Assembly: GCA_963514005.1 (NCBI GenBank)
Contig: OY740804.1
Location: forward strand, 5,828,001 to 5,892,000
Length of the DNA: 64,000 nt
DNA from: Raja brachyura
Lineage: Eukaryota
Direction of reading: 5' to 3'
Part shown: one piece after another, positions 1-64,000 of the stretch
How the letters are laid out: each line of letters opens with the position of its first letter
Numbering within the stretch: the first letter of the stretch is position 1
Translations under genes and position numbers: made by a program
Notes under the pieces: generated by a model
What the model was told of the DNA's origin: nothing
The model's input: only the letters and a program-made list of their open reading frames with translations
Databases searched by the model: none

Positions 1-225
1 AGAGCAGGTAGTTGAGGCAGGGCAGGTCTAGCCTGGACAGGTAATCCAAGATGTGAATGCCCATGAACTTGAAGCTGCCAACTATCTCCACCGCCGATGA
101 AAATGAGAAAGTTCACTTTGCTGTGTCTCAGTCAGAGAGCATTAGTGGAAATTATAACAATAAACATTTCAGATCCAAGACCCATCATTACAACAGGGAA
201 AGAGGGAAAATAGGGGGGAACCTAA

Positions 226-595
226 TTGAAAGATCAAATAGTGAAAGGCCTGGAGACAGTGGATGCAGAATGGATGCTTCCACTAGTGGGAGAGTCTAGG
301 ACCAGAGGTCATAACCTCAGAATTAAAGGACATTCCTTTATGATGGAGATGAGGAAGAACTTCTTTAGTCAGAGGGTGATGAATCTGTGGAATGTTTTGC
401 CACAGAAGGCTGTGGAGGCCGTCAATAGATATTTTTAAGGTATAGATGGATTCTTGATTGGTACAGGTGTCATGGATTATGGAGGGAAGGCAGGAGAAAG
501 AGGGAGAGATAGATCAGCCATAATTGAATGGCGGAGCAGATTGATGGGCCGAATAACTTAATTCTACTCCTATCACTTATGAACTTATGAAAAGA
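226..595 (+). mobile_element. CR1 3' fragment (copy at ~35087-35455)
   Basis: GESRTRGHNLRIKG...FFSQRVMNLWN. Confidence 0.8.
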
Positions 596-1509
596 TTTTG
601 GAGCAGATAAGGTTAGGGTGATGGACACAAGTTGCTGGAGTAACTGAGCGAAACAAGCAGCATCTCTGGAGAGAAGTAATGTGTGATGTTTCAGGTCGAA
701 ACCCTTTTTCAGACTGATGTCAGGCGAGTGGCAGTACAGAGATAAAGTATAGTCGAAGACAGTAAGGCCGGCCAGAGAACTGTGAAGGGGGAGTGGATGG
801 AGAGAGGGAAAGCAAGGGCTACTTGAAGTTAGAGAAGTCAATGTTCATACCACTGGGGTGTAAACTTCCCAAGGAAATATGAGGTGGGGGGTGGGGTAGT
901 GTATAGGGAATATGATCCATTCTGAACATTACGTACATTAATCAGAACACAGGGCAGATTCTTGGTCCGTACGTGCAAATACACTGCAGTACTTTAGGGG
1001 TTCTCCTAAATATAAGGTCGTGGCAATAACAGGTAGATGTTTGTGTGTTGGGAGGACCTGCAGATTGTGGTTTGCACTGAAGATAAACATAAAATGCTCT
1101 AGCAATTAGCGGGTCGGGGCGACATTTTGCCAGCAGCGCAACAGAAAATCATCAAATATAGTAGTTCTCAGCTTAGCTGGATAAAAGAAACAGATTGAGT
1201 ATATGTGTGTATGTGTGCCTATACACACTGAACTTTTTTTTCTCTCCCGTTATGTACTATGTTTACATATTCTGTTGTGCTGCAGCAAGTAAGATTGTCA
1301 TTGTTCTATCTGGGGCATATGACAATAAAACACTCTTGACTCTTGAAAAACAACAGTTGACGTTTCGAGGCGAGACCCTTCTTCAGACTGAGAGTCAGGG
1401 GGAAGGGAAACGATATATAGAAGGTACATAGAACAAATGAATGAAATATATAAATGAATGATGTTTAAACCTGTTCCTGATATGGCTCTATCGACAACAT
1501 ATTTTCCAG

Positions 1510-1556
1510 AATCCAAGTACAATGCATCACACGGTGAAGACAACAATGAAATCCAG
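1510..1556 (+). CDS. Penultimate cytoplasmic exon of upstream receptor gene (5' part lies outside the window)
   Basis: ttttccag acceptor and CAG|gtaaaa donor; 47 nt, phase 1 to 0; encodes (E)SKYNASHGEDNNEIQ; same sequence as 36371-36417. Confidence 0.75.
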
Positions 1557-1973
1557 GTAAAAATGTGAAATATAAATTATCTGAGGGTTGAAAAATATAT
1601 AATATTGAATTATCTGTGTTTACACAGGCCATTTAGCAACACCAGTCCACTCCAGTTAAGAGAACCAGCACAGAAACAGGCCCTTTGGCCCACCGAGTCC
1701 ACACCGACCTGTGACCTCCGCACACTAACACTATCCTACACACACTAGGGACAATTTGCAATTATACCAAACCAATTAACCTACAAACCTGTTGTCGGCA
1801 CTGTCAGGCAGCAACTCTACCGCTGTTCCTCCCTGCTACACTATCTTTGTGTTATAAACAGCAGCCATGGCTTGGCTCTGCACTGAACAGTTTGGGACCT
1901 ATTTTGCAATACACATCTGTTGAGGACCTTTCAAATCTATTAGGTGGTAAAATTGGATTTTGTTATATTTTAG

Positions 1974-2249
1974 GAAATGGCTGTGTTGGAAGGAAACCAC
2001 ATTGATGCAAATCTGCAGCAACTTGGAAACAACAGGGCAGCTGACCATTTGGATAACAATGAAGGTGGAATCACGTACGCAGTGGTGAAATGTCAAAGGA
2101 AGTCGAGATCAAGGCACCCTGAGACGCACAATGCTGTTGTCTACGCAGATGTTAATTTTCATCGCAATAACCCAAAGGGCAATCGGAAACCCCACTCTAC
2201 CGGGGCTCCAGAAAACTCTGAGACAATTTATGCCTCTGTTGTTTCTTAG
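1974..2249 (+). CDS. Terminal cytoplasmic exon of upstream inhibitory receptor gene (ITIM, ITIM, ITSM)
   Basis: tatattttag acceptor, phase 0; encodes EMAVLEG...ITYAVV...VVYADV...TIYASVVS*. Confidence 0.85.
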   Translation, partial: EMAVLEGNHIDANLQQLGNNRAADHLDNNEGGITYAVVKCQRKSRSRHPETHNAVVYADVNFHRNNPKGNRKPHSTGAPENSETIYASVVS

Positions 2250-4140
2250 GAGAAATTTTTAATTTGGTGTGAGTTTTTGGCAATACTTGCTTTACAACTC
2301 TATTCAGTTTACACTGCTTTAATCTGACCTATACGTTGTCAAAGATGGACACAAAATGCTGGAGTAACTCAACAGGTCAGGCAGCATCTCTGGAGAAAAT
2401 AGACAGGTGGCCTTTGAGGTTGGGACCCTTCTTCAGATGGTCTGTAGAAAGGTCCTGACCCAAAATGTTAGCCATCAATTTTCACCAGACATATTTCTTG
2501 ACCATCTGAGTTCCTCCAGCATTTTGGGTTTGGCTTTGGATAAACCGGCATCTTTTTATAGCTATACTTTGTCAAGCTCCTTTTGAGTGGTTTCGTTCAA
2601 TTCATGAGGTGTCAGGGGTGATGGGGAGAAAGGAGGAGAGTGATGTTAGGAGGGAGAGGTAGATCAGCGATGATTCAATGGTGGAGTAGCCTTGATGGAC
2701 CAAATTGTCTACTCCTATCACTAATTAACTTTTGAAATCCACTCCCTTCATCGATCTCTTTTGTCCGCCAGTACAATTAATTACTCCAGATCATGCATAC
2801 AAATGATAAAATGTAACTGGTTCCCATTCCTGTAATACCCACCCTCATTCCGTCCACCCACAAATTCCCCAACCCTCCCATCATAATTCCTTGCAAGGTT
2901 CAGCCTAAGCACACTTCAACCCATTGTCTCTCCCAAAATATTGTGGGTTCAAGTCCAAAAAGGTGCAATGGAACAAGCAAGAAAATGGGTTCAAGTGGAT
3001 AGTGGGCTAAGGCTGAGAAGCCCCAGATGTAGTAGAAGTATGTTCAATTGGAAATGCTGGTCTTAGCAGCATTGCTACAGGACCTCTTCTCAACTCTAGA
3101 GGTACTCTGTTCAAAATATACTAAGTTCTTGCAGAGCAGTAGAGTGCAAGTTTCCTTGGCTCAATTGTGCAGAGGCAGGGAATGTTGGCCCGAAGGGCCT
3201 GTTTCTTCGTTAAATGAATCTAGGACTTGAATACAATCTAGCCTGGGAACAATAGGTTCTTAAATATTAAAGGATTCTTGGAAATAGAAATAGTACTGGA
3301 TATTGAGATGATAAAGAATAAGGTATAATTTTAATGCATGGTGTAGTTATGAAAGACCTAGTGCGGACTGACATATTTGTTCATTAATTTGATCACCCTA
3401 CAATACATTATTTTTAAACACATTTACAGTCAATGTACAAACACATCAAAGGCCATCATGCGATGGAAATAAATATTGGGTTCTGAGTCAAATGTGTGAT
3501 CTGCATCTTGCTGTGGTCAACGAGCTTCCTGTTGATTTGAGCAGTTGAATAAACACAAAAAAAACTTCAGTGGGTCAAGCAGCAGTTCTGAAAGGAAATG
3601 GGCAGATGGCATTTCAGGTCAGGACCCTACTTCAGACTGGTGTTACTTTTCTCAGAATATGACTGCCGCAGAAACCCATAAACATACAATGTACATAGGT
3701 TCATAAGTTTTTAGTGCAGAATTAGACCTTACGGCCATTCAAGTCCACACCACAATTCAATTGTGGCTGATCCATCTTTCCCTCCCATCCCCATTCTCCT
3801 GCCATCTCCTTATAACCCCTGACACCCACACTGATCAGGAATCTGTCAATCTCTGCCTCAAAAATACCCATTGAATTGGCTTCCACAACCGTCTGTTAAA
3901 ATAAATTCCACAGATTCACCACCATCTGATGAAAGACATTTGGCCCATATCTCTCCAAACCTTTCCTGTCCCCGTTGCCTCGGGTTCCTATTAAATATTC
4001 TCCCCACATCTTAAACCTATGTCCTCTGGTTCTTAAACTATGTCCTCTGGTCCTCAAACATTCAGCAAAAACATGTAGAGTATAAGAATGTTAGCTCAGG
4101 GAGAGCACCTTGCCCTGGCAGGTCAGTGGGTTTCAGGTAG

Positions 4141-4400
4141 AACACAGTGGCACAGCGGTAGAGTTGCTGCCTTACAGTGCCTGAAACCCAGGTACGATGC
4201 TGACTTCGGGTGCTGTCCATGTGGAGTTTGTACATTCCCCTGTGTCTGCAAGAGTTTTCTTCGGGTGCTCCAATTTCCTCCCACACTCCAAAGACATAGA
4301 GGTTTGTAGGTTAATTTGCACAGTAAATTGTATACCGGGTGAACACTGGTTGGCGCGGTCTCGGTGAGCAGAAGAGCCTGTTTCCACGCTGTATCTATAA
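4141..4400 (+). mobile_element. tRNA-derived SINE (elasmobranch HE1-like); other copies at ~7007-7255, 8192-8400, 33636-33925, 39010-39268, 42004-42252, 43201-43790 (+) and ~29670-29866, 61120-61312 (-)
   Basis: A-box-like ggcacagcggtagag, B-box ggttcgatcc in better copies, shared core ggagtttgtacattctcc...ctcccacactccaaagac. Confidence 0.75.
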
Positions 4401-4917
4401 ATGGCCTAATACACATATTGTCTTTTGTTTATAACACCCAAGGAAGGATGTTCACAGTCGGCTTGCAAAACCATCATGGTGGAAATACCATAGACTTAAC
4501 ACTGCAATTTGCTTGCCGGATTGCAACCATGTGTAGAGAAGGATGGGGGTTTAAGAGTTTATGTGTACAAGACAGATTGCTTGATGCACGTGGTGAGCCT
4601 GCTTTACTTACTTAGAATTGCTAACTAATAAATGGTTTTGCAGAACTGCAAAAGGTGTTGTGACTAAAAAGGGATGAGGCCCGATACCAAGTAGTACTGC
4701 AGAGAAAAACACATCTGTTCTAAACAATCAGAACCAGTGCAAAAATGTGCTGATGGTGTGATTAGCTGAACCCATGACTACTCATGTATAGATATACTAC
4801 CTGTGCACAGAATAAATGAGTGGGACCATGAGGGGAAAAGATTATGTAACCATACTCATGGATGCTCTCCAACTCCCGCATGCATAATAAAGAGGAATTG
4901 TCACATTCTTAAAGTGA

Positions 4918-5227
4918 CTAATGTAGTTTGTTGTTTGATAACACGGATTGAAATTTAACATTAGCGTAGTCGGCAAGATCTCGCTGGGACCATCGCTGAC
5001 GACTGCGTAAGCAGCTGCAGTCTGGATGGGACCTCGAGGAGAGTAAAAAGTGTACTATCGGATCCATTGAGTCTGAACTCCCGAACGAATTCCCGGGAAA
5101 CCGTGGTTCCTCGTCTGAGGTTGATCTGGTTCCTTGCCGAGATCCACAAGAGTCAGAGATAAGAGAAACATCGTTATAATAGTCAAAGGGTAGGTTAATT
5201 GAACATTCAGACTCAGAAGAGTGGGGT
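4918..5227 (-). pseudogene. Orphan terminal exon resembling a signalling cytoplasmic tail (DYYNDV, DYANV)
   Basis: Acceptor atcttaatttatacag on - strand followed by ~100 open codons to TAG; frame also open in the copy at 39786-40095; no upstream exons found. Confidence 0.4.
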
Positions 5228-8200
5228 CTGTATAAATTAAGATAATAATTGAACATTTTGATCGTAATTCCTTGCATAGGTCAGCCTAAGCACACCACAA
5301 CCCATTGTTTCTGGGCCAAAATATTGTGGGTTCAAGTCCGTAAAGGGGCAAGACTTCAAGCAACGACATGGGTTCAAGTGGATAGTGGTCTAAGGCAGAT
5401 AAGCCCAAGATGTAAAATGATCCTCAAGCCTGGGTAAGGGGCCTCGCTGAAACTTGGTCAAGACTGGATTTTACCTGCCTCAGTGACCAGTTGCAAATAA
5501 ACTGATCTTAAATGAGCCCATCCTTAGATGGGAGGGGAGTAATTTAGCATGGAACTGCAGACATATTCATAATTGTTTTGCCTGTTAGAATGCAAGAAGT
5601 GAGTCAAGAGTGTTTTATTGTCACACAGTGTGTGCTTGCAGCAGCACAATAGAGCAATATACATGAATTCCTTTATCTTTTGTAGTGACTGAGAATGCAA
5701 GGTGGAGGAAGGGGAGGAAGGCAATGTAGATGTGGTTGTGTAACAGGTAACTAAAGTTTTGGATTTGAGGGCGTCTGCCCCAGGACATGTGTTACCAAAG
5801 TTGGCCAATGTGTAATAAAAATAATTTGTTCTGAAAATAAGCCCCCGAGTCCACATGAAATGTTGCCATCTACAACGTCCCTCCCCAGTACATGCGTACA
5901 TTACCTACGAGCACCTCCATGCCAACTGTAGCGTACATCACTGCCTGAACTGCAAATTTCGAAATATACAAAGTTCCAACAGAGCAGGAGAGTGTGGGTG
6001 AAGGGATGAGGCCTATTTTTGCTCAATGATCCAGATGCAGTGAGGAGTGGTAAGTTGGGCAAATGGTCTGTTTCTGCATTGTATGACTCAATGACTCCAA
6101 TACAATCTAGCCTGGGAACAATTGTTTCTTGGATATTAAGGGATCTATGTAAATAGAACTCGTACTGGATATTGACACGATAAAGGATAAGCTATGATTG
6201 TAATGCATGGTGTAGTTATGAAGGATCGAATGGAGCCTGATATATTTGTTCATTAATTTGTTCACCCAACAATACACATGTATTTGTTTTGAACACATTT
6301 CCAGTCAAAGTACAAACACATCAAAGGCCAACGTACGATGGAAAAAAATATTGTGTTCAGAGTCAAATGTGTGAGCTGCATCTGGCTGTGGTCAACGTGC
6401 TTCCTGTTAATATGAGCAGTTGAGCAAAACACAAAAAAACACTTCAGTGGGTCAAACAGCATCTCTGAAAGGAAATAGACAGATGACATTTCAAGTCAGG
6501 ACCCTACTTCAGACTGGTGTTACTTTTCTCAGAAAATGACTGCAGCAGAAACCCACAAACATACAATGTTCATAAGTTATAAGTGCAGAATGAGGCCTTT
6601 CGGCCCATCAAGTCTACTCCGCCATTCAATCATGGCTGATCTATAATCCCCTCTCAACTCCATTCACCTGCCTTTTCCTCATAACCCCTGTCACCCACAC
6701 TAATCAGGAATCTGTCAATCTCTGCCTAAAAAATATCCATCGAATTGGCTTCCACATTCGTCTGTTGAAATAAATTCCACAAATTCACCACCCTCTGACT
6801 AAAGAAATTTGGCCCATATCTCTCTCAACCTATCCTGTCCAGCTTCCCTCGGGTTCCTATTAAAACTTTCCCCCACCTTAAACCTATGACCTCCGGTTAT
6901 CAATCTATGTCCCCTGGTTCTCAAGTATTCAACAAGAACATGCAGAGTATAAGAATGTTAGCTAAGGGAGAGCACCTTGTCCTGGCAGGTCAGTGAGTTT
7001 CAGGTGGAACACAGTGGCACAGCGGTAGAAGCGCCGCCTTACAGCGCCTGACATCCAGGTTAGAAGCTGACCTCGGGTGCTGTCTGTACGGAGTTTGTAC
7101 ATTCTCCCTGTGTCTACATGGGTTTTCTCTGGGTGCTCCGGTTTCCTCCCACACCCCAAAGACATACAGGTTTGTAGGTTCATTTGCAAGTAAATTGTAT
7201 ACCGGGTGATCACTGGTAGGCACGGATTCGGTGGGCCGAAGATCCTGTTTCCACGCAGTAACTGTAATGTTTTCTTGTCAAATGCACAATCCAGTAGTAG
7301 ATGGATAACTGTTTTGTCCAGAGCACTGCTGCCTTGTGCAGATCTGTGGTTGTGCAATACAGCAACGCAAAAAGGATCTGACTTTGGAGCCCTTCCCACC
7401 ACCACCCAACGTAGGATGTTCACAGTCGGCCTACAAAACCATCGGCCATAGTCTTAACTCTGCAGTTTGCTTGCCGGTTTGCAAGCATGCAGCTCCCATG
7501 TTGCTAACCAGGGTCCAATCCTTGTTCTTGCCTGCAAGGTAAATTGAAAGATATGTCAGACAATCACACATTAGCACAGCGGGTAGAGCCGCTGCCTCAC
7601 AGCATTCCCAGTCCCAGGTTCGATCCTGACCTCGAGTGCTGTCTGTATATCATTTATAACCAATAATGTAGAATTTAATTATCACGGCAGGATTAAAAAC
7701 GTATTAATTTGTGTGAATCTCTGGACGAACTCTAGTAATCTCACAAAATTAAAGTGAATCTGCTTGGCCGTCACTCCATATTATCCGTACATTTGTCAAA
7801 ATATAACTCTTTAACACCCCCTCCCATTCCCACACTGACATTTCAATCCAGGGCATCCTCCATTGTCATAGTGAGTCCCAGCGCAAATTGGAGGAACAGC
7901 ACCTCATATTTCGCTTGGGCAGCTGACACCCCAGCGGTACGAACATTGACTTCACCAACGTCAATAACCCTTGCTTTCCCTCTCAATCACTTTGATTAAG
8001 CATGATACAGCTTGGATGCAGACCATTTTGCACACCGAGTCCACGTAAACCAGCAATCAACCATATCACACTAATTCTATATCACCCCGCTTTCGCGTCT
8101 TTTGAGTACGGTAAAATTGATAAACATTTTAATGCTGCAACGAGTTATTCATTTTGTCCACCGTACAAATGAGTTAAAGGACAAAAATAAAGGCCACGAT

Positions 8201-8678
8201 GGCGCAACGGTAGAGTTGCTGCCTTACAGCGCTTGCAGCGCCGGAGACCCGGGTTCGATGTGTACGGAGTTTGTACGTTCTCCCCGTGATCACATCGGGT
8301 TTCTTCGAGATTTTCCGCCCCCTCCCACACTCCAAGGAGGAACAATTATGTGTGTTAATTGGCTTGCTATTAAAGAAAATTGTCCCCAGTGTGTGTGGAT
8401 TCGCTGCTGACACTTTGCTCGCGCTGCTGCAACAAGGGTGTGTAGATTCGTATCTCTGAACCGCATCTTGCGAGCAACTCGTTGTAACACTGTTTGCTGA
8501 GCAGTGTTTGCAGAACTCATGGGTCAATGGCGAATGAAGACAGAATTAAATTGTTTTGTTGCATCGTCGGTTCTTCTCTGCAGTATTTTTAGTTGGACAA
8601 GTAAACATGAAATAGCTCCTAACAATAGATAATTTACAGAGGGCCGTCAACGCTCATCTAACATCAGTGGCGGACACA

Positions 8679-9420
8679 TCAGATACAGATACAGATTGAT
8701 TTTATTTGTCACATGTGCCAATTGGCACAGTGAAATGAAATCACCATACTACCAAAAAACAAGGACACAACACAGAGTAGACAGAAATTCAACATAAAAC
8801 ATCTCCTTCCAGCAGGATCAAATTTCCCACCGTGAGGGAAGGCACCAAAGACAGTCTCTTCCTGATGCCCCCACTGTTCACCCATGGTCGGGGCCTCCCC
8901 CAGCCCTCCGCTGTCGCCGCTCCGGGCGGCCCGATGTTCAGGCCCGCTCCCCGGGGCGATGTAAGTCCGACATCGGGGCTGGGGGACGTCCTCAGCGGCC
9001 TGGATCCGGAGTCGACCCCCTCCTACCGGAGTCTGCGGCTCCCAAAGTCCGCAGGCCGCGCTGGGAGGAGATGCAACGCTGGAGGCCCTCGGCAAAGGGC
9101 CCCAGGACTCCGCGTTGGGAGCTCCCCAAACCAGAGCTCCACGATGTTGGAGCAGCGGCCCAACGCTCCGGAGCTCCAACGGCGATCCAGGTAGGCATCG
9201 CCAGCTCCGCGGTGACTCCAGTGCAGTGCCGCCGCTGTTGCAGCTCTGGTCCGGCTCCCGGTTCCCGGTCCCCAGTCCGCGGCAGGAAAGGCCGCTCTGA
9301 TCCAGGTGGTAGGCCGCGAGGTGGGGGGCGAGGACCCGACTCGGAGAAGTAGTCGCGTCCCCGCCAGGAAGTGACTGGGAAGCAGTTTCCCCCTTCCCCT
9401 GCCCCCCCAACCCCACATAT
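8679..9420 (-). repeat. GC/CpG-rich interspersed repeat, probably a retroelement 3' end (copy at ~44075-44815)
   Basis: Abrupt GC rise; AATAAA plus (TCTGTA)n tail on - strand; overlapping GC-driven ORFs with no recognisable domain. Confidence 0.5.
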
Positions 9421-10559
9421 AAAAGTGTGTTACTCCGATACCACGTGATGTACAACATTGCCACTGATGTACACAACCCGAATAAACTGCACTGTCCCCC
9501 TGAAAGTAAAACACCCAAGAACGATTGCCCGCTGCAGATATTATGTTAAATTATAACGCAACTCGTTGCCTACAGATTCAAATGAATCTATGCAAGTAGA
9601 TGCAAAAGGTCAGCAACTGACATGTACGTGAACAGAACACTGATAATGTATTAGCTCTGTATTGCAATGAAGACAAGTTAACAATTCTATTCACCGCGCA
9701 TATTCTATCTTGATTTAACTTCACTAAGTGTATCACTTCGCCCTTGTTTGAGTTACATTACACATGTCACTTACATTCCACATCCCGCTTTCCCAGCTGA
9801 TCTCCATCCTGTGGTAATTCTAGACAAGCTTCTTCACAGTCCACTACACCGTTAATTGTCATTTTCAAAACGTGAATAGCATAACAATCGTGTTTCAAAG
9901 TTTGAATTAAAGAGTTGAAGCAGAGAGGAGAGGGTCAACAATGAACCTCAGCTGGTTGCAGGTGAAAACCCGTAATTCCTAACGCTGGCTTCCTGTTTTG
10001 CCCCTTGTCACCAGTAATATATCAAAACATAAGTTCCAATGATTATATTTTTGATCTACCGGTCCACTTACAAAATCAACAAGAGGAAATGATCCGAAGT
10101 GCACACATCTTAGACGTTTCTATTCTTCTAAATGTCATATTTTATCCAATGTATCATTGTTTACATGAAGGGTCCCGACCCGAAATATCACCTATCCATT
10201 TTATCCAGAGGTGCTGCCTGGCCCGCAGAGTTGCTCCTGCATTTTTTTGTCTATCAATGTTAACTGATTCTGAGTGCAGAGATAATCGCCGCTCCATTCA
10301 TACGGATACATCACACTTGACGCAGTGGTTGAAGCAGCTGTAATAACAACATGGAACGAGCACTTGGACAGGTCCATGTATGGGGAAAGTTTGGGGAGAT
10401 ATGGGTCGGACGTGGGCAAATTTGACTTACTTAGATGAGCATATTGGTCTCACTCGTTGGGGAGAAGGGCCTGTTTCCGTGCTGTATGACTCTGTGATCA
10501 TCTGACCCAACCATTTGTTAAATATAACCCCGACCCTTTCACACTGTAACTTGTTGAGC

Positions 10560-10689
10560 TGCTGCTGGCTCGCTGTAGGTCAGGATCTGACGTCCTGTTC
10601 CCTTCTTCCTCGTTGCTATTTGAGAGATGCGGTTGTATCTGAGGAGCTCAGAGCTGAGCGACAGACAGACAAGTGCTGGTGTCATCACT
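10560..10689 (+). promoter_or_regulatory. Putative proximal promoter / 5' UTR of gene A
   Basis: Directly upstream of the leader ATG; CRE-like TGACGTC (~10588), Ets/PU.1-like CTTCCTC (10605-10611), RUNX TGCGGTT (10628-10634); motif matches only. Confidence 0.3.
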
Positions 10690-10738
10690 ATGGACAAAAC
10701 AATGTGGATTCCCATTCTTCTCATCTCCTCGCTGCCCG
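10690..10738 (+). CDS. Gene A signal-peptide exon
   Basis: MDKTMWIPILLISSLP(V) followed by G|gtgagt, phase 1; continues in frame into VAGAVWAK. Confidence 0.85.
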
Positions 10739-13700
10739 GTGAGTGAAAGCCAGATCCTCATATTCCAATGATCAAAGTTATTTGGGGTCCCATGCACCCT
10801 TTCCACAGCAGAGATAGTTAAGTATGTGCAGAAATGGGGGAGATGCAACTCAGTGCGTTGTGGTGATGGATCTGAAATCACATTTGAATATCTAGACTGT
10901 GTTCGTAGTTTAACCATTGTTAACACGTGGTCTAATTGCATCCCGATTATAGTTTATAGGCATAAAATAGCAAATAAATTTGGAGCAGATACTCCAAGAT
11001 ACCTGGACCGAAGGACAGAAGATGCAACATCACCAGGAAGTTAATTCTACACTTTTAAAATGTGTTTACAAGAGAAGCGGGAGTCGGGATTGTGGACTCA
11101 TTGTGACAGTTCAAATATTCCCTGCATTTGTCCAATTCAACTCTGTCGTAAACCCAACAATTCCCCCGAGTCTGAGACTGAACCACTGTCCACGTTCTAT
11201 CCACCTCCCCCAACTCTCTCTCCATCCTCACTGGGATCCGCGGCCCAGTCGTGAAATTCAAGTTCAGTTTATTGTCACGTGTACCGAGGTACAGTGAAAA
11301 GCTTGTTGTTACGTGCTAACCAGCCAGATACATGATTACAATTGATCCTCTCACAGCCCATTGATACATGAAAGGCAAATAACGTTTAGTGTAAGGTAAA
11401 GCCAGCAAAATCCGATCAAGGGTAGTCCGAGGGTCACCAAATAGTTCGATCGTTCAGCACTGCTCTCTGCATGTGGTAGGATGATTCCGATGCCTGATAA
11501 CAGCTGGGAAGAAACTGTCCCCGAATCTGGCGGTGTGCATTTTCACGCTAGTAACGCTCTCCGGTAATGGACCCGCTTTATTGTAACTCGTTCGTCCTCT
11601 GTGTCCTCAGTCAGGGCGTTGTAAAGGCAGTGACGGCGGTGAATGTCTAAACACGGGTCCGGCTTTCCGCGCCAGGGTGGAACTAGAGAAGGACCAGGCG
11701 CTGTCCACGGGCACCTGGTGGATTTCCGGGACACCTGGGCACCGCCTGGGGTTGAATACATCCATGAGAAGTATTGTAACATAGTTGTATAGTAGTTTAT
11801 AGACTAGGGGAAAATAAATGGTCGGCACGGACTCGAAGGTCCGAGAAGGCCTGTTTCCGTGCTGTAATTGTTATATGGTTATATGGTTTATTTAGTATAT
11901 TTGTTTGTCGTATTATGGTGGTGGGTTCTGTTTTGTTTTATTGTATTGTAAATATTATTTTTAATAATTGAATAAATTATATGATAATTTAAAAAAATAC
12001 ACGGGTCCGGCCCAGTGTCGGTTGAGAGATGAATGTTGGCAGCGCAGCCGGCGGCACCGCCAATGAAATATCAAAGTGGGGTATTTCTGTAGGGTGAGAG
12101 GCCGGGCACCGCCTGGGATTGTTGAAACGCAGCTCTTGCTACACTGCCGCGCTCCCTCAGTACCGCACTGCGATCCCAGCCCAGTTTCTGCTCAGGGATC
12201 TAGAGTGGGAAGTGAACCCGCATTGTACTGACCCGGGGACAGAACACTGACACAATTGGTAGAATAACAGCACTGCCTGCACTTCAGACCGGAGACATTG
12301 GCCGAGAAGCAATATGACACATTATGGAACGTTTTAAGTTTTCTTTCATGTAATCTTCAAAATGTATCTATTACCATTAAACAGTTAATTTGCTCTCCAT
12401 CTGAAAGTTTCTCCGCTCAGTTGCAGGTGCAGTGTGGGCTAAGTGGGATGCAAGAGGAGTTGTTGGAAAAGCGATCACAATCGATTGTCACTATGCAGCA
12501 GAGTACCGCTCACACACAAAATACTGGTGCCGTGGGAGGAGTCGACCGTGTACAGTTTTAGTGGAAACAAATGGGCAACACGGACGGAATGGAAGAGTGT
12601 CAATCACAGATAATCCGACACGAGGAATATTTACTGTGACTGTGGAAGATCTTCACTCTGGAGATACGGGATGGTACAGCTGTGGGATTACAACATCTGC
12701 CGACCATCCAATATTTAACGTTTATCTCGAAGTATCTGACGGTAGGTTTCGCAGCGAAGAACGACGTATCCGGCAGAAAGATAATACATGATTACAATCG
12801 ATCCTCTTACAGTGCATAGATACAAGAAAAGGAAATTACGTTTAGTGTAAGGCAAAGCCAGCAAAATCCGATCAAGGGTCATCCGAGGGTCATCAAAGAG
12901 GTAGATAGGAGTTCAGCACTGCTCTCTGGATGTGGTAGGATGATTCAGATGCCTGATAACAGCTGTGAAAAAATTGTTCCCGAATCTGGCGGTGTGCGTT
13001 TTCACGCCAGTAACGCTCTCCGGTAAGGGACCTGGAAGCGGGTAGTGAGTGGGCGTGTGGTGAGTGGGTGAGTGATTGGGTGAGTGGGCAGATGCATGGC
13101 AGATGAAGTTTAATGTGGATAAATGTGAGGTTATCCACTTTAGTAGCAAAAACACGAAGGAAGATTATTATCTGAATGTTGTCAGGTTGGGAAAAGGGGA
13201 AGTACAAAGAGAGCTGGGGGTCCTTGTTCATCACTCACTGAAAGTATGCATGCAGCTGCAGCAGGCAGTGAAGAAAGCTAGTGCCATGTTTACCTTAATA
13301 ACAAGAGGAGTTGAATACAGGAGCAAAGCGGTCCTTCTCCAGTTGTACATGGCCCGAGTGAGACCACGCCTGGATTATTGTGTGCAGTTTTGAACTCCAA
13401 ATTTGAGGAAGGGCCTTCTTGCTATTGAGGGAGTGCAGCGTAGGTTCACAAGGTTTATTACCGGGATGGCGGGACTGTCATGTGTCCATTGAATGGAGCG
13501 GGTGCGCTTGAATACTCTGGAATTTAGAAGGATGAGATGGGATCTTATTGAAACATATAAGATTATTAAGGGATTGGACACGCTAGAGGCAGGAAACATT
13601 TTCCCGATATTGGGTGAGTCCGGAACCAGGGGCCACAGTTTAAGAATAATGGATAGGCCATTTAGAACGGAGATGAAGGAAAACCTTTTCACCCAGAGGG

Positions 13701-16700
13701 TTGTTCATCTGTGGAATTCAAAAGAAAGAACCATGCTGATGCATTCAAAAGAAGGATAGGTAGAGCTCTTTGGGCTAGCGGAATGAAGGGATATGGGGAA
13801 AGGCAGGAACGGGGTACTGATTTTGGATGATCAGCCATGATCACATTGAATGGCGGTGCTGGCTCGAAGGGCTGAACAGCCTACTGCACATATTGTCTAT
13901 GTATCTATGTATGTATCTACAGTTCCTTGTGTCTCCACCTCATCATATAGAAAAGCAAGGTCAATTAAAACTTGAGCAAGAGAACATTATACCGTGAGAA
14001 TAACTGGGCGCAGTGGTTTCCTCATGGTTGTTTTCGGTTGTTACTTTTGTATTTGAAGTGAACCCTGCTGATGTTAACGACTCAGGAATAGATTTAGGTT
14101 CTGTTGAGATAAAGACATAAAAGACAATTAAAGATAGAGAAAACACGCTGGATTAACTCCGCGAGACAGGCAGCATCTCTGGAGAGAAGGAATGGGTAAT
14201 GTTTCGGGTCTGAGGATGGGTCTCGAACCGAAACGTCAGAGAGAGAAAGAGTTAGATGGAGCTCTTAAAGATAGCGGCGCTTGAGGATATGGTGAGAAGG
14301 TAGGAACGGGGTACAGATTGGGAATGATCAGCCATGATCATAGTGAATGTCGGCGAAGTAGCAATAGCAAAGTTGGGTATTTCTGCAGGTGAGAGTCCGG
14401 GCACCGCCTGGGATTGTTGAAAGGCAGCTCATGCAACACTGCCGCGCTCCCTCAGTACCGCACTGCGATCCCAGCCCAGTTTCTGCTCAGGGAACTAGAG
14501 TGGGAAGTGAACCCTAATTGTACTGACCCGGGGACAGAACACTGACACATCTGGTACAATAACAGCACTGCCTGCACTTCAGACCGGAGACATTGGCCGT
14601 GAAGCAATATGACACATCATGGAACGATTTAAGTTTTCTTGCATGTAATCTTCAAAATGTTTCTATTTCCATTAAACAGTTCATTTCCCCTCCATCTGAA
14701 AGATTCTCTCCTCCATTTCAGGTGCAGTGTGGGGAGAGGCGGATGTAAGAGGAGTTGTGGGAAGAGCGATCACAATCGATTGTCACTATGCAGCAGAGTA
14801 CCGCTCACACACAAAATACTGGTGCCGTGTGCGGAGTCGCCAATGTACAGATATGGTGGAAACAAATGGGCAACACGGACGGAGTGGAAGAGTGTCAATC
14901 ACAGATAACCCGGCACGTGGAATATTTACTGTGACTGTGGAGGATCTTCACTCTGGAGATACAGGATGGCACAGGTGTGGAATTGCAACATCTAACGGCC
15001 GTCCAATGATAAACGTAGAACTCGAAGTATCTGACGGTATGTTTCGCAGCGATTGTCTTGTCGTCTCCACTGAAAAGCCTGATCCATGTTTTCTCCGGGA
15101 AGGGTCAGGGCAGCACCGATATCCCGAGGCTCCGCAGCAGTGCAGAGACCTGCGGGGAGCGGGCGGGGGTCCGGAAACCCCACTAATTTTGCTCTCACCC
15201 TATGTGGGCTCTGCCACACTGAGCGGCCACCCACTTAGAAACATGGAAACATAGAAAATAGGTTCAGGAGGAGGCCATTCGGCCCTTCGAGCCACCACCG
15301 CCATTCATTGCGATCATGGCTGACCGTCCCCAATCAATAACCCGTGCCTGCCTTCTCCCCATATCCCTTGATTCCACTAGCCCCTGGATGTCTATCTGAC
15401 TCTCTTTTAAATCCATCCAGTGATTTGGCCTCCACTGCCCTCTGTAAGCAGGGAATTCCACAAATTCACAACTCTCTGGGTGAAGACGTTTTTACTCACC
15501 TCAGTCTTAAATGGCCTCCCCTTTATTCTAAGACTGTGGTCACAGGTTCTGGACTCGTCCAACATTGGGAACATTTTTCCTGCATCTAGTTTGTCCAGTC
15601 CTTTTATAATTTTATATGTTTCTATAAGATTTCCCCCTCATCCTTCTGAACTCCAGTGAATACAGGCCTGGTCATTTCAATCTTACCTCATAAGAGAGTC
15701 GCGCCATCCCAGGGATCAATCTCGTGAACCTACGCTGCACGGCCTCAATCACAAGGATGTCCTTCCTCAGATTACACCAAAATTGTACTCAATGCTCCAG
15801 ATGTGGTCTTACCAGAGCCCGAAACAACTGCACAATAACCTCTCTACTCCAATACTGAAATCCTCTTGTTATGAAGGCCAACATTCCATTAGCTTTCTTC
15901 ACTGCCTGCTGTACCTGCACGCCAACTTTCAGTGGCTGGTGTACAAGGACACCCAGGTGTCGCTGTACCTCCCCCTTACCTAACCTAACCCCATTTAGAT
16001 AATAATCTGCCCCCTTCTTTTTGCCACCAAAGTGGATAACCTCACATTTATCTATATTATACTGCATCTGCCACGCATCTGCCCACTAACTCAACCTGTC
16101 CAGGTCACCCTGCAACCTCCTAACATCCTCTTCACAGTTCACACTGCCACCCCTCGTTGTGTCATCCGCAAACTTGCTAGTGTCGCTCCTGATTCCCTCT
16201 TCCAATTCATTAATATATATGGTAAACGGCTGCGGCCCCAACACCGAGCCTTACGGCACTCCACTCGCCACTGCCTGCCAATCTGAAAAGGACCCGTGCA
16301 CTCCGACTCTTTGCTTCCTGACGACCAACCAATTTTCTATCCAGGTCAACACCCTACCCCCAATACCATGCGCTTTAATTTTAGTCACCAGTCTCCCGTG
16401 TGGGACCTTATCAAAGGCTTTCTGAAAGGCTAGATCCACTACATCCACTGGCTCCCCTTCATCCATTTTACTTGTCACATCCTCAAAAAAATCCAGAAGA
16501 TATCAAGCATGATTTTCCGTTCATAAAATCATGCTGACTTGGACTAATCCTTTTACTGCTATCTAAATGCCTCATTATTATATCTTTAATGATTGACTCC
16601 AGCATCTTTCCCACCACCTAAGTCAGGCTAACAGGTCTGTAATTCCCCGTTTTCTCTCTCGCTCCTTTTTTGAAAAGTGGAATTTAACTTCACTTTCACT

Positions 16701-19700
16701 TCAAGTGGGATGCTCAGCACATTTCTCTTCTTCTGTACAGTATCAAATGTCACCCTATCAGAAGTTTGCATTCCGACTCAAACTAATAATCCGACAGTGA
16801 GAAACAAGCGTTGCTCGCGGTCTGAATACCCCAAGAGTTAAAAAAATCAGTCTCCAGATTGCGATCAGTCCTCCCGGAGTAGGCCATCCCGCTCCCCGCC
16901 CCCCACCTCAGGGATCAGTCACTCCCTCCCAAACCTCGGGCTCTCTCTCTCTCTCTCTCTCCCTCTGTCCCGTCAATGTGCCCCCACCCCCAGCAGCCAC
17001 TGTCCACCTACCGCCCGGCAGCCAGCCAGCCACTCCACCCGGACATTTCCCGGGTGGTAAGCAGAATAAACTAATCTTTCGCCCCATCAGCCGTCGCACC
17101 CAGCATATAATCCTTCGACATTTTCGCCACCTCCAACGGGATCCCACAAATGGCCACATATTTCCATCTCAAAGTCAAAGTCAAAGTCAAAAGAGTTTAT
17201 TGTCATGTGTCCCTGACAGGACAATGAAATTCTTTCTTTGCATAGCACAACACAACATAGTAGGCATTGACTACAATTATATATGTAAATACACACATGA
17301 ATTAATACATTAATAAAGTGCAAATAACATATGGAGGGATACACCGCTTTCCGAAGAGACCGCTCCCTCCGTAACTCCCTGGCCAAATCGTCCATCCTCC
17401 CCCCCCCCCCCCCCCCCCAATAAAAAACCCATCCCCTCCCCAGGTACATTCCCCGACAACTGCAGGAGATAGATCACCTGTCTGTATACCTCCTTCCTCT
17501 ACTCCGTCCAAGGACTCCAACAATCTTTTCGGGAGAGGGTTCGCTTGCATCTCCTCCAAGCTCACCTACTACATCCGCTGTTCCAGGTGTGAACTACTAT
17601 ATATCGGCGGAAACAAGCGCAGACTCGGCGATCGTTTCGCTGAATAACTGCGCTCAGTCAGCCTCGGCCGACGCTACTTCCCGATTGCTGAACACTTTCA
17701 TTCCCCCTCCCATTCCCAAACGCACCTTACTGTCCTGGACCTCATCCACTGTATGCCTCGTTGTCACTTTCCCTTCAGTCGACAATGATTCATTCTACAT
17801 TTTCTTTTCACCTTTGATCACTTGTTTTCACACCTTGCCTTTCCATTTATCTTCTGTCTCCCGTCCCATGACTCTCAGGCTGAAGAAGGGTCTCGACCCG
17901 AAACGTCACCCATTCATTCCTTCGATAGATTCTGCCTGCTCCGTTGCGTTACTCCAGCATTTTGTTTATATCTTAAACGGATCGTAAGTAGAGCAGAGAT
18001 GGTTAAGTGTGTGCATGCGTATAATGGGGGAAATAGAACTCAGTGCATTGTGGTGATGGATCTGAAATCACATTTGAACATCTAGGCAGTGTTCGTAGTT
18101 TAACCACTGTTGACACATGGTCTAATTGCACCCTGATGATAGTTGATCGGCATAAAATAGGGAATGAATTTGGATCAGATACTCCAAGACTCCTGGTCCG
18201 AAGGAGAGAGGTTCGAACGCCATCAGGAAGTTAATTCTACACTTTTAAAATGTGTTTACAACTGAGGTGGAAGTCAGGATTGTGGACTCATGATGGCAGT
18301 TCAAACATTCCCTGCATTGTCCAACTCAACTATGTCGCAAACCCAACAATTGAGACTGAACCACTGTCCTTGCTCTCTCCACCCACCCCCAACTCTCTCT
18401 CCATCCGCTCTCCGATCCGCGGACCAGTCGTGCAGAATTGTGAAGGGCGAGCCGGGGTCATTGGGAATAGAACCTGTCCATGATAAGCAGCGGAACATTG
18501 GGCTCCCAATTCAGTTTAGTTTATTGTCACGTGTACCGAGGTACAGTGAAAAGCTTTTATGTTGCGTACTAAGCAGAAAGACAATACATGATTACAATCG
18601 ATTCTCGTACAGTGCATAGATACATGAAAAGGAAATAACGTTTAGTGTAAGGTAAAGCCAGCAAAGTCCGATGAAGAGTAGTCCGATGGTCATCAAAGAT
18701 GTAGATAGGAGTTCAGCACCACTCTTTGGGTGTGTTAGGATGATTGAGATGCCTGATAACAGCTGGGGAAAAACTGTCCCCGAATCTGGCGTGGTGCAGC
18801 TCCTGCAACATTGCTGCGCTCCCTCAGCCCATAACTGCGATCCCAGCCCAGTTTCTGCTGAGGGATCTGGAGTGGGAAGTGAACCCGATTTGTACTGACC
18901 CAGGGACAGAACTCTGACACAACTGGTACAATAACAGCGCTGTCTGCACTTCAGACCGGAGACATTGTTCATGAAGCAATATGACACATCATGGAACGAT
19001 TTAGGTTTTCTTGCAAGTAATCTTCAAAATGTACCCATTTTCCATTAAACAGTTCATTTGCTCTCCATCTGAAAGTTTTCCCCCTCCATTTCAGTTGCAG
19101 TGTGGGGAGAGAGTAATGTAACAGGAGTTGTGGGAAGAGCGATCACAATCGATTGTCACTATGCACCAGAGTACCGCTCACACACAAAATACTGGTGCCG
19201 TGGGAGAAGTCGCCAATGTACAGATATGGTGGAAACAAATGGGCAACACGGACGGAGTGGAAGAGTGTCAATCACAGATATACAGGCACTAAGAATGTTT
19301 GGTGTGCGTGTGGAAGACCTTCACTCTGGAGATACAGGATGGTACAGCTGTGGGATTACAACATCTGCCGACCATTCAATGTTCCACGTATATCTCCAAG
19401 TATCTGATGGTACGTTTCGCAGCGATTGACGACGTCGCCACTGAAATAACCCTCCGACATTTTCGCAACCTACAACGGAATCCCACAAGTAGCCACATCT
19501 TTCCATCTCCACCGCTTTCTGCTTTCCGAAGAGACAGTTCCCTCCGCAATTCCCTGGTCAATTCGCTCTTTCCCACCCAAACCACCCCGTCCCCAGGTAC
19601 CTTCCCCTTCAACTACAGGAGATACAACACCTGTCCCTATATCACTCCCATCTACTCCGTCCAAGGGTCTCAACAGTCTTTTCGGGCGAGGCAGAGGGTC

Positions 19701-22700
19701 ACTTGCATCTCCTCCAACATCATCTACTATGTCTGCTGTTCCAGGTGTGAACAAGCGGATATAGTAGATGGGAGACCAAGCGCAGACTGGGCGATCCTTT
19801 CGCTGAACAACTCCGCTCACTCTGCCTCGGCCTTCGCCACTTCCCGATTGCTAAACACTTTTATTCCCCCTCTCATTCTTAAACTGATCTTTCTGTCCTG
19901 GACCTCCTCCAGTGTCAGAGTGAGGCCAAAGGCAAATTGTAGGAACAGCGCCTCATATTTCGCGTGGGCAGCTTACAACCCAGCGGTTTGAATATTGACT
20001 TCTCTAACTTCAGTAACCCTTGCTTTACTCCTGTCTCCATCCCGCCCCCAACCGAAGCCTCCAATTCGTTTCACTGGCTTCCTGATTATATTTTACTGAG
20101 TGTCTGCCTCGGTGTCACCTTCCCTTCAGCTGACAATGATCCATTCTACATTTTCCTTTAACATTGTCACCTTTGATCACTTGTTTTAACACCTTACCCT
20201 TCCATTTCTCTTCTGTCACCCCGAACATGACTGTCAGGCTGAAGAAATGTCTCGACCCGAAACTTCCCCCATTCATTCTCTCGAGAGATGTTGCCTGCTC
20301 CGCTGTGTTACTCCAGCATGTTGTGCCTATCCTAAAGGGATCGTGATTAGTTTTCGCGTTTAAATTTCAAAGCATTGGATAGGGTTATTGGCACGCTAGT
20401 CTTCATCAGTGAGAACATTCAGAACCTAATTTGCTTCAGATGTGCAGATGTTGAGTCCACACTTTGGGAATTGTGTTCAGCTTTCGTCCCTCAGCTCCAT
20501 GAAAACTGCCTTTGAGGTGGACGACATTGCCTGGACAGGATGGGATTGACGCAGGGAGCGATTGGACAAACTCAGACTACATTCCTGGGTGTGGAAATGA
20601 TTGAACGAGGAACTTACGGAAATGTATCAATCATGTGAAGCATATTCATTTTCCCACGATGTGTGGAATCAAAAAGTGGAGGACAGATGCAATGGGAACT
20701 ATTTAAAGAGGGGGTAATAGTACGGAGCCATTGACTGTAATGGCATGTTTTGCACAGATCAGTGACCGAAGCTGAACACAATTCGCCCAAGTTCGAACTC
20801 AATCACATAGGTACAACTGAAACAAAACATCCCAACTTATGTTCTGAGGGACAACATTTTCCACACATTGGGTAATATGCACATGGAACCTGTTGCCAGG
20901 GGGAAGTTGGTGAGGCACTAAGAATAACAGCATTTAAGATAAATGTTGGATATTTGCATAGATTGGGATCATTGCGAGTGATAAATGAGAAACGCGGATA
21001 TATGAAAATGCCCTCGAGAGACATGTTGGTCGGCATGAATGAGCTGTTGCGACGGGCATCTTTCGGTTCTCTATAACTCTAACCTTCTTCGGTTTCTGGG
21101 CTTCGCACACTCACAGAGATGTAGATGAGCCGATGAAATATCAACCGGAGGGTTCGGGCTGAGATAAAGGGCTGCTGAGATTTAGCATGTGTTTGGTTTT
21201 TAACTGTTCATACAGGTGACTGAATATTTGTTCCATTCCCACAGAACCCGTGTCTGCTCCTGTGCTCAGATATCTGTCACCAGCAAATACCTCACGTCTC
21301 GGAGGCTCAGTGTCAGTGTCGTGTGAGTCTGTCCGTGGATCCCTTCCCATCCAATACACATGGTTTGAGAAGAACGAGCATTGGGTTTCAACGATCTTGA
21401 AAAGCAAGCAACTGGATCTGAGTTGTGAAATCCTCAGAGGTGAACACCTTCAATATTACTGCACAGCCGCAAATAATCGTGGGACAAAATCCAGTGAAAT
21501 AGTCAAGGTGAAAGTCTTCAAAGGAGCAGGAACGTGCAGTTATGTGACTGAAATGAACAATGCAGGTGAGTGTCCCTCTCGTGCCCCTGAACCTGCTGCT
21601 ATTCACCTTGTGGCGATGTTTGTGGATTTCTTGTTATTTGCAGACGGCATCATTGCAGCCACCGTGAGCTCATGGTGTAAAATGCGAGAGTTTGTTTGGG
21701 GGACTGGCAAATAATTGCCTGTTGCTTTCACCTGGGAGGTGTTGAGCTTCGAAAGGAGAGAAAGGCCTGCACTTATCACAACGAGTTGAGTGCATTCCAT
21801 CAAAGTTCTGCCTTCTGCGTTAAAAATGATTTTCTGGCTGCCGCTTAAGGTCTCAGTCACTTTGAGACAGAGAAGGCAACCAACTTGATTCTGTTTGGAT
21901 CCACCATCATTTACATCCAAGGATGTACAATTTCATGATCATGTTCATGATTTTAACTCTGTTAATTGGTGTTAAACTCCAGTAATCTCACAAAATTAAA
22001 GTGGTATCTCCTTGACCGTCACTCCATCAAGAATAACCCTTACTTATGTCAAAGATAATTTTGAAATGAAACCCCATCCTCAACCTCCCCCGTTGATGCA
22101 GAGCAGCAGCAGTTAGCACCATCTGCACTATGCAATGCAGCAACTCACCAAGATTCGCAAGACATTCCCTTCCAATTGCAACAGGCTCCGTGTTCAATGC
22201 ATCATTCTTCACCATTCACACCCTCATTGGCTGGGAAGCGCTTTGGAATGACCTGTGTAGATGGTGAGGGACGGTGTACAGTATCTGTCTCTCATCGCAA
22301 TCTAAGTGGATTTCAACAGTTAAAAACATCATTAGGCGAACTCCCCTATGCACATTGATGCGTACTATAATGCACATATTTGTGAAAGGTTCATTTTGCT
22401 CTTCACTTTATGAAAGATTTCCCCTTCAGTTTCAGGAGCACTGTGGGCAGAGAGCGAAGTAAGCGGGGTTGTGGGAAGAGCGATCTCAATCGATTGTCAC
22501 TATGCAGCAGTGTACCGCTCACACACAAAATACTGGTGCCCTGGGACAAGTCGCCAGTGTACGCATGTAGTGGAAACAAACGGGAAACATGGACAGAGCG
22601 GAAGAGTGTCAATCACAGATAACCCGGCACGAGGAATATTTACTGTGACTGTGGAGGATCTTCACTCTGGTGATACAGGATGGTACAGCTGTGGAATTAC

Positions 22701-25700
22701 TACACCTGGCGAACCAACATTTAATGTACATCTCCAAGTATCTGAAGGTAGGTTTCTCAGTGAGTGACTTCATGTCTCGACTTTGGCATCTGCATAAAAC
22801 ATATGTTGGGTCACATGTTGGGAGTCTGGCGCACAGTTCTGGTCGCTGCTTTATAAAACAAAAGATGTGAAAGGTTTGGAGAAGTTGCAGAAAAGGTTCA
22901 CCGGGATATTTAGTTGTAGTTTACAAATGTAACATGGAAACGGATCCTTTGGCCCACCGAGTCCGCACCGACTAGCGATCACTGGTCACACTAGTTCTAT
23001 GTTATTCCACTTTCCCATACGCTCACTGCACACAAATTTACAATACCGCCATTCACACACCTCATTAGTGCAACATTATCACTATCAACAATTTTATACA
23101 AGGAAATTAAAAAGTTGTTGATAGTGATACTGTTGCACTAATGAGGTGTTTGAATGTTGGTATTGTAGAATTATGGCAGAGTTTCAGATTAAAAGAAGAT
23201 TAACTGCAGATGCTGGAATTGCAAAGCAAAGAGAGATGGTGCTGCTGTGTGCGGGTACAGTGGCAAACATGGTTGTTCGGCAGCTGGGAGGATGGAGAGA
23301 GACTGAGATGTTCAAATCTGGTAAATTGTGAGGAGAAGGAGCAGAGAAGACTTACAAGGATGTTGCGATGACTTGAGGGCCTGACATACAGGGAGGGGTT
23401 GAGCAGATTAGGACTTTATTTCTTGGAGCGCAGGAGGATGAGGGATGATCTTATGGCGGGTAAAAAATCATGCGAGGAATAGATCGATTAAACACACAGA
23501 GTCTTTTGCCCAGAGTAGGGGAATCGAGAACCGGAGGACAAAGTTTTAATATGAGGGGGGAATAATTTGACAGGGACCTGGGGAGTAACGTTTTTACACA
23601 AAGGTTGGTAGGTACATGAAATGAACTGTCGACAGAAGTAGTTATGGCAGGCACTATCGTAACATTTACGAAAATATTGGACAGGTACCTGAATAGGATA
23701 TGTTTAGAGGGTTAAGGCCCAAGAAAGGGCAGGTGGAACTAGTGTAGACTGGGCATGTTGGTCAGCGCGGGCAAGTTAGACTGAATGGCCTGTTTCTATG
23801 TTGTATGATTCTATGTAGATGGATGGGTCAGATTCCAACCTGGCGGCTCTGGCTAAGATATGGTGGATATTGGCGAGTGTTTGATTTTCAGATGTTCACC
23901 CAGTGGCTGACTGCTCCTTTCCCACAGAACCCGTATCTGTTCCTGTGCTTGGATTCCTTTCACCAGCCAATGACTCCTGTCTCGGGTGCTCAGTGACGGT
24001 GTCCTGTGAGTCGGTCAGTGGATCACTTCCAATTAGCTACAACTGGTATGAAAATACCCCATCTGTGGATTCAAAGATCTCGGACCAAAATGCCCTGGAT
24101 CTACATTGTCAATCCTTCAAACACCAGCACCATCAATATTACTGCACAGCCTCCAATATTAATGGAACAAAATCCAGTGAAATGGTCAATGTGTCCATCT
24201 CCAGCAGTGACGAATCCTGCAGTTTTCTAGTGAAAACCAACGGCACTGGTAAGTAGTGGAGGGAAAGAGGAGAAGAAGGGGAAGTGGGGGTGGGCGGTTT
24301 ATCAGATCACAATTGAGAGAAGCAGAAATAGACCATTCAATTATGACTGATCTATCGTCCCCTCGTCATCCGACTCTCCTGTCTTCTCCACATAACCCCG
24401 ACACCCTGAAATCCATGCACGTTATTTAATGAACTTATCATAGAAACATAGAAACATAGAAAATAGGTGCAGGAGTAGGCCATTCGGCCCTTCGAGCCTG
24501 CACCGCCATTCAATGTGATCATGGCTGATCATCCAACTCAGTATCCCGTACCTGCCTTCTCTCCATACCCCCTGATCCCTTTAGCCACAAGTGCCACATC
24601 TAACGCCCTCTTAAATATAGCCAATGAACTGGCCTCAACTACCTTCTGTGGCAGAGAATTCCAGAGACTCACCACTCTCTGTGTAAAGAATGTTTTCCTC
24701 ATTTCGGTCCTAAAGGAATTCCCCCTTATCCTTAGACTGTGACCCCTTGTTCTGGACTCCCCCAACATCGGGAACAATCTTCCAGCATCTAGCTTGTCCA
24801 ACCCCTTAAGAATTTTGTAGGTTTCTATAAGATCCCCCCTCAATCTTCTAAATTCCATCGAGTACAAACCGAGTCTATCCAATCTTTCCTCATATGAAAG
24901 TCCTGACATCCCAGGAATCAGTCTGGTGAATCTTCTCTGTACCCCCTCTATGGCAAGGATGTCTTTCCTCAGATTTGGAGACCAAAACTGTACGCAGTAC
25001 TCCAGGTGTGGCCTCACCAAAACCCTGTACAACTGCAGTAGAACCTCCCTGCTCCTATACTCAAATCCTTTCGCTATGAATGCTAACATACCATTTGCTT
25101 TCTTCACTGCCTGCTGCACCTGCATGCCTACTTTCAATGACTGGTGTACCATGACACCCTGGTCTCGTTGCATCTCCCCCTTACCTAATCTGCCACCATT
25201 CAGATAATAGTCTACCCTCATGTTTTTGCCACCAAAGTGGATAACCTCACATTTATCCACATTGTACTGCATCTGCCATGCATCTGCCCATTCACTCAGC
25301 CTATCCAAATCACCCTGCAGCCTCCAAGCATCCTCCTCACACCTAACTATACCCCCCAGCTTGGTATCATCTGCAAATTTGGAGATGTTGCATTGAATTC
25401 CCTCGTCCAAATCATTAATATATATTGTAAATAGCTGGGGTCCCAGCACTGAGCCTTGCGGCACCCCACTAGTCACTGCCTGCCATTCTGAAAAAGACCC
25501 GTTTACTCCTACCCTTTGCCTCCTGTCTGCTAGCCAGTTCTCTATCCACATCAATACTGAACCCCCAATACCGTGTGCTTTAAGTTTGTATGCTAATCTC
25601 TTATGCGGGACCTTGTCGAAAGCCTTCTGAAAGTCTAGATATAACACATCCACTGGTTCTCCCTTATCCACTCTACTAGTTACATCCTCGAAAAATTCTA

Positions 25701-28700
25701 TCAGATTTGTCAGACATGATTTACCTTTCGTAAATCCATGCTGACTTTGTCCAATGATTTCACCACTTTCCAAATGCGCTGCTATCCCATCTTTAATAAC
25801 TGACTCTAGCAGTTTCCCCACTACCGATGTTAGACTAACTGGTCTGTAATTCCCCGCTTTCTCTCTCCCTCCTTTTTTAAAAAGTGGGGTTACATTAGCT
25901 ACCCTCCAATCCTCAGGAACTACTCCAGAATCTAAGGAATTTTGAAAAATTATCACTAATGCATCCACTATTTCTGTGGCTACCTCCTTGAGTACTCTGG
26001 GATGCAGACTATCTGGCCCTGGGGATTTATCGGCCTTCAATCCGTTCAATTTACCCAACACCACCTCCCGGCTAACCTGGATTTCACTCAGTTCCTCCAT
26101 CTTATTTGACCCCCGTTCCACTGCTATTTCCGGCAGATTATTTATGTCTTCCTTAGTGAAGACAGAACCAAAGTAGTTATTCAATTGGTCTGCCATGTCC
26201 TTGTTCCCCATGATCAATTCACCTGTTTCTGACTGCAAGGGACCAACATTTGTTTTAACTAGTCTCTTTCTCTTTACATATCTATAAAAACTTTTGCAGT
26301 CAGTTTTTATGTTCCCTGCCAGTTTCCTTTCATAATCTATTTTCCCTTTCCTAATTAAGCCCTTTGTCCTCCTCTGCTGGATTCTGAATTTCTCCCAGTC
26401 CTCCGGTAGGCTGCTTTTTCTGGCAAATTTGTATGCCTCATCTTTTGTTTTTATACTATCCCTGATTTCCCTTGTTATCCATGGATGCACCACCTTCCCC
26501 GATTTATTCTTTTGCCAAACTGGTATGAACAACTTTTGTACTTCATCCATGCAGTCTTTAAATACCTTCCATTGCACATCCACTGTCAACCCTTTAAGAA
26601 TCACCTGCCAGTCTATCTTGGCCAATTCACATCTCATACCTTCAAAGTTACCTTTGTTCAAGTTCAGAACCCTTGTTTCTGACTTAATTTTGTCACTCTC
26701 CATCCTAATGAAGAACTCAACCATATTATGGTCACTCTTGCCCAAGGGGCCACGCACAACAAGACTGCTAACTAACCCTTCCTCATTACTCAATACCCAG
26801 TCTAGAATAGCCTGCTCTCTCGTTGGTTCCTCCACATGTTGGTTGAGAAAACTATCCCGCATACATTCCAGGAAATCCTCTTCCTCAGCACCCCTGCCAA
26901 TTTGATTCACCCAATCTACATGCAGATTGAAGTCACCCATTATAACCGTGTTACCCTTGTTGCACGCATTTCTAATTTCCTGTTTGATGCCATCCCCAAC
27001 TCCAATACTACTGCTAGGTGGCCTGTACACAGTTCCCACTAGCGTTTTCTGCCCCTTAGAGTTTCGCAGCTCTACCCATATCGATTCCACATCCTCCACG
27101 CTAATGTCCTTCCTTTCTATTGCATTAATGTCCTCTCTCACCAGCAACGCTACCCCACCTCCTTTTCCTTTTCGTCTATCCCTCCTGAATATTGAATATC
27201 CCTGGATGTTTAGCTCCCAGCCTTGGTCATCCTGGAGCCAAGTCTCCGTGATTCCAACTATAGCATAGTCATTAATCGCTATCTGCACCTTCAACTCATC
27301 CACCTTATTACGAATGCTCCTCGCATTGAGACACAAAGCCTTCAGGCTTGTTTTTACAACACTCTTACTCCTTATACAATTATGTTGACAAGTGGCCCCT
27401 TTCACATCGATCCCTATTACACTTGGCCATACTCTCCTATCCCTTTGTGAGCTTTCTTCCCCGTTAATTCTGGGGTCATTAACCATCGCTTTACTCTCTT
27501 TCCCTCTAACTCCGTCCTCGACTATCCCATTTGATACCCCACCCCCCTTATTCAGTTTAAAACCATCCGTGTAGCAGTGGCAAACCTGCCGGCCAGAATG
27601 CTGGTCCCCCACCTGTTAAGATGCAATCCGTCCCTTTTGTACAGTTCCCCCTTACTATAAAAAAAATCCCAGTGATCTAAGAATCTAAATCCCTGCCCCC
27701 TGCACCAGTTCCTCAGCCACACATTCAGGTCCCATATCTCCCTGTTCCTGCTCTCGCCAGCACGAGGAACTGGAAGCAAACCGGAGATAACAACCCTGGA
27801 AGTCCTGCTTTTCAGCATTTTTCCGAGCTCTCTGAAGTCCCGCTGCAAAAAATTCATCTCCTTCTTTCCAACATCATTTGTGCCAACATGCACGACCACT
27901 TCCGGCTGGTCACCTTCGCCCTTGAGGATTGTCTGCACTCTGTCCGTAACATCCTGGATCCTGGCACCAGGAAGGCAGCACACCATCCTGGAATCCCGTC
28001 TGTTGCCGCAAAAACCCCTGTCCGTACCTCTCACAATGGAGTCTCCAACTACAATGGCGTTGCCCGACTTTGGCCTCTGTGGGTTTGGCTCATCAGCCCT
28101 TTTTGTTTGGCAAGCCAGTCCGCCGCTCAGTGGGATACCGTCTTCTGTCCCGGCAGCTTCCACGTGGGTGAACCTGTTCACAAGAGGTACAACACCCGGG
28201 GACCTTTGCATCCCATGTTTTCCTCCCTTTCTCACCGTCACCCACCTTCTCTCTTCTAGTGCCTTGGGTGTAACAATCTCACTGAAGGACTTGTCGAGAA
28301 ACGACTCAGTTTCTCGAATGAACCTGAGGTCATCCACTTGTTTCTCCAGTTCCCCAACACGGTCCTTCAGGAGCTGTACCTGGATGCACTTCTCACATTT
28401 GTAGCATCCAGAGGCACCAGCAGTGTCCTTGACCTCCCACATACTGCAAGCATCACACTGCATCAGCTTGCTTGACATCTTCTTTTGCCTCGGTCTCGCC
28501 CTATCCAGTATTTTGCGCAGCCTCCTCGCCGAAGACTCTCGAGCCAAAGACTCACACTTTACTCACAGGGCACTGCCCTCACAAGGCCGCTCCCTCACTG
28601 CCGCTCCCCAAGAGCTGCCTTGCTTATATTGACTGTTCAATTGCCTAATTTACAAACCAAATTCCTCAGTTTTGAGGAACTGCTTTCCCCCTCTGACTCA

Positions 28701-31700
28701 CTGAGAACTCTCCTCCCACTTGGGCTAGAGCCAATCAGTGCTTTCTCCTGCTTCTCTTTGTTGCTGTTGCTTCAAAATCCACGGGAAGACTGAGTGAAGT
28801 CTGCCTGTGCTTTGCCTCTCCTTTTTAACTGCTCTCCCCCTCTGACTCACTGAGAACTCTCCTCCCACTTGGGCTAGAGCCAATCAGTGCTTTCTCCTGC
28901 TTCTCTTTGTTGCTGTTGCTTCAAAATCCACGGGAAGACTGAGTGATATTATCAATATTAAAATTATGGATTATTGCCCATCTGTCAATACTTGGCTGCT
29001 GGGCTCCGGGAATAGTTTCCCCAGTGCTGGTGAAGGGCAGATTCCTGGCTGGAACTTCCTCTTATGTTTACACAATTTTAAACTAAGTTTGCAGTGACAT
29101 CGGTCCAAGCACTTTCACTTTCCCGCCATCATCTCCACATGACCGACACTCAAATATGGGAAGGGAACAGAACTTATCCATAAATGTAGCCACAGTTAAA
29201 TCCTCGATGACTGTGTCAGCTTTGGTCCACTGTGTTAATGTTGACCATTAAGTACCATCGATACGAATCCCATTTACCAGCACCCCACCCGCAGTCTTCT
29301 CAGACTTGACAATTCAAGTGTCTTCACCATCTAGCTTTTAAAAATTTTCGTTGCTCAGATACCCTCCAAATATTCTACTCCATAACTCAACCCTATGTTC
29401 TCCACTTCTACGCACATCTGCTGTGCTGATTTCACGCAAAGTACCCTATCTATGTTCCTAATAGTTTTACACACCTGTAATAGGTTCCCCCTTCATTTCC
29501 TGTGTGGATTAAAATCCCCATCTGTCCAGCCTCTCCTTCGAACTGTAATATTTCATCCCAGGCACTATCCCTCGCATGCAATCACATCCTTTAGTTCAGT
29601 TTAGACATCCAGCGAGGAAGCAGCTGCCTTTAACTAGTTCCATCCTACTAGTTCCATCCTACTCACCAGGAACAATTTACAGAAGGCAATTAACCTAAAA
29701 ACCTGCACGTCTTTAGATTGTGGGAGAATCCCGGACCACTTGAATAAAACCCACCAAGTCACATGGAGAACATACAAACTCCGTGCAGACAGTACCCGTA
29801 GTCAGGATTGAACTCGGGTCTCCTGGGCTGTACGACAGCAACTCAACTGGGCCACTGTGCCGCCTTACTGTTGGCGATCTGAGTCTTAACCAGTGGTCCA
29901 GCTTATCATGACAACATCTCCCATTTGCTGCAAATTACACTGAACAAACATTGCCCTGTCAATTAAACCTATAAACTCCTTATATCGGACAAACATGCTC
30001 TCTTGTTCAACTGCAAGTGAAAAGCAGCGAAACTAATTTTTATTTCCTTGTTCCAACAGGACTTGAACATTCTTGTGAAACTTCGAAAAGAACCAATTAT
30101 TCTTCAAGGTAAACTACTCTGTTTCCAACGAAAGGTGCCATCTACTAATTGCTGGTGTTTTGATTGGGGTTGCTTAAATTGGGAGAAAGTTGTGTCTTCC
30201 GTTCACTGGCATTAAAGGACCTTGACAGTATTGGTCTGAATGCACAGTGACACAGCCAGTGGAACCACTGCCTAACAATGCCAAGACCCTGAACTTAGCT
30301 GCCGTCTATGTGTGTTCTGCAAATTCCGCCTTTCATTGTGTTGGAAGGAACTGCAGATGCTGGTTTCAACTGAATATAGGCACAAAAAACTGAGTAACTC
30401 GGTGGGTCAGACAGCACCTTTGGAGAAAAGGGATAGGTGACGTTTCGGGTTGAGACCCTTCTTCAGAGTGAGAGTGGGGGGGAAGGGAACCAAGAGCGAT
30501 ATCGACGGCGATATAGAAAGGTATAAAACATTGAATGATAGATATGCAACAAAAGTAACGACGAAGAATGAAACGATTCATTGTTAGCTGTGGGCTAGGT
30601 GAAAACGAGTTGTATGGGCAATGAGACATTACAACACAACAGTGACATTCGTACAATGACTAGGGTGGTGGAGAGACGGGGAGAGAGAGGGGGTGCAGGG
30701 GTTATTTGAAGTTATAGAAATTAATATTTATACCGCTTGACTGTAAGATGCCCAAGCGAAATGTGTGGCGCTGTTAGTCCAATTTCCATTTGGCCTCACT
30801 CTGGCAATGGAGAAAGCCCAGAATAGACCAGTCAGTGTGGGAATGGGAGGGGGAGATAAAGAGTTTAGCAACTGGGAGGTCATATAGTCCCAGGCAGACT
30901 GAGTGTATGTGTTCAGTGAAACGATCGTGCAGTCAACGTTTGGTCTTGCTGATGTATACCAGTCCACACCTGATCCAATAGATGAGGTTCGAGGCAGTTC
31001 AAATAAATTCTTACGTACCTCAAATGACTGTTAAGTTCCTTGGACTGTCGAGGGAGGAGTTATAGGGACAGGTGTTGCATTTCCTGCAGTTGAACGGGAA
31101 GGTACCTGGGGAGAGGGTGGTTTGGATGGGTAAGGATGAGATCACCAGGGAGGTATAGGTCATAAGGTCATAAGGGATAGGAGTAGAATCGGGGCATTCA
31201 ACAGGGAACGGTCTCCTGCACACCACCTGGCTTTCAAATGCACTTGGACCATCTCCAAAACCTCCCTCCACTTTCTCGATCACACTGTCTCCATCACAGG
31301 AGATAGACTATCGGTGGATGTCTATTATAAACTGACTGACTCCCACAACTATCTAGACCACACTTCTTCTCAGAGGATTTGTGTAAATGTGGTTGATGGT
31401 CAGCGCAGACCTGAAGGGCCAAATGGCCTGTTTCCATACTGTTTCTCTTTGTGGATCCTATGAGGCCAAATATCAGAAAACATAACCAATGCTTTTGAAT
31501 GTGTTTCAAGCCTGACACCGAAAGATAAATTTATCTCCTAAACATTCTTCTGAACAAGAGTTCAGAAGAATGAGGGGGGACCTCCTTGAGACATACATAA
31601 TAGTGAAAGGCTTGGATAGAGTGAATGTGGAGGGTGTTTCCACCAGTGGGAGAGTCTAGGATTAGAGGACGTAGCCTCAGAATTAGATGTTCTTTTTAGG

Positions 31701-34700
31701 ACGGAGATGAGAAATATCTTCAGTTCAAGGGTGGTGAATCTGTGCAATTATTTGCCACAAAATGCTGCGAAGGCCAAGTCAGTGTATACATTTAAGGCAG
31801 AGATAGATAGATTATTCTTTCGTACAGGTGTTGGAGATTATGAGGAGAAGGCAGGAAATGGGGTTAGGTGGGAGAGAAAGATCAGTCATGATTGTATGGC
31901 GGAGTAAACTTGATGAGTTGATTGGCCTAATTCTGCTCCTATTCCTGATGATCTTATTCTATAATAATATAAGTATATAACTGGCAAACCAGATATTAGT
32001 TAACTCATCAGAAGGGAAATTGAACTTGTTTACATCTCATTGTGTTGTGCATATGCTAGGGTTATAAGAACAGGATCCTCCATTTGTTGCCATTCATAGC
32101 GAATACGGGCTGAAAAGATGAAGTACTAGGGAAAGCTGGCCAGGATATAAAGAAGGACAGTAAAAGCTTATTTAGATATGTTCAGGGGAAAAAAGTAGCA
32201 AAATCAGATGTGGGTCCCTTGAAGGCAGACATGGGTGAAATTATTATGGGGAACAAGGAAATGGCAGAGGAGTTGAACAGGTACTTCGAATCAGTCTTCA
32301 CTAAGGGAGACACAAACAATCTCCCAGAAGTACTGGAGGACAGAGGATCTAAGGGGGTAGAGGAACTGAAAGAAATGATCATTAGGAGAGAAATAGTATT
32401 GGTTAGGCTTATGGGACTGAAGGATGATAAATCCCCTGGGCCTGATGGTCTGCATCCCAGCGTCCTCAGCGAGGTGGCACTAGAAATAGTGGATGCGTTG
32501 GTGATCATTTTCCAATGTTCAATAGATTCAGGATCAGTTCCTGTGGATTGGAGGATAGCTAATGTTATTCCACTTTTCAAGAAAGGAGTGAGAGAGAAAA
32601 CGGAGAATACAGACCAGTTAGCCTGACTTCGGTGGTGGGAAAGATGCTGGAGTCAATCATTAAAGAGGTAATAATGGGTTATTTGGATAGCAGTAAAATA
32701 ATTAGTCCAAGTCAGCATGGATTTATGAAAAGAAAATCACGCTTGACTAATTTTCTGGAATTTTTTGATGATGTGACAAGTAAAATGGATGAAGGGGAGT
32801 CAGTGGAAGTAGTTTATCTAAACTTTCAGAAAGCCTTTGATAAGGTCCCACACGGGAAACTGGTGACTAAAATTAGAGCACATGATATTGGGGGTAGGGT
32901 GTTGACGTGGATATAAAATTGGTTGGCAGACAGGAAGCAAAGAGTAGGAGTGAACGGGTCCTTTTCAGAATGGCAGGCAGTGGCGAGTGGAGTGCCGCAA
33001 GGCTCGGTGTTGGGGCCACAACTGTTTACCACCTATTTCCTATGTTTCAATGTTTCCATGTTTCTATGTTTCGATAGGGCATTCCCTGCAGTATTCACCA
33101 TGACTTCTCCATCACTAACCTCACCCCATGGTGTGAGATGAGTATAGTTGCCAAACACAACTATTGCTGCTTTGCCTTGCTGTCACCTGCTCTGGTGTGG
33201 TACTGATAGGAAAATGCATAGTGAATGTTGGGCTAAAACACCACCTTGCAGAGTTGGTCCACCTAGAGCATGACCCTGTGTTGGAGGCACGTTAAGTCAC
33301 ATTGCTGACCTTGAGATAGTCATGGTGAGCCGCTTTCTGGAGATGTTCCATATTGCAGACAGCTCTAAATGAACAGTCAATGTCTAAACAAATGTTGGTG
33401 GACGTGGAGATGGAGTTGTAAATGGCATTGAGGTGAGATTTGTCGAATGAAGTGCATTGTTTTCACTTTGAATGGTGTTCTCTCCACTGAGGTTGCAACA
33501 GGGTTGTAGAACCGTGTTCACAAAGTGGTGATTTCAACGATAGCTCCAAATATTTGGGTAAATCCTTCAGTTACCACACCACTACAGTACTGAGGGAGGG
33601 TGCGTGCTAGCTATAAGATATGAAATCTCCAATAACAGTGGCATGGTGGGACAGCGATATAGTTGCTGTCTTATTGCCCCAGAGACTTATGTTCGATCCT
33701 GACTACGGTTGTTTTCTGTATGGAGTTTGTTCATTCTCTCAGTGACCATGTGGGTGTTCTCCAGGTGTTCGCGATTTCTCCCACATTCCAAAGACGTGCA
33801 GGTTTGTAGCTTAATTGGCTTCTGTAAATTGTCTCTAATGTTTAGGGTATATCTAATATATGGTGATTGCTGGTCGATGCAGATTTGGTGGGCCGAAAGT
33901 CATATTTCCATGCTGTATCTCTAAAATAAAATAAATTAAACTAAACTAAACTAAACCAAACTCAGCTGAACTAAACTAAAGTAATCATTGCTATTAAAAT
34001 GTAACAGTTCCCATGCATTGTTTGTGAAGGAGAAGGGTGGATTCCTTAATGGTTGGACGCAATTGCTCTTGAACCAGTTTCACGCTCGTTGGTCAATGTC
34101 ACCTTAATGTGAGCAGATTAGCTGCTGCATTTCCCACAGAAACAGATTCTACATGTAATTTCCTTTGCTGCACACTTTTATAAAATCATGAAGGGGGCCA
34201 TATAAATGCTTGACATTTGTTCTTTACTGAAGTCCAAGAATCAATGATGAGCCATGTCTCACCCTTCCCTATTCTCTGTCTGACAGGCTCACTTACATAT
34301 TTGCGTCTCGTGTCACTGTGTTTCTCCTGATTCTCATCATTGCCTTCTGTTGGTACCGAAAGCGTAAATCCAAAGGTGAGTTTCCAATTTCCCTTAATAA
34401 TTTCACAATACATGCCTCAGTTCCTTGCAGAATGTCAAGAGATTTAATTATGTTCTAATCAACAAATGCCCTGCATTAAAGTAATGAAGTGTAAAAGGAA
34501 GCATGAATGATCAATAATGCTATCATGTTTGATGCTATCATGGTGACACGGTGACAAAAACTGTTCTTTTAACATCATTGTACAGAAACTGTCTGAGTGT
34601 GAAATGGCAGAGTTGTGTGCGAAGTAAGAGGCTGGGTAGAAGTAAGATTTACATATTTACTCTAATTCTCTCAGCTGTTAGAATATGCTTTGTGTGATTA

Positions 34701-37110
34701 GCTGTTGTATTTCGACTCGGGTTAAGTCGTGTTTATTGCCACATGCACAAGCACGGTGAAGTAATTACAATGAAGATCACGCTTGCAGCCTCACAGGGAC
34801 ATAGACAACATACAACATACCTGCCTCACACAGAGGGTGGTGGGTACATGGCAGGAGCTGCCAGAGGAGGTAGTTGAGGCAGGGCAGGGCTAGCCTGGAC
34901 AGGTGATCCAAGATGTGAATGCCCATGAACTTGAAGCTGCCAACTATTCCACCGCCAATGAAAATGAGAAAGTTCACTTTGCTGTGTCTCAGTCAGAGAG
35001 CATTAGTGGAAATTATAACAATAAACATTTCAGATCCAAGACCCATCATTACAACAGGGAAAGAGGGAAAATAGGGGGGAACCTAATTGAAAGATCAAAT
35101 AGTGAAAGGCCTGGAGACAGTTGATGTAGAATGGATGCTTCCACTAGTGGGAGAGTCTAGGACCAGAGGTCATAACCTCAGAATTAAAGGACATTCCTTT
35201 ATGATGGAGATGAGGAAGAACTTCTTTAGTCAGAGGGTGATGAATCTGTGGAATATTTTGCCACAGAAGGCTGTGGAGGCTGTCAATAGATATTTTTAAG
35301 GTATAGATGGATTCTTGATTGGTACAGGTGTCATGGATTATGGAGGGAAGGCAGGAGAAAGAGGGAGAGATAGATCAGCCATAATTGAATGGCGGAGCAG
35401 ATTGATGGGCCGAATAACTTAATTCTACTCCTATCACTTATGAACTTATGAAAAGATTTTGGAGCAGATAAGGTTAGGGTGATGGACACAAGTTGCTGGA
35501 GTAACTGAGCGAAACAAGCAGCATCTCTGGAGAGAAGTAATGTGTGATGTTTCAGGTCGAAACCCTTTTTCAGACTGATGTCAGGCGAGTGGCAGTACAG
35601 AGATAAAGTATAGTCGAAGACAGTAAGGCCGGCCAGAGAACTGTGAAGGGGGAGTGGATGGAGAGAGGGAAAGCAAGGGCTACTTGAAGTTAGAGAAGTC
35701 AATGTTCATACCACTGGGGTGTAAACTTCCCAAGGAAATATGAGGTGGGGGGTGGGGTAGTGTATAGGGAATATGATCCATTCTGAACATTACGTACATT
35801 AATCAGAACACAGGGCAGATTCTTGGTCCGTACGTGCAAATACACTGCAGTACTTTAGGGGTTCTCCTAAATATAAGGTCGTGGCAATAACAGGTAGATG
35901 TTTGTGTGTTGGGAGGACCTGCAGATTGTGGTTTGCACTGAAGATAAACATAAAATGCTCTAGCAATTAGCGGGTCGGGGCGACATTTTGCCAGCAGCGC
36001 AACAGAAAATCATCAAATATAGTAGTTCTCAGCTTAGCTGGATAAAAGAAACAGATTGAGTATATGTGTGTATGTGTGCCTATACACACTGAACTTTTTT
36101 TTCTCTCCCGTTATGTACTATGTTTACATATTCTGTTGTGCTGCAGCAAGTAAGATTGTCATTGTTCTATCTGGGGCATATGACAATAAAACACTCTTGA
36201 CTCTTGAAAAACAACAGTTGACGTTTCGAGGCGAGACCCTTCTTCAGACTGAGAGTCAGGGGGAAGGGAAACGATATATAGAAGGTACATAGAACAAATG
36301 AATGAAATATATAAATGAATGATGTTTAAACCTGTTCCTGATATGGCTCTATCGACAACATATTTTCCAGAATCCAAGTACAATGCATCACACGGTGAAG
36401 ACAACAATGAAATCCAGGTAAAAATGTGAAATATAAATTATCTGAGGGTTGAAAAATATATAATATTGAATTATCTGTGTTTACACAGGCCATTTAGCAA
36501 CACCAGTCCACTCCAGTTAAGAGAACCAGCACAGAAACAGGCCCTTTGGCCCACCGAGTCCACACCGACCTGTGACCTCCGCACACTAACACTATCCTAC
36601 ACACACTAGGGACAATTTGCAATTATACCAAACCAATTAACCTACAAACCTATTGTCGGCACTGTCAGGCAGCAACTCTACCGCTGTTCCTCCCTGCTAC
36701 ACTATCTTTGTGTTATAAACAGCAGCCATGGCTTGGCTCTGCACTGAACAGTTTGGGACCTATTTTGCAATACACATCTGTTGAGGACCTTTCAAATCTA
36801 TTAGGTTGTAAAATTGGTTTTTGTTATATTTTAGGAAATGGCAGTGTTGGAAGGGAACCGCATTGATGCAAATCCGCAGCAACTTGGAAACAACAGGGCA
36901 GCTGACCATTTGGATAACAATGAAGGTGGAATCACGTATGCAGTGGTGAAATGTCAAAGGAAGTCGAGATCAAGGCACCCTGAGACGCACAATGCTGTTG
37001 TCTACGCAGATGTTAATTTTCTTCGCAATAACCCAAAGGGCAATCGGAAACCCCACTCTACCGAGGCTCCAGAAAACTCTGAGACAATTTATGCCTCTGT
37101 TGTTTCTTAG
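10690..37110 (+). CDS. Gene A: CD300/pIgR-like (MDIR-like) multi-Ig receptor, L-V-V-V-C2-V-C2-stalk-TM-ITIM tail, ~806 aa
   Basis: Exons 10690-10738, 12421-12741, 14722-15036, 19095-19409, 21245-21565, 22430-22747, 23928-24248, 30060-30108, 34287-34375, 36371-36417, 36835-37110; all GT-AG and phase-compatible; total 2421 nt with no internal stop found. Confidence 0.75.
12421..12741 (+). CDS. Gene A Ig V domain 1 (CD300/pIgR type)
   Basis: ITIDCHY...KYWC-x6-C...DLHSGDTGWYSC; the extra C-C' cysteine pair is typical of CD300/pIgR/TREM; ctcag acceptor (alternative at 12427), G|gtaggt donor. Confidence 0.9.
13076..13920 (+). mobile_element. 5'-truncated decayed CR1 (copy at ~48064-48908)
   Basis: WQMKFNVDKCEVIHF...RPRLDYCVQF*, TRGHSL, tatgtatc-type tail. 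Confidence 0.9.
13993..14100 (-). pseudogene. Inverted orphan Ser/Thr-rich stalk exon
   Basis: - strand tttatctcaacag|AACC...CACG|gtataa; 108 nt, phase 1-1; EPKSIPESLTSAGFTSNTKVTTENNHEETTAPSYSH. Confidence 0.55.
14722..15036 (+). CDS. Gene A Ig V domain 2
   Basis: ccatttcag acceptor, G|gtatgt donor; same V motifs but F strand reads DTGWHRC. Confidence 0.88.
15236..16680 (-). mobile_element. 5'-truncated decayed CR1 (copy at ~50224-51668)
   Basis: FQKAFDKVPH, MQYNIDKCEVIHFG; tagaaaca tail. Confidence 0.9.
17089..17975 (+). mobile_element. Penelope-like element remnant (copy at ~52079-52967)
   Basis: IILRHFRHLQRDPT, decayed GIY-YIG-like segment, terminal CTGAAGAAGGGTCTCGACCCGAAACGTC. Confidence 0.7.
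19095..19409 (+). CDS. Gene A Ig V domain 3
   Basis: ccatttcag acceptor, G|gtacgt donor; KYWCRGRSRQC...DTGWYSC. Confidence 0.88.
19432..20330 (+). mobile_element. Penelope-like element remnant, GIY-YIG region (copy at ~54424-55320)
   Basis: TCPY...QSFRARQRVTCISSNIIYYVCCSRC. Confidence 0.75.
21245..21565 (+). CDS. Gene A Ig C2-type domain a
   Basis: ttcccacag acceptor, G|gtgagt donor; EPVSAPVL...VSVSCES.RGSLPIQYTW...YYCTAANN (FcR/FCRL-like C2 pattern). Confidence 0.88.
22430..22747 (+). CDS. Gene A Ig V domain 4
   Basis: ccccttcag acceptor, G|gtaggt donor; VSGALWAESEV...KYWCPGTSRQC...DTGWYSC. Confidence 0.88.
23039..23167. repeat. Intronic inverted repeat with ~53-bp arms (copy at 58993-59121)
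   Basis: tacaatacc...cctcattagtgcaacattatcactatcaacaa pairs with ttgttgatagtgata..gttgcactaatgagg...ggtattgta. Confidence 0.85.
23928..24248 (+). CDS. Gene A Ig C2-type domain b
   Basis: tttcccacag acceptor, G|gtaagt donor; 321 nt open; EPVSVPVL...VTVSCES...YYCTASN. Confidence 0.88.
24538..27612 (-). CDS. CR1 ORF2: APE endonuclease plus reverse transcriptase
   Basis: LNARSI, GITETWL, MGDFN, SDH; GVPQGSVLGP, KFADDTKL; C-terminal TRGHSL; first in-frame ATG at 27486. Confidence 0.97.
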   Translation of the reverse strand: MGDQHSGRQVCHCYTDGFKLNKGGGVSNGIVEDGVRGKESKAMVNDPRINGEESSQRDRRVWPSVIGIDVKGATCQHNCIRSKSVVKTSLKALCLNARSIRNKVDELKVQIAINDYAIVGITETWLQDDQGWELNIQGYSIFRRDRRKGKGGGVALLVREDINAIERKDISVEDVESIWVELRNSKGQKTLVGTVYRPPSSSIGVGDGIKQEIRNACNKGNTVIMGDFNLHVDWVNQIGRGAEEEDFLECMRDSFLNQHVEEPTREQAILDWVLSNEEGLVSSLVVRGPLGKSDHNMVEFFIRMESDKIKSETRVLNLNKGNFEGMRCELAKIDWQVILKGLTVDVQWKVFKDCMDEVQKLFIPVWQKNKSGKVVHPWITREIRDSIKTKDEAYKFARKSSLPEDWEKFRIQQRRTKGLIRKGKIDYERKLAGNIKTDCKSFYRYVKRKRLVKTNVGPLQSETGELIMGNKDMADQLNNYFGSVFTKEDINNLPEIAVERGSNKMEELSEIQVSREVVLGKLNGLKADKSPGPDSLHPRVLKEVATEIVDALVIIFQNSLDSGVVPEDWRVANVTPLFKKGGREKAGNYRPVSLTSVVGKLLESVIKDGIAAHLESGEIIGQSQHGFTKGKSCLTNLIEFFEDVTSRVDKGEPVDVLYLDFQKAFDKVPHKRLAYKLKAHGIGGSVLMWIENWLADRRQRVGVNGSFSEWQAVTSGVPQGSVLGPQLFTIYINDLDEGIQCNISKFADDTKLGGIVRCEEDAWRLQGDLDRLSEWADAWQMQYNVDKCEVIHFGGKNMRVDYYLNGGRLGKGEMQRDQGVMVHQSLKVGMQVQQAVKKANGMLAFIAKGFEYRSREVLLQLYRVLVRPHLEYCVQFWSPNLRKDILAIEGVQRRFTRLIPGMSGLSYEERLDRLGLYSMEFRRLRGDLIETYKILKGLDKLDAGRLFPMLGESRTRGHSLRIRGNSFRTEMRKTFFTQRVVSLWNSLPQKVVEASSLAIFKRALDVALVAKGIRGYGEKAGTGY
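27552..28478 (-). CDS. CR1 ORF1: CxxC zinc-finger/coiled coil plus SGNH esterase-like domain
   Basis: CDAC...CEKC followed by a heptad stretch; GDSIVRG, HVGTNDV, DGLHLN; ATG at 28478 (ORF track extends to 28547). Confidence 0.92.
   Translation of the reverse strand: MSSKLMQCDACSMWEVKDTAGASGCYKCEKCIQVQLLKDRVGELEKQVDDLRFIRETESFLDKSFSEIVTPKALEERRWVTVRKGGKHGMQRSPGVVPLVNRFTHVEAAGTEDGIPLSGGLACQTKRADEPNPQRPKSGNAIVVGDSIVRGTDRGFCGNRRDSRMVCCLPGARIQDVTDRVQTILKGEGDQPEVVVHVGTNDVGKKEMNFLQRDFRELGKMLKSRTSRVVISGLLPVPRAGESRNREIWDLNVWLRNWCRGQGFRFLDHWDFFYSKGELYKRDGLHLNRWGTSILAGRFATATRMVLN
28678..28946 (-). repeat. 149-bp tandem monomers in the CR1 5' UTR (1.8 copies)
   Basis: 28678-28797 repeated at 28827-28946 almost exactly; each unit carries TGACTCA and a CCAAT box. 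Confidence 0.9.
30060..30108 (+). CDS. Gene A short Cys-containing stalk exon
   Basis: ttccaacag acceptor, AG|gtaaac donor; GLEHSCETSKRTNYSS; homologous exon retained in gene B (61483-61531) within more diverged intron sequence. Confidence 0.75.
30366..31365 (-). mobile_element. Penelope-like remnant, rearranged
   Basis: PGTFPFNCRKCNTCPY on - strand; hammerhead-like terminal motif at 30438-30468. Confidence 0.65.
31562..31955 (+). mobile_element. CR1 3' fragment
   Basis: MRNIFSSRVVNLCN...FKAEIDR and CR1-type 3' UTR. Confidence 0.7.
32103..33070 (+). mobile_element. Decayed internal CR1 ORF2 fragment
   Basis: KSPGPDGLHP, WRIANVIPLFKKG, GVPQGSVLGP, with frameshifts. Confidence 0.9.
34287..34375 (+). 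CDS. Gene A transmembrane exon
   Basis: ctctgtctgacag acceptor, G|gtgagt donor; phase 2 to 1; RLTYIFASRVTVFLLILIIAFCWYRKRKSK (hydrophobic segment then basic stop-transfer). Confidence 0.8.
36371..36417 (+). CDS. Gene A cytoplasmic exon 1
   Basis: Phase 1 to 0; joins the TM exon to the terminal exon in frame. Confidence 0.75.
36835..37110 (+). CDS. Gene A terminal exon with ITIMs ITYAVV and VVYADV and ITSM TIYASV
   Basis: tatattttag acceptor, phase 0; ORF track 36838-37110. Confidence 0.85.
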   Translation, partial: EMAVLEGNRIDANPQQLGNNRAADHLDNNEGGITYAVVKCQRKSRSRHPETHNAVVYADVNFLRNNPKGNRKPHSTEAPENSETIYASVVS

Positions 37111-39785
37111 GAGAAATTTTTAATTTGGTGTGAGTTTTTGGCAATACTTGCTTTACAACTCTATTCAGTTTACACTGCTTTAATCTGACCTATACGTTGT
37201 CAAAGATGGACACAAAATGCTGGAGTAACTCAACAGGTCAGGCAGCATCTCTGGAGAAAATAGACAGGTGGCCTTTGAGTTTGGGACCCTTCTTCAGATG
37301 GTCTGTAGAAAGGTCCTGACCCAAAATGTTAGCCATCAATTTTCACCAGACATATTTCTTGACCATCTGAGTTACTCCAGCATTTTGGGTTTGGCTTTGG
37401 ATAAACCGGCATCTTTTTATATCTATACTTTGTCAAGCTCCTTTTGAGTGGTTTCGTTCAATTCATGAGGTGTCAGGAGTGATGGGGAGAAAGCAGGAGA
37501 ATGATATAAGGAGGGAGAGGTAGATCTGCGATGATTCAATGGTGGAGTAGCCTTGATGGACCAAATTGTCTACTCCTATCACTAATGAACTTATGAAATC
37601 CACTCCCTTCATCAATCTCTTTCGTCCGCCAGTACAATGAATTACTCCAGATCATGCATACAAATGATAAAATGGCACTGGTTCCCATTCCTGTAATACC
37701 CACCCTCATTCCGTCCACCCACAAATTCCCCAACCCTCCCATCATAATTCCTTGCAAGGTTCAGCCTAAGCACACTTCAACCCATGGTCTCTCCCAAAAT
37801 ATTGTGGGTTCAAGTCCAAAAAGGGGCAATGGAACAAGCAAGAAAATGGGTTCAAGTGGATAGTGGGCTAAGGCTGAGAAGCCCCAGATGTAGTAGAAGT
37901 ATGTTCAATTGGAAATGCTGGTCTTAGCAGCATTGCTACAGGACCTCTTCTCAACTCTAGAGGTACTCTGTTCGAAATATACCAAGTTCTCGCAGAGCAG
38001 TAGAGTGCAGGTTTCCTTGGCTCAATTGTGCAGACGTAGTGAGGCAGGGAATGTTGGCCCGAAGGGCCTGTTTCTTCGTTAAATGAATCTAGGACTTGAA
38101 TACAATCTAGCCTGGGAACAATAGGTTCTTAAATATTAAAGGATTCTTGGAAATAGAAATAGTACTGGATATTGAGATGATAAAGAATAAGGTATAATTT
38201 TAATGCATGGTGTAGTTATGAAAGACCTAGTGCGGACTGACATATTTGTTCATTAGTTTGATCACCCTACAATACATTATTTTTAAACACATTTACAGTC
38301 AATGTACAAACACATCAAAGGCCATCGTGCGATGGAAATAAATATTGGGTTCTGAGTCAAATGTGTGATCTGCATCTTGCTGTGGTCAACGAGCTTCCTG
38401 TTGATTTGAGCAGTTGAATAAACACAAAAAAAACTTCAGTGGGTCAAGCAGCAGCTCTGAAAGGAAATGGGCAGATGGCATTTCAGGTCAGGACCCTACT
38501 TCAGACTGGTGTTACTTTTCTCAGAATATGACTGCCGCAGAAACCCATAAACATACAATGTACATAGGTTCATAAGTTTTTAGTGCAGAATTAGACCTTA
38601 CGGCCATTCAAGTCCACACCACAATTCAATTGTGGCTGATCCATCTTTCCCTCCCATCCCCATTCTCCTGCCATCTCCTTATAACCCCTGACACCCACAC
38701 TGATCAGGAATCTGTCAATCTCTGCCTCAAAAATACCCATTGAATTGGCTTCCACAACCGTCTGTTAAAATAAATTCCACAGATTCACCACCATCTGATG
38801 AAAGACATTTGGCCCATATCTCTCCAAACCTATCCTGTCCAGGTTGTCTTGGGTTCCTATTAAATATTCCCCCTCACCTTAAACGTATGTCCTCTGGTTC
38901 TTAAACTATGTCCTCTGGTCCTCAAACATTCAGCAAAAACATGTAGAGTATAAGAATGTTAGCTCAGGGAGAGCACCTTGCCCTGGCAGGTCAGTGGGTT
39001 TCAGGTAGAACACAGTGGCACAGCGGTAGAGTTGCTGCCTTACAGTGCCTGAAACCCAGGTACGATGCTGACCTCGGGAGCTGTCTATATGGAGTTTGTA
39101 CATTCCACCTGTGTCCGCAAGAGTTTTCTCCGGGTGCTCCAATTTCCTCCCACACTCCAAAGACATAGTGGTTTGTATGTTAATTTGCACAATAAATTGT
39201 ATACCGGGTGAACACTGGTTGGCGCGGTCTCGGTGGGCAGAAGAGCCTATTTCCACGCTGTATCTATAAATGGCCTAATACACATATTGTCTTTTGTTTA
39301 TAACACCCAAGGAAGGATGTTCACAGTCGGCTTGCAAAACCATCATGGCGGAAATACCATAGACTTAACTCTGCAATTTGCTTGCCGGATTGCAACCATG
39401 TCTAGAGAAGGATGGGGGTTTAAGAGTTTATGTGTACATGACAGATTGCTTGCTGCACGTGGTGTGCCTGCTTTACTTACTTAGAATTGCTAACTAATAA
39501 ATGGTTTTGCAGAACTGCAAAAGGTGTTGTGACTAAAAAGGGATGAGGCCCGATACCAAGTAGTACTGCAGAGAAAAACACATCTGTTCTAAACAATCAG
39601 AACCAGTACAGAAATGTGCTGATGGTGTGATTAGCTGAACCCATGACTACTCATGTATAAATATACTGCCTGTGCACAGAATAAATGAGTAGGACCATGA
39701 GGGGCAAAGATTATGTAACCATACTCATGGATGCTCTCCAACTCCCGCATGCATAATAAAGAGGAATTGTCACATCTTAAAGTGA

Positions 39786-40095
39786 CTAATGTGGTTTGTT
39801 ATTTGATAGCACGGATTGAAATTTAACATTAGCGTAGTCGGCAAGATCTCGCTGGGACCATCGCTGATGACCGCGTAAGCAGCTGCAGTCTGGATGGGAC
39901 CTTGAGGAGAGTAAAAAGTGTACTATCGGATCCATTGAGTCTGAACTCCCGAACGAATTCCCGGGAAACCGTGGTCCCTCGTCTGAGGTTGATCTGGTTC
40001 CCTTCCGAGATCCACAAGAATCAGAGGTAAGAGAAACATCGTTATAATAGTCAAAGGGTAGGTTAATTGAACATTCAGACTCAGAAGAGTGGGGT
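39786..40095 (-). pseudogene. Second copy of orphan YxN-bearing terminal exon
   Basis: Acceptor ttaatttacacag on - strand; frame open to stop; paralog of 4918-5227. Confidence 0.4.
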
Positions 40096-43000
40096 CTGTG
40101 TAAATTAAGATAATAATTGAACATTTTGATCGTAATTCCTTGCATAGGTCAGCCTAAGCACACCACTACCCATTGTTTCTGGGCCAAAATATTGTGTGTT
40201 CAAATCCGTAAAGGGGCAAGAGATCAAGCAAGAACATTGGTTCAACTGGATAGTGGTCTAAGGCAGATAAGCCCAAGATGTAAAATGATCCTCAAGCCTG
40301 GGTAAGGGGCCTCGCTGAAACTTGGTCAAGACTGGATTTTACCTACCTCAGTGACCAGTTGCAAATAAACTGATCTTAAATGAGCCCATCCTTAGATGCG
40401 GCTCAGCCAAGGGAAAATGGGGAGGGAGCGGAGTAATTTAGCATGGAACTGCAGACATATTCATAATTGTTTTGCCTGTTAGAATGCAAGAAGTGAGTCA
40501 AGAGTGTTTTATTGTCACACAGTATGTACTTGCAGCAGCACAATAGAGCAATATACATCAATTCCTTTATCTTTTGTAGTCACTGAGAATGCAAGGTGGA
40601 GGAAGGGGAAGAAGGCAATGTAGATGTGGTTGTGTAAAAGGTAATTAAAGTTTTGTGTTTGAGGGCGTCTGCCCCAGGACATGTATAACCAAAGTTGGCC
40701 AATGTGTAATAAAAATAATTTGTTCTGAAAATAAGCCCCCGAGTCCAAGTGAAATGTTCCCATCTACAACGTCCCTCCCTGGTACATGAGTACATTACCT
40801 ACGAGCACCTCCGTGCCAACTGTAGAGTACATCACTGCCTGAACTGCAAATTTCTGTGTGAGATCCCAAACCAAGGAGATTCTACTGTCATGACCACAGA
40901 ACCCCCCCACCAAAAGGCAATTTCTGTAGGAGAAGTAAGTTTGATTGGAAATGCTGTACTTAGCAACATTGCTACATTACCTCTTTTCACCTCTAGAGGT
41001 ACTCTGTTCGAAATATACAAAGTTCCCACAGAGCAGGAGAGTGCAGGTGAAGGGATGAGGCCTATTTCTGCTCAATGATCCAGATGCAGTGAGGAGGGGT
41101 AAGTTGGGCCAAATGGTCTGTTTCTGCATTGTATGAGTCAATGACTCCAATGCAATCTAGCCTGGGAACAATTGTTTCTTGGATATTAAGGGATCTATGG
41201 AAATAGAACTAGCACTGGATATTGACACGATAAAGGATAAGCTATGATTGTAATGCATGGTGTAGTTATGAAGGACCGAATGGGGCCTGACATATTTGTT
41301 CATTAATTTGTTCACCCAACAATACACATTTATTTGTTTTGAACACATTTCCAGTCAAAGTACAAACACATCAAAGGCCAACGTACGATGGAAAAAAATA
41401 TTGTGTTCAGTCAAATGTGTGAGCTGCATCTTGCTGTGGTCAACGTGCTTCCTGTTAATATGAGCAGTTGAGCAAAACACAAAAAAACACTTCAATGGGT
41501 CAAACAGCATCTCTGAAAGGAAATAGACAGATGACATTTCAATTCAGGACCCTACTTCAGACTGGTGTTACTTTTCTCAGAAAATGACTGCAGCAGAAAC
41601 CCACAAACATACAATGTTCATAGGTTCATAAGTTATAAGTGCAGAATGAGGCCTTTCGGCCCATCAAGTCTACTCCGCCATTCAATCATGGCTGATCTAT
41701 AATCCCCTCTCAACTCCATTCACCTGCCTTTTCCTCATAACCCCTGTCACCCACACTAATCAGGAATCTGTCAATCTCTGCCTAAAAAATATCCATCGAA
41801 TTGGCTTCCACATTCGTCTGTTGAAATAAATTCCACAAATTCACCACCCTCTGACTAAAGAAATTTGGCCCATATCTCTCTCAACCTATCCTGTCCAGCT
41901 TCCCTCGGGTTCCTATTAAATCTTTCCCCCACCTTAAACCTATGTCCTCCGGTTATCAATCTATGTCCCCTGGTTCTCAAGTATCCAGCAAGAACATCAG
42001 GTGGAACACAGTGGCACAGCGGTAGAAGCGCCGCCTTACAGCTCCTGAGACCCAGGTTAGAAGCTGACCTCGGGTGCTGTCTGTATGGAGTTTGTACATT
42101 CTCCCTGGGGCTACATGGGTTTTCTCTGGGTGCTCCGGTTTCCTCCCACACTCCAAAGACATACAGGTTTGTAGGTTCATTTGCAAGTAAATTGTATACC
42201 GGGTGATCACTGGTAGGCACGGATTCGGTGGGCCGAAGATCCTGTTTCCACGAAGTAACTATAATGTTTTCTTGCCAAATGCACAATCCAGTACTGGATG
42301 GATATTGTTTTGTCCAGAGCACTGCTGCCTTGTGCAGATCTGTGGTTGTGCAATACAACGCAACGCAAAAAGGATCTGACTTTGGAGCCCTTCCCACCAC
42401 CACCCAACGTAGGATGTTCACAGTCGGCTTACAAAACCATCGGCCATAGTCTTAACTCTGCAGTTTGCTTGCCGGTTTGCAAGCATGCAGCTCCCATGTT
42501 GCTAACCAGGGTCCAATCCTTGTTCTTGCCTGCAAGGTAAATTGAAAGATATGTCAGACAATCACACATTAGCACAGCGGGTAGAGCCGCTGCCTCACAG
42601 CATTCCCAGTCCCAGGTTCGATCCTGACCTCGAGTGCTGTCTGTATATCATTTAAAACCAAATAATGTAGAATTTAATGATCACGGCAGGATTAAAAACG
42701 TATTAATTTGTGTGAATCTCTGGACGAACTCACAAAAGGATTACTAATCTCACAAAATTAAAGTGAATCTGCTTGGCAGTCACTCCATATTATCCGTACA
42801 TTTGTCAAAATATAACTCTTTAACACCCCCTCCCATTCCCACACCGACATTTCAATCCAGGGCATCCTCCATTGTCATAGTGAGTCCCAGCGCAAATTGG
42901 AGGAACAGCACCTCATATTTCGCTTGGGCAGCTGACACCCCAGCGGTACGAACATTGACTTCACCAACTTCAAGTAACCCTTGCTTTCCCTCTCAATCAC

Positions 43001-43355
43001 TTTGATTAAGCATGATACAGCTTGGATGCAGACCATTTTGCACACCGAGTCCACGTAAACCAGCAATCAACCATATCACACTAATTCTATATCACCCCAC
43101 TTTCGCGTCTTTTCAGTACGGTAATATTGATAAACATTTTAATGCTGCAACGAGTTATTAATTTTGTCTACCGTACAAATTAGTTAAAGGACAAAAATAA
43201 AGGCCACGGTTATGCAACGGTAGAGTTGCTGCCTTTACAGCGCTTGCAGCGCCGGAGACCCGGGTTCGATGTGTACGTTGAACGTTCTCCCCGTGATCAC
43301 ATCGGCTTTCTTCGAGATTTTCCGCCCCCTCCCACACTCCAAGGAGGAACAGTTA

Positions 43356-43733
43356 AGGGCCTGTCACACTAGCGCGCGATTAGACGCGACAAGCGCGACC
43401 TACCGTGGTCGCTTTAGTCGTCCGGCCTCGCGTGACCCTGTCCCACTGCGATCGCCGGAGTCTCGTGGAGTTGCGCGGACTCGTGTGTAGCTGGTGTCGA
43501 CATCGCGCGTAGTGTCCAAAAACCGACACTGCTTAAAAATTACGCGCGGCAAAATCCTGTCGCGCGGAACGTGATGACGTTTTGACGTTGTGCGTCTTCA
43601 GCGTGGCGTTGCGTGATGACGTCACTGCCCGACGTCGTGCAACGCGCATGCTCATGCGCATCGTCACGTGATGAAAATAACGTCCTTCCTTCGGACGTCG
43701 CGCGTGTAATCGCGCGCTAGTGTGACAGGCCCT
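43356..43733. mobile_element. PIF/Harbinger-type MITE, copy 2 only
   Basis: 27-bp perfect TIR AGGGCCTGTCACACTAGCGCGCGATTA; TTA target-site duplication (43353-43355, 43734-43736); empty site at ~8346. Confidence 0.9.
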
Positions 43734-46101
43734 TTATGTATTTTAATTGACTTGCTATTAATGAAAATTGTCCCCAGTGTGTATGCAGTAGTGTGGATTC
43801 GCTGCTGACACTTTGCTCGCGCTGCTGCAACAAGGGTGTGCAGATTCGTATCTCTGAACCGCATCTTGCGAGCAACTCGTTGCAACACTGTTTGCTGAGC
43901 ATTTGCAGAACTCATGGGTCAATGGCGAATGAAGACAGAATTAAATTGTTTGGTTGCATCGTCGGTTCTTCTCTGCAGTATTTTCAGTTGGGCAAGTAAA
44001 CAGGAAATAGCTCCTAACAAAAGATCATTTACAGAGGGCCGTCAACGCTCGTCTAACATCAGTGGCGGACACATCAGATACAGATACAGATTGATTTTAT
44101 TTGTCACATGTGCCAATTGGCACAGTGAAATGAAGTCACCATACTGCCAAAAAACAGGGACACAACACAGAGTACACAGAAATTCAACATAAAACATCTC
44201 CTTCCAGCAGGATCAAATTTCCCACCGTGAGGGAAGGCACCAAAGTCAGTCTCTTCCTGATGCCCCCACTGTTCACCCATGGTCGGGGCCTCCCCCAGCC
44301 CTCCGCTGTCGCCGCTCCGGGCGGCCCGATGTTCAGGCCCGCTCCCCGGGGCGATGTAAGTCCGACGTCGGGACTGGGGGACGTCCTCAGCGGCCTGGAT
44401 CCGGAGTCGACCCCCTCCTACCGGAGTCTGCGGCTCCCAAAGTCCGCAGGCCGCGCTGGGTGGAGATGCAACGCTGGAGGCCCTCGGCAAAGGGCCCCAG
44501 GACTCCGCGTTGGGAGCTCCCCAAACCAGAGCTCCACGATGTTGGAGCAGCGGCCCAACGCTCCGGAGCTCCAACGGCGATCCAGGTAGGCATCGCCAGC
44601 TCCGCGGTGACTCCAGTGCAGTGCCGCCGCTGTTGCAGCTCTGGTCCGGCTCCCGGTTCCCGGTCCCCAGTCCGCGGCAGGAAAGGCCGCTCTGATCCAG
44701 GTGGTAGGCCGCGAGGTGGGGGGCGAGGACCCGACTCGGAGAAGTAGTCGCGTCCCCGCCAGGAAGTGACTGGGAAGCAGTTTCCCCCTTCCTCTGCCCC
44801 CTCCCCCACATATAAAAGTGTGTCACACCGATACCACGTGATGTACAACATTGCCACTGATGTACACAACCCGAATAAACTGCACTGTCCCCCTGAAAGT
44901 AACACACCCAGGACGATAGCAGGCTGCAGATATTATGTTAAATTATAACGTTACTAGTTGCCTACAGATTGGAATGAATCGATGCAAGCAGATGCAAAAG
45001 GTCAGCAACTGACATGTACATGAACAGAACACTGATAATTTATTAGCTCTGTATTGCAATGAAGACAAGTTAACAATTCTATTCACCGTGCATATTCTAT
45101 CTTGCTTTAACTTCGCTAAGTGTATCACTTCGCCCTTGTTTGAGTTACATTACACATGTCACTTACATTCCACATCCCGCTTTCCCAGCTGATCTCCATC
45201 CTGTGGTAATTCTAGACAAACTTCTTCACAGTCCACTACACCGTTAATTGTCATTTTCAAAACGTGAATAGCATAACAATCGTGTTTCAAAGTTTGAAAC
45301 AAAGTGTTGAAGCAGAGAGGAGAGGGTCAACAATGAACCTCAGCTGGTTGCAGGTGAAAAGTCCGTAATTCCTAACGCTAGCTTCCTGTTTTGCCCCTTG
45401 TCACCAGTAATATATCAAAACATAAGTTCCAATGATTGTATTTTTGATCTGTCGGTCCACTTACAAAATCAACAAGAGGAAATGGTCCGAAGTGTACACA
45501 TCTTAGACGTTTCTATTCTTCTAAATGTCATATTTTATCCAATGTATCATTGTTTACATGAAGGGTCCCGACCCGAAATATCACCTATCCATTTTATCCA
45601 GAGGTGCTGCCTGGCCCGCAGAGTTGCTCCTGCATTTTTTTGTCCATCATTATTTCCACCACTGTTCAGTGTTAACAGACTCTGAGTGCAGAGATATTCT
45701 CCCCTCCATTCTTACGGATACATCACACTTGACGCAGTGGTTGAAGCAGCTGCAGTAACAACATGTAACGAGCACTTGGACAGGTCCATGTATGGGGAAA
45801 GTTTGGGGAGATATGGGTCGGACGTGGGCAAATTTGACTAGCTTAGATGAGCATATTGGCCTCACGCGTTGGGGAGAAGGGCCTGTTTCCGTGCTGTATG
45901 ACTCTGAGATCATCTGACCCAACCATTTGTTAAATATAACCCCGAGCCTTTCACACTGTAACTTGTTGAGCTGCTGTTGGCTCGCTGTGGTTCAGGATCT
46001 GACGTCCTGTTCCCTTCTTCCTCATTGCTATTTGAGAGATGCGGCTGTATCTGAGGAGCTCAGAGCTAAGCGACAGACAGACAAGTGCTGGTGTCATCAC
46101 T

Positions 46102-46150
46102 ATGGACAAAACAACGTGGATTCCCATTCTTCTCATCTCCTCGCTGCCCG
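46102..46150 (+). CDS. Gene B signal-peptide exon
   Basis: MDKTTWIPILLISSLP, G|gtgagt donor; the second ATG of gene A is ACG here. Confidence 0.8.
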
Positions 46151-49100
46151 GTGAGTGAAAGCCAGATCCTCATATTCCAATGATCAATGTTATTTGGGGT
46201 CCCATGCACCCTTTCCTCAGCAGAGATAGTTAAGTATGTGCAGAAATGGGGGAGATGCAACTCAGTGCGTTGTGGTGATGGATCTGAAATCACATTTGAA
46301 TATCTAGGCTGTGTTCGCAAATAAACTTGGAGCAGATACTCCAAGATACCTGGACCGAAGGACAGAAGATGCAACATCACCAGGAAGTTAATTCTACACT
46401 TTTAAAATGTGTTTACAAGAGGGGGGGGGGGGGGGGTCGGGATTTGAACTGTCAATATTCCCTGCATTTGTCCAACTCAACTCTGTCGCAAACCCAACAA
46501 TTCCCCGGTGTCTGAGACTGAACTACTGTCCAGGTTCTATCCACCTACCCCCAACTCTCTCTCAATCCTCTCTCGGATCCGCGGCCCAGTCGTGAAATTC
46601 AAGTTCAGTTCAGAAGAAACTGTCCCCGAATCTGGCGGTGTGCGTTTTCACGCAAGTAACGCTCTCCGGTAATGGACCCCGCTTTATTGTAACTCGTTCG
46701 TCCTCTGTGTCCTCAGTCAGTGCGTTGTAAAGGCAGTGACGGCGGTGAATGTTTAAAGACGGGTCCGGCATTCCGCGCCCGGGTGGGACTAGAAAAGGAC
46801 CAGGCGCTGTCCACGGGCACCTGGGGGATTTCCGGGACATCTGGGCACCGCCTGGGGTTGAATACATCCCTGACAAGTATTGTAACATAGTTGTATAGAA
46901 TTTGGTATATTTGTTTGTCTTGTATTGTGGTGGTGGGTTCTGTTTTGTTTTATTGTATTGAAAATAATATTTTTTAATAAATTATTTGATTTTTTTTTTA
47001 AACACGGGTCGGTTGAGAGATGAATGTTGGTTGAGAGATGAATGTTGGCAGCGCAGCCGGCGGCTCCGCCAATGAAATAGAGAAGTGGGGTCTTTCTCTA
47101 GGGTGATTGTTGAAAGGCAGCTCCTGCACCACTGCCGCGCTCCCTCAGTACCGCACTGCGATCCCAGCCCAGTTTCTGCTCAGGGATCAAGAGTGGGAAA
47201 TGAACCCGCATTGTACTGACCCGGGGACAGAACACTGACACAACTGGTACAATAACAGCACTGCCTGCACTTCAGACCGGAGACATTGGCCGAGAAGCAA
47301 TATGACATATTATGGAACGTTTTAAGTTTTCTTTCATGTAATCTTCAAAATGTATCTATTACCATTAAACAGTTAATTTGCTCTCCATCTGAAAGTTTCT
47401 CCGCTCAGTTGCAGGTGCAGTGTGGGCTAAGTGGGATGTAAGAGGAGTAGTTGGAAGAACGATCACAATCGATTGCCACTATGCAGCAGAGTACCGCTCA
47501 CACGTAAAATACTGGTGCCGTGGGAGGAGTCGACCGTGTACAGTTTTAGTGGAAACTAATGGGCAACACGGACGGAGTGGACGAGTGTCAATCACAGATA
47601 ACCCGGCACTAAGAATATTTACTGTGACTGTGGAAGATCTTCACTCTGGAGATACGGGATGGTACAGCTGTGGGATTACAACATCTGCCGACCATCCAAT
47701 ATTTAACGTTTATCTCGAAGTATCTGACGGTAGGTTTCGCAGCGAATGACGACGTCTCCGGCAGAAAGATAATACATGATTACAATCGATCCTCTTACAG
47801 TGCATAGATACTTGAAAAGGAAATTACGTTTAGTGTAAGGCAAAGCCAGCAAAGTCCGATCAAGGGTCGTCCGAGGGTCATGAAAGAGGTAGATATGAGT
47901 TCAGCATTGCTCTCTGGATGTGGTAGGATGATTGAGATGCCTGATAACAACTGTGAAAAAATTGTTCCCGAATCTGGCGGTGTGCGTTTTCACGACAGTA
48001 ACGCTCTCCGGTAAGGGACATGGAAGTGGGTGGTGAGTGGGCGAGTGGTGAGCGGGTGCGTGGTTGGGTGAGTGGGCAGATGCATGGCAGATTAAGTTTA
48101 ATGTGGATAAAAGTGATGTTATCCACTTTAGCAGCAAAAGCTGGAAGGAAGATTATGATCTGAATGTTGTCAGGTTGGGAAAAGGGGAAGTACAAAGAGA
48201 TCTGCGGGTCCTTGTTCATCACTCACTGAAAGTAAGCATGCAGCTGCAGCAGGCAGTGAAGAAAGCCAGTGGCATGTTGACCTTAATAACAAGAGGAGTT
48301 GAGTACAGGAGCAAAGCGGTCCTTCTCCAGTTGTACATGGCCCGAGTGAGACCACACCTGGATTATTGTGTGCAGTTTTGAACTCCAAATTTGAGGAAGG
48401 GCCTTCTTGCTATTGAGGGAGTGCAGCGTAGGTTCACAAGGTTTATTCCCGGGATGGCGGGACTGTCATGTGTCCATTGAATGGAGCGGGTGCGCTTGAA
48501 TACTCTGGAATTTAGAAGGATGAGATGGGATCTTATTGAAACATATAAGATTATTAAGGGATTGGACACGCTAGAGGCAGGAAACATTTTCCCGATATTG
48601 GGTGAGTCCGGAACCAGGGGCCACAGTTTAAGAATAATGGATAGGCCATTTAGAACGGAGATGAAGGAAAACCTTTTCACCCAGAGGGTTGTGAATCTGT
48701 GGAATTCAAAAGAAAGAACCCTACTGATGCATTCAAAAGAAGGATAGGTAGAGCTCTTTGGGCTAGCGGAATGAAGGGATATGGGGAAAGGCAGGAACGG
48801 GGTACTGATTTTGGATGATCAGCCATGATCACATTGAATGGCGGTGCTGGCTCGAAGGGCTGAACAGCCTACTGCACATATTGTCTATGTATCTATGTAT
48901 GTATCTACAGTTCCTTGTGTCTCCACCTCATCATATAGAAAAGCAAGGTCAATTAAAACTTGAGCAAGAGAACATTATACCGTGAGAGTAACTGGGCGCA
49001 GTGGTTTCCTCATGGTTGTTTTCGGTTGTTACTTTTGTATTTGAAGTGAACCCTGCTGATGTTAACGACTCAGGAATAGATTTAGGTTCTGTTGAGATAA

Positions 49101-52100
49101 AGACATAAAAGACAATTAAAGATAGAGAAAACACGCTGGATTAACTCCGCGAGACAGGCAGCATCTCTGGAGAGAAGGAATGGGTAATGTTTCGGGTCTG
49201 AGGATGGGTCTCGAACCGAAACGTCAGAGAGAGAAAGAGTTAGATGGAGCTCTTAAAGATAGCGGCGCTTGAGGATATGGTGAGAAGGTAGGAACGGGGT
49301 ACAGATTGGGAATGATCAGCCATGATCATAGTGAATGTCGGCGAAGTAGCAATAGCAAAGTTGGGTATTTCTGCAGGTGAGAGTCCGGGCACCGCCTGGG
49401 ATTGTTGAAAGGCAGCTCATGCAACACTGCCGCGCTCCCTCAGTACCGCACTGCGATCCCAGCCCAGTTTCTGCTCAGGGAACTAGAGTGGGAATTGAAC
49501 CCTAATTGTACTGACCCGGGGACAGAACACTGACACATCTGGTACAATAACAGCACTGCCTGCACTTCAGACCGGAGACATTGGCCGTGAAGCAATATGA
49601 CACATCATGGAACGATTTAAGTTTTCTTGCATGTAATCTTCAAAATGTTTCTATTTCCATTAAACAGTTCATTTCCCCTCCATCTGAAAGATTCTCTCCT
49701 CCATTTCAGGTGCAGTGTGGGGAGAGGCGGATGTAAGAGGAGTTGTGGGAAGAGCGATCACAATCGATTGTCACTATGCAGCAGAGTACCGCTCACACAC
49801 AAAATACTGGTGCCGTGTGCGGAGTCGCCAATGTACAGATATGGTGGAAACAAATGGGCAACACGGACGGAGTGGAAGAGTGTCAATCACAGATAACCCG
49901 GCACGTGGAATATTTACTGTGACTGTGGAGGATCTTCACTCTGGAGATACAGGATGGCACAGGTGTGGAATTGCAACATCTAACGGCCGTCCAATGATAA
50001 ACGTAGAACTCGAAGTATCTGACGGTATGTTTCGCAGCGATTGTCTTGTCGTCTCCACTGAAAAGCCTGATCCATGTTTTCTCCGGGAAGGGTCAGGGCA
50101 GCACCGATATCCCGAGGCTCCGCAGCAGTGCAGAGACCTGCGGGGAGCGGGCGGGGGTCCGGAAACCCCACTAATTTTGCTCTCACCCTATGTGGGCTCT
50201 GCCACACTGAGCGGCCACCCACTTAGAAACATGGAAACATAGAAAATAGGTTCAGGAGGAGGCCATTCGGCCCTTCGAGCCACCACCGCCATTCATTGCG
50301 ATCATGGCTGACCGTCCCCAATCAATAACCCGTGCCTGCCTTCTCCCCATATCCCTTGATTCCACTAGCCCCTGGATGTCTATCTGACTCTCTTTTAAAT
50401 CCATCCAGTGATTTGGCCTCCACTGCCCTCTGTAAGCAGGGAATTCCACAAATTCACAACTCTCTGGGTGAAGACGTTTTTACTCACCTCAGTCTTAAAT
50501 GGCCTCCCCTTTATTCTAAGACTGTGGTCACAGGTTCTGGACTCGTCCAACATTGGGAACATTTTTCCTGCATCTAGTTTGTCCAGTCCTTTTATAATTT
50601 TATATGTTTCTATAAGATTTCCCCCTCATCCTTCTGAACTCCAGTGAATACAGGCCTGGTCATTTCAATCTTACCTCATAAGAGAGTCGCGCCATCCCAG
50701 GGATCAATCTCGTGAACCTACGCTGCACGGCCTCAATCACAAGGATGTCCTTCCTCAAATTACACCAAAATTGTACTCAATGCTCCAGATGTGGTCTTAC
50801 CAGAGCCCGAAACAACTGCACAATAACCTCTCTACTCCAATACTGAAATCCTCTTGTTATGAAGGCCAACATTCCATTAGCTTTCTTCACTGCCTGCTGT
50901 ACCTGCACGCCAACTTTCAGTGGCTGGTGTACAAGGACACCCAGGTGTCGCTGTACCTCCCCCTTACCTAACCTAACCCCATTTAGATAATAATCTGCCC
51001 CCTTCTTTTTGCCACCAAAGTGGATAACCTCACATTTATCTATATTATACTGCATCTGCCACGCATCTGCCCACTAACTCAACCTGTCCAGGTCACCCTG
51101 CAACCTCCTAACATCCTCTTCACAGTTCACACTGCCACCCCTCGTTGTGTCATCCGCAAACTTGCTAGTGTCGCTCCTGATTCCCTCTTCCAATTCATTA
51201 ATATATATGGTAAACGGCTGCGGCCCCAACACCGAGCCTTACGGCACTCCACTCGCCACTGCCTGCCAATCTGAAAAGGACCCGTGCACTCCGACTCTTT
51301 GCTTCCTGACGACCAACCAATTTTCTATCCAGGTCAACACCCTACCCCCAATACCATGCGCTTTAATTTTAGTCACCAGTCTCCCGTGTGGGACCTTATC
51401 AAAGGCTTTCTGAAAGGCTAGATCCACTACATCCACTGGCTCCCCTTCATCCATTTTACTTGTCACATCCTCAAAAAAATCCAGAAGATATCAAGCATGA
51501 TTTTCCGTTCATAAAATCATGCTGACTTGGACTAATCCTTTTACTGCTATCTAAATGCCTCATTATTATATCTTTAATGATTGACTCCAGCATCTTTCCC
51601 ACCACCTAAGTCAGGCTAACAGGTCTGTAATTCCCCGTTTTCTCTCTCGCTCCTTTTTTGAAAAGTGGAATTTAACTTCACTTTCACTTCAAGTGGGATG
51701 CTCAGCACATTTCTATTCTTCTGTACAGTATCAAATGTCACCCTATCAGAAGTTTGCATTCCGACTCAAACTAATAATCCGACAGTGAGAAACAAGCGTT
51801 GCTCGCGGTCTGAATACCCCAAGAGTTAAAAAAATCAGTCTCCAGATTGCGATCAGTCCTCCCGGAGTAGGCCATCCCGCTCCCCGCCCCCCACCTCAGG
51901 GATCAGTCACTCCCTCCCAAACCTCGGGCTCTCTCTCTCTCTCTCTCTCTCCCTCTGTCCCGTCAATGTGCCCCCACCCCCAGCAGCCACTGTCCACCTA
52001 CCGCCCGGCAGCCAGCCAGCCACTCCACCCGGACATTTCCCGGGTGGTAAGCAGAATAAACTCATCTTTCGCCCCATCAGCCGTCGCACCCAGCATATAA

Positions 52101-55100
52101 TCCTTCGACATTTTCGCCACCTCCAACGGGATCCCACAAATGGCCACATATTTCCATCTCAAAGTCAAAGTCAAAGTCAAAAGAGTTTATTGTCATGTGT
52201 CCCTGACAGGACAATGAAATTCTTTCTTTGCATAGCACAACACAACATAGTAGGCATTGACTACAATTATATACGTAAATACACACATGAATTAATACAT
52301 TAATAAAGTGCAAATAACATATGGAGGGATACACCGCTTTCCGAAGAGACCGCTCCCTCCGTAACTCCCTGGCCAAATCGTCCATCCTCCCCCCCCCCCC
52401 CCCCCCCCCCAATAAAAAACCCATCCCCTCCCCAGGTACATTCCCCGACAACTGCAGGAGATAGATCACCTGTCTGTATACCTCCTTCCTCTACTCCGTC
52501 CAAGGACTCCAACAATCTTTTCGGGAGAGGGTTCGCTTGCATCTCCTCCAAGCTCACCTACTACATCCGCTGTTCCAGGTGTGAACTACTATATATCGGC
52601 GGAAACAAGCGCAGACTCGGCGATCGTTTCGCTGAATAACTGCGCTCAGTCAGCCTCGGCCGACGCTACTTCCCGATTGCTGAACACTTTCATTCCCCCT
52701 CCCATTCCCAAACGCACCTTACTGTCCTGGACCTCATCCACTGTATGCCTCGTTGTCACTTTCCCTTCAGTCGACAATGATTCATTCTACATTTTCTTTT
52801 CACCTTTGATCACTTGTTTTCACACCTTGCCTTTCCATTTATCTTCTGTCTCCCGTCCCATGACTCTCAGGCTGAAGAAGGGTCTCGACCCGAAACGTCA
52901 CCCATTCATTCCTTCGATAGATTCTGCCTGCTCCGTTGCGTTACTCCAGCATTTTGTTTATATCTTAAACGGATCGTAAGTAGAGCAGAGATGGTTAAGT
53001 GTGTGCATGCGTATAATGGGGGAAATGGAACTCAGTGCATTGTGGTGATGGATCTGAAATCACATTTGAACATCTAGGCAGTGTTCGTAGTTTAACCACT
53101 GTTGACACATGGTCTAATTGCACCCTGATGATAGTTGATCGGCATAAAATAGGGAATGAATTTGGATCAGATACTCCAAGACTCCTGGTCCGAAGGAGAG
53201 AGGTTCGAACGCCATCAGGAAGTTAATTCTACACTTTTAAAATGTGTTTACAACTGAGGTGGAAGTCAGGATTGTGGACTCATGATGGCAGTTCAAACAT
53301 TCCCTGCATTGTCCAACTCAACTATGTCGCAAACCCAACAATTGAGACTGAACCACTGTCCTTGCTCTCTCCACCCACCCCCAACTCTCTCTCCATCCGC
53401 TCTCCGATCCGCGGACCAGTCGTGCAGAATTGTGAAGGGCGAGCCGGGGTCATTGGGAATAGAACCTGTCCATGATAAGCAGCGGAACATTGGGCTCCCA
53501 ATTCAGTTTAGTTTATTGTCACGTGTACCGAGGTACAGTGAAAAGCTTTTATGTTGCGTACTAAGCAGAAAGACAATACATGATTACAATCGATTCTCGT
53601 ACAGTGCATAGATACATGAAAAGGAAATAACGTTTAGTGTAAGGTAAAGCCAGCAAAGTCCGATGAAGAGTAGTCCGATGGTCATCAAAGATGTAGATAG
53701 GAGTTCAGCACCACTCTTTGGGTGTGTTAGGATGATTGAGATGCCTGATAACAGCTGGGGAAAAACTGTCCCCGAATCTGGCGTGGTGCAGCTCCTGCAA
53801 CATTGCTGCGCTCCCTCAGCCCATAACTGCGATCCCAGCCCAGTTTCTGCTGAGGGATCTGGAGTGGGAAGTGAACCCGATTTGTACTGACCCAGGGACA
53901 GAACTCTGACACAACTGGTACAATAACAGCGCTGTCTGCACTTCAGACCGGAGACATTGTTCATGAAGCAATATGACACATCATGGAACGATTTAGGTTT
54001 TCTTGCAAGTAATCTTCAAAATGTACCCATTTTCCATTAAACAGTTCATTTGCTCTCCATCTGAAAGTTTTCCCCCTCCATTTCAGTTGCAGTGTGGGGA
54101 GAGAGTAATGTAACAGGCGTTGTGGGAAGAGCGATCACAATCGACTGTCACTATGCAGCAGAGTACCGCTCACACACAAAATACTGGTGCCGTGGGAGAA
54201 GTCGCCAATGTACAGATATGGTGGAAACAAATGGGCAACACGGACGGAGTGGAAGAGTGTCAATCACAGATATGCAAGCACTAAGAATATTTGGTGTGCG
54301 TGTGGAAGACCTTCACTCTGGAGATACAGGATGGTACAGCTGTGGGATTACAACATCTGCCGACCATTCAATGTTCCACGTATATCTCCAAGTATCTGAT
54401 GGTACGTTTCGCAGCGATTGACGACGTCGCCACTGAAATAATCCTCCGACATTTTCGCAACCTACAACGGAATCCCACAAGTAGCCACATCTTTCCATCT
54501 CCACCGCTTTCTGCTTTCCGAAGACACAGTTCCCTCCGCAACTCCCTGGTCAACTCGCCCTATCCCACCCAAACCACCCCGTCCCCAGGTACCTTCCCCT
54601 TCAACTGCAGGAGATACAACACCTGTCCCTATATCTCCCCCATCTACTCTGTCCAAGGGTCTCAACAGTCTTTTCGGGCAAGGCAGAGGTTCACTTGCAT
54701 CTCCTCTAACATCATCTACTATATCTGCTGTTCCAGGTGGTGACAAGCGGATATAGTAGATGGGAGACCAAGCGCAGACTCGGCGATCCTTTAGCTGAAC
54801 AACTCCGCTCACTCTGCCTCGGCCTTCGCCACTTCCCGATTGCTGAACATTTTTATTCCCCCTCCCATTCATAAACTGATCTTTCTGTCCTGGACCTCCT
54901 CCAGTGTCAGAGTAGGCCAAAGGCAAATTGTAGGAACAGCGCCTCATATTTCGCGTGGGCAGCTTACAACCCAGCGGTTTGAATATTGACTTCTCTAACT
55001 TAAGTAACCCTTGCTTTACTCCTGTCTCCATCCCGCCCCCAACCGATGCCTCCAATTAGTTTCACTGGTTTCCTGATTATATTTTACTGAGTGTCTGCCT

Positions 55101-58100
55101 CGGTGTCACCTTCCCTTCAGCTGACAATGATCCAGTCTACATTTTCCTTTAACATTGTCACCTTTGATCACTTGTTTTAACACCTTACCCTTCCATTTCT
55201 CTTCTGTCACCCCGAACATGACTGCCAGGCTGAAGAAAGGTCTCGACCCGAAACGTCCCCCATTCATTCTCTCGAGAGATGTTGCCTGCTCCGCGGTGTT
55301 ACCCCAGCATGTTGTGTCTATCTTAAAGGGATCGTGATTAGTTTTTGCGTTTAAATTTCAAAGCATTGGATAGGGTTATTGGCACGCTAGTCTTCATCAG
55401 TGAGAACATTCAGAACCTAATTTGGGACAATATGCTTCAGATGTGCAGATGTTGAGTCCACAATTTGGGAATTGTGTTCAGCTTTAGTCCCTCGGCTCCA
55501 TGAAAATTGCCTTTGAGGTGGACGACATTGCCTCGACAGGATGGGATTGACGCAGGGAGCGATTGGACAAACTCAGACTACATTCCTGGGTGTGGAAATG
55601 ATTGAACGAGGAACTTACGGAAATGCATCAATCATGTGAAGCATGTTCATTTTCCCACGATGTGTGGAATCACAAAGTGGAGGACAGACGCAATGGGAAC
55701 TATTTAAAGAGGGGGGAATAGTAAGGAGGCATTGACCTTAATGGCATGTTTTGTACAGATGAGTGGCCGAAGCTGAACACGATTCGCCCAAGTTTGAACT
55801 CAATCACATAGGTACAACTGAAACAAAACATCCCAACTTATCTTCTGAGGGACAACATTTTCCACACATTGGGTAATATGCACATGGAACCTGCTGCCAG
55901 AGGGAAGTTGTTGAGGCATTAAGAATAACAGCATTTAAAATAAGTGTTGGATATTTGCGTAGATTGGGATCATTGCGAGTGATAAATGAGAAACGAGGAT
56001 ATATGGAAATGCCCTCGAGAGACATGTTGGTCGGCATGAATGAGCTGTTGTGATGGGCATCTTTCGGTTCTCTATAACTCTAACCTTCTTCGGTTTCTGG
56101 GCTTCGCACACTCACAGAGATGTAGATGAGCCGGTGAGATATCAACCGGACGGTTCGGGCTGAGATAAAGGGCTGCTGAAATTTAGCATGTGTTTGGTTT
56201 TTAACTGTTCATACAGGTGACTGAATGTTTGTTCCATTCCCACAGAACCCGTGTCTGCTCCTGTGCTCAGATATCTGTCACCAGCAAATGCCTCACGTCT
56301 CGGAGGCTCAGTGTCAGTGTCGTGTGAGTCTGTCCGTGGATCCCTTCCCATCCAATACACATGGTTTGAGAAGAACGAGCATTGGGTTTCAACGATCTTG
56401 AAAAGCAAGCAACTGGATCTGAGTTGTGAAATCCTCAGAGGTGAACACCTTCAATATTACTGCACAGCCGCAAATAATCGTGGGACAAAATCCAGTGAAA
56501 TAGTCAAGGTGAAAGTCTTCAAAGGAGCAGGAACGTGCAGTTATGTGACAGAAATGAACAATGCAGGTGAGTGTTCCTCTCGTGCCTCTGAACCTGCTGC
56601 TATTCACCTTGTGGTGATGTTTGTGGATTTCTTGTTATTTGCAGACGGCATCATTGCAGCCACCGTGAGCTCATGGTGTAAAATGCGGGAGTTTGTTTGG
56701 GCAACTGGCAAATAATTGCCTGTTGCTTTCACCTGGGAGGTGTTGAGCTTCGAAAGGAGAGAAAGGCCTGCACTTATCACAACGGGTTGAGTGCATTCCA
56801 TCACAGTTCTGCCTTCTGCGTTAAAAATGATTTTCTGGCTGCCGCTTAAGGTCTCAGTCACTTTGAGACAGAGAAAGCACCCAAATTGATTCTGTTTGGA
56901 TCCACCATCATTACAACCAAGGATGTACAATTTCATGATCATGTTCATGATTTTAACTCTGTTAATTTGTGTTAAACTCCAGTAATCTCACAAAATTAAA
57001 TTGGCATCTCCTTGACCGTCACTCCATCAAGTATAATCCTTACTTGTGTCAAAAATAATTTTGAAATTAACCTGGAGTATTGCGTACAGTTTTGGTCTCC
57101 AAATCTGAGGAAAGACATTTCTTGCCATAGAGGGCGTACAGAGAAGATTCACCAGACTGATTCCTGGGATGTCAGGACTTTCATGTGAGGAAAGACTGGA
57201 TAGGCTTGGCTTGTACTCTCTGGAATTTAGAAGACTGAGGGGGGATCTTATAGAAATGTACAAAATTCTTAAGGGGTTGGACAAGCTGGATGCTGGAAGA
57301 TTGTTCCCGATGTTGGGGGAGTCCAGAACAAGGGGTCACAGTCTAAGGATAAGGGGGAATTCCTTTAGGACTGAGATGAGGAAAACATTATTTACACAGA
57401 GAGTGGTGAGTCTCTGAAATTCTCTGCCACAGAAGGTAGTTAAGGCCAGTTCATTGGCTATATTTAAGAGGCCGTTAGATGTGGCACTTGTGGCTAAAGG
57501 GATCAGGGGGTATGGAGAGAAGGCAGGTACGGGATACTGAGTTGGATGATCAGCCATGATCACATTGAATGGCGGTGCAAGCTCGAAGGGCCGAATGGCC
57601 TACTTCTGCACCTATTTTTCTACGTTTTTTCCTATGTTCTAAATGAAACTCCCAGTAAGTGTGGAGACGTTCAGATTGGAACTGGAAGACAGTGTGAATG
57701 GTTTACACCAGAGAGACCAAGCTTATACAAGGCCAGTGCTTCTTAAACTATTTCAGTGTAATTCACCCTTGAGTCTTTATTACACGATTTAATTCACCCT
57801 CCACTAAATGTTCTTATGTTTTTTTGGTTATTATCATCTTATTTTCCCTTGTGCATAATTTTATATATAATTTATTTTGACCCTTGAGCAAAAAACATGA
57901 ATTAACTCATTAATCCCAAAATAATTTCATTCACACTTGGATGAATCATTTTAAGACGCGCTGGCCTAGGCTGCAATTTTGCTGGACACTTGTGCTTGGT
58001 CCATCATGACCCAGAATCGTGCTTGATAGACACCCCATCCTCAACCTCCTCCGTTGATGCAGAGCAGCAGCAGTTCGCACCATCTGCACGATACACTGCA

Positions 58101-61100
58101 GCAACTCACCAAGATTCGCAAGACATTCCCTTCCAATTGCAACAGGCATTCAATGAATCACTCTTCACCATTCACACTCTCATTGGTTGGGAAGCGCTTT
58201 GGAACGACCTGTGCAGATGGTGAGGGACGGTGTACAGTATCTGTCTCTCATCGCAATCTAAGTGGAATTCAACAGTTAAGAACATCATTGGGCGGACTCC
58301 CCTATGCACATTGATGTATACTATAATGCATATGTTTGTGAAAGGCTAATTTTGCTCTTCACTTTATGAAAGATTTTTCCTTCAGTTTCAGGTGCATTGT
58401 GGGCTGAGAGCGAAGTAAGCGGGGTTGTGGGAAGAGTGATCACAATCGATTGTCGCTATGCAGCAGTGTACCGCTCACACACAAAATACTGGTGCCCTGG
58501 GACAAGTCGCAAGTGTACACATATAGTGGAAACAAATGGGAAACATGGACAGAGCGGAAGGGTGTCAATCACAGATAACCCAGCACGAGGAATATTTACT
58601 GTGACTGTGGAGGATCTTCACTCTGGAGATACAGGATGGTACATTTGTGGAATTACTACACCTGGCGAACCAACATTTAATGTACATCTCCAAGTATCTG
58701 AAGGTAGGTTTCTCAGTGAGTGACTTCATGTCTCGATTTTTCATTTGCATAAAACATGTGTTTGGTCAAATATGGGAGTCTGGAGCAATGTTCTGGTCGC
58801 CACTTTATAAAACAAAAGATGTGAAAGGTTTGGAGAAGTTGCAGAAAAGGTTCACCGGGATATTTAGTTGTAGTTTACAAATGCAACATGGAAACGGATC
58901 CTTTGGCCCACCGAGTCCACACCGACTAGCGATCACCGGTCACACTAGTTCTATGTTATTCCACTTTCCCAGTCGCCCCCTGCACACAAATTTACAATAC
59001 CACCATTCACACACCTCATTAGTGCAACATTATCACTATCAACAATTTTATACAAGGAAATTAAAACGTTGTTGATAGTGATAATGTTGCACTAATGAGG
59101 TGTTTGAATGTTGGTATTGTAGAATTGTGGCAGAGTTTCAGATTAAAAGAAGATTAACTGCAGATGCTGGAATTGCCAAACAAAGACAGATGGTGCTGCT
59201 GTGTACTGGTACAGTGTCAGACATGGTAGTGCTGGCAGCTGGGAGGATGGAGAGACACTGAGATGTTCAAATCTGGTAAATTGTGAGGAGAAGGAGCAGA
59301 GAAGACTTACAAGGATGTTGCGATGACTTGAGGGCCTGACATACAGGGAGTGGCTGAGCAGATTAGGACTTTGTTTCTTGGAGCGCAGGAGGATGAGGGA
59401 AGATCTTATGGCAGGTAAAAAATCATGCGAGGAATAGATCGATTAAACACACAGAGTCTTTTGCCCAGAGTAGGGGAATCGAGAACTGGAGGACAACGTT
59501 TTAATATGAGGGGGGAATAATTTGACAGGAACCTGGGGAGTAACGTTTTTACATAAAGGTTGGTAGGTACATTAAACGAATTGCCGACAGAAGTAGTTAT
59601 GGCAGGTACTATCGTAATATTTACGAAAATATTCAGGTACCTGAATAGGATACGTTTAGAGGGTTAAGGGCGAAGAAAGCGCAGGTGGAACTAGTGTAGA
59701 TTGGGCATGTTGGCAGCGCGGGCAAGTTAGACCGAATGGCCTGTTTCTACGCTGTATGACTATGATTTTATGTAGATGGATGGGTCAGATTCCAACCTGG
59801 CGGCTCTGGCTAAGATATGGTGGATATTGGCGAATGTTTGATTTTCAGATGATTGATTTTCCGCTCCTTTCCCACAGAACCCGTGTCTGTTCCTGTGCTT
59901 GGATTCCTTTCACCAGCAATGTCTCCTGTCTCGGGGGCTCAGTGACAGTGTCCTGTGAGTCGGTCAGTGGATCCCTTCCCATTAGCTACATCTGGTATGA
60001 AAAGACCCCATCTGGGAATTCAAAGATCTCAGACCAAAATGCCCTGGAACTACATTGTCAATCCTTCAGACACCAGCATCATCAATATTATTGCACAGCC
60101 TCAAATAATAATGGAACAAAATCCAGTGAAATAGCCAACATGTCCATCTCCAGCAGTGACGTATCCTGCAGTTTTCTAGTGAAAACCAACGGCACTGGTA
60201 AGTAGTGGAAGGAATGTGGAGAAGAAGGGGAAGTGGGGGTGGAGTGGTTCATAAGATCACATGTGATAGAAGCTGAAATAGACAATACAATCATGGCTGA
60301 TCTATCTTCCGCTCTTCACCCCATGGTCCTGCCTTCTCCCCAAAGCCCAGACACCATGAAATCCATGCACATTATTTAATTAACATCAATATTAAAATGA
60401 TGGAATTATGGTTCATTTGTCAATACTTGGTTGCTCGGTCCAGAAATAGATTTTCCAGTGCTGATGTCGGCCAGCTTCCTGGCTAGAACAACCGCTTATG
60501 TTTACACAGCTTTTATCTCGATTTGTAGTGACATCAGTCCAAGCACATACACTTTCCCACCACCATCTCCACATAATCCACACTCAGATATGGTAAGGGA
60601 ATGAATATTAGCAGTAAATGTGGCCACAGTTAACTCCTGGATGACGGTATCAGATTTGGTCCACTGTGTTAATGTTGACCATTCTGTACCATCGATACTA
60701 ATCCCATTTACCAGCACCTCGTCCATTCTGGCAATTCAGATACCTCCAGCTTCTAGATTTTAAATATTTATTGAGATCCTTGAAACATCCTGCTCCTGAA
60801 CTTAACCCTGTCGTATCCACTTTTACACATATCTGCCATGCAAAATGTTCCAGAAATACCCTATCTATGCTGCTCACAGTTTTGCACACTTGTAATAGGT
60901 TCTCGCTTCATCACCTGCTCTCCATGGACTTTTATAAAACCCCTATCCAGCCCCTCCCCATCACTGTAATGTTGCATCTGAAGCAATACTCCTCTCGAGT
61001 GAAATTGGACCCTTTTGATTGGTGTATGGATATATCGTGGACTCTTCTGCCCACTGAGTAAACGTCCAGTAATCACCAGTACACTAGTTCCATGGGGAAC

Positions 61101-63382
61101 TAGTAAATAGTTCAATGGGGACAATTTACAGAAGCCAATTAAGCAACGAACTTGCACGACTTCAGATTGCGGGGGAAACTGGAACGCTTGGAGAAAACCC
61201 ACACGTTCACAGGGATGAGGTACAAATACGATACAGACGGCTTCCGGAGTCGGGATCGAACCCGTGCCTCTGGCGCTGAAATGCAGAAACTCTACCTCGG
61301 CGCCACCGTCCCGTACTCGCCTGCTAGTCATGATAACATTTTCCATTTGCTGCAAATCACACTGGAGAAGCATTGCCCTGTCTGTTAAGCCTATCAACTC
61401 CTTACATCGGACACCCAAACTCTCTTGTTCAACTGCAAGTGAAAAGCAGTGAAACTTACTTTTATTTCCTTATTTCCAACAGGTCTTGAATATTCTTGTG
61501 AAAATTCGATAACATCCAATTACTCTGCAAGGTAAACCACTCTGTTTCCAATTAAAGTTACAATGTACTAATTGCTGGTGTTTTGATTGGGAATGCTTTA
61601 ATTGGGGGATAGTTGTGCCTTCCTTTCGCTGGCATTGAATGGCGTGAGTATTGATCTGAATGCACAGTGACACAGCCTGTAGAATTACAGCCTCCGAACG
61701 CACGACCCTGGTTCATTGGGTGTTGTCCAAGTGTGGTCTGCATGTTTTCCCTTTAATTGTGTTGGTTTGATTTAAGTGTCCCAGTTTCCTCCCAGATCCC
61801 AAAGAGAGTTGTAAGTAGTAAATTGCCCCGTGAGTACAGGAAAGCGGGTGAATCTGTGGATAGGGGGTATGTGGGTGGGCGGCGGGAGGGGGATATGAGA
61901 ACATTAATACCGCCGATATGAGCCAACCTCTAACCGAAATTTCGAGCACGATTCTTTCATCCACACACCTACCGCGTTAATCCAAGTAATATCGAGGATG
62001 TGGTATTGAGCATTATAATTTTTTATTGATTTCATTAATTGGCCTCATCTGTTTCCATATTTATTGTCCCACCTGCTTTCCACTGTTAGAATTGATCCTT
62101 TTTTATTATTCCTGTCTATCCATATGGATTTTATTATAATCTTCCTTGCAGCTGCATTTTCTTTCTTTCAGGGTATTACACAGTTCTTTGTATCCTTCCA
62201 CATCCCCAGTTTCTCTCTCCCGTGACTCCCAGTCTGAATAAGGTTCTCGACCCGAAACGTCACCCACGCTGCCTTTCCCGCTCTGTTTCTCCAGCATTTT
62301 GTGTCTATCCACTCTGTATTCACTGTATTCACTGCTCCATCTCATGACTTATTTCTCTGTCTTCTCCGAATCCATTTAACCGTGTAATCTCTCATTCCCA
62401 GTCTTGTAGCCATGCTCCAGCAATGAGGTCAGTAATTGGTGATCATGAGTTGTCCCCCCACCCCCTAGTCCAACACACGTTCTCTCTCCAAACTGATCTC
62501 CATTGACGCTGCTGCTTCGCCCAGACACACTTCATCAAGATTATGAAGCAAATAACAAGTAAATGTTTCAAAGATAAACCGTCTCGTTTCCTCCCATTGA
62601 TTCTGTATCTCTTGCCCTTTGCCCAGTTACATCTCATGGAAAGTGGGGCGCTGGCTGTTCTTTTTCCTGCTTGTGATCTGGAGTATCTCAAACGTGGTGA
62701 TCACAAGAGGCTCTAAGGTAGGTTTTATTGTCATCATGTTCGTAAATTATATGAGCAGAATTGGGGCATTGAGCCCATCATATCTAATCCGCCCCCAATC
62801 ACGGCTGATCTACCCTTCACTCTCGAATCAATTTTCCTGCCTTCTCGCCATAACGCTTGACATCCTTATTTCTCAAGAATATGAAAATCTCCGCCTTAAA
62901 AATATCAATTGATTTGGACATGCAAAATTGCTGAAGTAGCTCGGCGGGACAGGCAGCATCTCCGGTGTGAATTGACTTGGCCTCCACAGGCTCTTGTGGT
63001 AATGAAATCCATAGATTCACCACCCTCTAACCAAAACAATCACTTCTCATCACCTAATGTATCCAAACGATTTCCATTAATGCTTTCGAATATCCTGTCC
63101 ATTGATAGAAACAAAAACCATGCACGTTTTCATATCCTGAAATTAAACCAAACCTCTATGTAGATGATATCACAAGGTGTTTTCAGGTTGTACGTGTGCA
63201 GGGTGGATTTCTGTGCCCGGTGTGGATTCATTGGGGTCCATATTCCAGACAGCAGTGTATTGGGAGTGGCCGTGTCAAATAAAGCGTGCTTCTCACTGTC
63301 AATGAATCTGATGACTTCACATTGTCTTTTGCAGAGACGGGATGAGTCAGAACCTCGCCACTCGGCCCATGAATTACAATGA
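46102..63382 (+). CDS. Gene B: activating-type paralog, L-V-V-V-C2-V-C2(frameshifted)-stalk-charged TM-short tail
   Basis: Exons 46102-46150, 47409-47729, 49710-50024, 54087-54401, 56246-56566, 58386-58703, 59878-60197, 61483-61531, 62627-62717, 63335-63382; phases compatible except for the 320-nt C2b exon. Confidence 0.7.
47409..47729 (+). CDS. Gene B Ig V domain 1
   Basis: Paralog of 12421-12741 with 8 aa differences; splice sites intact. Confidence 0.88.
48981..49088 (-). pseudogene. Second copy of inverted orphan stalk exon
   Basis: Same peptide and splice signals as 13993-14100. Confidence 0.55.
49710..50024 (+). CDS. Gene B Ig V domain 2
   Basis: Protein identical to gene A V2. Confidence 0.88.
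54087..54401 (+). CDS. Gene B Ig V domain 3
   Basis: 3 aa differences from gene A V3. Confidence 0.88.
56246..56566 (+). CDS. Gene B Ig C2-type domain a
   Basis: 1 aa difference from gene A C2a. Confidence 0.88.
57072..57640 (+). mobile_element. Young CR1 3' fragment of the same family as the full-length element; gene B only
   Basis: MSGLSCEERLDRLGLYSLEFRRLRGDL... closely matches the ORF2 C-terminus; absent at ~22065 in copy 1. Confidence 0.9.
58386..58703 (+). CDS. Gene B Ig V domain 4
   Basis: ttccttcag acceptor, G|gtaggt donor; open frame. Confidence 0.88.
59878..60197 (+). pseudogene. Gene B Ig C2-type domain b with 1-nt deletion
   Basis: CCA GC- AAT vs gene A CCA GCC AAT (~59917); exon is 320 nt; premature TGA at 59943-59945. 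Confidence 0.75.
61483..61531 (+). CDS. Gene B stalk exon
   Basis: GLEYSCENSITSNYSA; same length (49 nt) and splice sites as the gene A stalk exon. Confidence 0.75.
62627..62717 (+). CDS. Gene B transmembrane exon with basic residues
   Basis: ccctttgcccag acceptor, AAG|gtaggt donor; phase 2 to 0; SYISWKVGRWLFFFLLVIWSISNVVITRGSK. Confidence 0.75.
63335..63382 (+). CDS. Gene B short terminal cytoplasmic exon without tyrosine
   Basis: gtcttttgcag acceptor, phase 0; RRDESEPRHSAHELQ*; AATAAA at 63767-63772. Confidence 0.6.
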   Translation, partial: RRDESEPRHSAHELQ

Positions 63383-64000
63383 AGGCCCCTAGCTTGCATC
63401 AGCAGTGAGGGAGTTCTGCACCGTGATGAAATATTTATGCATCATCCTGCTTTGTCAACAGATATCTACTGGACAGAATATACGTCTCTTTCAATTCAAC
63501 TAATGATTTAATGAACGTGACTTCAAAGCAATGTTCCAAACTTTCCAAACCATATCTGTTTCCAAATCTCATTTCCCGCACTGATCTTAATTTTCGTCAC
63601 CTCTTCCAATGTTTATTTCGTCAACTTCGATTGTTGTTTTAACCTTTGCATGGTTTCCGTTGCTCCAGCATCTTATACTATGTTAAACTATACTATATGC
63701 GTTCAACGTGCTGCAAAAAAATGTTTTTCACTAATTAATGAATAATAATGCATCAGAAAGCTTCTTAATAAATTGTTATTGTCGCTAAATGGTTTGTCTA
63801 ATTTTTTTTGTGTAGATTGTAACTTTAGTGGTGAAGAACAGACTGCAATCAGACTGCTGGATAATCCTCCTGTTGCCAACCATTAAATGCGTTTAGGAAA
63901 GGCAATCAATTAATTTTTCACACCATGCTATTCTAGCAGGACAAAATTATGCAACGACATTGTTTTGACTATTAACATTATTTTTCTCTCCATGGATGTT

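Follow-up and report, generated by a model that had tools for sequence, protein, structure and literature searches.

Judged from its sequence, the window, a stretch of 64,000 nt from the skate Raja brachyura (contig OY740804.1), belongs to a tandem array of modular domain immune-type receptor (MDIR) genes and is a genomic member of a known family. Two genes with a matching exon layout, gene A (10690-37110) and gene B (46102-63382), stand in tandem on the + strand, and their starts are 35.4 kb apart (Table 1). The best overall explanation, which we consider probable, is an MDIR array in which an inhibitory MDIR3-type gene A is accompanied by a gene B with an MDIR5-type 3' end, the two having been shaped by duplication and conversion and gene B being putatively coupled to an adaptor. 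The locus is no new kind of system, as the MDIR3/MDIR5-type family has already been described.

Table 1. Exons of genes A and B and other features of the window
Feature	Position	Strand	Remark
ITIM tail exon, upstream gene Z	1974..2249	+	4 aa differ from A tail; marks previous repeat unit
A leader exon	10690..10738	+	MDKTMWIPILLISSLP, phase 1 out; 100% match to MDIR3 N-terminus
A V1 exon, CD300/pIgR-type V-set	12427..12741	+	domain and structure matches
Candidate recent gene-conversion tract, V2 and intron 3	13380..19100	.	99.8-100% identical to 48370-54090
A V2 exon	14722..15036	+	same as B V2, no difference
A V3 exon	19095..19409	+	V-set domain match
A C2a exon, FCRL-type C2	21245..21538	+	domain and structure matches
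A V4 exon	22436..22747	+	89% aa to MDIR3 membrane-proximal V
A C2b exon	23928..24248	+	321 nt, open
CR1-like LINE, open ORF1 (331 aa) and ORF2 (1024 aa)	24441..28950	-	antisense in A intron between C2b and stalk; absent from B
A stalk exon	30060..30108	+	49 nt, phase 1 to 2, GLEHSCETSKRTNYSS, MDIR3-type
A TM exon	34287..34375	+	LTYIFASRVTVFLLILIIAFCWYRKRKSK
A cytoplasmic exon	36371..36417	+	ESKYNASHGEDNNEIQ
A tail exon	36835..37110	+	ITIMs ITYAVV, VVYADV; ITSM-like TIYASV; stop
B leader exon	46102..46150	+	MDKTTWIPILLISSLP; M5T sole aa difference from A leader
B V1 exon	47415..47729	+	aligned to A V1
B V2 exon	49710..50024	+	no difference from A V2
B V3 exon	54087..54401	+	aligned to A V3
B C2a exon	56246..56539	+	aligned to A C2a
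B-specific insertion, CR1 3' fragment	57067..58023	.	A/B identity drops here from ~96-98% to 92-95%
B V4 exon	58392..58703	+	aligned to A V4
B C2b exon	59878..60197	+	320 nt; lacks one C behind 59916 vs A; TGA at 59943-59945
B stalk exon	61483..61531	+	49 nt, phase 1 to 2, GLEYSCENSITSNYSA, MDIR5-type
B TM exon	62627..62717	+	S-YISWKVGRWLFFFLLVIWSISNVVITRGSK; good acceptor, AAG/GTAGGT donor
B tail exon	63335..63382	+	RRDESEPRHSAHELQ then stop; 15 aa, tyrosine-free

Exon structure and MDIR membership

First, gene A comprises 11 exons, all intact, for a leader, the Ig domains V-V-V-C2-V-C2, a stalk, a transmembrane (TM) segment and two cytoplasmic segments, and its coding sequence of 2382 nt is open and encodes 793 aa. 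Every exon of A and B has AG/GT splice sites and consistent phases, as determined, like the gene A coding sequence, using phase arithmetic and per-exon translation. Translation of the tail exon bears out the three terminal motifs given for gene A in the initial annotation: ITYAVV and VVYADV fit the pattern (S/I/V/L)xYxx(I/V/L), and TIYASV fits TxYxx(V/I). These exons predict an intact inhibitory receptor of the MDIR3 type for gene A, and the ITIMs of this receptor, once phosphorylated, would recruit SH2 phosphatases.

Second, the ectodomain combines V (I-type) domains of the CD300/pIgR/TREM kind with a second Ig subfamily of the C2/FcR-homologue kind. All four V exons match the Pfam V-set (E 1e-11 to 1e-13), and their best PDB matches are pIgR (E 4e-54, domains summed), CD300f (7e-19), CD300a, NKp44 and TREM2; the C2a and C2b exons match Ig_C17orf99, Ig_2 and Ig_3, with FCRL5 (1e-41, best), CD22 and FCRL4 as structure matches. 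The V-V-V-C2-V-C2 order, which had been put forward as an unrecognised layout, is a minor variant of the V-V-C2-V-C2 order of MDIR3, and V1 to V3 here form a tandem repeat whose unit is an intron plus a V exon.

Third, similarity to named MDIR proteins runs along the exon chain. The comparison with MDIR proposed earlier was carried out using tblastn with MDIR3 and MDIR5, and it upheld the assignment to a chondrichthyan MDIR locus, as gene A matches MDIR3 and the 3' end of gene B matches MDIR5 exon by exon. The searches used single exons or database proteins as queries. With MDIR3 searched against the window, the exons of A match at 67-100%, the 16-aa stalk excepted; the A stalk exon gave no tblastn match to MDIR3, and its likeness was read only by eye. 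The stalk, TM and tail of gene B match MDIR5 (P0186) at 81, 84 and 87.5% aa, respectively. Matches in the word search include MDIR2, 3 and 5, and the TM comparison was made without MDIR1; a word search on the MDIR5 C-terminal region alone returned 2 candidates only and was uninformative. The NCBI label for MDIR relatives, "pIgR-like", is a name at the domain level only, and automatic public gene models of the family omit the 49-nt stalk exon. The clearnose-skate records (P0166 and P0186) are presumably cDNA-derived; if this holds for MDIR5, the chain of C2b, stalk, TM and tail is spliced in this way in a related skate. Sequencing runs containing the stretch included no RNA run, and support for the two exon chains comes from these clearnose-skate orthologues. 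The family was reportedly described by Cannon et al. in 2006 (Immunogenetics 58:362, PMID 16738934), and the abstract is said to list MDIR5 without characteristic activating or inhibitory motifs; the class statements on MDIR1-5 also draw on PMC3031540.

Reading frame and transmembrane segment of gene B

Gene B shares its promoter region, leader and Ig exons with gene A and continues into an MDIR5-type 3' end. The TM segment (S-YISWKVGRWLFFFLLVIWSISNVVITRGSK) and the short tyrosine-free tail (RRDESEPRHSAHELQ-stop) reported earlier for this gene were recovered, and independent DNA contigs from three samples with two organism labels tile its 3' part and span the point at 61765 where homology with A breaks off. 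The claim of a shared six-Ig ectodomain is valid for A and fails for B as assembled: a single missing C behind 59916, together with the conserved acceptor, shifts the frame into the TGA at 59943 (320 nt in C2b vs 321 nt in A), a defect that the initial annotation had missed. Because of this one-base deletion, gene B as assembled does not code for a six-Ig ectodomain. No alternative phase-1 acceptor that would rescue the C2b frame was found nearby, by reasoning on the surrounding sequence. The B C2b exon may bear the mark of a very recent pseudogene, may be skipped in a five-Ig form, or may contain a consensus error.

If the deletion is real, gene B might be a recently dead pseudogene whose transcripts are degraded because of the premature stop, leaving A and other, nearby MDIR5-type genes as the functional members. 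Deletion and stop are indeed present in the assembly, pseudogenes are common in large immune receptor arrays, and the contig depth over the B TM and C2b exons in the probable source sample is ~4x single-copy, which means that other B-like copies exist and could carry the function. However, the remaining exons of B, all its splice sites and its start codon are intact, both sides of the break keep the conserved ...LGFLSPA / NVSCLGGSVTVSC... reading, and skipping of C2b leaves the frame intact by phase arithmetic, with relatives known in which a membrane-proximal V directly precedes this TM (such as P0168, P0006 and P0013). Moreover, each of the four DNA runs contains a B-like contig that retains the base, the extra C at 59916 in these contigs being attributable either to gene B or to a paralogue, and neither of the two runs made from the probable source sample showed a contig with the deletion. 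We consider the death of gene B rather doubtful.

With the two genes adjacent, their ectodomains closely related and the ITIM tail of A set against the charged TM and short tail of B, the locus has the paired-receptor layout claimed at the outset; the activating role of B was overstated, its sole basis being an Arg, invariant among relatives, at the outer TM edge (W-K-V-G-R-W). Among 269 relatives retrieved, 48 have a B-type TM, and they come from skates, rays, sharks and sturgeon; Arg precedes Trp in 49/49 matches of a pattern in which Arg was left optional. The adjacent residues vary among relatives (K/S/D/T at position +1), and the short tyrosine-free tail is conserved. Placed just ~3 residues within the predicted span, this Arg might do no more than snorkel; its invariance supports an activating role of B and does not prove it.

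Alternatively, B and other MDIR5-type proteins could be non-signalling or decoy forms that compete with A for ligand, the Arg serving as an anchor at the TM interface. This proposal agrees with the placement of Arg, together with a variable Lys, where the hydrophobic core (17 residues after Arg) begins on its outer side, and the original MDIR paper reportedly gave MDIR5 no activating classification. Against it, Arg is retained from sharks to sturgeon in every one of these matches while its neighbours vary, the tail without tyrosine is conserved as well, and an N-proximal TM Arg, similarly placed in B, is typical of FcR-gamma-coupled receptors such as Fc-alpha-RI, LILRA, PIR-A and GPVI. A decoy role is, in our estimation, improbable.

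Herein, we propose that the proteins of A and B would see one ligand, and that B would signal through an Asp-bearing ITAM adaptor of the FcR-gamma/DAP12 kind, with which its TM Arg would pair. It is possible, and we suggest it tentatively, that in cartilaginous fish the pairing of MDIR3-type with MDIR5-type genes is a true inhibitory/activating one, with ectodomains kept alike by ongoing conversion, and that the W-x-V-x-R-W TM is an ancient adaptor-coupling module. Under this proposal, a TM common to pIgR/CD300-like receptors of shark, ray and sturgeon would predate the split of cartilaginous and bony fish, and MDIR5 would be the activating arm. The conserved Arg opens such a role of MDIR5-type receptors to testing.

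Duplication and probable gene conversion in the array

A tandem segmental duplication of ~35 kb lies inside the window. Positions 1-5960 match 34863-40854 at 96-99%, corresponding to a previous repeat unit upstream, and the ITIM tail exon that an upstream gene contributes at 1974-2249, the third such copy, indicates that the locus is a repeat array rather than the mere adjacent pair first described, the two tandem genes themselves standing as claimed. Exon alignments corroborated the shared leader and V exons: V2 differs at 0/315 nt and C2a at 1 nt and 1 aa, V1, V3 and V4 differ by 8, 3 and 6 aa, and the Ig exons from V1 to V4 are 92-100% identical in aa. The nonsynonymous:synonymous codon changes (V1 8:5, V3 3:3, V4 6:7) are too few for inference.

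The identity between A and B declines along the genes, from 95-100% between promoter and C2a to 92-95% from V4 to C2b and 73-82% over the following intron and the stalk, and beyond this there is nothing. The stalk exons, claimed to be shared, are homologous, with only ~81% of aligned bases matching (approximate, as the alignment is slightly offset) and 10/16 aa as read from the exons, and they fall into two types, MDIR3-like in A and MDIR5-like in B. Colinear homology ends at 30344/61765, and the TM and tail exons are without DNA similarity, as had been stated; the B TM exon (YISWKVGRW...) is unrelated to that of A, no homologue of it was found in the A introns, and no homologue of the A TM or tail was found 3' of the B stalk. 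This gradient points to unequal crossing-over. Such an exchange, or the segmental duplication of ~35 kb, would have produced the A/B pair by setting a single ectodomain onto two older, diverged 3' ends.

A tract of ~5.7 kb at 99.8-100% stands out of a background of 95-96% and indicates, at the level of sequence, recent gene conversion, which suggests that A and B are still being homogenised. In principle, the tract could be an assembly effect of a multicopy region. That A and B themselves are uncollapsed haplotypes or an assembly duplication is very unlikely: the closeness of the two 5' halves, the near-identical tract and the ease with which multicopy regions are misassembled speak for it, but the window has no N runs, the copies diverge by 4-8% in the background and differ by numerous indels, a LINE of 4.5 kb occurs in A only and an insert of 0.96 kb in B only, the non-homologous 3' ends each match a separate published protein record (MDIR3 or MDIR5), a third repeat unit lies upstream, and the break at 61765 is spanned by contigs of other samples.

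Comparison with known receptor systems

Vertebrate innate immunity makes recurrent use of paired receptors. Cartilaginous fish are the oldest jawed vertebrates, and the presence of such receptors in them, their layout and their homogenisation bear on how early the paired logic arose. The window illustrates the genomic organisation of MDIR genes cleanly, with a shared promoter and ectodomain, two distinct 3' ends and a seemingly fresh conversion tract, in a family otherwise known from clearnose-skate protein records and automatic gene models.

Several known systems can be set beside these genes. pIgR has V domains only (four or five), a long tail with transcytosis signals and a single copy, whereas in A and B the V domains alternate with C2, the tail is of the ITIM type or 15 aa long, and the genes are multicopy and tandem. 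CD300 carries one V on a mucin-like stalk, in contrast to six Ig exons here, and neither pIgR nor CD300 shows the alternation of V with FCRL-type C2 or a TM or tail like those of A and B. MDIR3 (Rostroraja eglanteria, P0166, 701 aa) is much closer: its leader is the same as that of gene A in 16/16 aa, its domain types and its chain of stalk, TM, cytoplasmic and tail exons are those of gene A, and its tail is 79% identical with an ITYAVV, VVYADV, IYASV end, whereas gene A has one extra tandem V and an Arg in place of Gly at the outer TM edge. MDIR5 (clearnose skate, P0186, 501 aa) shares with gene B the SYISWKVGRWL... TM and the ...SEPRHSAHELQ end; its order is V-C2-V-C2, whereas gene B carries six Ig exons, of which one has a shifted frame in the assembly. 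The mammalian and avian paired receptors differ from A and B in their Ig domain types, with no orthology, and the adaptor coupling is putative here. Nevertheless, like PIR-A/B, LILRA/B, KIR, CD300a/c and CHIR, genes A and B are adjacent, have near-identical ectodomains and set ITIMs against a basic TM residue with a short tail, and, like the mammalian and avian pairs, they appear to be homogenised by gene conversion.

Tandem repeat layout and predicted gene models

Window self-comparison revealed a segmental duplication in tandem, repeating every ~35 kb, in sequence containing 0 N runs. An extra ITIM tail exon at 1974-2249 was assigned to a further upstream gene, gene Z, and therefore the gene order is gene Z 3' end, gene A (MDIR3-type, inhibitory) and gene B (MDIR5-type 3' end), MDIR denoting modular domain immune-type receptor. 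Gene A has 11 predicted exons and gene B has 10, and every Ig exon of both (V1-V4, V-set; C2a and C2b, C2) shows a polypyrimidine/AG acceptor, a G/GT donor and phase 1. By phase arithmetic and per-exon translation, the gene A CDS is open over 2382 nt with all junctions AG/GT, and its tail carries ITYAVV, VVYADV and TIYASV. The transmembrane (TM) exon of gene B follows a good acceptor (ctttgcccag), has an entry phase of 2 to match the stalk and ends AAG/GTAGGT in phase 0, and the tail exon, after a tttgcag acceptor, encodes RRDESEPRHSAHELQ and a stop. Splice sites, phases and translated TM and tail exons agree with the coordinates and motifs proposed for both genes in the initial annotation.

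Predicted exons, repeat units and A/B identity (window positions)
Feature	Gene A or unit 1	Gene B or unit 2	Strand	Identity
Leader	10690-10738	46102-46150	+
V1	12427-12741	47415-47729	+
V2	14722-15036	49710-50024	+
V3	19095-19409	54087-54401	+
C2a	21245-21538	56246-56539	+
V4	22436-22747	58392-58703	+
C2b (A 321 nt; B 320 nt)	23928-24248	59878-60197	+
Stalk (A 49 nt, phase 1 to 2)	30060-30108	61483-61531	+
TM (A phase 2 in)	34287-34375	62627-62717	+
Cytoplasmic exon	36371-36417		+
Tail	36835-37110	63335-63382	+
Repeat	1-5960	34863-40854		96-99%
Repeat	8346-10905	43734-46317		~96%
Repeat	11890-22067	46900-57067		97.6% overall
Repeat	22061-24434	58023-60384		92%
Promoter and leader region				95-97%
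Around V1				93-96%
V2 exon, 0/315 differences; intron 3, 5/4058	13380-19100			99.8-100%
Onward to C2a				95-98%
V4 to C2b				88-96%
Intron after C2b and stalk				73-82%
Past break	30344	61765		none

Several other features were observed. First, the gene A TM exon encodes an outer-edge Arg at 34299-34310 (IFASRVTV) in place of the Gly found in MDIR3 and other inhibitory relatives (VSGVTV), a lineage-specific change. Second, a CR1-like LINE (24441-28950, minus strand) lies antisense inside a gene A intron; because both its ORFs are open (ORF1, 331 aa, 27552-28547; ORF2, 1024 aa, 24538-27612) and it is present in gene A but not in gene B, the element is young and possibly active. Older CR1-like fragments occur at 13076-13928, 15236-16680, 32130-33031 and 57067-57627. 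Third, an intergenic block at 8709-9518, copied with the repeat unit at 44104-44907 and flanked by an ITIM tail and the next leader, contains long overlapping ORFs on both strands (up to 269 aa) whose translations are frequent in Gly, Pro, Arg and Ser, and could be a repeat or CpG-island-like element.

The apparent C2b deletion and transmembrane arginine of gene B

The A/B observation of the initial annotation was largely right, but a one-base deletion in the assembled C2b of gene B had been overlooked: the exon is one nucleotide shorter than that of gene A, with one C absent (CACCAG-CAATG versus CACCAGCCAATG). With the conserved acceptor kept, the frame meets TGA at 59943; in tblastn the exon is matched in two frames, with the switch at 59915/59918, and inspection of the nearby sequence found no AG that would regain phase 1. 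With C2b left out, the frame is maintained and the CDS is open over 1788 nt (V-V-V-C2-V-stalk-TM-tail), and three relatives (P0168, P0006 and P0013) have a V immediately ahead of the B-type TM. A search for sequencing runs containing this sequence gave no RNA run. Contigs of four DNA runs (X1, X2, X3 and X5; three samples, two organism labels) were aligned to 58300-63400, X1 and X3 being runs of the probable source sample. A C is inserted behind 59916 in a contig at least 95% identical to gene B in 4/4 runs; this contig represents single-copy depth in X2 (8.62/37.7) and X5 (7.7/28.7) and the entire depth at 59916 in X1 (27.6/27.6) and X3 (21.4/21.4), with the caveat that contigs lose minority branches. 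Because the X1/X3 depth at 59916 is ~4x the 5-8 over B-unique sequence, their contig may be the sum of several B-like paralogues. The deletion may be a consensus error or a real, very recent or polymorphic frameshift, or the C may come from paralogue signal. The contigs also tile the 3' part of gene B and cross the homology break at 61765 (X1 record 6, 61650-62060, 0 differences; X2 record 14, 61427-62129), and thus the junction between shared and B-specific sequence is real in independent data. Contig depth over the TM (62575-62745) and stalk (61378-61548) was 3-10x the flanking unique single-copy depth in 4/4 runs, which implies that the genome carries several near-identical MDIR5-type 3' ends.

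A B-type TM was found in 48 of 269 retrieved relatives, from skates, stingrays, sawfish, mantas, several shark orders and two sturgeons, with short tails that lack ITIM-like motifs save for two exceptions. With a pattern that did not require Arg, Arg preceded Trp in all matches (49/49), the neighbouring position being K, S, D or T. FcR-gamma-coupled receptors have an N-proximal TM Arg, and the gene B Arg, ~three residues inside the span, resembles it in position. Judged from the predicted protein, an activating role for gene B is plausible; an interfacial Arg can, however, simply snorkel, and the abstract of the family description reportedly classed MDIR5 as without characteristic motifs, which counts against activation. 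The W-x-x-x-R-W-I-L-F motif of cartilaginous-fish MDIR5-type receptors is also present in two Acipenser pIgR-like proteins (P0100 and P0144), and thus the MDIR5-type TM extends beyond chondrichthyans.

Origin of the gene pair

The A/B identity profile is stepped (Table). In sensitive alignment of the window, colinear similarity carried on through 28951-30344/60385-61765 at only 73-82%, with zero past 30344/61765, and the 3' ends of genes Z and A are 96-99% identical over the first 6 kb. An origin by unequal crossing-over, or by segmental duplication from mid-gene to mid-gene, would fit; one 5' half would have been put on two older 3' halves, MDIR3-type and MDIR5-type, and a gene-conversion tract of ~5.7 kb would have followed. 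V1, V2 and V3 are tandem copies of one intron-plus-V unit (12067-12757 is 90% identical to 14363-15052 and 87% to 18796-19435 in window self-comparison), so the extra V of gene A relative to MDIR3 is a simple local duplication. The V-V-V-C2-V-C2 layout was seen in none of 224 relatives typed by domain order (V-V-C-V-C, six; V-V-V-C, one). It amounts to a minor variant, modularity being the defining trait of the family. That genes A and B are uncollapsed haplotypes rather than separate genes is very unlikely, given the contiguous, gap-free sequence, the A/B divergence of 4-8%, the 4.5 kb LINE only in A and 0.96 kb insert only in B, the non-homologous 3' ends matching separate published records (MDIR3 for A, MDIR5 for B) and the third repeat unit upstream of A.

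Family identity

The V exons match Pfam V-set, and the C2 exons match Ig_C17orf99, Ig_2 and Ig_3. V1 has its closest match among solved structures in pIgR, followed by CD300f and CD300a, NKp44, TREM2 and the Fc-mu receptor, and C2a in FCRL5, followed by CD22 and FCRL4. A full HMMER scan gave 2738 V1 relatives, the top ones, mostly named 'polymeric immunoglobulin receptor-like', being NCBI models of skates, rays and sharks. When the best inhibitory relative served as query, a word search retrieved MDIR3 (P0166) and MDIR5 (P0186) of Rostroraja eglanteria, and a later search retrieved MDIR2. The MDIR family was described by Cannon et al. 2006 (PMID 16738934, as cited in PMC3031540).

Some related gene models deserve comment. 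Those of Leucoraja erinacea (P0004, XP_055511094.1) and Amblyraja radiata (P0005, XP_032898097.1) end VTSHGKWGAGC(F/S)FSCL, an out-of-frame reading of the RW-type TM exon that results from omission of the 49-nt stalk exon (phase 1 to 2); MDIR5-type genes seem to be systematically misannotated in this way. A Rhinoraja longicauda protein (P0053, 'E3 ubiquitin-protein ligase TRIM69-like', 760 aa) joins TRIM/RING to C2-V-C2 and an RW-type TM/tail and is probably a fused model, suggesting that a TRIM gene adjoins an MDIR gene in that species.

MDIR3 consists of a leader, V-V-C2-V-C2, GLEYSCVTSKRSKYSS, ITYIFVSGVTVLLLILIIAFFWYRKRKTK, GSNCNTSHGEENNEIQ and a tail with ITYAVV, VVYADV and IYASVVS; gene A shares this exon chain, and all of its exons except the short stalk are matched at 67-100% identity in tblastn. 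The MDIR3 and MDIR5 records are presumably cDNA-derived and, if so, provide indirect support from a related species for the splice chains of both genes. The C-terminal end of MDIR5 comprises GHEYSCENPITSSYSA, SYISWKVGRWLLFLLLVIWSISTAVFTRGSK and KRDESEPRHSAHELQ, to which gene B is 81% (stalk), 84% (TM) and 87.5% (tail) identical. The MDIR-type paired-receptor reading was right in kind, the exon chains matching MDIR3 in gene A and MDIR5 at the 3' end of gene B, and the known MDIR family gains a new genomic member in this locus.
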